Assembly (NCBI GenBank): GCA_002633005.1
Contig: NMRA01000160.1
Coordinates: forward strand, 524,065 to 588,064
Direction of reading: 5' to 3'
DNA: 64,000 nucleotides
DNA from: Phoronis australis
Lineage: Eukaryota; Animalia; Phoronida
Made by a program: the position numbers and the translations under genes. Position 1 is the stretch's first letter. Each line of letters starts with the position of its first letter. The notes under the pieces are model-generated. The model was not told the DNA's origin. It saw only the letters and a list, made by a program, of their open reading frames with translations, and did not search any database. Below are positions 1 through 64,000 of this stretch, piece after piece.

Positions 1-3000
1 TTTGGGGTTAATTACCCCAAAGGTCACCACATTACATGAGGGTATTAACCGCATGGTTTGGTGTTATAGGGCTCTGAGGTCAATTGAAGGGGCCCCAAGG
101 ACACCACCTCGGCGTTAGATGTTCTTTCGAGATTCACCGTGGTGTTACCCCCAACGTCGGAAAATAGGACAAGTCAAGGGAAGTGCGAGGAAAACACTAT
201 AGGGGTTATGTAGTTCATCACAGCTGAAGCGTGAAGTACTGAAAGAACATCCAAGATAATTTAAGATGCGGATCCAATCTAAAATTGACCCGATCTCCAC
301 GTAATGAAGACGCTGTCGACAAAAAGTCGTCCCGTGATCAAGTATGTCGTGAAGCCTGATTGACGTGTTGGTTGCAACGTATTTTCCATCTCGGTTGTAT
401 TATTAACGAAGTTAAGGCAATGCAGGGCCTTAGCAACGAGTCGCTGTATTTAGCCAAATATTTATAAAACTGTAGATGTTAACTCAGTTAAAGTTTGTAT
501 TTCCTGAAAGTGGAAAGCCTCAGTGTAGGATTTTATTTTTGACTTGTAAATTTTCAAGATGGCATCTCAAAAACGTTGTTACACTTCTCTAAAATATCAT
601 TTTCGTTTAATGCAACTTTCGATTTTTTTCACGAAAATCATATTAAGAATAGGCCTACTAATGTACTTGTATACTGTATTGTTTATTGTGTCGTGTGAAT
701 TGTAAATACCCATGCTAGAGAAAATAAAAATACTTAGCCGAAAAAAAACAAAAAAAAGAATAGGCCTACTATTTTTATAACCCCTCGTGTAAAATAAAAA
801 CAAGACGTTTTAAAAACAATTCCTGATACTGTATTTTAGTGCAGTTCGTAAAGCATATAGTATATGACAGTTTCACATGCTTCTGGTTTTCAATTTCTGA
901 TATTTGACGTTCCGAAGTTAGCTAAATTTCCAGTGCATTTTCTAGGGTCCTACGTAGCGATAAGTGTCCAGCTGTTACAGCAACTGGACAATATCACGGA
1001 ACTTCGGTTTCGTTTTCTCTAAAGATGCTTTCTCGATACCTTAATATGAAAATTATCTCTTGTTTCCCAACTACGGGCGCGTTTCGGTATCCTGGGCCTA
1101 CCGCGATCATGGGTAAATCTCACGAGAGTATTGTGTGCCGTTATTTATGCAAGTTTAATATGGGTGAACGAAGGACCCAATGTCAGCCGAGAGATTGAAA
1201 ACGACTAAAAGTTAATTTAAGGGAGTGTCAGCCCAATTTCCCAAGAAGCCACAAAGAAGTGGTTGTATTATGACATTAATTTCTAAAAAATGATTATTTT
1301 TTATTTCAAATTACAGATTACTGAATTTAGTTTGATTTTTTAGATTAGTTTTTATTTTTGGTGGTGCACCACCGCTTTAAAAGGATACTAAACACTTTTG
1401 ATGATTTAAGCCAATCCTCGTTCTGTCACCTGTTAATGCATCATTGGCGTCAGTCTTAAAGGATAAAAGCAGGAATCAGCTAAAAACTCACACTCCAAAT
1501 GTCAGAGATTGGATATTATGATTCTTGGTGGGTGGTCTTTCCCCACATTTGCCATGTCGCTAATAGCGTAGGTCACGCTTACTCTTTTGGCAGACTTTGA
1601 AAAGAGTTTTCAAAATGTCCTCCAAACTTTTGAGGGTTGTATGGGGTTATAGAAAATTATTTTGTTTCAGAGAATTGGATATATGAGTCGTTTTTAATAT
1701 CTGTTAATAGGCCAAAACAGGAAATGGTATCCTTTTAAATGGCTGTCGTAGGTCAGTGAATAACAACTGACTCCTGCATTATGGGTAATCTGTACCGTCG
1801 TTCTTATTCTATTGATCAAAAAGTTTGAGAACAAAAACTATGGTTGCTTGCGTTTTTATCCCAGATTTCTTAGAATGAAACAGCAATGCCCGGAAAAATT
1901 ACGCGGCGAATGCATTCTTGCGCCGATTGTCTAACGGAACCCAGGTTCTTTGTTTTTCGAGTGGCCATCTTAGTTTACGAAATCTTTGATATCTATTTCC
2001 ATTATGCAGGCGTGAACTCATTCCCCACCGGCAGTTGAGATCCACTCCAGGAACTGCCCTTTGGCAGTTCACGTCCGCCTTAGACGGATTCGGAACAATT
2101 CCGTTTCCAAACTACTCAACAAAGTAAGCATACCATCTGTTTTGGTCCTATTTGAAAAAAATGCACAATTCATACAGTAATACAAGTGCGCTTCCTCTGC
2201 GGAATCTCGAATGGGCAAAAGACAGTGCTGTATTCAACTGCACATGGCCACAGCTTATTGCCAACAGTTGTGGTAAGTGTAAAATTCTTGGAAATTTGAT
2301 TTTACTGTAATCTTAGTTAGTTTCGTCCTAGTATGAAAGAATGTGTCTTTAAGAACGAGAAAACGCAAGTAAAATATAAAAGTTAAACATTACTGATAAA
2401 TTAGTGACGGTTCACGATTTCAAGGAGTATCATAAGATGAGATTGAAATTTTAAGAGGAATGTTTCTGGCACCTTTCATTTGATCGAGTTTCCTATTATT
2501 ATGCTGGCAGTAGGTTACAAGTGTAAAAACACAAAAAATGAAGCATCACCTGTCATTAACTTGAAGCGACCCTATTTTGGACGAAATAGCTAACTCTGTC
2601 AAAAGGTATCATAATGCCGCTTTTTCGTCCATTTTATTTGTTGACGCCACGAATGTGTTCGGGCAGGGAGTCCTGTTTTAAAGGTTGAAATGTTTTGGAC
2701 ATATTTTTGCATGTTTGGCAATTTTCCGTTTAGGGAGTGATAAATTCTACTTTAAGATGAGTATCACTGGATAACAGAGGTATAAAATTTACTACACACA
2801 TGTAGTTCAGACTGGTAGGAGAATTAATTTCGTGACTGCAATTGTTTTGTCGTAAGGAGGAATGGAATCCACCTTTCTCAAACTATTCATTTTGTGACTC
2901 TCGTATGTAGCTGAACTTTTTCTTAAAATCGGGTTCTTTCTAGGTATAAAAATTCCTTAATACGATCTGCATCAGACCCTGTCAAGAATAAACACGAGCA

Positions 3001-5078
3001 TGAATGAAGAAATGTGTGCGCTTGTTGAATTTCTTCTAAATTAAGGGTTGAAGCGGAAGCTGAGTTTACTTTTTTGAGTGATTTGTTTGATTCTGAAGTT
3101 TCTGTGACTAACATGAACGGCTTGACTACCCAGGTTTTGGAACAATTGGTAATCACCGTGTAGGGGGGAGACCCAAGCTGAAGGGCACTAATCACAAGTA
3201 TATATCTCACCGTTGCAATATCGGACTACTGACATCACATATATATCACGTTACTACTATTTCCAGTCGTAATTTTGCAGTTTTCATGTCAAACACGGTT
3301 TACGTGTGAAATGTTTCTTTTCCGGACTATCTTAATACACAAATCTCCAGAAATGTTCACTTGGTTTCTCTTATCAAGGTTTACATGTACATATTCCAGG
3401 CTTTAAAGAGTAAGCGTCTTTACCTTATTCGGATACTTGTATTTGTTTAACATTATGACAATGTGTTATCCAGCACGATTTTTTGTACACATTAGTTATG
3501 ACATTGTTATGGTTCAAAAGATTTTCCACAGATACTTTCATTGTATTTAATTCATGATTTTTTTAAATAAAGTCGAATCATTCGTGTACGACTGTCTATT
3601 ATAGCGTTTGTGAAATACCGAAATGGCTCCTTTCAACTGCAGGGCGCATGCGCCATTATTCCTGCCCTGTGCCGAGTCGTGTAATTAATGGATGCACGTT
3701 TCAAACATTAAATATATTTTAAGTATATTCACAACGAAACTGACAACTAGTAAAATCAAATATTCAACAACAATCACAATGTGAAAGTGGATAATCAAAC
3801 CAAATAAGCCCTACTCAGTGCTATCTGGCGAGCATTCTTTAACTTAAAGAACAATATCAGAGTGTTTAGGTCCCGGGTATGTCTTCCCATAATCGGTATT
3901 GGGGTGCTGCCGCACATTCAAAATTCCTGAACAATAAAATACCTCGGCGCGGACCGAGAAAATGGGCAACCGCGACAAAACCAAATAATGAAATCCGCCG
4001 TGGTCGCCACTTTTTTCATTTACGCATCCGCAAGGATACCGGGCAGCCGAATTACCCACCCGAGAGACGATACCTGATACCTGAGAGGGGAACATACGCA
4101 CCGTAGTTGAGTCCCCAACCTATAGGAGAGCCCCTGGTTTCCGTGTACATCCTGACCTGCAAGATTTCACTTTTTGATCTATTGCACATATCTCCCTATT
4201 AAACTATTGTCGAATGTACTGGGGAACACTCCTAGTGTAGGAAACTGATTATTTGGTGTTGTCTTACAATATTCCAACACTGATTTCCCAAGGACATAGC
4301 AAGTACTTGTGCAGTTATGAAACTGCGTCGCGTCCAAAATTCACAGGTTCAATAAAAAATGGGTAAACGTTGTTCAAAAGGCACTTGATTCTCATAACAA
4401 AGAAATAATCACATAAATGCTAATTGCAAAAATAAAAACTTCATAACTCGTAGGCCAAAACTGGATGGATTTGTGAATCGTGAACAAAATGTCTGGCTAT
4501 GTCCAAAAGTCCCTAGTTAACTACGGCTTGACCGCCATTTTGCAATGCGCTTCTTTCGTAGTTGACGGCAAAAAGTTTTGGTGACTCCTTGTTTTCCAGA
4601 GCAGTTTCAAGCTGTCCCAGCCAAAACGCGCGTCGTGGTCACTCAATTGGCGTTTTTCTCAATTGTCTCGTATCTGTAATTAATATGTCAGCGCGTCAAG
4701 TCCATCATTGCGTCATTAACTCACTCAGTGGTCGTAGGCTGGTTATTCCCTAATTGGTAGACTCGAATTACATTTACTCCGTCTCTTGATGCTGATGACA
4801 GATATTAATTACTCAGTGTTGCACAGTTTGCGGTTAGACAAAATTACTGGAAATTTCTTTTAACCGAATGAGACTGATATTGTTATGAGCATTTTTTTTT
4901 TCTTGAACGCTGTGCTGTGACCGTTTTCTCCTTAATCTGAATTCAAGGTTTTGATGAAGTTGCCGGTGAGTGCTCCTTTCGAATTTTGGCGCCATTACAC
5001 GTGAATTGTAAGTTCATTTCGCCGTAATTCAATGTCGAGTCATCACCATTGTATGAAATCGTCTGAGACCCATGTTAC

Positions 5079-5903
5079 TTACCAAGAAGTCATATCGTAT
5101 GCTTGATGGTTCAGTCTAGTCTCGTATATTGGCGCGTTTTTGCTAATGTTGTACATGTGTTGCGCCGTCTGTTCTTGTGCGCTGTGCGTGGGCCCAAGAC
5201 CACCTGCTGCAGAATTAAAGTACGCCGAGTATGGATAGCCAAGACTAGTGGTTGGAGTCATTGGCACGTATCCTATGTTATATCGGTAACTTATGGGCAT
5301 CTGACTGACGTTCACCTCGGAACGCTGACTGTTGCGCTTGGCACGTCTTCTGGCGTGCCTCCGACGAAAGTCCCCTTTTATGAAGTCCTCGATACAAGCA
5401 GGGTGAATGGACCAGTAGTGACCTTTGCCGTTGTCGGCACGACCGCATTTAATGAAGCACTCGTTCAGAGACAGGTTATGACGGATACTGTTTCTCCAGG
5501 CTTTTTCGTTGTTGTTATAGTACGGGAAATTGTCCATTATGTACTGGTATATGTCATTTAGAAGCATCTTTCTTTCTTTTGAATTGAGGATTGCCATGGA
5601 TATCAAAGCAATGTATGAATGAAACGGTTTCTCTACCCCATGTTTGCCGTCACCGGTGCCATCTAACGTCTCTGGAGGCGCAACTAGACTCTTCTCCAAA
5701 CCCAGTAAAAGGCTGTTCACATCGCGATGGCCGCTCCTGTCTTCCCTTGTACATTGGTCCGACATTCCTCTTGGAGACACTGGTTGCGGTTTTGGTAAGT
5801 GTTGAAACTTGAGGCCACCGAAAGAGGGTGGTAGACACACCTGTCTGTGGTAGTTGGACGACATGTCATCCTGTCCACGTCCCATGCTATGTTGCGCTGT
5901 CAT
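5079..5903 (-). CDS. FoxQ2: Forkhead box transcription factor, FoxQ2 class, single coding exon, 274 aa
   Basis: The ORF contains a complete forkhead domain, KPFHSYIALISMAIL...LLNDIYQYIMDNFPYY...WRNSIRHNLSLNECFIKCGRADNGKGHYWSIHPACIEDFIKGDFRRRHARRR. The GKGHYW-IHP--I-DF--GDFRRR--RRR wing region is typical of FoxQ2. Subclass assigned from motif recognition, not a tree. Confidence 0.9.
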   Translation of the reverse strand: MTAQHSMGRGQDDMSSNYHRQVCLPPSFGGLKFQHLPKPQPVSPRGMSDQCTREDRSGHRDVNSLLLGLEKSLVAPPETLDGTGDGKHGVEKPFHSYIALISMAILNSKERKMLLNDIYQYIMDNFPYYNNNEKAWRNSIRHNLSLNECFIKCGRADNGKGHYWSIHPACIEDFIKGDFRRRHARRRAKRNSQRSEVNVSQMPISYRYNIGYVPMTPTTSLGYPYSAYFNSAAGGLGPTHSAQEQTAQHMYNISKNAPIYETRLNHQAYDMTSW

Positions 5904-8900
5904 TGCTTCGAAACAAAGCGGATCAATCTTTAGCCAACTGGTTTATTTCTACGTCCACTGTTTATGATTCGTAATAATGAAGTGACGTTGATGCAGCCGC
6001 ATTTCGTTTTATCTCTGGATCTGTTACCAGTTCTCGCTTATGATTGGCTCATTTCACGCTACCGTGCGCATTAGCTTAGTGGGTGTCGTGAGCGAGCACG
6101 ATTAGCAATCGTGAAGTATTATACAAGACTTGGCCGTCGATTACTGAAGTTGACACCCTTTATTTTGCTGAATGAGCATACTCGTTTTATAGGGCGCCAC
6201 CACGGGTAGCTAATTGCAACTGCTCTATCTTATCGCTAGCATTACGTTGCAACAATACGAGCTTGCGTCACACTTTACTCTGTTTACATTCTATGAACAA
6301 AACTGTTCATTTGTGTATGTGTGATTTTCACTAATATTGGGTATTTAAAATATTCTAATATTATACTTCTTAAAGATGTGAATATAAAACGGGTTAAGGG
6401 TAACTTTAAACCAATTGTAAAATATATCTGAGTAACAAAATCACAACTTCCTTCACTATATGCTACTGAAATATTTCAAATGAGAAATTTTTGTTTCCAT
6501 TTTAATCTATAATTTTAAAGCATTTCTTTTCTATTTTGTTGTGGATGCGTGAGCAGGTTCTAAAGTTAGTTCTAAGGTCACGACCCGGGGTCCTTTTGAG
6601 GGTGCCAATATTCAGCTATTCTGATAAGCACTCTCTTTTGGACATGGATTCAATCTTCCTCAGAGGAGCTAAGTGAAAAATTTATCTTAAAAGAAAAAAA
6701 TCGCTTTTTTTACATGTAAGTATCAGAATATTCATCTACGTAAACCGTCTAAATATATGCTCACAAGATACATATCGGTAATATCGTAAAAAGTAGCCCT
6801 GTGCGTAGTAATTGTCGCCTGTATGTAAGTATGTTTGCTTGTTTGTATGCTTGTCTGTTTTCTTACTTGCTTGTTCTATTTGTTCGTTAGGTGGAAGACT
6901 GTAAGTGGAACTTTGTTCGCCTCAGTTTGTTGTTACGTGCGAAGACGAGGAATAACGTGAAATGCAATATTGTTTTATATATAAATTGGTCATCGACCCA
7001 CATTACAAATATATAACAAAAGGGAGAGCACAGGATACCTAAACCAATACTAATTTATATCAAGAAAATGATTTCAACTTTTCTCAGCACTAACTAAATA
7101 TTTTTAATTTTTGTTTTTCATGTTATTTATGTCTTGGGTCTGCATCCACTCTATAGCATCTAAGTAAAAACGGAATACTATTTACATTCGAGAAGACAGT
7201 GTATTTCTGATTTCACGTTTCCACTACTGCAGCAGGGTATGTTCTCTCTTCTCTAACAAGAACAATAAACCATATCTTAACTATCATTGGTATATAAACT
7301 CCGTAACGATACGTGAATCGCTATACATTGACGTAACCGGCTGTAACCGATTTATTCTTAAATGACTTGTCTCCGTTTTGATTGAGGCGGTTTGTCTTTC
7401 GCTCTTGGGTTTGAAAGATCACACTGCGTGATCACGTCAAACTTATAAATTATTCAACAGTAGATACACATAGATGTATAAATAATTATAGATGACCTCG
7501 CTGTCCAAAGTCAAATTTTTGCTTACTCCTCTTACAAAATTAGAACAAATCCTAAGTGTTTTGTAGAACAGTGCGTAAGGCAAAGCACCTGACAGTTTAA
7601 TATGAATCGGATCACCATTTCTGAGATATAATGTTCCGATGTTGGACATTTTTCTAGGGTTCTACATAACCTTACACAACCTATACATGTACATTTTTCA
7701 GTTACCCGCACTTGGTGGCATACAACGTTTTGCAAATTGATTTGACTTTCATTAAAAGTGTTTCCACGGCATAGCTTAATACTAAATGGGACGGCTCCCA
7801 CTGCCTGCCTCACGCCAAGGTCTCATTCTAAGCTTTTCGTCAATGGGGGAGCCGATGCCTCGCGCGGATTTGTGTAAATGCTCATTCATTGGAATCAATT
7901 GCTGGTGGGGTATGACACGGCTCATTACCTTGCACAGCGCATGCTCATTACCGACTGTTGTAATAGTCACCATATATTTATTGGTCGTGTGAATTCAGAA
8001 CCTGTCAATCTACAATGCCCTTCCGCTGTATTGTATTGTTACCAGCTCAATGCCCGTGATTACGACCTCTAATTATGTAATATTGACATTGTTGTCATTC
8101 GAGGTAATTTGCGCCCTATTCGTGTCGTCCAGTTGACGCGATTCAGGTATATCGTGATGTCAACAGATAGCGATCATTGGGTGAATCGACTTTTGGAATG
8201 ATTTGCTTAGCGATCTTCAAACGTTTTCCCATAATCTCAAGCAAATACTGTGTTGGGGAAGGAACGAATGTGCAAACTCAATTTAACGAGAGTTTCTTCG
8301 ACCATGGCCTCGAAGAACTCCGTGAACTACAGGAGCTGTCACGTGACGGTTTCCGCTGAAAAGCGCGAACTGTTTGTTAATAACAGGATGTGTGTCGCCA
8401 AACTCGCACGGTTTGACGCGTTAACTATGAGAACACCAAATTTTTAATTGACTTCCAACTTACGTTCCCAAGCTATGCCTGTGTACCAGGAAGTCAATGA
8501 AAGATAGGCAGCTTTTCAGCGAGGATCGTCTGGTAGCCAAGAGGGGACAATAAGTTAATGAACAAAGAACACGAAAAATATAAAATGCAAAGGATGATAC
8601 ATGAAAATAGGCAAATATGAAGTATGAAACATAATGAACCAAAAATTAAAAGAGAGTTTTATTGTTTTAAAGTCTATACGCGCCGGTTTTGGGAGTGGTC
8701 GATGTGGAAGCGATGAAAGCATCAAAACCACCTAAAATTGGGATTTTATCAACAGTGTTGCTATTTTTCTTTGATTTTGCCTGGCCGCGAATGACTGTCC
8801 GTCCGGTCTCTGCCCTCCACCTAGCTGGTCATGATTTATTTCTGTTACTGGAGAAAGGAACACGGTTAATTGGTTGAATTATTTTTTAATTTCAAGGAAA

Positions 8901-10295
8901 AACATTTCATTTTCGTGAAATATTTAGAATAAGTATGTAGTATGATGTATTATATTTTAAGATAATTATATTTTTAATATTTAATAATATTATTCTACCA
9001 TGGTATAATATTTCCTCGCATATTTTGAGAATGTTCAAAGCCATTTTTTGAGGAATAAAACCATCTTTTGGAATATCACCGTGACTTAATTCTAAAACTA
9101 GACTTTTTTGTGGTGTAGATTCAGTTTCGTTGCATTTATTCTGTCATTTTTTTCTGTTAATCTCAGTTTCTGTGAAAGGGGAAAAGCATATTAGCAGTCC
9201 TCAGATGGCCTGTAGCCACCACACAGACGCACATTTAGAGGTGATGCACATTATTTTTTTCAGTGACATCTATACACCATTGTTAAGCTTAATAAGCTTA
9301 CGCTTTGTTTAACTTCGGAGATTCTCACGCATTTTCTCCCAACCATTCATTTTGCAGGTTCTGATTCCAGTTTCCCAGATCACCCTAGACCATTGTTACT
9401 TTGCTGTACTTTGAAATACTGTACTTGACGTTTTCTTGCTCTGCAATAATGTGGAGATCCCGAGATCGATTGACCACTAGGGACGCTGACGAATTGGATT
9501 TTGAAATTTCAGAGGCAAGAGTTCATTTCTCTTAACAACAGATTTTTTCCGAAATATCCTTCGTTATGGAAACATTGAATAACGCTACTCATTCTTAGCT
9601 GTTGTAAGCCAACATAGTATTGACTAAATTTATTTTGACTCGATTTATATGGGCGGATCTCAGACTTTTTGATGGTGTCAGTAAGTGCATGCTGTTCACT
9701 TAAAAGTGTTGAACAATACCGTTCGACCTTCTGCGGTGTTTTGGGGAGATTTTTTTTTTTTTTGATAAAAATATTCCAGTGTGGTCTGCTCTTAGGAGGT
9801 ATGACTCCCTCCTAAGAGCAGTATGGTATGACTTGCAAATATTATTTGCAAGATGACCTGATAAGTCTCCACTATTGGCCAGAATGAATTGTAATTGTTC
9901 ATTTCGTTTACAGCATATAGATTCATGATCAAAGTCCATATTATACACTTGTCACATTTATTGTAATCCTGACATTCACGATAATGCATGCAGAAAATAG
10001 AACATGGTAGGCTGACATGGACCCTCAACTCTGACATTCTCAATGGACGAAATTTGTGAACGAACTCACAAGGTGCAACATCCCTATTCACTAACGGCGC
10101 CTGATGTGATCTCCGGTCTTACTTCCGACGAGTATGTCGTCTGCTCACGATAGATGTTTTTGTGTGGCCAGTTATTTCATTGGGTTGCTAAGTAATGGTC
10201 ATAGAAAGAAAACACTGTTTAACGGGCGTTATCAGCATTCGCCCGGCAAGTGATTTGCGGTACGTTCCTTTCAACCACCGCTGCCGACCAAGGCA

Positions 10296-10358
10296 GAATG
10301 CACGGGACGTTTTAGCCGGAATGCACGGGACGCTTTAGGCGGAATGCACGGGACGCTT
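10296..10358 (+). repeat. 23-bp tandem repeat, about 2.7 copies (gaatgcacgggacgYtttagSCG)
   Basis: Directly visible in the sequence. Confidence 0.85.
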
Positions 10359-10570
10359 AACTTTCTGTATTGTGGTCTTCGACGGAATTCGCGTTACAAC
10401 AAACGGATTAGGATTCCTTTCTCGAATAACATCATTTTAATTATTGTGCAAAACGGCACGAGTTGTTGTTGTCGATTGAAAGAAAGCAAATTGGTGGCAA
10501 AGGCGTTCAGCAAATGTTTTGATTTGCAACTTACAGTTGCTGGACCACGGCCCGTATTAGGGCTAATCTC

Positions 10571-10725
10571 CAGTGGCGGATTTAGAGGGGGGCCGTGCCC
10601 CCCCCCCCCTAAAACTCTCCCAGATTCAATTTGGCAATTGGGGTGTGCGAATGTCTGACGAGCAAAATCCTGGCTAATACTCTGCCCTGCCCACCCCTTA
10701 ACTTAAAATCCTGGATCCGCCCCTG
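10571..10725. mobile_element. Non-autonomous DNA transposon (MITE) with CAGTGGCGGAT...ATCCGCCCCTG termini and a 5-bp TSD
   Basis: Imperfect terminal inverted repeats with perfect ATCTC direct repeats on both flanks. Confidence 0.75.
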
Positions 10726-11509
10726 ATCTCTGTCCGCCAGTCATGACTGGCAGAGTATCTAACTTGGTCGCAGCGCGACCACGCGAATTAATTTCTGAAT
10801 GTACCACGCCGTGGCTCACGCAGGTGAGTTTATAGTCCAAGTTCAGTCGTACTTGATGACCCTTAGATTTGAGGTATAAACTCGAGTAATTATCCATATA
10901 AAAACTAGAGCTTTTGATTACATAGTCATTGCTTACGTACCTTTCAGTGTACAGCTTTTCAACAACAAAAAACACGAAATATTGGCTGAAAAAATGATGC
11001 GTGCGAGCGTTTAGTTGGTGAGGGCATATCTCAAAATGAGTGGTACTATAGACCAGAACGAACTTCGCGTTTTGGCTTCACAGAGCAAAACTGCGGAAGA
11101 ATGTATCTATACGCCTGTTTGCTCACAAGTTCCCTGCAATGGGTCATTTTTCGTGCTCGCTCTCTGACGTCAGGTGTCCTTTTTCTAGCTGCACATGAAA
11201 ATAACCATTTTGTTCATATTTTCCATATGTTTGTGCGACGGCTGACGTGTGAGGATCAGTCCAGATTTTCTAAGTGTCACAATTCACAGCGGACGTACAG
11301 AGCCGAACACGGGTCGGTATCCAAGTGTCAAGATTTTAAAAACTGTATCAAGTTGAATGGGATCCTGGGTGAGCACACTGAGGCACACACAGTTCCTTAG
11401 TTTTTGCATGCACGGCCGGCTTGAAATAAAATTACTTTGCAATCAAATACATACTACAAATCGCCTTCGTTTGTTATGTGAGTGCCAGTGTATAGATTGC
11501 AAGTAAGTC

Positions 11510-11515
11510 TTTATT
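11510..11515 (-). terminator. Polyadenylation signal AATAAA of the 159-aa ORF gene
   Basis: tttatt on the + strand, 6 nt past the TGA. Confidence 0.5.
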
Positions 11516-11521
11516 GGTGGT

Positions 11522-12001
11522 TCAGAAGTCACCACAAAAGCTTTGACGCAATTTTGCTGTAATCACTGGAGGTGCGCTCTGGGGCCTTCGCGATGGTCGG
11601 TCGTGGCGGTCTGACCAGGAAGCATTGGTTTTGAAGTTACAGGTTGTTGGACGTGATGACGACTGCTTGGAAAACGTAGCCACTCCTCTTGGTCCTGTTT
11701 TTCTCGGTGGTGACTTACGTTCATAGTAAAAGGACCGCTTGGGACGGGTTTTGGCGATTTCTTTTTCGTTTTGGATCTCCTCTATTCGCCTGTGTAAACC
11801 ATGCAAAGATGTTTGATACTTCTCTTGATGCGATGACACTGACCGTATCCTTTTATCCGTTTTTCTATCCAGCAAATCCAGTTCCTTCGTGAGAGCTATT
11901 TGTTCCCGTTTGTTGGCGTATCGCTGGCCGTTGCTGAATTCACTTTTCTTGATTGGCCGGTGCATTCTCGTCGTAGCGTTATTGCTTGTATTCAGTGACA
12001 T
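11522..12001 (-). CDS. Uncharacterised 159-aa basic protein with an N-terminal coiled-coil (possibly CCDC190-like) and a C-terminal RPQSAP motif
   Basis: Open frame from the ATG at 12001 (MSLNTSNN...). Heptad-like segment NKREQIALTKELDLLDRKTDKRIRSVSSHQEKYQTSLHGLHRRIEEIQNEKE. A pyrimidine-rich acceptor (ttctcatttcttacatttttAG) ends at 12099 upstream, and AATAAA lies at 11510-11515 just after the stop. The family resemblance is inference only. Confidence 0.6.
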   Translation of the reverse strand: MSLNTSNNATTRMHRPIKKSEFSNGQRYANKREQIALTKELDLLDRKTDKRIRSVSSHQEKYQTSLHGLHRRIEEIQNEKEIAKTRPKRSFYYERKSPPRKTGPRGVATFSKQSSSRPTTCNFKTNASWSDRHDRPSRRPQSAPPVITAKLRQSFCGDF

Positions 12002-13904
12002 CTGGTGGCTAGGCGTGTTTTGACATTTGCTATATGTCCGTGTCCTCCAAATTAAAACTCTCAATTCTTGATCTCACTGAGTAGAAATGGCTTGTAAGCT
12101 AAAAATGTAAGAAATGAGAACGATTTCTCAATGTACGTAACGTCACCTTGTGAAGAATCTAGATGATTCTGTCACACCAAATTAGTTCCACGTATTTTCA
12201 GCGAAGCGCATCAATAAAATGCGACGTGATGGAAACAGTCAAGCCTGTAAAGAACAAAAATGTACGATGTTACGTAGCACTCTGTTTTCAGTACGTGTTT
12301 CATTGCATATCGTCTTGTAGCTGCTTACGCCGATACCGCTTACAGTGCTAAAATGTCGTGGTTCATATCGCTTTTTGCACAAAGCACTTCTTGTATTTTC
12401 TCAAATATAAAACAAAAAATTCATCCCGAATCGGATGGTATCACCGGTGTATTTGCGTTTGTGAAGTTCGCCCGTCACTTTCTGATGCACCATCAGAAAT
12501 TCAGATATAATGCCTCGAAAAATTTAACGCATTATTCCTAGAATATCAATCGGGATTTTCCTGAAGTGCGAAAGAGTGTCGCTTTTAAAATGCTAAAAAC
12601 GTTTAGTTGGTTCTAGTCTAGTCCGTGTTGGTGCAATATTTTTTGTTTGTTACATCTTCCATTAACAAAAAACTATCTTTAGTACTGGTGGTGTCGGCCG
12701 AGTGTGGGGTGCCGACGCTTATTCTTCTGAGGCAGCGCGGGCTAAAGCCTATTGGTCAGATGACTGTGCAATCGTTGGCATACCACGTCGTTTATAAATG
12801 CTGTGTAGGGTTCGAAAAGTAAATAAGGACTTTTCTTTAACGCTGGTGGCTTTCCTAAGCAGTAAGCTCCCAGGTTTGAAAATATTTTTGCCGAAGATGC
12901 TCTTCTTAACTTAAACACTAGTAAAAACTATGCTCATGTCAATTCAAGCGCGCTAATGTTTTAAGACCGGTAGCTGACTGATTCAGCACCTTACTATTTT
13001 CACAGAGAACTGACAAGAATTTCCGTCATGGATCTTGGAAATAATAGCTTGAGAAGACATGGAATTGAACCCACCAGACCACTGGTCACGGTACCAAATA
13101 ACAATAATACTTGTAAGATAACTATTTCTGTCTCCAAATTGTTTGATATTATGGAACATTTGTATTCTTCAAACATGGAGTTTAGCTATCGGTTTTATGT
13201 CATAAATACGATGACGTTGCTGATTGCCGATCACTTACGGTGAAAGGCCAACGAGTTTCCTCGAGCATGTCGAGAAAGAGGTAGCCCTACAAGATACCCA
13301 AGACATTTCCGATATTAAAATTGCAAGACAGGAATCAAAACACAACCTGATCCTTACCCGTTTACTCCTTTTGATACACATCTCAGAGCAGCCTTCCTAG
13401 CGGAGCTCGTGAGAGACATCAACTGCAGATCGGTAAGCGCAGCAAAAGAGTATGGTCTGATTAACAGCAGCGCAATTAAGAACTATTCATTGGTAAACTA
13501 ACATCTCCAATACTTGCGTTTGGCCAGTGGCTGTTTTTTGCCCATCACCTGCACTATAGGAAATCGTTTACTGCAAAAAATCGATCGTCAAGCCATACAC
13601 GAACGATATATGCTCTCCACACTACGGTGATCATTTATTATTGATGAATTAGTTGATAGGTAATGTTTTGTAAGATTGTCACTTAATTAAATCCACATGC
13701 CTTACAGATGTTTGCCGAGCTTTTGGGAATTGACATCGTTTTTCTATTCAATTAGTCTATTAGGCAATGACGATTTCACATCAAAGTACACTAATTAAAT
13801 TTCCACTGCACGTTCCTATCACACATTCTTCTACGTGGTACATCAACCGTTACTCAATTTCCGTATTTTAAAATGGTATAATCGGCGACAAAGCTGAGTA
13901 TTTG

Positions 13905-13970
13905 AGATCAAGAAGGATTCTAACCCACGTCCTCAGCGGTCGCAGTCCGACTTTTTACTAGTACAACTAA
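13905..13970 (-). mobile_element. Degenerate tRNA-derived SINE head fragment
   Basis: The minus strand reads tagttgtactagt...gtgggttagaatcc (degenerate A and B boxes). Confidence 0.3.
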
Positions 13971-15965
13971 AAGCAAAAAAATGCGGCAAGTAACGGTAAC
14001 CGAGTGTTTTAAGAGTATTTACCTGTTAAAATCACCGGTCTCAATTTTACCTAATTCTGCCAGATGGCTGGACGCCAACGCTGGGAATCGGCGATTTTTA
14101 ATAAAATCTCAAAAATAGATAAGATTTGCTGTTTATACAGCAGTGATCAAATTAGCTGACGACTTCGATAAGTCTGTCCTACTCAAAAATAATCTTCAAA
14201 TGCGTTTTTCGGTCCTATATTCGATCGTGTTCCTCAAAATGTCCTTTGCCGAGAAAATTGTACACTGTACGCAGCCCAAAGATAGCCGGAATACGCCGCT
14301 AACCATGAATAATATTTGTATATTAATAATATTCTGTTTTCTCACGGTGTAATACTTAGACGGGCTGTAGTCACTTTTATAGTAGTTCACAACCAGTGTT
14401 ATGTAATGATATCGGTAGCCAGTTATCTAGAGACGGTTGCTCGGTACAATCTTTAGACTACGCAGGAACGTTACGGCTCCTCGGTCGCGTAAATATTTCC
14501 TCCACTAAAAATATTCAACACTTCAAGTAAAGGCTTTTTGACTGCGTGCCAGAAACATTTATGGAACTCCAATTTATTTCATAGAGACGTTAATGTTTTT
14601 AAAAATTTTTAGAACATAAAACATTCACCCTCGGTTAAAAAGTCATCTAGTTGCTCATCACGGGGACATTTCCTTCGCGATAGGTATAAGAGTTGGAGTT
14701 TCCATTTGACACATTGTGGATACAATGGAGTAATAAGTACTAATTTCTGATTTATTTCAGCATGGTCTGTTATCAATCGCCCATTTTTTCTCAAGTTCTC
14801 TTCTATAATGAAGCAAAAATTATCTACTTTCCCCGTTCTCAATTAACTGGACCTCGCTTCTCATCATATGCCCACGAACTCTGATCAGTTTTTATCCTTT
14901 AGTCTAAACATCCTCACAAACTCTACCTTCATCCAATTCTGTTCTGTTAGTAAGTTCTTGGTAAGTTCAGTCAACTTTTCTTCACCATCATTCTCTGATT
15001 TCTATTTTTCATACTCGAGTATATTCCCTCAAGTTCATTTTTAAAACTACTTACAAATTTGTATTGTTGTTATTTAAAATATTTACACTCTTTAATACAG
15101 GCATTTATAATTAGTTTTAAGTTTGTTGCATATTTTTTGCCTTCAAAATATTGACGCGTGATCGTCATTCGCAAGCGAACTTTCTTCTCAAGCGTTCTTG
15201 ATTTCCCTCATGACGCATTGATTAAGATCATCTTTTCTGGTTTTTCGCTTAAGACAATGGACAGGCTCCACTGTTCTCACAGTGCACTCCATAAGCATAG
15301 GCAGATTTAGGGGGGGGCCTTGGCTGCCGCAAAAATATAAAACAGCAAGATCGTAAGGAAATGTTGAGTTTATTAATTAACCCCGGTAATTAAAATTATA
15401 CGGATGAAACAAGATTTAAATGTGTTCAGTTTTAGTGTTTGGGGGGATCCAATTTCAAGAGTCAAATTCTGAACACGGCGCATTCGTAACGGAACTATGG
15501 CTAAGTATAGGCCCTCCCGCGATATCCCAGGCGACCGGCAAAAGCGCTGCGCACTACGACTCCGTTTCCGTCGTCTGCTCCACTGTGCAATGAAGAACAT
15601 TTACTTCATTTTTTAAAGAATTTTAAAAAATGGAACCTGAGTGAGTGACGATGAAAAAACAGAAGCTGCTGGTAAGATGTGAATTTTAATCAAAGCCTTA
15701 GTGAATCACTCAGAAACTCATAATTCTCTCTTTGTCAAACCTCAACTTACGACGATTTCTAAAGCAATCCCGTCATTATTGCCAACACGAAAAACGGATT
15801 TGGTCTTTTGGGGATTTGAAGACTATTTTAAATACAACAAATTGGTTAAGAACCGATTGCATAAAATATAAAATGTATAATAGGCATTACAAAAAGAAGT
15901 AGGTTTCGCGCGCAAACGCTGTGGACCATAAACAAGTAGGTATCTTAGTATATGATGAGTAGTTA

Positions 15966-16030
15966 AATAGTGGTGTAGTGGTAAAGCACGCACGTTCTAT
16001 CCGCCATGTCGTGAGTTCGAGTCTGCGATA
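15966..16030 (+). mobile_element. tRNA-derived SINE head fragment
   Basis: A-box-like TGGTGTAGTGG (15971-15981) and B-box-like GAGTTCGAGTC (16013-16023) at tRNA spacing, with no intact cloverleaf. Confidence 0.5.
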
Positions 16031-18330
16031 TGTGCAGTTTTTCCTGTTTGACACGTTCTCAGTTTTTTGTTTTTTCTTTGCCTTTTTTTCTTGGATAATA
16101 CTTCAGGAATCAAGGAAAATGTTTGATTGTTAGAGAGGAAAAACAGAAAAATTTCCTGGGCGAGAGGGGGCAAACCACCCCTCCCGACCTCCCCCCATTC
16201 GGTGCTATGCGCATCTACAATCGTGGTTTGTGCAAATGCTTACAGCCGGACAAAATGTTGGCCCCCCCTCCTTGTGATATCCTAGATCCGTCACTGATTA
16301 GGTCTAGTTTTGAAGCAGCACTTCACCCTTTTTTAGCAGTCAATGTTGAATTCTTAACTGAAGTGTTTTGGGTTTTGAAAATATTATCACCTGGCCCTCG
16401 TCAGTCAGATCTTGGAACTATTGCCGACTCGTTATAATAAAGGCCAGATGCGGGATAAGCCTATGAACGGTCACGAACGCACAGCTGCCATAAGTTCACA
16501 GCAGTACTGACGCAACGATTTCCAGCTAGCGTGCCTTCTACCCTCAATGACTACTACCTTCCTGTGTAGGCCTACGTGCAGTGAATGGGCTCCGTTCCGT
16601 AGAATCGAAACATGATTATCCACTTGCAGCAAGAAAGTTTCGCTATGAAACTAAAATAAGCTGGGAATTCTGTCTCATAATTTGTCCCATGACTCAAAAT
16701 TCTGTAGAATTCAACTGAAAGCGCTAATGATTTCTCAATTACTATACTCGTTGACACTCGGCGCCTTACGCTCGCGTGATTTTGCTTGATCCTAGTTCGT
16801 GAACCTCGCTGGTTCCCTGCGTGTCCGGGGGTAGAGGACGCGCAGCCGGGTATCAGAGACCGTAGAGGGACAAACCACGGAGCGAAATTCCATTGGACGG
16901 CCACTGACTGTTGTTTCATGGTCTGTAGAGATGTCTAGCGGGCGTGCGTGCAGGCAAACCAATATGGCAAGATACGACGGCTCCAGTCGGTAAAAACGCA
17001 ATGGTGCTTTTTGCGATGCCTGCGGCTACAGCAAAAGCCGGAATTGAAAATTCATGACTGATTGCTTCCCCACTGATCACGATAGATGATGTTCATGATT
17101 GAAATAAAGAATGTTGATGTCTTTGCAGGTATTCCGCAGCACATGTTTTATAACTGATTGGTATCAGTTGAGCTTGGCAGTCATTGGTTAGCGTTAAGGA
17201 AAAAAAATCGCTGACTGGGAACGGTTTTTAGCCTTGTCAACATCTTTGCGAACCAAGTTTTCTGCCTAATGCAAATATTTCGTTTCTGCAGTAATGTCAG
17301 CCGCGTGGCCGATTCAACCGGTATGTTATTCATACTGTGTGCATCAATACAGGGCAGCAACGCAAACAAAGTCAGCAACAGTAGAAAAATGCACGCCGAA
17401 AAGGCACACTTATTTCAATGTTGCGATGTCCATGGTCTGTAGGCGGTGCACCACACTGGGGGCTATAGCACCCTTTTTTCAGTGCTGCGCCGCCCACGTC
17501 GATAGGGTTAAACAGGACTCTAGTGTCTGCATAAGGATAGGCAGCGTTCACATGTTACGTCATCCAAAATTTGCCTCTTTTACACCCGTTCTTTCCCTGT
17601 TCACAAAATTACCCCTTTGATCAACGTCGAATTACGTCATCACAGCCACCCCCCTTGTTTAGGCAGTCACGTAGTGGGTCTGTAGTTTTCGTACATCGTG
17701 TTTACTAAGGCAAGCCTAGTGAAATGTGATCAAATTTTGGAAATGGCACGGGTCCCCGTTTTGGAACTAGAAATTTCCCTGGGCGAACCAGGTTCCCGAC
17801 GATATGTACTGTGATGCAGATATTCTAATAAACTAGGAGTCCAATCCCCTAACCCTTCGTCGGCTTTTCGAAACCCCGTCTTCCCCTCGAGCGACGACGT
17901 AATAGGTGAACACTGAATTACATACGTCACACATGAGAGAAAAGCGGCATATTTATATTTTGAATCTCCAGAAACACTACTAGGCCTATCTGAAAGGAGA
18001 TCTGTGTAACAGTGCCTTGAGTAACGAGGACCGAAAAAAAAAAACGCGTACCACTTTGCCCATAGGGTCACAACCATCTCCAATACAAAATCTTCAGTAT
18101 ATGTGTGCAACACGAAACTGAAAACCCCCATCAAGTCCAGCACATACTCTCAAGTTGACATCCCACAGCTTTCCACAGATGAAAGAAACTTGCGAACACC
18201 CAAGTCTCCCGGAGACATTTGGGATTGCATTGGAAGCAAAGCACGTGACCACACTAGCTTTACTCGCCAGTGTCCTGCATCGAGGGGAGGCAAATTAAGT
18301 GAAAAGAAAGGTTGAGGTGTACAGTAAAGG

Positions 18331-18336
18331 TTTATT
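18331..18336 (-). terminator. Probable tropomyosin polyadenylation signal (AATAAA), giving a ~1.07 kb 3' UTR after exon 9C
   Basis: tttatt on the + strand, followed on the minus strand by a U/C-rich tract (cctttcttttc). Confidence 0.6.
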
Positions 18337-19406
18337 TGGTTAAAACAAACACAGGCATCATATTCAATGTATCAAGCTCAAAGATAATGAAGAAAATTTG
18401 CAAGTTCGCCGCTGATCTTCTACCAGACAGAACTTATGGAAGGAGGCAAAGGCCATCTCTGATGAATTAAATACATAAAACCATCTACAATTAAACACGC
18501 ATACGCTACATTCTGTCCGGCCATCACCATTATAAAATGTAACGCCAAAACATTGCATACACCACCACGTGGAAACTATGTTGTCCATACAAAAGCTTAC
18601 TATAAGAACATATACAAAGACATGTTGTTAATGTACATTTCTTTCACAATACAAGTTATATAAGTTCTGTGCTCATTCCGAGCAGCAGTTGACTATTTGT
18701 TCTGCTAACTTCTAGAATCATGACCCAACTAGTTCCAGCCACTACATTTCCGGTGAAGTGTACTACAAAGGTCACTTATGATCGACATGTTTGCCTGTAT
18801 AAGTGTGTGTGTGTGTGCACGCAAAGGCCTTCATTGAAGGAAGTCTTATCCTACTCAGTTCTACCGGCAATTCAAATTGAAATGATCCTGTTGATCCTTA
18901 CATTTACACAATACGACTTTCAACGTGACCCCCTGTGCCATCGCTGAACGGTGTTGCAGTGCTGAGTAAGCGGTGTTGAAATGCCCAAAAAGAACCCATC
19001 ACCAAGTCCCAGGAAGCAGGCAGCCAGAGGGGAGCTGGGGGTCAGTGATGAGTTCCTCACAAACCATAGCACTGCAGCAGCGTTCACCCAGACGGCTGAC
19101 GGGCTCCAAGTGAACGTGACGAATGATGAAGGCTACACTTTCGAAATGCTTCAGTTGAGTCCAAGTAAAGCAGTCCCACTGTTCTGCTAGTATTCAAGTT
19201 CACTTGTTCGATTGGTAGGAGTCTTGTAAAATTTTAACAACGCCGTTTTGACATAAGTAGATAACCACGGTATGAAGGAGTCCACCGAAACCTTGGCGAG
19301 AGATAAACTGTGGTCGCAGTGTATTACAAAGCTGATGAGAGAAAGCTACTTTCTAAGGCTAGCCAGAAATTATGTAAGCGCATTGTACAATTCACAGTCG
19401 TTCTTC

Positions 19407-19489
19407 CTACATTGCCACCAGATCTGACAACGTTTGGTCCAACTCTGTACTAACGTCCTTGTACCTCTCCTGTTCAACACTCAGCTCAC
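19407..19489 (-). CDS. Tpm: Tropomyosin exon 9 variant C, muscle-like terminal exon (GELSVEQERYKDVSTELDQTLSDLVAM*)
   Basis: Phase-1 acceptor cccattgtAG, 83 nt to TAG, ERYK--S-ELDQT motif of invertebrate muscle tropomyosin. Confidence 0.93.
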
Positions 19490-20313
19490 CTACAATGGGA
19501 CAAGAGTTGCAAATGAACCAGTACACCAGGCACAGTGAAGCATCGAGACAAAGCCATAAGGACACTAGGGGAAAAAACATTTACTAACATGTTAGTAATC
19601 CAGTACATGCTTGAAATGATTTGCTTTAGTTTATCAACTGTTTGTTGTGTAGTGAACAATAATCGCACACTTCATCAAAGACATTGGAACTGGTCTGAGG
19701 GTGGGTGAGTAAAAACTTCCTCGTACACAATAAAAAAACAACGCATCAATGCAGGTTAAACTATTAGTACAACTCAAATGCTAATAAAGTAAGCCAGTGC
19801 AGTGCTAGATTTACACGAGGAGAGACACACGAAACCAAAATCAACAACAGCCAAACGTGACGGGTAGCAGGAGGGACATTCTTCCTCCCTCACGCACCGC
19901 GTTCTTGTGAACAGTGGTCTTCCTCTCTTCAAACCTGCAGTTCTGTTCTCATTCACTGCAATTCTGTTCTTACGAACACATGTCTGTCATTATCATAATG
20001 CCAAACATATTCCCAGTTTCATTACACGGGACCATTGGATACATCGTACCAAGCACGTTCTACCTAATGTCAAGCACATGCCTCGGTCAACCAAAAATAG
20101 GGGTTCATAAGAAAGTGAATGTGTGCGCAAGAACTAAATTGACATACGTAACAAAAACTTACAGCTTGTGAGAACAGAACTGCACTCGAAAGACGTTGCT
20201 CACGAGAATGATTGCGATTCATAAGGGCGGAAGATTGTCTATCCTGGGTAGGCAACTAAACAAGGAAATATTGTAGAAAAGATCTCGTAACTTACAGCCG
20301 CACAATAAACTCA

Positions 20314-20396
20314 TCACATATCACCCAGTTCCCTACACATGTCTTCGAATTGCTCCTGATATTTTGCCCCCTTGGCTTTTTCATCTTGTTTCTCCG
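20314..20396 (-). CDS. Tpm: Tropomyosin exon 9 variant B (AEKQDEKAKGAKYQEQFEDMCRELGDM*)
   Basis: Phase-1 acceptor cttttgcAG, exactly 83 nt to TGA, aligns without gaps to variants A and C (EL-D terminus). Confidence 0.85.
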
Positions 20397-21800
20397 CTGC
20401 AAAAGCCAGGTAATCTAACAACATGCGATCACGAGAAAACAGACAGGTGGCAGAGATCACCTTGTGACAACAGGTAGTACTGGACCACAGCAGCAGTCAA
20501 GGTCACTAGACAAACAGTCTAAAACCATTGACAGTCGGTCAAGTATGTAACCCTTGTCCAGTCATGACGGGGGGCATTCAATCAACCGAACCTCGCCTTC
20601 TGATAATTGTGTGTGTCTAGCGAATACCGATAGAGGAGCTATTGTGCCGAAAATGTAGAACGATGTCTAGCAAGGGAGACTACTGCAATCAAGGAAGCGC
20701 GCGTGTGTATGCATGTGTGTATGTGTTCAAGCGTGTGTGGTTTTGTGCGAGCATATTTTTCTCAATTTTGCAGTTGTTAGTGAGACACACTGTGAGTGTT
20801 CAGAGTGGGACTTCGAAAGCATAGTTAACTAGTCGAACAGTCAACTACCACATTTACTACTACTACTACTTCTACTACAGTGGACCTTCACCCCAGATGG
20901 TTGGAGGAGAGCGCAGGCCGTTGCCTGGCAATTGCATTACAGCAAGGGCTGGTGTTCCAACTGGCAAATGCTCGGCATTCGTAAAGAATATAGACAGTGA
21001 TGACAAAGCAACCCAGAGGAGAGTCAACAACCGAACGTCATCCACACAAATCACGTGTTTGTGTGTATGCACAACATGGGAACCTCCAACACAGGCACCA
21101 AACAGCTCGGTCATTTTCGCTCTATCTTGATACTACACTAAACAGAATGCTCGCAACCAAAGAACCTCTTGCATTCAACAGAGAAGCCAAATTCCGTTGT
21201 CTACAGTACAGTAGAGTCTTAACCACTTTCTACAATTGTCGAAACTTCCCACATCAAAGTTTTACAACGATGACAAGACAGATGGAAATGAATCTCAGAT
21301 TCACTTCGTTACCGACAACACAAGAGAGGTTGAAAAGGAACACATCACATAGCGGGGAATACGAAAAGCAATTATAAAGAAAAATGTTACCCAGCAACAG
21401 AGTGACACTGGAAAGGGAGGAATGTTCAACCATAGATTATGCCGATAAAAATTCTAAACTTCGAAAAATCACTTTCACCTTCCGATTTTTCCACGAGTTT
21501 CTACTTAGTCCGCAAGCAGTGCACTTTAGCTTCGCACAAATGGGTAATTGAATTTTACATCAACGTGACGAGAATAGGTGCATGAGGAACACCTGACTCA
21601 CGAAACAAAGTTAAGTGGCGTCACATACATTTGAGGAAAGGTCGAGGACACAAGCCTCGATTTTGGAAGGCGACAGCAAAGCTGCCACTTCATTGCGGTC
21701 TATGGTTAAACTGAGAGAAAAGTCAAGTGTTTTGTACTGTTGTGAGCTTTTACACTCTCTAATCCAGTGTGTGTGGTTATGTAGCGGGCCTCTTACTAAG

Positions 21801-21883
21801 CTAGACGTCGTTGAGTTCACCGAGGGCCATATCCATTTCTGCCTTGACTTGAAGAGCATACTCTTTCTCTTTCACCACTTCGT
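21801..21883 (-). CDS. Tpm: Tropomyosin exon 9 variant A (DEVVKEKEYALQVKAEMDMALGELNDV*)
   Basis: Phase-1 acceptor gatttcAG, 83 nt to TAG, 27 aa completing a 284-aa protein. The ELNDV end resembles cytoskeletal isoform termini. Confidence 0.9.
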
Positions 21884-23492
21884 CTGAAATCATGCCACCA
21901 CGCTCAAGGTAGATGCATGCCTCCTGTCACAACTGTGGACAGACTCTGGCCAGATGGCTATGTGACCACCAGTGCTACTGCAACGCTGTTGCCAACGGTG
22001 AAAGATGACCAATGTTCCAATACATAACGCCAAAGGGTTTATATTCACAGGCTTAGACTAATAGAATAGACAATCCTGCTCAATGTGTAGGTAAATGAAA
22101 AACTACAAACTGCCTCAGTATGAAGAGATCTCTTAGCATAGCTCATTGGTCATTTTACTTGAATACAACTGGTTCTCTGTTTAAGATTATGTCAAACCCT
22201 AGAAAAATAACCAAATCTGGCTAACTTAAGAAAACCATATCTCAGAAATAGCCAATCAGATTCATTTGGAACATTCAGATATTATGCTTTATGCACTGTA
22301 GTTCTAAAAATGTCTGTATGGCCGCATAAACATCCAATCAGATGGCTGTATTTTCAGAACACATCCAATCACATGATTGTCTTTTAGACAGAAATTTAAA
22401 AAAATGTCTTTCTGTACATTTAAACATCAAGGTAACTAAAGAAAGAGACAGCTGAGGTCAGAGTACAAATTCTTACAGAGATGAGCTTGACTTAACATTC
22501 ACCACCTTAACACAAAGGTCACCGGGTCGCTAGCACAGTTGGCACGTCAGCGTGATTCAGTCAAAACTGATGGTCACTCACCTGGCTGGAGTCTGGCCAA
22601 TTGGCACATCCAGTAATGGATGAACCAAACAAACTCACTAATTAACTTCACAATGCAACTGAACCAATATTATAAGAAATTAAACATATCTGCTGTTATT
22701 CTTAAGTAAACATGCCATGAACCTTGGTTCTCAGGATCACACAGGCACAACGCCATCTAATGTCCGTTTTAGGTGAAAGGCAAAAATCAACTACCAAATG
22801 TCTACAATAAGGAATGCCATGCCGTTAAATCACTGAACTCTTAATGGTGAAGGGACCATATGCACAAGAAGCAAATGGTGAACTGGTTCGAGTCAAAACT
22901 TGTTGCTGCATGCGGACTATGGTTATGCCAGCTATCGACTTTAGAGTGGATTTCAAAAACAGCAGTCTTTATTCGGCAAACTGGTAACAGGCATTGTACA
23001 ACTTTCCTAGTTAAAGCCACATACGAGCAGTAATTGGGTCACGAGTTCAAGTCAGAAAGAGCTAAGTACATATGCTGATCTTTCAGTGGAAAAAGAAACA
23101 TAATTTGTGACACAACATCAAGTGAAAAATTATACTTTCTCCTACAATACTTCGCTGAAACCAGCATGAGTGAGGAAAGAAACCAAAATCATTGGTGTCA
23201 AAAGGCCAACAGTTGTGAACTACAAAGCTCGTGGCCATGAAAAAATTCCACTTGACTAAACATGTATTCTTATGAAACTAGGAATGCCGACTCAACACAC
23301 TTGTAAACTATAAAGGTTTTTTATGTACATGGTCTCAAGGCACAGTATGTGACTTTAACAGAATGAGGCATTCACTCAGGACAATATTTACAATGAGCAA
23401 CTTTAAAGTCGACATGAACTGCCAAACATCAACTGTCATTATAAAGGTGCCTCGAGAGAACGTAACCCCATTTGACCAGCATGCAACAGTAC

Positions 23493-23562
23493 CTTCAAGC
23501 CTGTCCACCTCCTTCTGCAGTTTCTGTGACTGTCTCTCGCCTTCTTGAGCGCGAGACTCAGC
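23493..23562 (-). CDS. Tpm: Tropomyosin exon 8 (AESRAQEGERQSQKLQKEVDRLE)
   Basis: 70 nt, phase 0/1, tgtttcAG acceptor, donor G|GTACTG, KLQKEVDRLE motif. Confidence 0.97.
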
Positions 23563-24589
23563 CTGAAACAAACGGTGAAACAAGGTTAGACAATCATACA
23601 ATAAGACTTGAGTTCACAGTCGTACACCCACATTAAGCTCAAACATTCTCAACAAGCAATTCAATTGCTCGAGAACACCAAACTGTACTCCAGATTCCAC
23701 TAAAAAACAGACTAATACCATCACATCGAATCTGAAAGTTTTCCTTAAGTATGCTCCTACGAGATTGGTCAATTTTCGAGTCGAGCCTCAAATACCGTGT
23801 GAGCCCAAGTCTTCATAAGAATCAACTCATAACAGGGTCAGCTGACAAGTGCTCAAGAAATGAACAGAGCGCATAGAGACCAGTCTCTTTATAAGACAAC
23901 AATACCAAATCAACATTCATAACCAGCTCCTGGACTCCAGGATATGAACCTGTCAGAAACATTTCACAAGAACGACAACAAACTAAAATAAAAGTGCATG
24001 TGAAATCACACAACAGTACGATAAACCCTGTTGTAATGACAAGCTCAAAGGTGGCACTAATGGAACAATTCTACTTTTAAAATAAATGCATGTGTCCAGT
24101 TAGTCGTGCGAGACCTTATCCACAACGAGCCCAAGCAGTGTCACAGCTTTTTCTCAATTAGCACAGCTTAATGAACGCAGACAAAATGACCTGCAACGAC
24201 TGGATGCAAGTTGAATTCAGGTTATAGTCACTTACAGGGGTTCGGCATTTTGAGAACCTCTACAGAACAAAGAGTGTCAAACTTCTTCTCAAAATCCAGG
24301 ATTCCCACAAGTTACTATTGACAAATTCTACACGGTAGCCATCCGCCACGACAAGGAATTTACAGAAAAGTTGGAAACACTAACCTATATTGCTTATAAT
24401 GTTGCCAAGATTTATATGGTCAAGGACTTTTCAAGGACATTTGCAGGTAGTTCATGGCATACTCAATGCAAATTCAAGACCACTAAAGTTAAAGTTTGTG
24501 TACATTAACCCAAAACACTGGAAAGTCTTTAAGAACTGCGCACCCTCCACAAGAAGCCTGAGGTGCCCAGTCTACGGACGATACCTTAC

Positions 24590-24652
24590 CTCCTTCAGTC
24601 TAGCAGTCAAGTCACGAATAGCTATCTCAAAAGTATCTTCTCTTTGGTTGGA
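24590..24652 (-). CDS. Tpm: Tropomyosin exon 7 (SNQREDTFEIAIRDLTARLKE)
   Basis: 63 nt, phase 0/0, ttttccAG acceptor, donor GAG|GTAAGG. Confidence 0.96.
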
Positions 24653-27600
24653 CTGGAAAAACAACGCAACAACTGCACTCGTACTCACAACAGTTACTAG
24701 AAGTTATCTCCGAAATTGGTTCCATTATTAGATGAAAGATTCTTTGTACACAATCCAGCACAGAACATAAATGGGCGAATGGAATGCTTTGCCATACAAT
24801 GCAACTTTGGCTGGAATTTTTCAACTGAGAGACATAGTGGAGCAAGCTATCAGCCATTAGGTTACGATGCTAGCTAGGGTGCTTCCTTAACTTCTTGAGC
24901 CCGTTCTCGCGCTGCTTTTCTGACGTAGCCCGTCACGGTATCCGTCAACAGCTTACACTGTGCTGCTACAGCCCCTCCTCTCGTGGAATGTCACAATTTT
25001 ATACGCGTGTGCAGCAGGAAAATTGGGATACCCACTCACTTAGAGAGCGGACATGAAACACGGAGACCCATTCATTAGGGAGCTTCCGGATAAAAATCGG
25101 CCTTTCGTAGGTTTCTGTTGCAGAAATAAAGAAGATTTGTAGAAGTTAATTCCCTAACCCTTTTGGAGAGATTCTTGGACAGGGAAATTTTAAAACAATC
25201 AAGACCGAAACAGTAAAAGGTAACAGGGAGGCCATGTTGTCAAAAATTCGCACATCCCTTCTATAAAATATTATTAAAATAAATATATGATATTGAAAAC
25301 CCCTCTGCACATTCGTTAGAAAAAAAAACATTCTGTCGTTTTCAACTTCTTAAGTCAAAGCTTGTGTAAAAAAGTACCCTTTCGTAGGAAGATAGGGTCT
25401 TCTATGAGAGTACCCTCCAGGCATTACCTTGAATCATATATTTTGTTGTTCTTTTTGCAAAGCAGTGACATGATATTGTATTGAAGATTGTGGTCATTGG
25501 TCTATCTATATCTAGAGGACAAAACACAGGTCATGAAGGGGGATTGAAGATAAGGAACAGCCACCTGGTGTCTGTGTCTGACAACGGCAGCTGCTAGCCG
25601 ATTGTGTACAGAGAATTGCATGCCTAACAGACAGCAGTGTTTGAGTGATACTCAAATGTCTCACCTTACTTGGAGAGGAAATAAACAACTATATGCATTT
25701 AGCTCACAGTGAGCTTCTAAACCAAACACACTTAAACAGATGTTTTCCTGAATTCTTAAATAAACACAACACTAACTTTAACAGCACACTTACAAAATTG
25801 GATAACTTAGGCAAAACATGCAGTTACAGTTTCAATTAAGTTACAGTTTCAAGTAGACAATATCACTCAGTGGCAGTGACTGCAGCCTTGCATGCGTGTG
25901 GCGACACCATGAGTGAGTCAGATAAACTAAAAGCTAGCTACATCAAGAACAGCAAGGACTAGCAATAGCACTAACAACTAAGTTGCCTGTATGTTCCGCT
26001 TTAAAGCCACACGCAGTGAAATCTCCAAAAACCATCGTTTTGGTGCTATTTTCGAATGAAGCCTTTTATTTTGACTGGCCCTTCTAAATGGTGAATTAGC
26101 ACATTCACAGATCATTTCAACAAGAACACTGAATGCCACTAGCAGACAGTTTTATTCACAATCTTGGTTTAAAGTATTGCGCAGGCCTTTTATGAGGGAA
26201 AACCTTTTAAGGCTATAGCTCGAAAACAACAGTTTCGGAAGACATTAAGTCAAAACAGAGTGTTCCTAGACAATTGAATAAAGCAAGACTATCAGTTAAA
26301 CTAGACGTGGATCAAGATGGCTCAGGCAGGCCCTACACCGCTACTAGCTGCAAAGAAAGAACTCTTCTATAAGCAATCGGGACGATTGGAGACGTAGCAT
26401 GCAGCTTTGAAACACTTCCCCTCATCCAAACATGCAGAAAATAAAAATAGCCTCTTCCCACAACAATAGCCCAATACTATTTGCAAGCTCGAAACAGAAA
26501 CTCAAAATGCACATCTTCAAAAAGCTATCCCCAACAAATGAGCGCGTTAAACATCTACACTCGAAACTTGCATACATATTTTCGACATAAAAAAATCATA
26601 AACAAACTTGTGCAACTAAGTTCCTGATCTCATTTCTCAAGTCGTCCGCCACTCTGTAAAGTTTGAAAATGTGCTGTACAATAGCCACCATAGATACATC
26701 CTGTCAACGTTACCGTATAGCACAGTGGTCACCGGGGTACAAAAGGACCGTGTTTAACATACACAGACATGTAATACAAAGAGTATGTTATCTGACTGTT
26801 GGTCAAGTACCAGTTTTTTCAGGTGGATATATTTTGAGAAATCTATCAAGAACTTCTGCTAATGAAGGCGATTATCAAAACTGCATGCTACCGATGACAA
26901 GAAGCCCTGAACACAAGCAAGAACTGAAGTTTTTGAGGAGAGCATTGCTACGCTGCTGAGATAATGTCAACAGAAACAATGCAAGCCTCTGAAGGGACAA
27001 GAGCTTTTTGAACATGCTCAACAACAAGACTATGGACTATCCAGGACAGCTATTCTCCACGTCAATGCTGGAGAACATGGGGAAACAAATTTGCGGCCAC
27101 AGATCTTTTTAGATGCGGTAAGTCTGCCGAGAAGAATTGTTAGTTTAAGCACAGGACATCAAAGTGAACTAGGGATTCACAGGATTCCACTAGATGGCGT
27201 CGCCACCTCCTCCACGTGTTCTCACAGATGCGCACCATGTATACCCACGAGAAATCTATAGAATGACAGATTATGCTTCCAAATGCACTGAGAACCATTC
27301 TAAGCAGCGCAGAGGATATCTAGCCATAACTCCGCTCTTGAAATTTCAGATTCACGGTGTCAAATATAACACGGTGGTGCTTAAGTGTGATACTGATACT
27401 GAAACGTTCCGCACTTCAGACTCGTAAAATAGTGATACTAAACAATGGTGTGGTTTGGAAACTAGTACGTCTTGGAGGAAATGGAAATAGTCATGTACTT
27501 CTACTAATGGGGAGAGAGGGGGGTGTGCCGCTGAACAGATATCCTTTTCCATGAAATAACTTCTGGCAGGGAACAAACATCACTTCCAAAACACCTGAAT

Positions 27601-27695
27601 GCAGGTTTGAAATGTCCAGATCCAAACTCTCGACAGGGGAACACAGTTATTCAATGGCACATGCTACACCCCCTATTCCCAGCCCTCCCCACCCC

Positions 27696-27851
27696 NNNNN
27701 NNNNNNNNNNNNNNNNNNNNNNNNNNNNNNNNNNNNNNNNNNNNNNNNNNNNNNNNNNNNNNNNNNNNNNNNNNNNNNNNNNNNNNNNNNNNNNNNNNNN
27801 NNNNNNNNNNNNNNNNNNNNNNNNNNNNNNNNNNNNNNNNNNNNNNNNNNN
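27696..27851. other. Assembly gap (156 N) flanked by C-rich runs, 85 nt downstream of exon 6C
   Basis: N run in the sequence. Confidence 0.99.
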
Positions 27852-27936
27852 CCCCCTCCCCCCCCGCCTAAAGCAACAGCGAGCATCACTGGCATAACAA
27901 GCAGTAACTGACAAGAGCATTCCATGCATGGTATAC

Positions 27937-28012
27937 CTCCTGTTCACTTATTTCGAGTGACTTCATGTTATTACCAACCACTTTCAGTTCATCCTCGAGT
28001 TCCACGATCTTA
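27937..28012 (-). CDS. Tpm: Tropomyosin exon 6 variant C, canonical muscle type ([25 protein letters not shown])
   Basis: 76 nt, phase 2/0, gtttacAG acceptor, donor GAG|GTATAC. Close to the invertebrate muscle tropomyosin consensus. Confidence 0.96.
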
Positions 28013-28588
28013 CTGTAAACACACACACGTGCTCGTTAGCTGCCGGGAACAAACCACTGGGTCACAAGGAAAAACATGTTAGAATCACCCGTAGGAGCAG
28101 TCTAGAGCCACCGTCTACACTCAACTGGAGCAGAGAAATCATAAACGCGGTGCGGAAGGTTAAAAAAACAAGGATTTTATTGCGTGCTAAAGAATTGTCC
28201 ACCCTTGTTTGACTGAGGTTACACAGTATTAACTAGTGGCTACTAGAGAATTGAGTGACGTGGACTAACAAGCCATGACCAGAGTGTGTGGACAACACAG
28301 CTGGCCATCATGGTTGTGTAGCCCCACGTCAGCTCACAGAAAGGTTACAGATAAAGGGTACATCGAAAAATGACTTGACACACGTCGATCAAGTGACAAG
28401 ACAGTATAACAACAGGGTGCACATCAGCCGACAAAGACAGAACAGATTCGACTGGGCGCTTCAGCGTTTGCCGAACAGACATGCGCCAAGACGAACTAGA
28501 CGAGGAAGGGTCAAAGAGCAGGAGCCAAACTGGTGCCAGCACACTCGCAGCTGCTGCGAAACCACATCAACGAGTGGGCGGGTTGTAC

Positions 28589-28664
28589 CTGAGAGTTCTG
28601 CACTTCAAGTGTTTTCATGTTGTTACCGACAATGGTGAGCTCATCAGTCAACTCCGAGCATTTA
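28589..28664 (-). CDS. Tpm: Tropomyosin exon 6 variant B (KCSELTDELTIVGNNMKTLEVQNSQ)
   Basis: 76 nt, phase 2/0, gatttgtAG acceptor, donor CAG|GTACAA, VGNNMK motif. Confidence 0.92.
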
Positions 28665-30496
28665 CTACAAATCAAACAGTTGGGTCATGGATGAGAACAC
28701 ATATGCATAACATTAGTACACCAAGAACCTACTGCATAATTATACATGTTACAGACAACACAGAGAATGGTAGACAGTGATCCTGCAAAGATTGCTGTTA
28801 CCTGAAATTTAAGAACAAGAGCAATGTGCCGACAGGCACCCGTGGTGAGGCATCACAAGGGGCAAGGCTACTATACACAAGTTCGATATCTTTGTGTGCA
28901 CACGAGAGCTGATTGTCCAACCAAATACTGAAAGCACCAATTTACATGCCTTCTGTGATTTCTAATGATAACACACTTTCTTGGTCTCAACTCAATTCTT
29001 AAGTTATTTAGATTCACGGAAATAATTTCTGGGTTTGAGAAAACTGGCCCACACCTGTAAATTCTCATAACGATCCTTTAAACGGTATGGCAGATTGTGG
29101 ATGTCAGAAAACGGATGCAAAAATAACAAAAATGGCCATCAGGTGGCACAGAAAACATCAAATCTATCCGAAAATGGGAAGGTGTTGTTGTCACCTAAAA
29201 AGAAGCCTTTTTGCCAAATTTCATGAAAATGCATTACTGAAATCCAAAGATACAGAGAGAAACATAAAAAGAAACATTTTGTCTCTAGGGGCACTGTAGT
29301 ATCAGGATCAGTTCGACACTCGTTACTGTTTGTCGACGACTCCATAGGAATACACCTTTCAAATTTCACAAAGCTCCTTTAAAGAGTTTAAGGAAATTCG
29401 GCCGCAGATGCAAAAATATTCACCACTAAGGGGGCGACACCGTAGTCAGACCTGTCCAAAAGTCAACGTCAGTCGTGGCCTTTTCATCAACACATCAGTA
29501 AATGTTTATAATGATCCTTTGAGCGGTACGACAGAGCGGACACCAGAAAATGGGTGCAAAAATAACAAAAATGTCCACATGGTGGTGTAACATTCGTTGA
29601 ATCTGTCTGAAAATGGAATGGCATCAACACCTCCATATAAAAAACCTATTTACCAAATTTCATTTGAATCTGTCAAGGACTCCGAAGATAATGACGCAAA
29701 TGTAAAAAACTAAAATTGCCACTAGGGAGCACAGTGGTATCCAGGTCGATCGGAAACTCGACGTAGTCTGTCGTCAGCCACATACGAACACACCTGCCAC
29801 ATGTTAGTAACATCCTGCAAGGGTATACATTTATAAATACATGGGTGCATAAAAATTACGCCATAAAACCGAGACGAGCACTTGCTCAAGATCTGAGAAT
29901 GCTGTTTAAAAATGACAGGCAAGCACGGTAAAAACACTCTTCTTAGAAGCAATCTAAACAGTTTCAAGATTAGCCAAGAAACTGAGCAGCCAAGCACAGT
30001 TGAGCAGTTATTGCTTAGCTCAAGTATAGTAAAATCCATTGAGTGATAACACTTCAAACCACATGGTTGGAAAAATAAGATTAGCAGATAGACAGACATG
30101 GGTGACCGACAGACGATTGGATGCCACACAGGCGGGCAGAGAGATGATGCAATATTCACCGCCACTGTGGAAGTGGGTGAATAAAAATTGACACAAATTG
30201 GTACAATTTGATAACGAACCACCCCGGAACAAAACAAGCAAGTCCTGAAGGCTGTTGTCTCTGCAAAAGAAAAGAACTGTGGTTTAACAAATATAACTCT
30301 TGGACAGACCCCCACCAGTAAGCTGAGGGTGACGTGGTGCGGCAGAATGAGTCGACATCCACCAGGGCCCCTCCTAAGAGCTGAAGGTCAAAGGTTGTAC
30401 AATGACTTGCTGGGATGGCACCTTGTTCACAAGCCTAAAGCGAATCGGTCTATAGAGCGCGCTGCCAGGGATGGACCACACATGTGTCCTTCTTAC

Positions 30497-30572
30497 CTGG
30501 TCTAGTTGCACCTGTATGGACTTAACTGCGATATTGGCCGCGTCCAGTTCTGTCTCCGACTCCTTCAAGGTT
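30497..30572 (-). CDS. Tpm: Tropomyosin exon 6 variant A, divergent (TLKESETELDAANIAVKSIQVQLDQ)
   Basis: 76 nt, phase 2/0, ctttgtAG acceptor, strong donor CAG|GTAAGA. Aligns without gaps to variants B and C (EL...KS). Confidence 0.8.
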
Positions 30573-31238
30573 CTACAAAGTCAAATCTCATGTCATGCAC
30601 AATACTGAAAGCAAGGTGTCTAAAATTAATGCATACCGGCACTCAAGTCGATTGTGAATCATAAAATACCCATAGCAAAAGCACTGGAGTTCATATCGGT
30701 GCTACGGAGATTTGGTTACATGATGTGAAAGAACTTACATCTTGCACAGTATAATAAGGATTTGTAATTGGTATTCAGCCCATTTCTAAAACTTTGGCGA
30801 GTACCACGGTAAATCGGTTAAAGGTCTCGTGATTTTGTTTACAAAGACTCATCTCAAAATATAAATTTGCTCAGATAGCTGAATGTATGACACAGTTATG
30901 TGAATAGAAGAGTTCTTAGATCGCATAAGGCTAACTGTTGTATGTACTTATTTTAGTATTAATATACTCGTATCAATAAGAAAATATAAATATGGGACCA
31001 TATCAAAAATTCACAACGGTGTAATGGTATGCAGCTCTAATCAGCACTACTTTTCACATGGAATAACAATTATATAAATTAGGAAAAAACCCATTCTTTA
31101 TCACCCTTTTTCCAGATTTCATAGTCAAATTTGTCAATACCACTGCTACTCAATATCTTAACCAAATCTGCCGGATGACACCACTACAGTTAAAAATCTT
31201 TTTGAACGCTCACATGAACCGTTGGTGAGAACTTGTAC

Positions 31239-31502
31239 CACGGGCGCACCCAGGGGGGCCTTGAGGGGCTCTAACGAGACTGCCCCCATTTGGCGAAGTG
31301 GGAAAAAAGGTCCGCCTCAGAGAAACAAAAAGTCCGAAAAAGTAGAAAACGAGACAAAAGTCCACTAAAAAGGTAGGAAGTACCAAAATTTGGCGAATGC
31401 GCAATTCATAGCTCTGAACGTAACCCCCGTTTTTAGTAAAAGGTCCACATTCTCAAAAATTCGAGCCCCCCCCCTCCCATTTTTAGGCTGGGTGCGTGCA
31501 TG
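31239..31502. mobile_element. Related MITE (CACGGGCGCACCCAG ... CTGGGTGCGTGCATG)
   Basis: Imperfect 15-bp TIRs, flanks TGTAC/TGAAC. Confidence 0.6.
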
Positions 31503-31661
31503 TGAACAAAGAAAAAACCTATTTACTAGTGCAATGTGTGTGTACACCAAACTGAAGACTTTTTACCGTAATAGTGAACAGCTGCAATTTCTAGCAATGT
31601 AGTCTTCAAAGCAGCTAGAAATGGGACAAACTAGACATTTTTCATAATGCGTCGTGCTTCT

Positions 31662-32756
31662 GTGCCCTTAATACAAAGGCGACATATTAAACAGTTATTT
31701 TGAAAAACTAGGAATCTATTATGAATTAAGATACTGGGTGCGAAAAGTTTTCATGTAGTGTAGCATTTTTGGGAGTTTTAAGCTAGAAAACCCGGTGTGC
31801 ATGGACCTCAAAGATTTCAGGACAACAATCGGATATTGCGTTTCCTCAATTAAGATAACCAGCTCCATCAGTTGAACAGCTGCTGCCATCTATCAGCAAA
31901 CTCTGTAGTGGTGGGACTGAGATTCGATTCAGAGGGTTTCCAAAAAGGGTGAGCATACGAATTTTGGGGGGATTGCGTTATGGTTCAAAGCGGACTTTCT
32001 TGTACACATTACGGAGACGTAGGCACGCAAAGGATCTGTCTGAAAGGCATTTACATAAGGTTTCCTGGTCCATGCCTCCTTAAACGTATTATCTATGAAG
32101 GTAAACATTATCTAGCAAAACTGCCAACACAAACAGAACAGTGCTCCAATTCACAGTGATTAGCTAATATCATAGCAAATGAAATGGAACACAGAACNGT
32201 GCCCTTAATACAAAGGCGATATATTAAACAGTTATTTTTAAAAACTAGGAATCTATTATGAATTAAGATATTGGGTGCGAAAAGTTTTCATGTAGTGTTT
32301 TGAATCAGTGAAAAACATGCGTTTTTGGGAGTTTTAAGCTAGAAAACCCGGTGTGCATGGACCTCAAAGTAGATTTCAGGACAACAATCAGATATTGCGT
32401 TTCCTCAATTAATATAACCAGCTCCATCAGTTGAACAGCTGCTGCCATCTATCAGCAAACTCTGTAGTGGTGGGACTGAGATTCGATTCAGAGGGTTTCC
32501 AAAAAGGGTGAGCATACGAATTTTGGGGGGATTGCGTTATGGTTCAAAGCGGACTTTCTTGTACACATTACGGAGACGTAGGCACGCAAAGGATCTGTCT
32601 GAAAGGCATTTACATAAGGTTTCCTGGTCCATGCCTCCTTAAACGTATTATCTATGAAGGTAAACATTATCTAGCAAAACTGCCAACACAAACAGAACAG
32701 TGCTCCAATTCACAGTGATTAGCTAATATCATAGCAAATGAAATGGAACACAGAAC
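31662..32756. repeat. Near-identical ~540-bp tandem duplication across a single n (32198), probably two haplotypes assembled side by side
   Basis: 31662-32197 and 32199-32756 differ only by a few SNPs and small indels and meet exactly at the n. Confidence 0.85.
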
Positions 32757-33402
32757 AAATGAACAGCAAATTCAATCCCTTTCAGCTGCACTTAAATCTC
32801 GGCAATGGTCTGATATAACGTGCCCGAATTTTGAAAACCAGTTTTCTCAATTGAATAACTGGCATCAAACTGATTCTCAAAATACAGGTGCGTTATATTA
32901 AGACTATTGCCTAAATGTCTCCAGTTCAGGACACAGCATGGAGAAAAAGAGATTTCATTTTCTCATGATTTAATTTTTTCTGGCAGCACCACATCGAGGC
33001 TACGCAATTTTCAACTTCTATACCACTGTGACCATATCACAATATTTTAAAGACTTTAGGCCATTCACTACGTCAGAAGCCTTGAATCGCAAAAAAACAC
33101 ACAAAGCTGGTAATTACTGTTGTCCCAAATCGGTGAAATTCAACTGAAACATTCAGACGTCAACTTATTCAGCTGTATTCACCCAGAGCTAATTTTTCAC
33201 TGGTGGTCCCCCAACATCACTCGTGAGTGGACAAGTTCACAAATTACATGTTGGAGAACACGCCATAAACAACAGGTTTACTTCAAAAATCACCAACCCT
33301 TAACACAAATGGTGAAAATGAACACAGCCAAACGGAACCAAAATAAACACAAACCAGGACCGGATTGACCTAATTACATTCACCTAGACTGAGACTACTT
33401 AC

Positions 33403-33473
33403 GATTCGGCAGCCTCCAGGCGAGCTTCAGCACGCTCCAGGTCAACTTCATTGATGGCCAGCTTGCGAGCAGC
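33403..33473 (-). CDS. Tpm: Tropomyosin exon 5 (AARKLAINEVDLERAEARLEAAE-S)
   Basis: 71 nt, phase 0/2, ttaacAG acceptor, donor TC|GTAAGT, highly conserved lophotrochozoan-type motif. Confidence 0.97.
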
Positions 33474-35858
33474 CTGTTAAGGGAAGACAAACTTATTAAA
33501 TAGTTGGACAATGTGACAGTGCGTTTTGTAAGATATCGGTTATTGTGAAGACTTGATGAAGACTTAATTAAACGAAAAACAGGATTCTAAGAGAGCCAAA
33601 ACAAAGCCTAAAATTTTCCGTGGAATAGTCAAAACACCAAGTGCAGTGCAAAAATCGCGCACATTCATTAGCACCAGAAGTTACGAGAATGTTTAGGAAA
33701 CATTAAAAAAGATATATTTACTTAAGGTTTACTACCAACTTGGCAAAATTTCACGAGATCATTAGAATTAGGCAACAGCATTACATCTCACTGGGATATG
33801 AGAAAAAAAATAAACTTCATGCAATATTTATGTTCCAGTAACTACTGGCAAATTTGTACAAAAACAGTGGATGATTATCGTAAATCTTCAAAAGAACAAA
33901 ACGTTACCGAACAGCGGATAAAGGATAAACATGTCATAGAACTTTCACGATTCCATGCACAAATGCTAGCCTAATAAATTTACATTTGAATTAGTTTAAA
34001 GGCACATCCAGTAAAGATAATTCTCGTTGAACGAATTTCTTGTTGAGACAAGGTTTTGATGTCCCTGTGCAGTGCACATTAGAATAAAACTATCTCATTG
34101 AGCAGAAACAGAATTTTTGCACATGTGGCTGCAATGAGATTTTTCTAACGCTTTCTAGTAACATTTAGAAATTGTCTGCAAATGCACAAGACTTGGGTGC
34201 TTCGGTCAACAGTCTAGAAAATTAACATCATTTCCACATAGATTCAAATCTGGGACTTTTTAAATTAGAAGCCAAAGGCTTTGCCAACGCGGCCTGTTAT
34301 ACTAAGTACGACAGTTTAACTAAAATTTTTATCAATGCTGAAAACACTGATTTGGCACCTCTCGGGACACTTGATTTTTCAAAGCATTGAAAATTTCCAA
34401 ATTCATTGACTTTCAACAAATGAACATTCCACAGGGAACGTTTTGCTGCAGTTTGAAGTTGACAATTATTTTTGACATTCGAAATGGTACTGCATGGGAC
34501 TTTAAAAGGGTTAACAAAATTCAGACAACTGTAATACAAGCCAAAAGTCTTCAGACAAAATGACCTGGAATTCTCCAGCATGACGGCTGAGCGAAAGCCA
34601 ATTCATTGTCATATTGGGGGAATCAACGGGAAGGCAAATGAGGTGACTAAGCCATTCTGCTACCAGAATTTTGTCACTCTAATATCAGTAATTTTTGCTT
34701 TTCACGCAATTAACTATCACGAAGGGTTACTGGTATTTTGTCTGAATACTTTTGTCTTGTACTGTATAACATTGAACAACATGTTAGTAAAACACAATTC
34801 ATAATTTTCTGAGGACACTCCAAATAATCGGCTGAAATATCACCTTGGGGATTTCCCCTTGAAGTAAAATCGAAAATGAATACTCATCACGGTCCTTTGG
34901 AAAAAAACAAGCAAAACAATTTTTTATCATATATCAGCTTGGATTGTCCTCCTTTTCTTACAAATGGTGTGCAACTTTTCAGCTACTTTTACGCAACTTT
35001 TCAGCTACTTTTACAAACCACCACTGAAACCAAGAATGTCAAACAACGCATAAGCGCATAAGCACATCACCAAGGTAAGATGTCGTTGCACATTTTCATA
35101 CAAGTTGGTTGACATTTGGAAGGCATTTGACGTAGTGTAAACACAATAACAACTAAATCTGCTAGCACCATGCAGGTCAGTGATACCTAGGTCTGAAATC
35201 AATCAATGCTGTTAGTCACAATTTCATGGAAGAAATCTACAATTAATGTGTGAGGCATTCGTCATGTCATCAAAAATGCACAGTGAAAATACAATTCTGA
35301 TTCCGAACACAAACGCACATACTCTCACTCATACGCGTGCACAGACGAAGCAATATTATGTTCCAATCACGACGAAGAAACTACCGCACCATTATCACCA
35401 CACAATCTGGAGTGGGGGAAAACGGAGACGACAACGGGTCACAAACTGTTAATAGTCTCGTTCCTTGGTTGCACCACACGGACACTCCGACAATATGGAA
35501 AATATTTGATGCTTTCAACAGTGACCTCAAAACGCAGAAGAAAACCAGCACCGTTGATGGACATTTACACCCACCATATATCTTCATACTAATGCCAAAG
35601 TCTGGGTAAATGCCCGCCCACGAATTTTACGCAATATCACTTTTAAGCATCCACTTTTGCTTGCGTCCAATTTAACACCCATGTTTAGATTTTTTGTTCG
35701 ATATAAACGCCTGGCCTGAATAAGTACAGAAGGTAGTTCGAAACCACTACAGCAAGATTTCTTCCCTTAAGCACTCAATTTATTTTTCTAGATGACCTGC
35801 TCTGAGACCAAGTTGAAGCATCTAAAGCAAAGAGTCAACATGAGCGAGATACACAGAC

Positions 35859-35976
35859 CTCGTCAAACTTGGTCTCGGTATCCTTGACAACAACTCGCGC
35901 GGTCTCCACTTCTTTTTCCAGTCCAAGGATTTTCTCTTCGTCCGCAATTGAACGGGACTCCATAGCTTTTCTATTT
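35859..35976 (-). CDS. Tpm: Tropomyosin exon 4 variant D (NRKAMESRSIADEEKILGLEKEVETARVVVKDTETKFDE)
   Basis: 118 nt, phase 2/0, cacgtttAG acceptor, donor GAG|GTCTGT. Clear paralogue of variant C. Confidence 0.88.
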
Positions 35977-36110
35977 CTAAACGTGCAAACGTAAAAGAGC
36001 AGGTGAGATTCGAATGCATGACAGCCACTGAACAGAAATCATGAGATTGAGAAATCTGACACTAATAACATCACCAGGCATCAGGCATGAGAAGACTCCA
36101 TCATCCACAC

Positions 36111-36228
36111 CTCATCAAACTTGGTCTCCGTATCAGAGAGAACAACGCGCGTGGTTTCCAGCTCTTTTTCCAAACCAGCAATTTTGTCCTCCTCTGTGAA
36201 TGACCGAGACTCCATTGCTTTTCTATTT
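36111..36228 (-). CDS. Tpm: Tropomyosin exon 4 variant C (NRKAMESRSFTEEDKIAGLEKELETTRVVLSDTETKFDE)
   Basis: 118 nt, phase 2/0, cccctttAG acceptor, donor GAG|GTGTGG. Confidence 0.88.
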
Positions 36229-36576
36229 CTAAAGGGGGATGGTAATATTTTTAAGAGAATGAAAAAAACCTCAGGGAGTTCCCGGAGATCTCGAGGGAAA
36301 ATAAACACCAGAGCGTAGTCCATCTTCTGTCTACTGGAGAGAAAGTTCAAGCACTAAAAGCAAATGTCTATCTAGCAGCCAACACGCCACCTGGTGGCCA
36401 TAACAACTGAAATGATAAGCGAAAAAGCAACTAATTATATGTCACAGGTTGTAGAGCGTTCTCCGGCACATCTAGATGTTGATCTACAAATCTAATCTTG
36501 GTTAATGACTCTGCAGCCCTCCAGCCAGCCGCAGTCGCATGCACTGGCTACACTGTGCTTATGCATGCAGCTTCAC

Positions 36577-36694
36577 CTCGTCAAATTTTCTGTCGGCATC
36601 TTCAGCTATGAGCCGCGCCTCCTTTAGTTGGTCCTCTAGCGTCTCGCACCGCTCCTCATCTGCAGTGTTGCGGCTCTCTAGAGCCTTGCGCCCT
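36577..36694 (-). CDS. Tpm: Tropomyosin exon 4 variant B, closest to the canonical muscle sequence ([39 protein letters not shown])
   Basis: 118 nt, phase 2/0, ctccacAG acceptor, donor GAG|[24 protein letters not shown] motif. Confidence 0.95.
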
Positions 36695-36880
36695 CTGTGG
36701 AGCAAACACACAAACCACACACACAACATTAGTTACAACAACCACGAACAACAACAGTATCAACAACGACAACAATGATGGCAATCCTTTCGCAGTCGCA
36801 AATCTGTCCCAATCAGAAAGGGAAGTGCGAACTGAAAAGAGCACAGCACTCAAGAGAGGGGGTGCCATCGAGTGACCTAC

Positions 36881-36998
36881 CTCATCAAATTTGCGCTCAG
36901 CCTCTGTACGCAACTCAGTGGCCTCATTTAGTGCCGCTTCGAGTGTTTCTATTCTCTCCTCGTCTATAGCTCGTCGATTATCCAGGCTTTTTCTTTGC
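36881..36998 (-). CDS. Tpm: Tropomyosin exon 4 variant A (QRKSLDNRRAIDEERIETLEAALNEATELRTEAERKFDE)
   Basis: 118 nt, phase 2/0, catcAG acceptor with a CTAAC branch point upstream, donor GAG|GTAGGT. Confidence 0.9.
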
Positions 36999-38314
36999 CT
37001 GATGCCATGCGGGGGAGAAAGGGACATGCAAGGTTAGTTGAAAGGTTAGCTCTACCAACTATTCTGACAAAAAATTGGCTCCTGTTGGTGTGCGTCCTAA
37101 ACTGTTCGCACACACTGAAAGCACAAACCCAAACAAATAACTCTTTCCGCATAATTTTATTACTTCAAAGACACAGACTATAAAGACAACAACTGTCAAA
37201 GCAAAGCTACATACTCTGCAAGAAAAATAAAGATAAAAATAGCAAATATAAAAAAGGCATAACAAGCTGGGGTAAATGATTTGATTGACAGCAGTTGCAT
37301 TCGCTTGTTCTTGATAGGTTTTCTCATCACTACAAAAACGGTGCTTTTGACCTTGACCCTGTGCTGGAGAACAATAAGGCAGTTTTCAAAGTCTCTCCTG
37401 AGTTCTTTGAAATTCGTGGGAAACGAATCCATCATGGTCTCTGGATTGAGGTTCAATTTTAGGATTTGAGCACAGGGGGGCTAATTTTGCTTGTCCACTT
37501 CAAGACAAGAAGCACAGAAATGCTTGCGACTGTTTGTTTTAATTGTGTCATAAATTTATGAAAGGATTGTGTGGTTTTGCTTCAAGCTACAAAAGTTAGA
37601 AGCAAAACCATCCTGCAGTATATAAATTCTAACCCTGGAGACATGTATTGAGGATTGGGACTTTGAAATTGTTTTGAAGCACAACACCCCTGTGGGAGTG
37701 TAAAGAGTTTGATACAGCCACAACTGCAGGACTCTGTGCTAGAGATAAGGGAAAGACAGACAGGAAATGGTTACCATCAGACTAAACAAATCACAGCAAA
37801 GATATACATTGTAAAAAACAAACTCCCATTAGATAGAAACCCAACATCATGTATTGGATGAACACTTTAAGCAGACAAAAAAGCCATGATAATTCTTCAC
37901 CTATTTTGTGATTTTTTGTTTAACAAGGACTAGTTTCCTATTTTAATGTCATATAAATGGGTATTTCAACCCGTATCGGGAATTGTTAGCAACGGCCATC
38001 TTACTCTCGCGTTCATCATCAATACTGTATAATGTATATACCACCGGCCTAATAAGCACATAACAGACATTTCTGTCCTCTTGTGGAGGGGGAGATTGTG
38101 TTTTGTGCACTCTCAAAAATGGTGATAACAGTGAAGTAACTGGACCAGGACCATATAATAACAATAATGAAGCGTTCACAGAAACATCTCTCTTAGCGAT
38201 TTCACATTTTAGTTACTCAACCACAGGACATTGCCTGTAACTTCGGCACATTTTCAGTAATTGCCACTAATCCAATTGTTACTGTTAATATATCATACGG
38301 ACAAGTGAACTCAC

Positions 38315-38448
38315 CTCTCGCTCTCATCAGCAGCTTGGGATGCCTCATCTAGTTTGGCTACCACCTCATTGAGTCGTTCTTCTGTTAAATCAAAGTTATC
38401 TTGCAGGAGTGTCAATTTATTGTTCAGGGATATCACCTCGGCATCGGC
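38315..38448 (-). CDS. Tpm: Tropomyosin exon 3 (ADAEVISLNNKLTLLQDNFDLTEERLNEVVAKLDEASQAADESE-R)
   Basis: 134 nt, acceptor ttctttctacAG, donor AG|GTGAGT, phase 0/2, EASQAADESER motif. Confidence 0.97.
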
Positions 38449-39618
38449 CTGTAGAAAGAAAATCACAACTTTAATCCCCAGCATTACCCAGTCGACATGA
38501 ACGTACACAGCTTCGGTCAGTTTAGCCCTTACAACTCAGTATTCTCCATAACCAAAAATCCAAATGTGTCGGTAAGGCAGGCATCAAACGAAAGTGTCAT
38601 TAGCGAATCAACTATCATTCTCTGTAGTGCACAATTACCTGCCTCTTGCTCAATGTACTTTTAAGTTTAAAAACGGTAATTAAAACATGTTTGCCAACAG
38701 ATGAAAATTTCCTCTCTTGTAGATGAACACCCAACTGATTCCGACACTCAGCATCATATGGCTACTGCTCAGGATATGTGACTTATTGATGAGGTGGAGG
38801 TTACTAAGGCCCCACAGGTCCACCTCCAGAAATGATCAGAGGCCCTTCCTTTCACAGCAATTACAACCGTGCAACCTTTCGAAATTGTGCCCCACCCCAC
38901 TCACAATAGTCGGTGTTCATATTTACAAAATAATAGACAGCCAAGGACCAGTTTTTCCTCGGAGGTCATTTGTTGAGGGAATCTAACCTCCTGTGGATCT
39001 GCCACTGATGATGTGGGCATTGGACTACTGTGGCAATATCCAACCACAGGCTTGGACAGACATGTCGCTATGGCAACATTCAGTCACCAGCTGAACATCA
39101 AAGCTATGACCAGAGAGCAATGGGCTGACTGCAATATGGTCTATTTCAACTCCAAACAATTAATTCTTAAGTACAAAAAGTAGCAATGAACAAGTGGATT
39201 TTGTCAGGACCAGCTGCTGGATACATGGCATCCAAAATTTACAATTTACAGTTAACCTGTATCTTTAGCATTACTATTCCAAGTCATTTAGTCAAGAATT
39301 TTTCAAATTTACTCCACAACAGACTACACACATAATTGTACAGCTGGTCAATCTCAAAGGCGATATAATCATGTCTGCTATTCCAACATTCACTTATCAA
39401 TAACAGACTGCTAAGCATGACACCCCACTGCCCTTCTCCCTGCAGGACGTATTAAAATTAAATGTTGAGTCCAGCAAGTCTATGCCAGCTGAACAGCACA
39501 CAGAAGTAAAGGGGGAGGGGGTGCAAAGCTCCTACACAAACACTTGACTAGCAGTGGTAAACCATGTGTAAACAGAGCTCTAATAGGTGAACAGGGGAAC
39601 AGATTAATTCCTACATCA

Positions 39619-39628
39619 CCATATATGG
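39619..39628. promoter_or_regulatory. Perfect CArG box CCATATATGG in the tropomyosin intron upstream of exon 3
   Basis: Exact CC(A/T)6GG match. A second perfect one, CCATATAAGG, lies at 43334-43343 in the same intron. Confidence 0.3.
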
Positions 39629-42600
39629 AGTAAGGTTGAAATTACACCCCAGTCATGTTTGGACAACAATATGTGAAACCCCCACAGACACCACAGTGAC
39701 TGCTCTGATGCATAAAATCCAAGTGTTAAAGCCATATAAGATGTTCATTAGGGCCAACCAGTTAAGAATGTAAAAGGTCAGGTCAATCATTCAATTTTAC
39801 AATGTGTTTTACTCTATTGACAGGATGTAGCCAATATCAGCAGTCTGTGGCACTTGAAGGCAAATCTTCAGCAGCAGATCTACAGATCTACGCTGTGAGG
39901 GTGAGATAAAAGCCAGTAAGGCTTCTGACAAATACTTGGGCTTGTTGGCTTGAGCAGAATCAGAACAACAGCACAATGGCAAACGCATCCAACTGACCGC
40001 TCGTGTTGGGGGACCGAGATGCCACATTTGGTACCTGACAATGCCACATTCGCATTATGACCTTGGATAGAAGACATATACCATAATATTGCTGACAGAG
40101 AGCACATGCCCAGGGAAAGGCGAGAGAGTCAACATGTTATGACATCCAATCCACCTTAAATGTTGATTAGGGGTGATGACAAACAAACTAACTGCTGGCA
40201 AAAATGACCCCTTCTATCTTGCCAAAATGTTAGCATTTTCGTATCTGAAAACTGGTGGCATTTTTACCACCAATGAGAACCTTGTACCAAGTGTTGACTA
40301 GCACAAATTGTTTCAACTCAAACTTTGAACATGTCATTTATTGACCAGAAGGCTTAAGACTTGTTCCACCATTCAATATATATATTCCACAATAAACACA
40401 GGCCAGATAAGAGACCAGAAACACTTCACATTTATAGAATAAGATAACAGGACAAAAATGTGTATTTGGGCTGGAAGAGTGGCAGCCTTGTGTGCAAACC
40501 TATTTAAACTATGTTGACAAAGGGGACATTGGTTAGGAGAGCTTTGCTGCTTGGGAAATAAGACCAAGCTTCATAAGCCCTCATTGCCAGTTCCCCGTCT
40601 TGCAAAGATTTGTTGAACGACAGCCGCATAACATATGAACTTATGTAACAATCTACAGAAACAGACAGATTCACTGAAATGCCCTCAATGAAAACTAAAA
40701 ACCATGCCCACGACTCAACGTGGTCCGGCACAGCCCACCTCAGTCACTGTTATAACAAGCCCATGACAAAGTCCTTCGTAAATGTGATCAGATTCTCTAC
40801 AACATGTTGTACACAGCGCTCTATCTATGATGACAAGTCTTTGAGCTCATAAATCCATAGATTATGCTTGGAAGAAAACAACTTCAGTTATGGGTTAGAA
40901 ATCATCTAGATGTCGAATTGAAATTTTAGTTATATTCAAAATCCATAGGCAAGAGGGCAGTTGTAACAACCACTCAACACAAAAAAAATCCATTTCCCAC
41001 CAATTTCTAGTAATATTGGGGTAATTTGCCATGGAGACAAGACCATCCTCCAGTGATTCAGTTTTTAAGAATGACTAGTGAACACATTCGCATAAAATAC
41101 TGAAAGGGTAATCCCTGGTGCAAGATATTCATCACTTGACTCTCTGCCATGTATGGAGACTACAAAACTCAATAAACTCACTACTGTAGTGCAATCATCA
41201 CATTCCACAGCCATGAATCACCACTTGGAGCCCCAGACAGACTGCTAGGATGTGTCCAATCTCCATGTGCTTGCCAGTAGGGTTTATATGTTAGTGGTTT
41301 GGGATAGCACTGGCTCATTGAAATGGAGGTTTTGTTGGCGAAATGTGAAACTACCAATACTTCGTGAGATATAGGCGGAGTATAAAAGCAGCGATATTTT
41401 AAGGTCAGTTCATATCTTTTCAATGTACAAGTTTGAGCCATCAATTATGCCAACTTCTACTTCCAGAAGAGTGCCAAAACTCATAAGTTAAATACTAGCC
41501 GCTTCCTTAACAGATATTTGTGTTTAGTAATGAAACTTATAAAACAGGGATGAAAATTTGATACTCAATACAAGCTCTTTGTGATATTTCCGTCTTATTA
41601 CCAAATGCAACACAAGGATTTTTCTAGGATTCAAGACAGGTTACATTAAACATAAAGTTTTGTTTTCAACAAAGCGCTAACTTGATCTCAACATTTGGCG
41701 CACATTAAAAAGATCAGTTTGCTACGTTTCAGTGAAACGGCCTTCAACCCTATAATCCAACCCAGTCAGAATGCACCGTGGGTTCAAACAGGTATCTTAA
41801 CGCTTGTTGCACCTGTCACACAGGGTCACATCACATACCAGCATAGACAGTCAGGAGATGATGCCCAATGACACCTGTACACTTCATGAAATGATTGCCT
41901 AAGCTACTCCACCAAGTCAGGTGAAAATCAATGAGCTTACAATCCTCAGCTGATGGACATGCACTACACAACAACACAAACAGAAAGGGGGTGTGATCAG
42001 GTCAAAAGCTAATTGCTGTGCTGACCAAGTCACAGTATCAGAGTATTCAACTTCAATTTCATTTGAAAAGGGGCCAAGCCTAAAATGCACAAAAGGGGGA
42101 GGGCTATTGAACTGTTCTGTACCTCTGATGCAGTATGGACACAAGAGTTAAGAAGTTAATAAACTTAAAATTGAGTTAAATACGCCAGAACAATGCGTTT
42201 CCAATCTGTAAAAACATGAGTCTATGTGAACTTGCAATAAATTTTTTCAAGTCCAACAAACTTACTATTCAGTGGTCTCCACAACCTGTTTTGAATCACA
42301 GGAGCTCCCCTCTTGAGATATCCTACCAACATTTTCTCAATTTTCCCCAAGTTAAAATTGATTTTCTCACCACCATCATCTTGAAACTGATGTCAAGGTC
42401 ACCAAAAATGACTGACGCCAGGAGTCGCCACACCTGCACGGCTACACCTCAGCACAAAATACCAACGTAATCCGAAGTTCCTTTCTTGAGATATCGCATC
42501 GACAACATTACATGATGTACGGACATCAAATCCAAGGGAATAGAAAACATTTAATTGTTGGACAATGACTTGGACACATTAATCTAGACACAGCAAAGTG

Positions 42601-43162
42601 CTAGCCAGCCAAATATGTAATATGTTGGAGGACTGACAGAATTCATCACATTAAAAATGTGTCCCTAATGGTGGTGGATCTTCACAATGAAGAAATTAAT
42701 GAGCTCCATTCAACACATAGTGTTATCACATGTATAATTAGGAACACTAAACCACACCAAAACACGAACTAAAACAGAGATTTTCAAAAGTAGCACTTAG
42801 TGGGGCTTCAATGTGTACACATTTTTCATTCATTCAATTTCTTATCCATATCTCAGCTAAGCTTCCCGAAACTCCCGCAAACAATGTGGTGATTTTGAGG
42901 CAACCGCGTTTCAAAGTGCTAGTCAAATGCATTTTAGATCATCTAGAAATATACCCAAAGAGAGCACAGAATGTTGTATTTTGGAAGAAAAATTCACCGC
43001 TTCCGTTCTATCCAATCCAGGACTTTTTGCATCAAATGTCTGGTGAGAGCCTTGTAGTTATATTAGGGAACCAAGTCTAGGTAATGTTATTAACACAAAA
43101 CAGTAATGCCCCCATTGAATAACATTTAGCCTGTCATTCACCCTAAAACTACTACAATTATG

Positions 43163-43938
43163 TTTCCAGAGGTGATCAACATTTTTCCACAGGGTTGCAC
43201 AATGGGCCACAGAAGTGCCTGACAAGTGGACCATTCACCCATACTGTAAAGTAGCATTAAGACAGACACAGTGCTGTGTTTATTCAGCCTGGGAACAGTT
43301 GAGTAGAGGGAAATGGCTTTTGCACTGGCATGACCATATAAGGAGGGAAGAAAACTCAAAATTGAAAGCTAAAAATCTGAACACCAAATTATAAATTTGC
43401 ACTGGGCTTACTCAGGATTATGTCATCATTTCCATAGAATGCTCTCTCTGTTCAAACTGACACACTCAATAGGCCTTTTGCGAGTTTATAACAATAACGC
43501 GAGATTATGTGAGACTTAACTGTGACGTCACGGGAAGTGGGGCAAAAGCTCGTCGTTTGGTCATTTGCCCAATAGGGTAGCAGAGTGTATTCTGTTATTG
43601 TCTTCTGAGTTTTTAGCCGTTTAGTTCNTTTCCAGAGGTGATCAACATTTTTCCACAGGGTTGCACAATGGGCCACAGAAGTGCCTGACAAGTGGACCAT
43701 TCACCCATACTGTAAAGTAGCATTAAGACAGACACAGTGCTGTGTTTATTCAGCCTGGGAACAGTTGAGCAGAGGGAAATGGCTTTTGCACTGGCATGAC
43801 CATATAAGGAGGGAAGAAAACTCAAAATTGAAAGCTAAAAATCTGAACACCAAATTATAAATTTGCACTGGGCTTACTCAGGATTATGACATATCATTTC
43901 CACAGAATGCTCTCTCTGTTCAAACTGACTCACTCAAT
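43163..43938. repeat. Near-identical ~310-bp duplication across the n at 43628, probably a haplotype artefact
   Basis: 43163-43470 recurs at 43629-43938 with few differences. Confidence 0.85.
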
Positions 43939-46900
43939 TAACATTTTTATCACTTATCGTGAGTAGTCTTGCTCTGACAAGGCCATTCATTGGCAGAACA
44001 TAAAAACTAAAAACTTTTAATCACAGGAAATAAACTAGCAACTGGTGTTATACAATGAATTGCTTTGTGAGAATAGCTCCCATCAACACCTTCCTGCTTG
44101 TTCATGTCTAATCTCTACTCAGATTTCAACTTGTGGATATTGCCAAGGTCAGACTGACTGTACAGTTCATCGCCATTATATCCCAGAGTTGACTGATAAC
44201 ATGGCACAATTGGCGACTGGTTACACCCAAAACAAGTTTCACTGGTTTACTTCAAGGAAACCAAAATTTTATCATTTCTGACAATCCTGTTTTACTTAAT
44301 ACATTGCTCATTGTTGCAAATGCTCAAAATTGTACCAAATCCTCTTTTGGAGTCACCTTAATAGTAAAACCACACTTAGATAAGCAAGAAATGTTTATTG
44401 TTATAGAACATTTTGATTAAAAATATTGTGACCATTCTACATACTGTTCTGTCCAAAATTGAAGCCTTCAGTATTATCCAACGTTCGTTTTATCTTTAAA
44501 CAATTAGCACTGCTGTCCAACTAACTGAATTAAAGAATGTATACCATTGTTTATTTCAAAAGTACTTCCGGAAAACAAAAAGGTAAATTAAAAGCATCAT
44601 GTTTCAAACAGGAATATTAATCCGTGTTGTTTCTTGTACTTAATTTTGCAATTAACTGAACAAGACATCCTTAAGTACCAGTAACACACATCTCAATCCT
44701 AGTTATGAAATGAGTTTTCAGTGGAGCAACTGAACAGCATCAGTCCCAAACCAAAGCAACACAATTTAGCCCAGTTGCAGAAACGTTGTCAAGATAATTC
44801 AATCATTTAGAGCCTCTGGGCCTGAAAGGAGTTGGCCCAAGGAAAATTACAGTGCTGGACACGGCTTGAGACATAAAACTGATTTTCAAAGCCATCCCTA
44901 TTCAGTACCAGACAAAAAAAGACTAGCTGATGATCTTGTTTGAGAATAAGGTTAAAAGTTCATGTTAACTGGAATAACAACCTCTTGATGAAGTCACAAC
45001 ATGTTGAAAATGGCCATATCGCTACATGATGACAGGAGTATTTGTGCAAACTAACCTATGGCACCAACAGTTCAAATGAAGCTTACAGAATTTCACAGCG
45101 ATTTTTAATCCTTTGTAACTACCTGGGCCTCAAATCACCATTTTGGGTGGTGGCATATTAAAACGCTTCGCAAAATAGTCCTACAATGATGCCTGTGAAT
45201 TAAACAAACTTTCATCTCCATCGAAATTGTCCGTAATGACAATCAGAAGTTGCAATTGAGTACAGGTAGCAATCGCAATAAGGAAATAGTTCTATGCATT
45301 GTGTCGGGAAATTGTGGGCATTCACATTCACAAAGTTAGAAGCTTTTTGAAAAATGAAAGCGGTTAATTTTGGCAATTATTTTTCTCCAAAACTGGTAAG
45401 ATTTTACTGTAAGCCATTGCAGAGAAACTGGTGGCTTAAAATTTGAGCATGGTGGTTAAATTTGAGCAGGGCCACCACACTCATACACAGCCTGGCTGTA
45501 GGCATTTCATTACAACCAAATCCACTTGTAATCTTTATAATCAACGAAAACCTAGACAAAATGACTAAGTTTGGGGGTTATGGTCAGAAGTCTATGGTTA
45601 TCACCAATCACTTTGTCTATCAACTTCTAAAAGGTACATAAACTTATCAGCCACTCCGTTCATAAAATGGCTTCTACAATAATGACATGAATCACAGGAT
45701 ATGAAGAGTAAAATCTAACAATAGTGAGCAACTAATATCTCATATCATAACCACAATCATGAATCATGATTGGACGGAACTAAACATCATCCCTACAACT
45801 GACCATGATATTTGCAGAGCCATATCACTGCATTGCTTGAAAAAGTCGTGTTCCAACTAAGCCAAAACAGTCAACAGTTTTAGGAAAACAACCAAACACC
45901 AAAGTTGTGACTGGGGATAAGAGAATAAATCTATTCACCACACACACAGGCACACACACTGAAAGCTCAGTAATGTATGAATTTAGGTCAGGGTATGACT
46001 CATGTGACCTAGATAACAGCAGTGAGACACCAAGCTTTAGGTGCAAAAATGGTGGTCTCTCCCTTTACACCAACCTGGTGATGTGGAAATCTGATGTTTC
46101 CCTTGTCACAACCACAAATACCAACACACCAGTAATCGGTAGGCAATATTAATCATTTGGTGACGCACATTTCCTCTCAAGTTACCAAGGTGGTGCCAGG
46201 ACCCTCTAGTTTCAGACAAGTCAGAGATTTATTCAAAAGCATCTAATCAAAAACATATTGACAGTATGTGAACCGAGAGACTAAGGCTAACCAAATTCAA
46301 GAACTTATCGAGGTTTGCAATGCACCACCTATTCACTAATAAAGATCAACAAAATCCCAAATTCAACAGATAACCTCAAAATGTTAAAAAATTCACCAAA
46401 GCCAACAACCACTATATTTTATCGGGGATTATATTCAAATATTTCAAACAACTGCACTGTATGCGAATTGAAAGTTTACTCCAATTTTTCACAGGAATTT
46501 GTCAATTATTGAGTGGTGAATCAACTGAAGTTCTGTAGTCTGTGGGTCCCTCATAGCTGCACCTATTCACAAATACACCAGATAAGCTGAAAACGCTCCT
46601 AATAAGGCAATGAGACAGTGGCCATTATCAGTCTTTTTTCCTATCTTTTATTGTAAACATAACAAAACAAATGACCCATATATTATTGTTTGATTATTCC
46701 TCATTCAACTGATGTATGACAGGCAAAATTCCTCACCCATCATAAACCTGTAGAAGCATAGAGTTGGAATGCTCAACAGTCCTAATGGACAATTAGGTGT
46801 GTTAGGGAGCTTACAAATAGCATGCTCTTTGAAATATCTAAAAGGAAAGGAGAGTTTCATATACTAGTAAGAACTTGCACAAGAGTATGTCTTGGTGAAC

Positions 46901-47890
46901 GGACTCCGCTGATCAAAGGTCCACTGGATTTTATCAAGTAAAATTTGTCTCAACAGTCCAACTATTACTCAGCTACATCTGTATTATAACTGCATTCTTT
47001 ACGAAATAAATTGACACATTCACCCATCGGGTCAATTCCGAGTTTTTGCATCCACGACAAAGACTGATGTTAGCCTCATCAATTGGCTTCAGGCAATTAG
47101 TATTTAACAGACTAACACAGTATTGGCCAAATATATCTGTCCGATATGGTAAATCTGTTTCATCCACAGAATAGAAGACCCATTATCCAGTGCATGCCAG
47201 ATTCCCAAAATCAAGGACCCCTATATCTGACTGTTGCCAACTAAAACCATTCTTTTGACAGAGTTATACTAGAACTGAAACCCCTACTACTCATTACTGA
47301 AAGGGCAAATATGCTGAATTTTTTGGAATTGTTCTGCTAGATGTCAGTAAAACTAAAAGCCACAAGTATGTAGTGTGGATTTGACAGTCATCATCATTTT
47401 AATATACCGGCTTTGCTTGGCTAACAGAAAGAATAATAACAGAAACTTCTAATAAGTACTAAGTTCGACTCCGAAATGTCATGATTCCTGCCTCATGGAA
47501 TATATGCGCAAGTACACTTTAAAATATCTAGGAATTTCATTGAGAAATGTTTAAACATATTTAACTGGCATGTGTGTAAAGTTGGTAGTCGACAAGAAAG
47601 GTTAAAAGTCAAAATACATTTCCAAATTACAGTTCAAGTTTCAACTTAGTCTTCCAAGTAGAAAAATCAAAAATGTGAGCGGACAACTTGTAATTCTTTT
47701 AAATAAAGATCGGAAAAAAGCCAGTTTGATTTCAGTCATTTAAACAAATAAAACACCAGAAATCTGAAACATAACTTGGCGCTGAAATACCCAGGCCTTC
47801 GACTATCAACAGTACAGAGGCCGGGTTCAGACATCGAACTTGTCGGCCCAACCCACCCTACACGGCACACCAGTACAGTTGTTTACTCAC

Positions 47891-48028
47891 GGCTTCTTTC
47901 TCTTCCCTTAAACAGCAACATTCCTTTTCTTTTTGTTGAACGTCAGTTTCTAATTCTTCAATTTTTTCTTTGAGTTGTGCAACCCTCTTCTTAACAACAT
48001 TGACTGTTACGTTGTGTCCCCCCTCCAT
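47891..48028 (-). CDS. Tpm: Tropomyosin exon 1b, short-isoform first exon (MEGGHNVTVNVVKKRVAQLKEKIEELETDVQQKEKECCCLREEKEA, 46 aa)
   Basis: ATG at 48028, VKKRVAQL heptad pattern typical of exon 1b, phase-0 donor GCC|GTGAGT, and the expected position between exons 2 and 3. Gives a 250-aa isoform. Confidence 0.9.
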
Positions 48029-50383
48029 AGTTTTCGGTTTAGTTTCAGCGGCAAATGCAACCAGCAAGACGACTGATATTAAATGGCCGACACCGGTTTG
48101 CTAGACTGTGCACTCATCCGTATACATCCGCGAGATATTCGAATAACGCCTAATTCGTCGCATCTCATAATAGTTGAACTTAAAAAGCACATAGCTTAAA
48201 TTTTTTTACAATCTGCGCAAGTGCTTGACATTTTCATTTCTCGCATAAGCCTAAAACTATCAAGTGCCCATTGGCGGTACAATTTGGCGGATTAACTTTA
48301 TTTGACCTAATCACTTGCGTTCCACTCAAACTGGGTCAATGACATACCTGGGCTGAACGCGTCCTGTGGTAAAAAATCACTCGGCACGCCTGCTCCATTT
48401 GAATTTTTCTGTATCAGAATTTAATTCAGCAAAATCAAATTCGGACATTAAAACAAGGTTTGCTTCTTGCTTTTTGTCGCTAACAGCGAACTCTAAGCAA
48501 TTTTGAAGCAAAAATTAAAATTTCCCCCACGAAAAAATAAGTATCATGGTAAAACTAAAATCTAAAAATGCATTTTCAATTTTCACGTAGGGGACTACAT
48601 AAAAACTCCATTAACTCAAACGGATGCTTTGTCAGACCAAGGGTAGCACATACTGCAGTGAGACAACACAGGTTACAAAGCTCCCCCGCCCCTCGGGGAC
48701 TGTTTAATTAGTGCATTTTGGAAAACACGAGTACGAAAATTTTCACGCCTCACAATTTTACATGCATTAGGAGAAATGTAAGACTCAAACCACCGTATTT
48801 TTCAAAGGACTTGCACTCGAGACTTGTAATCGGGAATAATACTAAATGTATTAACTTTAAAGTCATTTAGGTTAACGAATCTTACGTTTCAACATAAAAT
48901 GAGGAATGATTTAAAAAATCGTAAGAATTTTGAATAGGGGACTTTTTAACTCGACGCTTGTTTAATCGGGCAGCTCGTTGCGCCATCTATGTGCCAATGA
49001 AGGACATTCGAGTCACTAGTAGATGGGGAGTGGCCGTCGGGAAGTGCATCTCAGAAGCCAGAGCCACGCCCAGTTTTCCCTACTAAGTAATGACTTTTCA
49101 GACAAATCCCCTGCGAAAGAGTTTACTTTAGGAGTTTGAAACTCTACAAATTTTTTTTCCACAAATCTGGGGAACCTTATTTTCTTCCAACTGACGCCAA
49201 GTCTACATTTTTGACAACATAGCCCCAGCTCTAGTAATGGTGCTTTGGACTTGTGGGTAAAATTCAGCTGTTAAAGAATTCCTGGCTGAGAAAGGGTTAG
49301 GTTTACGGAATGCGGAATCCCTACAGAAGGGTAATGTTTTGGAACTGAATCCTCTCCCGGAAATTCATGGTTACTATTTCCCTGGAAGCTGGATACACTG
49401 ATGGGTTCCCATTTATCGAGTCCACACTCTAAATGAATGGGTATTCTACTTTTCCATCCCCCCGTCAAAGGGTAATCACTAAACCTGCTCTAGGGGGAAA
49501 AGCGCAGCTGGGCCGTGACATCATTGCTAAAACATCGTCATCAATCAAACACATGCATGGAGTGGATTCAAGAAGTAGCAACTTTTTACGCCATTTCAGT
49601 GCTGGCGTTGTGTAGTAGATGGGGTTGTCTGAAGTCCATGGGCCTACTCCACGTGATACCTGACGTCGACACTATTTTACGAACATGATTTTACGGAAGT
49701 GTATAGCGTCAATATAGAAATAAAAGCTTTAAGGTCTGGAATTTGGCGTTTCCTGTAACCAGGAAAGAATACTTGAACACCCCGCGACGTATTTGTGACC
49801 TAGATAGCTTACTCCGTCGATCGTGGTCTTGATCTAGACCTGCTACATATCTTGTCAGCGCATGTTGTAAAACAGAGCAGACGGGATTTACTCATACACT
49901 ACAGCTCAATAAACGACTTTCGTCACTACAATTCCTTTTCTGTCACTGTGCCCGTGCTCAAAATTACAGATTTGCCTGTCCGCGTCCACGCGCAGCGGTA
50001 CTATACTGGCGGACGGACCTCCGACATATATCTAGAATGGCTGAACATTGACTCTGATGCTCTGTTAAGAGTACAGCAACAAAGATTTGCCTTGATCAAC
50101 GGAATAGAGCATCACGCGAGACTGTTTATAGACCTACAAATGGCATGCTTATACAGTTACCAATTTGGAAGCCGAGGCGTTTGGCAAATGGAAAACAGAT
50201 TTGAGCAACTGTTGGCTGGCAGTGTGCGCAGTCAGATGGGTTCGCTGGCATTACGGTAAATGGCAATCGCTGGCAAAACTGAAATAGACACTACAGAGCA
50301 ACTACATACAGTTCTCAAGCTCAACGCGCAGACGACAGATAAAAAATGATAATAACATGAATCATGAGGAGATAATCACGTAC

Positions 50384-51013
50384 CCTCCTGAGCTGCGGTT
50401 TGATGGAATTCTGTATCTCGGCCCAAATAATAGTGAATTTGATAGCAGAATTAGAGTTCACACCAAACAAAGAGGGTAGAAATGACGCAGTGCGTCTATT
50501 TGACCTGGGTAGTTCATCGTCTTCGGACAAGCTTACGTCCTCGATGTCACTAAATATCAAGTTATTCCCATATATTAACGAGTGATATTCACTTTCATCG
50601 TCTTTGCTGTTACCTCCTTCGGGCTCCGGTCTTTTACAGTTTTTTCCATCGCCATCTCGTCGTTTAGAATGTTTGCTGGCATCGTATACCTCCCCGCCCT
50701 CTTTTAGTTTGATTTTCTTTTTTACTTTCTTTTCGTGATCTTTCTCAGTCTCACTCTCTGTTTTGACTTTCTTCTTTTTCTTTTTCTTCTTGTCTTTAAT
50801 AGGGTTCTTTTTCGGGGATAATTCCACACTTTCTGCCGTGGAGTTACGTGCATCTGTTAAGCCCTCCATTGAGTCGGCCAAATTTTTTGCGTCACTGTCC
50901 GCCATTTTGTTTTCTGCTTTTTGGGTTCCCATGGCTACCGATTTCACATAGTTCTGTTGATCGAAGTCACATGATTCCATGCCAATTTCCTTGCCCATGG
51001 CCCCAAGGTCCAT
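50384..51013 (-). CDS. Tpm: Putative alternative first exon of tropomyosin encoding a 210-aa low-complexity Lys/acidic head
   Basis: Long ORF inside the intron between exons 2 and 1b, on the same strand. It ends at a phase-0 donor (AGG|GTACGT) compatible with exon 3. The splice link itself is inferred. Confidence 0.65.
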
Positions 51014-53015
51014 GCTACCGACACTTACGATCAAATTCACAATTTTCTTAAATTACTCCATCCTCAATCGAAGGAGCTCTCTCGGCGGCGTTTACTTCAA
51101 CTGTTTATTTTCAGGGTTGCAGCTGAAGCCGAGAGGTTGAGTCTATTCAAGGCTGCGATGAGGGGTAGGTAGCCCAGTCATTAACAGCAGAGTTCAACTC
51201 ATCATCTATTCCGAGCTCAAAGCTGCATTCCAGACGCTTCGCTCCAAATACGGCGTGGTGACGTCACAGCATAAGAAGGGTCGACGGTGCAGAGGCCGAT
51301 CACTGACACGGCGCTGCGTATAAACTACAACTCAAGACACTGTATTATTACTTGTTGAATACATTTGTCGATTTAGTTTCTCTGTAGCAAAAACACGTCG
51401 CCGGCAAGTGCTGTTATTGCGCCAGCAGCAACAATTAACATCGTGACGCAAAACGGGCGCGTTCCATAGATACGGACACTGGCGAGTACAGCTAGTGAGA
51501 TCACAAAATCTTCGATTGTTATTCATGGCGATCTAGCGAGGACTTGCGCGATCTCACTTTTCATGCAAGGAACTTGCTGTACTCAGTGACTATTAGCGAA
51601 GCTAAATTGCGAGTTAGCAACCAAAATAAATAAGTTATAAGCGTAGCTATCTACTATACTTTAATATGAGCATTTTCATGGTTAGCTGACTGGGGACATT
51701 AATTCTAGATTATATGAAGAACCAATCTAAAAGTTAATGCCATGCGTGTCGAAAAATCCTAGCTCATGTTTTTAGTAGAAGAAGAAATACTTCTCGTTAA
51801 ATGTTCCCGTTGAACTGGTCTATTTGTTTCGGGCAAGAAAAAAGGCAACCTATAAAACATTCAACTTTACTCTACCATCGAACCGAAAAGAATTGTTCTG
51901 AAGCCACAAACTAATTGCATTTCATTGCTCGTTTCATTTCCTATCACCCATATCGCCACAGCATCCGTCTGCAGTTTATCCGGTAAGTATTGCCTTCCTT
52001 TATTACTTTTTCTGTGTCATTTCCGAGCTCATAGCTTGTGTCTAAAAATTAGCCGTCGGTTGTATACACCTATACCTATATGTATATGTATACGTTTTAA
52101 AAAACATCAGCTTTTCAAGGCAGTGGACCCAACAATGACCACAGACTCGAACTCGAAGGCATCCATTTACGGCGGATTGCCCACACCCTACAAATGTTTT
52201 CCTGGAGCCGCACCCATTTTATCAAGGGTCGTACGACTTGTCTTAGGTGAGACGATCGCATCTTCAATTTCTAGAGGCAAACAATTCATTACCGGGTTTA
52301 TGAAGGCGGGCGTTCGGATTGATTGTAAGCTAAGGTCACGTTTACGTCAAAAAGAGTGTTTCGCTCAGACAAAAATGTAGCGTCATCTTCGCGATAACCT
52401 GTCTACGACCGAGCTTACGATTTAGTCAGATCTGCAATCGATTATACCCATAATCCACCATTTCCTGTAATTTGAGTACCAATGATTACACTCGTCTTCC
52501 ATACTTAACCCGTGAATTAATGCCAGCTATCAAGTGTCATTACCAGTGTTCATAACTTCAGTTAAGGCAAACGAAAGTAAGCAATACGAATCCGCTACAC
52601 TGACGCAACAGAATTGGAACAAAAATTCGATATTCGTCTTTTTTTCTTTACCTGGGGGTACTCTCTTCCATTCGTTGAATACATCTTAAATGAATGACTC
52701 TAGTAGCCCTTACTTTTCAGCGAAATAGTACGTCTGTTTGCCATTTTCTCGGCAAAACTATGGGAGGAGTGAAAATTTCTGACAGAACTACAACAGGGAC
52801 ATTTGTTCGGCGAGAACCTACGTGTGACGTGGAAAGGCTACAGTAACAGCGACACATCCTTCATAAACTTTTCATGTAGCATATGAGAAACGTATACACT
52901 ATCAAATTTGGTAAAACCAAATTTGAGCAATTAGCATCGTCGTTAGCGCTATCATTCGAATTGTTTTCTTCCTGATAAACAGGTGACACCACCATAGTAA
53001 TACTTGAGTGCTTTT

Positions 53016-53060
53016 CAGTGGCGGATTTAGAGGGGGCCACGGGGNCTGGATCCGCCCCTG
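53016..53060. mobile_element. Same MITE family as 10571-10725, interior collapsed at the n at 53045
   Basis: Same termini (cagtggcggatttagaggggg ... ctggatccgcccctg), flanks CTTTT/CTTCT. Confidence 0.7.
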
Positions 53061-53741
53061 CTTCTGTCCAGTCCAGCACAAGTGAAAGTGGCCCAAAATA
53101 TACACAGCATAACACAAAAGACAGCATACAACACATTGCAGTTATGAGGAGTTGGCGTAATACAGAATCCTACCACTCATGAGGGAAAAAACAGATGATT
53201 GATAATTTTCACAACCCACACTGACAGACGTCCATCTACAAGATATTCATAGATGCCTCAAGCGCGGCGCAGTCGCCTGCTCCTAATTCGCTTAAATTAC
53301 CTACAGAAACTGGCCAACAGACCACAACACTATAAAACTAATATTTTACCAAATGTGGGCTTGCTGTAGTCCCTGGACTAATATATTAAATCAGGAGACG
53401 GCAAATTCTTTGCATTACACAAGACTTAATGAAGGATAATCGCCGACTAGGATATCATCCACCGTGTAAGAAAATACGACCACAACGTCGACCACAAACG
53501 TGGCGAATATTTGAGATTTAACAGTTTCATGAATCATAGGTATCTGGAATCTCCACTGCCTCCCTGCGATCAAACACATTTGTCAAAAGTTTTCCATCAT
53601 CGTGCCTCACTTGACGATAAAACGCGTCTAGTTCTGCATACATCACGTCTAGTTCTGAGAACAACACTAGATGTTTTCGGGTTTTTTGGAGTTCCGTTGA
53701 AACTATGTTGAGTTAGAGAGCGTCTACGAGGACGAACTTAC

Positions 53742-53867
53742 CTCAGATTTAGATTTCTTTAGTTCCTCTAGTTCGGTAGTGACTCGCGCCAGATCTTCTT
53801 GTGCAGTGTCCAGTTCGGTTTCTACTGTTGCGATTCGCTTCTGAAGGGCCATCACCTCATCGTCTTT
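53742..53867 (-). CDS. Tpm: Tropomyosin exon 2 (KDDEVMALQKRIATVETELDTAQEDLARVTTELEELKKSKSE, 42 aa)
   Basis: 126 nt, acceptor tttattgtAG, donor GAG|GTAAGT, phase 0/0. The ELDTAQE motif matches tropomyosin residues 39-80. Confidence 0.95.
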
Positions 53868-55276
53868 CTACAATAAATGCATGTAACTGAAAGTATTAGC
53901 CACGTACCGAAATACCTCAGCCTTTCTTTCAGTCTGCCGCATTAACCCACAGTGTTGTTCGGTAAGTGGCAGTCGTTCCACAGCTGTATTCTGACAATCA
54001 TGATATAAAGCAAATTTATTTTGACAGTCGTGATTCTAAAGCTAGTATCGTTCGGTTGCATGTGAAAACTAGATCATTCATAAAATGTGCTTTTCCTGCC
54101 TCCGCGAAAAAGGAGGGTCGCATTTGAGATTATGTCGGGCAAAATACAGCCTAATGGTAATACGTAAAAAGGTGCGAAAGTGAATTTCACTAAATTTATG
54201 TTCAATCTTTTAAGTTTTGTTTAACCGTCGGAATGCACATGGCCGACGTTCCTCGCAGATTTTACGTTAACTTTCCTTAAAAAACATGTCAGTAACAAAG
54301 TAGACACGCGTTGGGAAAATATTATCGCTAATTTAGGAATGAGAATTTTTCTGGTCGGTAGTCATCGAAAACACTTGTATAGTAGCTAACCCTAAAAATA
54401 ACCTAACCAGACGATGTTCATGCTTTTTTAAATAAAAAACCTTCAGCAACCTGGGCGTAACTCGATCGCGAGCCCTGTTTTCTTCTTTCAAGCCACAGTT
54501 TGTGTGTGTACTGCCAGTTAAAAGGAAAGAAATCACAGACATAGTTTTAGTAGGTTGACATGTTTTGAAGTAAAATATTTCTTTGCGTTACACGCAGACC
54601 TCAGCTTTTCCCGGCACTTCTTAGAGTAAGTTTCATGAGAAAAGTGAAATAACACAAGTCCGACTTCGTGGACTATCTTCATGCATTTCCCGCGAGTGTC
54701 TTGCGTGTACGGAGTGCGACCCTGTTTCATGCAACGCCATCTTTGTAAACAAGTGCTTTGTTTCATGTTTTTGGGGGTAGAAACACTTCTTTTTTTCGGC
54801 GAACGACAAAGAGTTCCTAATTGCACTCTATTTGAGTTTGAAGTTTGAGACTTGACCTTATACCAGCGCTGCGTGGGACTTTCGAATGCGAATTTTTTAA
54901 GAAGACAGGATCGAATCCTTGTTGGTTGACAACAAGACTGGTTCAGTTCATGTATTTAGTGCTTAACGAAAGGCACTCTTTAATTGGTTTATTTTAAGTC
55001 GGAGTATAAACATTGCCGTTCACTCACAGCTGTGGCGGGTAAACTGTACTCCAACGAGAAGCAGCCTTCACGCTGTTTCTGGTGAATCGACTTACTTAGC
55101 AGTTCACCATCTTTGATAAACATTGCTTTGGTCCATGTTTTGGGGTGGAAGTCCGTGGAACCTTTTGTTTTGTTTTGTTTTGTTTGTTTTTGTCTTTGCT
55201 TTTAACTCGGCGAGGCCCCCAAAACACGATAAAACTATGGACCCAGTGGAGCTAAATCTGTGACGGCTTCAACCTG

Positions 55277-55705
55277 TGGCCGGTTGCATGAAACAGTCCC
55301 AAACAGGGACTCAGCTAAGTTCCCAAAATCTACTGCGTATTTGTGGACTTGTGAAAACACCGATTGCCCTTTCTTATGCTGTTTTAGTTACATTACTAAG
55401 TCAATTTTTGGCTTTGATACAAATCGAGAGTGAACTCGACGTAGAATTCTCAATATTATCGAAAATGTATAGAGATCTTTTCATGCAACCCCCCCTAACT
55501 TGTGGACTGAGTCCCTGTTTATTTTCATTAAATTCAGGGAAAAAGTTGTATTATTATAAAATGTCTTTAGTCAAAGAGGAGATCATAATAAAGATGAAAT
55601 GAAAGAAAAAAAATTACATCTGTGAGTAAACAAAGACGCAAATAGGCAAAATATTTAGGTAACTTATTTGAGTCCCTATTTGTGACTGTTTCATGCAACC
55701 CGGCA
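55277..55705. mobile_element. MITE with ~50-bp TIRs, PIF/Harbinger (Tourist)-like
   Basis: The left end ggccggttgcatgaaacagtcccaaacagggactcagctaagt is the near reverse complement of the right end acttatttgagtccctatttgtgactgtttcatgcaacccggca. 3-bp flanks CTG/CTA. Superfamily is inferred. Confidence 0.7.
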
Positions 55706-56487
55706 CTAGTCTTGGCTTCATTAGCGCTTCGTGGGTCTTTAAACAAACCAAATTATTTTTTATGCAGACAATAAAGCGTGCTAGCAACCTTCCTATAGAA
55801 AAATAAGTACTAGAGAAACATCTAAAAACTCCCAAAGCATTATCTTATGGTTTTGAGGCTCCAATTTCTGAGTAGCTTCTCGCCTGTTTATAAGTCAGCT
55901 GCCAAATACCAAGAACTGTTTGCAGAGAATGTGCTTCAAGTTGTTTATGCTATGTTTGATTCTTGGCAAGATAAAGGTCCATTCAAATTTTCGTCTGGTA
56001 ATTAGCGTGGAACTCCCGGTATATTGTGGCTTTGCGTTGGCGTCGACAATAAAATTGAGACATTCTTTGCAATGAACTGTAGACTGCAACTCAGTGGACC
56101 AAAAACAAATCGTCAACGGCATAAGGTTCTTTCACAGCCAGAGACAATGTTTTCACAGGAGACGAAATAGTGGGCAATTATTAACCTTTTTGCGGTAATA
56201 CATTTTGTACTAATGGATGATGAGACACCGGCTTTCCACCAGAATGAAACAAGAAAGCGTAGGCTTACACCTACATTTCCAGCCAGCACATAGTGTAAAC
56301 AGGTCAATTCCTCTGCCATAGCAGCAGGTGTTTAAAAACCCTCGACATGTCAATAAGACTATCGTTATACCGGTTGCGGGTTTCCAAACTTAGCACAAAA
56401 AACGCGACGTAGCCATCTTGTTGCAGAGCATCACACAAGGTCTAAAGCCTTGCATGTGGATAACCAAGCGGGCGTTCGGCATACCTG

Positions 56488-56888
56488 GGCCCGGTCTCTA
56501 ATCTTTGTACTCGAAACGAACTCGAAACTATTTTTGGCAATTTCTCTGCTCCTTTTGTGCGAACTTAATATAATTGGTAATGAGTCTGTGCTCGAATACA
56601 TTATAGTTTATGCATAGGAGTTTCTAGTTCAAGTTTGCCCTTGAAGACCCTTATATTCGTGCTACAAACTCGAGTAAAAACTCGAAATTTCGAGTTCAAA
56701 CTCGAACTTGTTGCTTTAATATTGGGTTTACAAACTGTGAACTAAGAGCAATAAATTATCTACGTAAGTTGTTGTGTACTGGAGCATAGAATAATAGACA
56801 CTTATCTTCAGTTCGCCCAAAAGTAGAGTAGAAAATGCCAAACCTAATTTCGAGTTCCACTTCGAGTAAAAAGATTGGAGACCGGGTC
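56488..56888. mobile_element. MITE with ~28-bp TIRs, PIF/Harbinger-like
   Basis: ggcccggtctctaatctttgtactcgaa ... ttcgagtaaaaagattggagaccgggtc, flanks CTG/TTG, internal actcga repeats. Confidence 0.7.
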
Positions 56889-56894
56889 TTGGTC

Positions 56895-56973
56895 TCTTGC
56901 GAGAAAAGCAAGACTTGACGAGATATCGCCATGTATTACAAGCGAAGCACGTGATCACACTAGCTTCCTTAGC
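56895..56973 (+). repeat. Dispersed ~80-bp repeat with a CACGTGATCACACTAGCT core; related copies near 18235, 57072, 57910 (inverted) and 61349-61437 (inverted)
   Basis: Shared blocks tcttgcgagaaaagcaa and cacgtgatcac..tagcttccttagc, seen directly or as reverse complements. Confidence 0.7.
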
Positions 56974-59585
56974 TATATATTCCTGTGTCTACGACACTCT
57001 ACCCAGTGCGATCAGGCCTCATACGAATTCCTGCTGTGCGATAACAGCATCCCGTTTAGTAACGCTAAGACCTCGCTAAAAAGCAAGACATCGCGAGATT
57101 ACGTGAGATATTGCAGTGTTTTAAACAAGAACACGTGACTAAGGCTAGATTTTAGCTAGGTCCTAGCGTAGGTCCTAGTGCACGTCAGGTTAGCACCATG
57201 TTGCTAACGGAAGTGGGAGAAAAAATCACTTTGCCTCTTACCTCGGAAATGGTCTCTTCGTAAGATAACGGTGCAGAGTTGTCTTGGTACAGACAACGGA
57301 ACTATTGAGCATTGTGGGTACTGTCGTAACAATTACTCAAAAATCAACACTCCTACAGTATTTGAAAGTTGTGGTGCAGACTCTGACCAGAGTGATGTGT
57401 TATGGAAATCGCTCTGAGAGCCCATCTCAAACTAAGAGCGCTGCTCTCCGAGTCACAGCTATCGGGTATCTCCTAATAAAATATTATACTAGGGTGTGTC
57501 GAATGGGGGGGGGGGCAAAAATTGTGGCAACGCGGTTTATGAAAATTTGGCGACGGAGGACAAAATTTGTGACCTTGTAATGGGGGGATGCAGTTCGAAA
57601 TTTGTGGTCACCCGAGGATGGTTCAAAATAGCTCAAATTACCAGAACTCCTAGACTTGTAATTGGTTATGAGGGCCTCGACAAGCAGGTGTGCTTTTCGA
57701 AAAGTTATCAGAATGAACGTGCCTTGGGCCGTGATCATAGGTCTGAGTAAATTGCGCATGCCAAAAGCACGCGAAACCAGAAGAGAAATTCAAACCATTT
57801 TTAATACATGAGCATTTCGCCTAAAGCTATAAAAGTGTTGAAATACTTTTCAACTTTATTGAAAAACATTCTTGCAACTGAGATCAGTATTGAATTCTGT
57901 GGACGCAAGAATCTCGCGAAAGTATCTAGTGTGATCACGTGTTTCGATATCTCGCGAAATCTTGTGCGATATCTTTTGCATTTACGATGTTCTCGCATCT
58001 GTGGAACGCGCGCCAGTTCACTTTCTAATTATGTTTTTGAAACAACAATCAGATGATTGCGATGTGTAAGGTATTTTTGGCAACCATAAGTATGCTTTTG
58101 ACAATTAATTTAAAACACTCAGACTTGTTTTTTCTTGGTTAATTAATTACAACGTTTGCCTATGTGAGCCTCTCAGCAATGAGGAATGCCTTTAAATATC
58201 ATAAGCTATTCTTTAGCTGGCGGACATTAAACAAGTAAAAAAAACATCTCTAGGCATACTATTGATAAATTTCATAATTTCTAAAGCGTTGTTGGTATTT
58301 CAGTGATTAATATTTTGACTTTTGAACCACAAAAAATGTCAGAACTGTAAGATTTGTGCTCCAAATTCTATTACAGTTATTTGATACCAAGCTATTTCTG
58401 ATGCATCTGCCGTAAACCTCGCCGGAACCGTATTTGGCTGTTGCTGCGGTTAAGATCTCGGTCAGGGATTCAGACCAGCGGAGACGACTAGAAAATGGTC
58501 AGATCAACATAACAAAGACAGTTGACCTCACTTTAGTAACATCTAGTCATAACAGAATTCACAGTTTGATAAGATAACGCAACATTACGACTGGGCGGCA
58601 ACTTGCACGTATGGTTTGATGTTAAGTCCCGCATGACAATATTTTTCAGCCGAGTGGCCGTTATCCCGAAGTCAACAAATCCCTCATATTAAAAACAGAT
58701 GTCCGCAGCGTCCATTTTAATGTGTTGGCCATCAGCAACAAAACAGCCCCGTCGTCAGTGAGTTAGATCTCCATAATACATCCAGAAACACCTTCTAAGC
58801 AGAGAAATCCAAGATGGCGGATATTGTTCCACATTTTTTACATTCCTGGCTACTTCCAAACAAGTTCGGCTGCAGTGGCACGAAAGCTAGAAAGCGTTTT
58901 GAGCTAAACAAACGGTTAGGTCGAGCAAAGCTTTCCATTATGCACGAGTTACGGTACATAAGCCAAGCAGGCAACAGATTTTAGACTTCGACATAAGAGA
59001 GGGTCAAAATGACAAAATAAATATATGACAGTTGACAGTGTCCGCTGATTGCTATAACTATGAAGCATCTGAATAGCTAAACAATGAGCCTATATTTCAT
59101 AAATAAAACACAATTAATTTTATAGACAACAAAATATGTAATCAATAATTATGCGTTATCACTATGAGTTAAGTAGTTGTTAAACGATTCAAACCAAGTT
59201 ACAGATAAGGCGTCAGTAAGGTCTTGTATTACATCCTAGGTCTGGTGTCATGACCTTGTTTTGTCTATTTGATACGGTTATCACTCATTAATTATGAGAG
59301 CGACATTACTGAATAAGGTGTGACCGCTTTTCAGAGGTTCAATGTCGGTCTGTGTTCTGGAAACGGGTGTTCGGATGGCGTAAAATCATTAACACAGACA
59401 TTTTTGAAAAACATGTTGGTACAACAATCGCGATTTGACGCCGGCCCAGGAAAAATGTCGTGGATACCATGTTACGGACAGTACTTTAGAATTTTAGGCC
59501 TGCACTGATGATAATACTTGTAATAATATCAAAACTAAAATGTGATTTTTGTCGTTTTTTACATAGCCACCTAGGCCAGTTTTAC

Positions 59586-59699
59586 CTTTTGTAAGTTTTC
59601 TTGACTATCTCGAAGTTGTTGCTCCAGCTGCTCAGCTTTGTCCAATGCGGCGTCTTTGTCAGATTTCATCGCCTGCATCTTCTTCTTGATGGCGTCCAT
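59586..59699 (-). CDS. Tpm: Tropomyosin exon 1a (MDAIKKKMQAMKSDKDAALDKAEQLEQQLRDSQENLQK, 38 aa); an in-frame upstream ATG at 59723 may extend it
   Basis: Canonical MDAIKKKMQAMK start, 114 nt (canonical exon 1a size), phase-0 donor AAG|GTAAAA. Confidence 0.97.
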
Positions 59700-59960
59700 C
59701 GTGTTTGTTGCTGGTGCTGCCATTTTTGACTGAAATCACACTGGAGGGGTACGAGATACTGGAAGAGAACACGGGCCGAACTGAGCAGAGCACAACGCAC
59801 GAAAATGTACTGTGCGAATGACGAAAAAGTGAGCGAGTGGCTGTGAGCGACTAGAGTAAGACGATGCCCTCAAAAGATGACAGACAACGGAAGCTAACCC
59901 CACAAACCTTCAATTGGTAGTCGAAATACACTAGCATTCGAAACGTCACGCTAGCCACGG

Positions 59961-59982
59961 ATTGGGTTACTACCATACATGG
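59961..59982 (-). promoter_or_regulatory. Candidate exon-1a promoter elements: CCAAT box (59961-59965) and a one-mismatch CArG box, CCATACATGG (59973-59982)
   Basis: Motif matches about 260-280 bp upstream of the start codon of a muscle gene. SRF/CArG control is typical of such genes, but function is not shown here. Confidence 0.35.
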
Positions 59983-62630
59983 CGAACAAACAGTTTCAGC
60001 ATGGGGGAGCGTTTGGCTGGAAGATGCCATTATGTTCAAGAGGTTGCCAAGGAACTGGTGCTCGGCACGGATTGAAGGAATATGGGAGGGACCAGTAAGT
60101 TTGATTACGATACCGTAACGTAAGAGGCGTACACCGCAGTTATAGCTGATGTGCAGTTGGGGTTCAAATCATCTCGTTCAACGTTATAGCTCAGTGCGTA
60201 GCACGGGAAAATACCAAAGGTCATATACCTTTTTGGGACCTGGTGATATATTTAGAGAGGATGATAGGTGTCGAAGTGTTAGGTGGTCAAACACGACTTT
60301 TAACAAGTGGATCTATGTACATGACGTTTTGGATTATTTAAGGGAATGGAGTGTCTACAGGGCCTGTGTAGTAGTTCCAGTTGTAAATTAATTTCAAGAA
60401 ACCTGTAGCGGGCTACGCGGGAATTTTAATTTCGTACTTTCTGATTGGCCCCCTCCCCCTTACGACATCGTATGGAGCGCCTATACTGCAATATTTCGTG
60501 ACAACACGGTGCGGTTACTGCTTGAAGCAAAGTGTGCGGGATACCTGATGTTCGCCTGTTGCGTTTCACAGCATAGCATGCATATATTCGTATACGCGTA
60601 CTTGCACGCACGCTCACACACGCATACGCACACAGGAGCCTTCTTAATCTTCCAGAGACGAATTGTAACTTTTTGTGTACGTTTATGTGGGCAGTGATAC
60701 GGTGACTAGTTCCGCTGAACTCAAAAGTTGGTGATAAACCATCAGCATGCGTTTGCTTTATTATTCCAAACTTAATAAATCGTTTCAATTCATAATAGCT
60801 AACTGTATAACAACTACCAGTGTACCGTCATCAATCATAAATCTCACGACAGATGTCGCAAATCACGCCAATAAGCCTTTTGCACAGCTGACGCATGATT
60901 CCATATTATTCCATTCTACCACACAACATTGTGATGTCCAGTTTTGCCAGTTTTAAGACAATTTTTGTAATTGGTGCAGTGGTCAGGTTTAGACGTTTTG
61001 AACTGACTAGCAGTGTAATATAATAAACATGCTAACTTCACTGATGAGAGCGACTGCTGATTTCTATTATCTGTGTATTAAATATTCGTACAAAACACAT
61101 AATCTTTTTAAAATGCACCACTCAGCTATTATCGTCAACTGTAAACAGAACTAGCTATTTTCTGACGAAACAAGGTTCGTTTTTCAGTACTACATTAAAC
61201 CACATAAATCACCACTGAGTAAAAACACCTACTTGCCCGCATTTGGTATACTATTAATGAATACCACTACGTCACTGACTATTTAGGCCAACATATTCAC
61301 CTATGAAAGCCTTCTTACTGGGTAGAGTTTCGTAGACACAAGAAGTTTGCTAAGGAAGCTAAAGTGATCACGTGGTTCCCTTGTTATACGCAGCAATATC
61401 TCGCGAAGTTTTACAAGTTTTTGCTTTTCTCGCAAGAAACTAGCTTTACGGAACGCACACTTGGAGGCATATAGTGTTACAACGTATTAAAATACAGCTA
61501 TCAGGTGGATGGTGGTAATTATTAAATAAATTATAAAATGTAAGTTGAGATTGAATACAGGTTGCTTATGTGAGGTAAATAAACCCATGCATGTGTATGC
61601 ATAAAAACAAGAACATGGTAATGCGAAATTAACCCTTTTAGTCTTTGTGCGAGTTTTGAAATCCCCAAGTGAATGTGTTGTAAATTAAATAGGAAAAGGC
61701 GCGCTTTCGGCGAAAATTTTACCGGAAACGGCACCCGTCAGAGCGGCACGTCTTGCATACTTCTTCTATGGGAGTATTCCGCGGGTCTACTATTTCTACC
61801 GGGCATTTTACCTAATGTTCAAATTTGTTCGTTGCAAAAGCAAGAAAAATGATCAATTTTGATAACGGATACTACTGAGATATGCATTTATTAAAAGGCC
61901 ACATGTGTTCAAGTATTCGACATATAATGAAATACTGCACAGGTTGTATGTCACGAAAGAACATGCAGACCCTACTTGACCAGTACAAAAACAAACTTTC
62001 CCAGAGAAAGAGTGTTATTCCAAATAATAACCTTCTAAGTCCATGATGGCCTATGTTATAGACAACGTTTAATATACTTTTCAGCACAGTCCTCCAATAG
62101 ACATAACGTGACACAATTACACAACCGTTTTAAATAATCCGGTCGAAATAGCTGTAATACGAACTCAGACGTTCCTGTGTACGGATTTTATCAAAATATC
62201 ATAAGTACTGACAAAAATATCACATGCAAATACCAACAGTAGCTCGAATAGCGGAAGTTGCGGAAGAGTTACAGGCGATATTTTACATTGCAAAATTCTT
62301 AACGCAAATAGTGTACAATTCTAAAACAAAATGAGTCAGAAAAATTTACTTCGAGTAAGCGAGGATTTCTCAGACCTTTGGCACCTTGATCATTCTGGCT
62401 ATCGGCGACATGTACCTAGATGAGTTACGTGAAGCCCATGCAAAAGCGCTACCTTCCGTCAATATGATATAAAGCGGAAACAATATCTTTCCCTAAATGC
62501 AACTTTTGCTTTCTGCATCAGAATAAAGTTTCTGTAGCTACGAAACGCCATAAACATCAATAAAGTTTTTGTATTTTCCTACACCACTTCAAAATTGCCT
62601 CTGACGGAGACGGCTTTTCCATCAAGCTAT

Positions 62631-64000
62631 CTATTGGTCCTTCTCTTTGTGCCATAAACGGTCCATTTCCGGTACCCAGAACTTGTCTCCGTCAGCCTGC
62701 GGTATCATGTAGAACACTTGGTCCCTCTCATACACTTCAACGGCTGGGTTCAATTGCAGCTTGTTCCCCTGGAATACATGACGCGTATCAACTACTGGTA
62801 TCTCTTTCATGAAAAGCGACTTAAAAGACTTAAAAACAAATATTTGGTTTACGCTTCTACTACACAACTACTGAATAAAGGTTAAGTTAGGGGTCATCAG
62901 TGTATCCCAGTCTAGAAATAATTAATAGAAATTATTACAGTAACTAGTAGTTTTGTGTAAATTATCAGAGACTGCATTTTTGCTCAAGTGAGATTTAATT
63001 ATTTTTCTGAAATAGTTTTGTCAAGCGTAAGACCAAATATGCGTACCTGTCCCTTGTATTGGCCATCCATACATGATGTAAAGAACCTAATCCTAACGTA
63101 CTTGGACCACACCAAAGAAATTTTCACTGGATACCTTTTGTAACAAGTGCATTTGCAACGCCGGGAGAACAATCAATAAGTCGACCCAGATGATTGGATT
63201 ATGCACAGTGGCAGATGTACGTTTTCAGTAAAGGGGGGAGGGTTAGGATTCGAGCGAATCCGAGGCGCATAGCGCTGAGCGGAAGGAAGGTCGAGAGGGA
63301 GTTTCCCCCTCCCGTGTAAGATTTTTTGTGGTTTTTAGTAGCTGAGTTTCGTTTTTCTGGCGTAATTATTTTCAATTTTCATTTTTGATCCTTTCCCGAG
63401 GGGGGGTGAAACACCCTGAACCCCCTCCCCCTGTAGACCCGCCTCTGATTCAAGATTTTTTGAACTCAGTAACTTCAAGTACTTGACTTTAATGAATAAC
63501 AATGTGCATTAGACTAAATTTATCGAATCTCATACTGTGTTCCGGTTTTATTTAAGGAAACTATAAACCAGCCTCCAATAAAAAAATAATTTCGGCCACA
63601 TAACGTCATGACATTGGTATCAAACTGTGCCTTAGTCAAGTTAGAGGGGATTTCAGCTGACAGGTCGTTATTGCTTGAGACTGGGCCGCACAAGTTGGTT
63701 TGTCACTGCGTGACATTTCATGCACCGAACAAGGTCTCGAGGAATAACAAAGTGTCATAGTTCTTTGCAAGTCCTTAAATTACTTCTCACTGAGTAAGGA
63801 ACAAGCTGATATAGGAACAAGTGGTCGAAATCACTCGAGTTTGCTTCTTTGACAGGACACGGTTAACCGCTTTGATAATTATGGTCAAAATAAACTTTTC
63901 AGCACATACTAACTTAGTATGCATGCAATGACTAATTGGGTGCAAATACCTTGATATATTTCATGATGGCAGGGTAAGCCTTCCAACCGCCGATACCAGA
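62631..64000 (-). CDS. Probable last three coding exons (63950-64000 partial, 63047-63126, 62631-62819) of an unidentified gene entering from the right edge
   Basis: GT/AG-bounded segments join in frame: ...WYRRLEGLPCHHEIYQ/VKISLVWSKYVRIRFFTSCMDGQYKGQ/SLFMKEIPVVDTRHVFQGNKLQLNPAVEVYERDQVFYMIPQADGDKFWVPEMDRLWHKEKDQ*. Alternative acceptors exist at 63134 and 62828. I do not recognise the protein. Confidence 0.5.
63206..63447. mobile_element. Related MITE (CAGTGGCAGATGTAC ... GTAGACCCGCCTCTG)
   Basis: Imperfect TIRs, G/C-run subterminal regions, flanks ATGCA/ATTCA. Confidence 0.55.

What the first reader, a model, noticed from the sequence alone, without database searches (positions are those of the whole stretch)
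19407..59723. Tropomyosin locus with three cassette arrays and three N-termini: up to 108 in-frame isoforms
Seen: exons of canonical tropomyosin sizes (114, 126, 134, 118, 71, 76, 63, 70, 83 nt) with matching phases sum to exactly 284 aa. Exon 4 is present 4 times, exon 6 three times, exon 9 three times, and there are three possible starts (3x4x3x3=108). Known: vertebrate TPM genes vary exons 1, 2, 6 and 9, and exon 4 is constitutive. Inference: this lineage builds its actin-filament isoform repertoire from one gene by exon duplication, and automated annotation probably misses most of the variants.
Basis: partly seen in the sequence, partly recalled or inferred. Interest (0 to 1): 0.8.

Follow-up and report, generated by a model that had tools for sequence, protein, structure and literature searches.

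The report
Multi-cassette tropomyosin with fly-type kinesin head
This animal's tropomyosin gene splices one of four copies of exon 4, one of three of exon 6 and one of three last exons, likely in a few linked sets and not all 108 combinations, and it also carries a first exon resembling the fruit-fly head that binds the motor kinesin-1, so that transport module is likely much older than flies.

Summary
All exons have AG/GT ends and all 108 combinations are open. RNA reads splice all ten cassette copies and two of the three starts.

The 108 figure is only arithmetic. Across three RNA runs, use of exon 2, exons 4b-d and exon 9c rises together (0.43/0.57/0.73; 0.43/0.61/0.75; 0.46/0.52/0.76). This points to a long and a short isoform class, about 15 forms at most. 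RBFOX-type GCATG motifs crowd the cassettes here and in two related loci.

Such arrays are known. C. elegans lev-11 has three 118-nt copies, and two other loci carry four exon-4 copies, so the array is not special to this lineage.

It matches fly 7BJS in register, keeps the kinesin-contact residues, and is conserved in an annelid and in locus L065. Its splice to exon 3 was not among the listed RNA joints. A fly paper calls it drosophilid; this scan noted it before in arthropods (e1-7497388).

The parts
59586..59723 (-). Exon 1a, first coding exon of the long (284 aa) class; canonical ATG at 59699, upstream in-frame ATG at 59723
   Evidence: PF00261 1-37, E 1.6e-6; 1a>2 junction not covered by RNA lays
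53742..53867 (-). Exon 2 (126 nt, single copy)
   Evidence: loose-end reads at exon 3 match exon 2, 184/269/508
50384..51013 (-). Exon 1c: atypical Tm1-I/C-type first exon, 210 codons, K/E/D/S-rich, conserved 90-aa end, phase-0 GT donor
   Evidence: no listed RNA joint
47891..48089 (-). Exon 1b, first exon of the short (250 aa) class; ATG at 48028, molecule ends pile up at 48089
   Evidence: 1b>3 197/140/192; ends 32 of depth 69 in X2, 19 of 63 in X4
38315..38448 (-). Exon 3 (constitutive, 134 nt)
36881..36998 (-). Exon 4a (118 nt), tracks with 1b; two GCATG at -31 and -12
36577..36694 (-). Exon 4b (118 nt), most canonical copy (30 of 39 aa identical to copy 3 of L065/L072); two GCATG at +9 and +35
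36111..36228 (-). Exon 4c (118 nt), rare (1-3.5% of exon-4 joints); sister of 4d
35859..35976 (-). Exon 4d (118 nt), 3-46% of exon-4 joints by run
34997..35023 (-). 27-nt in-frame micro-exon between 4a and 5 in runs X2 and X3 only; the window has no GT at its 3' end
   Evidence: (18/14/0 reads)
33403..33473 (-). Exon 5 (constitutive, 71 nt)
30497..30572 (-). Exon 6a (76 nt), most divergent copy
   Evidence: 5>6a 44/55/1; loose ends match exon 7
28589..28664 (-). Exon 6b (76 nt)
27937..28012 (-). Exon 6c (76 nt), canonical copy
24590..24652 (-). Exon 7 (constitutive, 63 nt)
23493..23562 (-). Exon 8 (constitutive, 70 nt)
21801..21883 (-). Terminal exon 9a, tracks with 1b and 4a; GCATG at -37 and -12
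20314..20396 (-). Terminal exon 9b; GCATG at -30
19407..19489 (-). Terminal exon 9c, tracks with the long class

Best explanation
This is one tropomyosin gene, likely of a spiralian animal, whose duplicated exons 4, 6 and 9 are each spliced one at a time and are likely chosen in linked sets, and whose third start encodes a fly Tm1-I/C-type head predicted to bind kinesin-1. Shown: exon structure, splicing of all ten cassette copies and of starts 1b and exon 2, different usage between runs, and homology of exon 1c to the fly head. Inferred: a short class (1b-3-4a-5-6x-7-8-9a/9b) and a long class (1a-2-3-4b/4c/4d-5-6x-7-8-9c), at most about 15 forms. Inferred: RBFOX binding upstream represses 4a, 6a, 9a and 9b, and binding downstream promotes 4b, 6b and 6c, coupling choices by cell type. 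Inferred: double inclusion or skipping shifts the frame (118 and 76 are 3n+1) and would be removed by nonsense-mediated decay. Inferred: 1c is used in a tissue not sampled here and makes a non-actin, kinesin-1-binding isoform.
For: Junction reads for every copy. Usage differs between runs, chi-square p < 1e-34 for each array. Read ratios stay constant for 4a/1b (1.37, 1.35, 1.28) and 9a/4a (0.52, 0.53, 0.53) but swing for 4d/1b (0.07, 0.83, 2.4); class shares agree. GCATG within 50 nt of cassettes: 9 seen against 0.93 expected, rank 2 of 1024 5-mers. It replicates in L072 (10 vs 1.23) and L065 (6 vs 0.5), with 0 beside their non-cassette control exons. The position rule is from PMC5840707 (passages), copy-to-isoform assignment from PMC3342872. 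4c vs 4d differ at 16 third, 8 first and 2 second codon positions. For 1c: BLASTP to the annelid protein P0037 E 1e-10; seven more homologs; same place between exons 2 and 3 in L065 with a phase-0 GT; 10 of 24 identical, ungapped, to 7BJS chain C ending at the exon junction; a head-only profile hits 7BJS_C at E 4.6e-5; fly I267/L271/Q278/L279 read I/I/Q/L here, and the fly triple mutant of I267, L271, L279 loses kinesin binding (PMC8247599).
Against: Only three bulk runs from one study, about 18-19% of each read. X2 and X3 share variant sites and may be one animal. Covariation is not phasing: no read links two arrays in these tables. The ratio pairs were picked from 120 examined. Exon-6 choice does not follow the classes cleanly (6c/4a 0.80, 0.99, 1.21). 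In the X1 contigs 4d has depth 7968 while 6b and 6c have 5737 and 2513, so 4d likely pairs with both. 9c also has an upstream GCATG (-121), and 4c/4d have none within 150 nt. The motif was noticed before it was tested in the window. 1c>3 is not among the listed joints. The upstream 1c motif shared with the annelid-type homologs did not align to the Drosophila navojoa protein; only the last 27-48 positions did. The lineage is inferred from sequence type, not shown.
Confidence: 0.72

Rival explanations
1. The arrays are chosen independently, Dscam-like, so most of the 72 (two starts) or 108 (three starts) combinations are made.
For: All combinations are in frame. Exon-6 choice is partly free of exon-4 choice (X1 depths; ratios). 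No phasing data exclude rare combinations.
Against: Start, exon-4 and exon-9 shares move together in three runs. A review of tropomyosin evolution states that copies are assigned to one promoter isoform. C. elegans lev-11, with several clusters, has seven reported isoforms (PMC10512467).
Confidence: 0.1
2. The arrays work as in the best explanation, but exon 1c is a conserved head with another job (or is silent in this species) and does not bind kinesin-1.
For: No listed 1c>3 joint and depth near zero. The window's copy is the most diverged in its alignment, 27-31% identity. Only about 24 residues match the fly. The fly protein also ends in a unique tail after exon 4, which was not shown here.
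Against: The 210-codon frame is open with a phase-0 donor. The conserved stretch is the one whose mutation abolishes kinesin binding in the fly. The kinesin site is described as conserved (PMC8247599).
Confidence: 0.13
3. The minor copies (4c, 6a) are splicing noise or decaying duplicates, and only two or three copies per array matter.
For: 4c is 1-3.5% of exon-4 joints and 6a is 0.1% in X4. No ortholog of 4a, 4c, 4d or 6a was found in other loci.
Against: Both are spliced precisely on both sides. 6a reaches 13-14% in X2 and X3. 4c vs 4d has 12 synonymous-only and 9 non-synonymous codon changes with frame and length kept. Core a/d positions stay mostly hydrophobic in every copy.
Confidence: 0.05

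Closest known systems
C. elegans lev-11 tropomyosin (PMC4165533, passages; PMC10512467, passages)
   Same: Single gene, two promoters, mutually exclusive clusters including three homologous 118-nt (3n+1) exons, alternative last exons; UGCAUG motifs noted near such clusters in that species.
   Different: Four 118-nt copies here, exon 6 separate from exon 7 and triplicated, and a third atypical first exon. Copies in different phyla are reported as independent duplications (PMC9741552).
Drosophila atypical tropomyosin Tm1-I/C (aTm1; PDB 7BJS, 7BJG, 7BJN; PMC8247599, passages and section 9)
   Same: Long low-complexity first exon joined in phase 0 to exon 3; homologous 20-residue helix extension in register; I267, Q278, L279 kept and L271 changed to I.
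   Different: Head of 210 aa with an upstream conserved motif shared with annelid-type homologs but not aligned to the fly protein. Expression, truncated C-terminus, antiparallel dimer and kinesin binding not shown. The paper describes aTm1 as present in Drosophilidae.
Recurrent tandem exon duplication in bilaterian tropomyosin genes (Irimia et al. 2010, not held; seen only through PMC3342872, and PMC9741552)
   Same: Duplicated exons, long and short isoforms from alternative promoters, copies apparently assigned to one class.
   Different: Nothing in kind. This locus has a high copy number, and 4c/4d are a local duplication (100/99 support).
Unnamed loci L065 and L072 (metagenome contigs)
   Same: Four tandem 118-nt exon-4 copies, GCATG enrichment, two GCATG downstream of the canonical copy in both; L065 has the 1c-type exon between exons 2 and 3.
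   Different: They also duplicate exon 2 (L065) and exon 5 (L072) and show two exon-6 copies (L072). Only the canonical copy is clearly close to a window copy (30 of 39 aa); the tree leaves the others unresolved.

Membership tests
Bilaterian tropomyosin gene with tandem mutually exclusive exons | Canonical exon sizes and phases giving a 284-aa coiled coil | tested here: met
   Pfam PF00261 hits for exons 1a, 2, 4a-d; PDB tropomyosins for exon 3
Bilaterian tropomyosin gene with tandem mutually exclusive exons | Each duplicated copy is spliced to the shared flanking exons, one at a time | tested here: met
   No copy-to-copy or skipping joint among 15 of 21 listed for exon 4 (hidden joints are weaker than 8 reads); for exon 6, 64 of 79 joints were hidden, so minor double inclusion is not excluded
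Bilaterian tropomyosin gene with tandem mutually exclusive exons | Long (1a-2) and short (1b) isoforms from alternative starts | tested here: met
   2>3 and 1b>3 reads and a 1b start pile-up; 1a>2 itself not covered
Bilaterian tropomyosin gene with tandem mutually exclusive exons | Copies assigned to one isoform class | tested here: inconclusive
   covariation in three bulk runs; no phasing
Bilaterian tropomyosin gene with tandem mutually exclusive exons | Isoforms bind F-actin | not testable with these tools
   needs co-sedimentation
Atypical tropomyosin Tm1-I/C (aTm1) | Unique 20-residue helix extension directly before exon 3, with kinesin-contact residues | tested here: met
   residue roles from PMC8247599
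Atypical tropomyosin Tm1-I/C (aTm1) | Long low-complexity N-terminal domain in an alternative first exon | tested here: met
   first 180 residues are 17% K, 11% E, 10% D, 10% S; no significant Pfam family; disorder itself not predicted
Atypical tropomyosin Tm1-I/C (aTm1) | The exon is transcribed and spliced to exon 3 | tested here: inconclusive
   not among listed joints in three runs; joined only in a predicted annelid gene model (P0037); 0 spliced examples among 80 loci
Atypical tropomyosin Tm1-I/C (aTm1) | Shortened coiled coil with a unique C-terminal tail after exon 4 | not tested
   seen in the fly proteins; no transcript end after exon 4 was sought systematically here
Atypical tropomyosin Tm1-I/C (aTm1) | Binds kinesin-1 heavy chain, forms antiparallel dimers, binds RNA | not testable with these tools
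   no kinesin sequence of this animal was available; no complex job run
Dscam-type hypervariable gene | Independent choice between arrays | tested here: not met
   start, exon-4 and exon-9 shares covary; weak test, three runs
Dscam-type hypervariable gene | Docking site pairing with a selector before each copy (recalled) | tested here: inconclusive
   inverted-repeat scan showed no single site pairing with every copy among the 25 longest of 33 and of 36 pairs

The most novel reading that the evidence does not exclude
The kinesin-1-binding atypical tropomyosin, described in print as a drosophilid feature, is an ancestral protostome (possibly bilaterian) third product of the tropomyosin gene. 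It is kept in spiralians with an extra conserved upstream motif and would act there as a kinesin-1 brake and RNA-transport adaptor, while an RBFOX code shared across distant animals partitions independently duplicated cassettes between muscle and non-muscle isoforms.
Probability: 0.55. Interest if true: 0.68.

Novelty: new variant of a known kind. Interest (0 to 1): 0.48.

Why it matters
The cassette arrays are a rich but ordinary case of a known pattern, now backed by RNA. The part that would matter is exon 1c. If it binds kinesin-1, a regulator studied for oskar mRNA transport in flies predates oskar-type germ plasm and the arthropod-spiralian split, and its general role could be tested in annelids and other spiralian models. 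The conserved upstream motif gives a new, specific target. The replicated GCATG pattern gives a direct test of how independently duplicated exons are captured by one splicing code.

Tried and rejected
No whole genome is held for this window, so paralogs and kinesin were not searched. Word-index protein searches with exon 3 and exon 1c found nothing; these are weak negatives. A single-sequence PDB search with the last 79 aa of 1c found nothing at E 10; the link came through P0037, the profile and a direct pairwise comparison. The 1c profile found no relative in prokaryote genome contigs (46 pattern matches, 0 confirmed). Rfam gave 0 hits. Steric exclusion was set aside because introns between copies are 134 nt or longer; branch points were not mapped. 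GTGTG was the top 5-mer in the window but replicated weakly in L072 (p 0.013) and not in L065 (p 0.38), so it is not claimed. ACTAAY showed no enrichment pattern. The exon-4 tree (39 columns, 20 rows, 10 of 15 inner branches open) cannot date the copies. Atlas searches gave only leads. No structure or complex job was run. Irimia 2010 and Cho 2016 are not held. Searches for the atypical head outside flies: 33 papers, 20 listed, titles and abstract starts only; 30 of 7,896 listed, none holding the phrase; 0 papers; this is a weak negative because most subscription papers are missing. No supplements were read; those of PMC8247599 may hold wider alignments.
Full report
Observation. The gene lies on the minus strand from 59723 to 19407. 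I located 18 coding exons and checked their ends; all internal exons have AG and GT, and 108 of 108 combinations translate without a stop, to 284, 250 or 414 aa. Exon 3 matches solved tropomyosins, and all four exon-4 copies match Pfam PF00261 positions 85-122. A scan of all open AG..GT segments of canonical length put the four exon-4 copies first among 43 candidates and showed no further copies of exons 2, 3, 5, 7 or 8. Copies are old: 33-54% amino-acid identity among exon-4 copies except 4c/4d at 77%, 24-56% for exon 6 and 19-33% for exon 9.

RNA. Three raw-read RNA runs under the same species label (one study, 18-19% of each read) and one contig set were laid on 19000-38900, and the three runs on 30450-50449. 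Every cassette copy is joined to its shared neighbours. Reads in X2/X3/X4: 3>4a 269/189/246, 3>4b 174/166/284, 3>4c 12/17/9, 3>4d 14/116/461, 5>6a 44/55/1; 5>6b 84/140/406, 5>6c 215/187/298, 8>9a 141/101/131, 8>9b 110/149/93, 8>9c 210/273/695. Starts 1b (197/140/192) and exon 2 (184/269/508 loose ends) join exon 3. One search lists 15 of 21 joints and none is a copy-to-copy or skipping joint; one search lists 15 of 79, so minor errors in the exon-6 array could be hidden. The 1c>3 joint is not listed and depth there is 1.39/0.04/0.24. The 1a>2 joint was outside both stretches.

How many isoforms. Usage differs strongly between runs. The shares of exon 2, of exons 4b-d and of exon 9c are 0.43/0.57/0.73, 0.43/0.61/0.75 and 0.46/0.52/0.76; the last exon-2 value is an upper bound because the short-side 1b reads of X4 were not listed. 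Ratios 4a/1b (1.37, 1.35, 1.28) and 9a/4a (0.52, 0.53, 0.53) are flat while 4d/1b spans 0.07 to 2.4. I infer a short class (1b, 4a, 9a/9b) and a long class (1a-2, 4b-d, 9c), at most 6 + 9 forms if exon 6 is free. Against this: three bulk runs, two possibly from one animal since they share variant sites; the flat pairs were picked from 120; nothing is phased; and 4d likely pairs with both 6b and 6c in X1. The inference agrees with a review stating that each duplicated tropomyosin exon is assigned to one of two promoter isoforms (PMC3342872, section read whole).

Mechanism of choice. Copies of 118 and 76 nt are 3n+1, so double inclusion or skipping shifts the frame; removal by nonsense-mediated decay is inferred. 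In C. elegans this holds for many clusters but was not detected for lev-11 5a-c (PMC4165533, passages). Introns between copies are at least 134 nt, and no shared docking pairing stood out. GCATG, the RBFOX core, occurs 9 times within 50 nt of the cassettes against 0.93 expected (rank 2 of 1024), and the excess holds to 300 nt. I noticed it by eye first, so the fair test is other loci: L072 10 vs 1.23 and L065 6 vs 0.5, with none beside their control exons; those two loci are related to each other. The motifs lie upstream of 4a, 6a, 9a, 9b and downstream of 4b, 6b, 6c, with an exception 121 nt upstream of 9c. Upstream binding represses and downstream binding includes (PMC5840707, passages), which fits repression of the short-class exons in RBFOX-rich cells. 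This step is inferred.

Is the array special? No. C. elegans lev-11 has three 118-nt mutually exclusive copies; human, fly and worm genes each carry unrelated duplications and three last exons (PMC9741552, passages). Of 80 loci from a metagenome scan, I examined 10 that looked genomic or long; two, L065 and L072, carry four exon-4 copies each, plus duplicated exon 2 (L065) or exons 5 and 6 (L072); L078, L079 and L080 show one exon-4 copy in the DNA held, four short contigs hold exon 3 only, and L055 is intronless. Orthologous copies between L065 and L072 are 33-39 of 39 identical. Only window 4b is close to one of them (30 of 39); 4c/4d are a local pair (100/99); the rest of the tree is open.

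The third start. Exon 1c (210 codons, phase-0 GT) is not tropomyosin-like. An exon-3 search returned P0037, a predicted protein of the annelid Paralvinella palmiformis, whose head matches the end of 1c at E 1e-10. Seven unnamed single-exon proteins share the head, and L065 holds it between exons 2 and 3 with a phase-0 GT. A profile of these heads hits the Drosophila atypical tropomyosin chains 7BJS_C (E 1.4e-7) and 7BJG; trimmed to the head alone it still hits 7BJS_C at E 4.6e-5 for a PDB-sized search. The window's last 24 residues align ungapped to 7BJS_C, 10 identical, ending at the exon junction. Fly I267, L271, Q278 and L279 read I, I, Q, L here. In flies this 20-residue extension precedes the shared coil, the I267/L271/L279 triple mutant loses kinesin binding, residues 252-334 bind Khc at 141 nM in an antiparallel triple coil, and the protein is said to be present in Drosophilidae (PMC8247599, passages and section 9). 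That paper also notes a CD caveat for the mutants, which I saw only in a truncated passage. The upstream spiralian-type motif did not align to the D. navojoa protein. Kinesin binding here is predicted, and expression is not shown in three runs.

Lineage. The exon-5 sequence is of the type in the annelid and flatworm proteins, not the nematode one, and the only named homolog of the long 1c motif is an annelid. Spiralian is likely; a non-chordate deuterostome is not excluded.

Verdict. The feature is real. The arrays are a new member of a well-known pattern and 108 is an upper bound, not a count. The atypical head outside arthropods was not found in my paper searches (weak negative) and is the reason for rating this a new variant, interest 0.48.

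Noticed in passing
window 34997-35023 (-): A 27-nt in-frame micro-exon joins 4a to 5 in X2 and X3 (18 and 14 reads) but not X4. It would add nine residues with two tryptophans to the coil. The window has TT, not GT, after it, inside a 22-nt tandem duplication; an allele-specific donor is possible but unexplained.
   Followed up: partly
window, donor at 45804 (-): A minor exon in the 1b-3 intron splices to exon 3 with 2/3/3 reads; its 5' end was not determined.
   Followed up: no
window 5079-5942 (-): An intronless-looking forkhead gene 13 kb downstream of the tropomyosin gene (PF00250, E 1.9e-34); subfamily not determined.
   Followed up: partly
window 11522-12073 (-): A 183-codon open frame rich in K/R/E with no Pfam hit; may be a small gene.
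   Followed up: partly
window 36656-37033 (-): Reading through the 4a donor stays open for about 75 codons and includes a hydrophobic run. The fly atypical isoform appears to end by reading on after exon 4 (P0066). Probably chance here; untested.
   Followed up: no
window 31650-32760 and 43170-43950: Two local tandem duplications of several hundred bases, each with a single N at the junction (32198, 43628), likely assembly artefacts from heterozygosity (seen).
   Followed up: no
L072 8322-8709 and L065 1523-1834: Related loci duplicate exon 5 and exon 2, which are single in the window.
   Followed up: partly
P0037, P0050: Database gene models join mutually exclusive tropomyosin exons in one protein (503 and 606 aa), an annotation error typical of this gene.
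   Followed up: no
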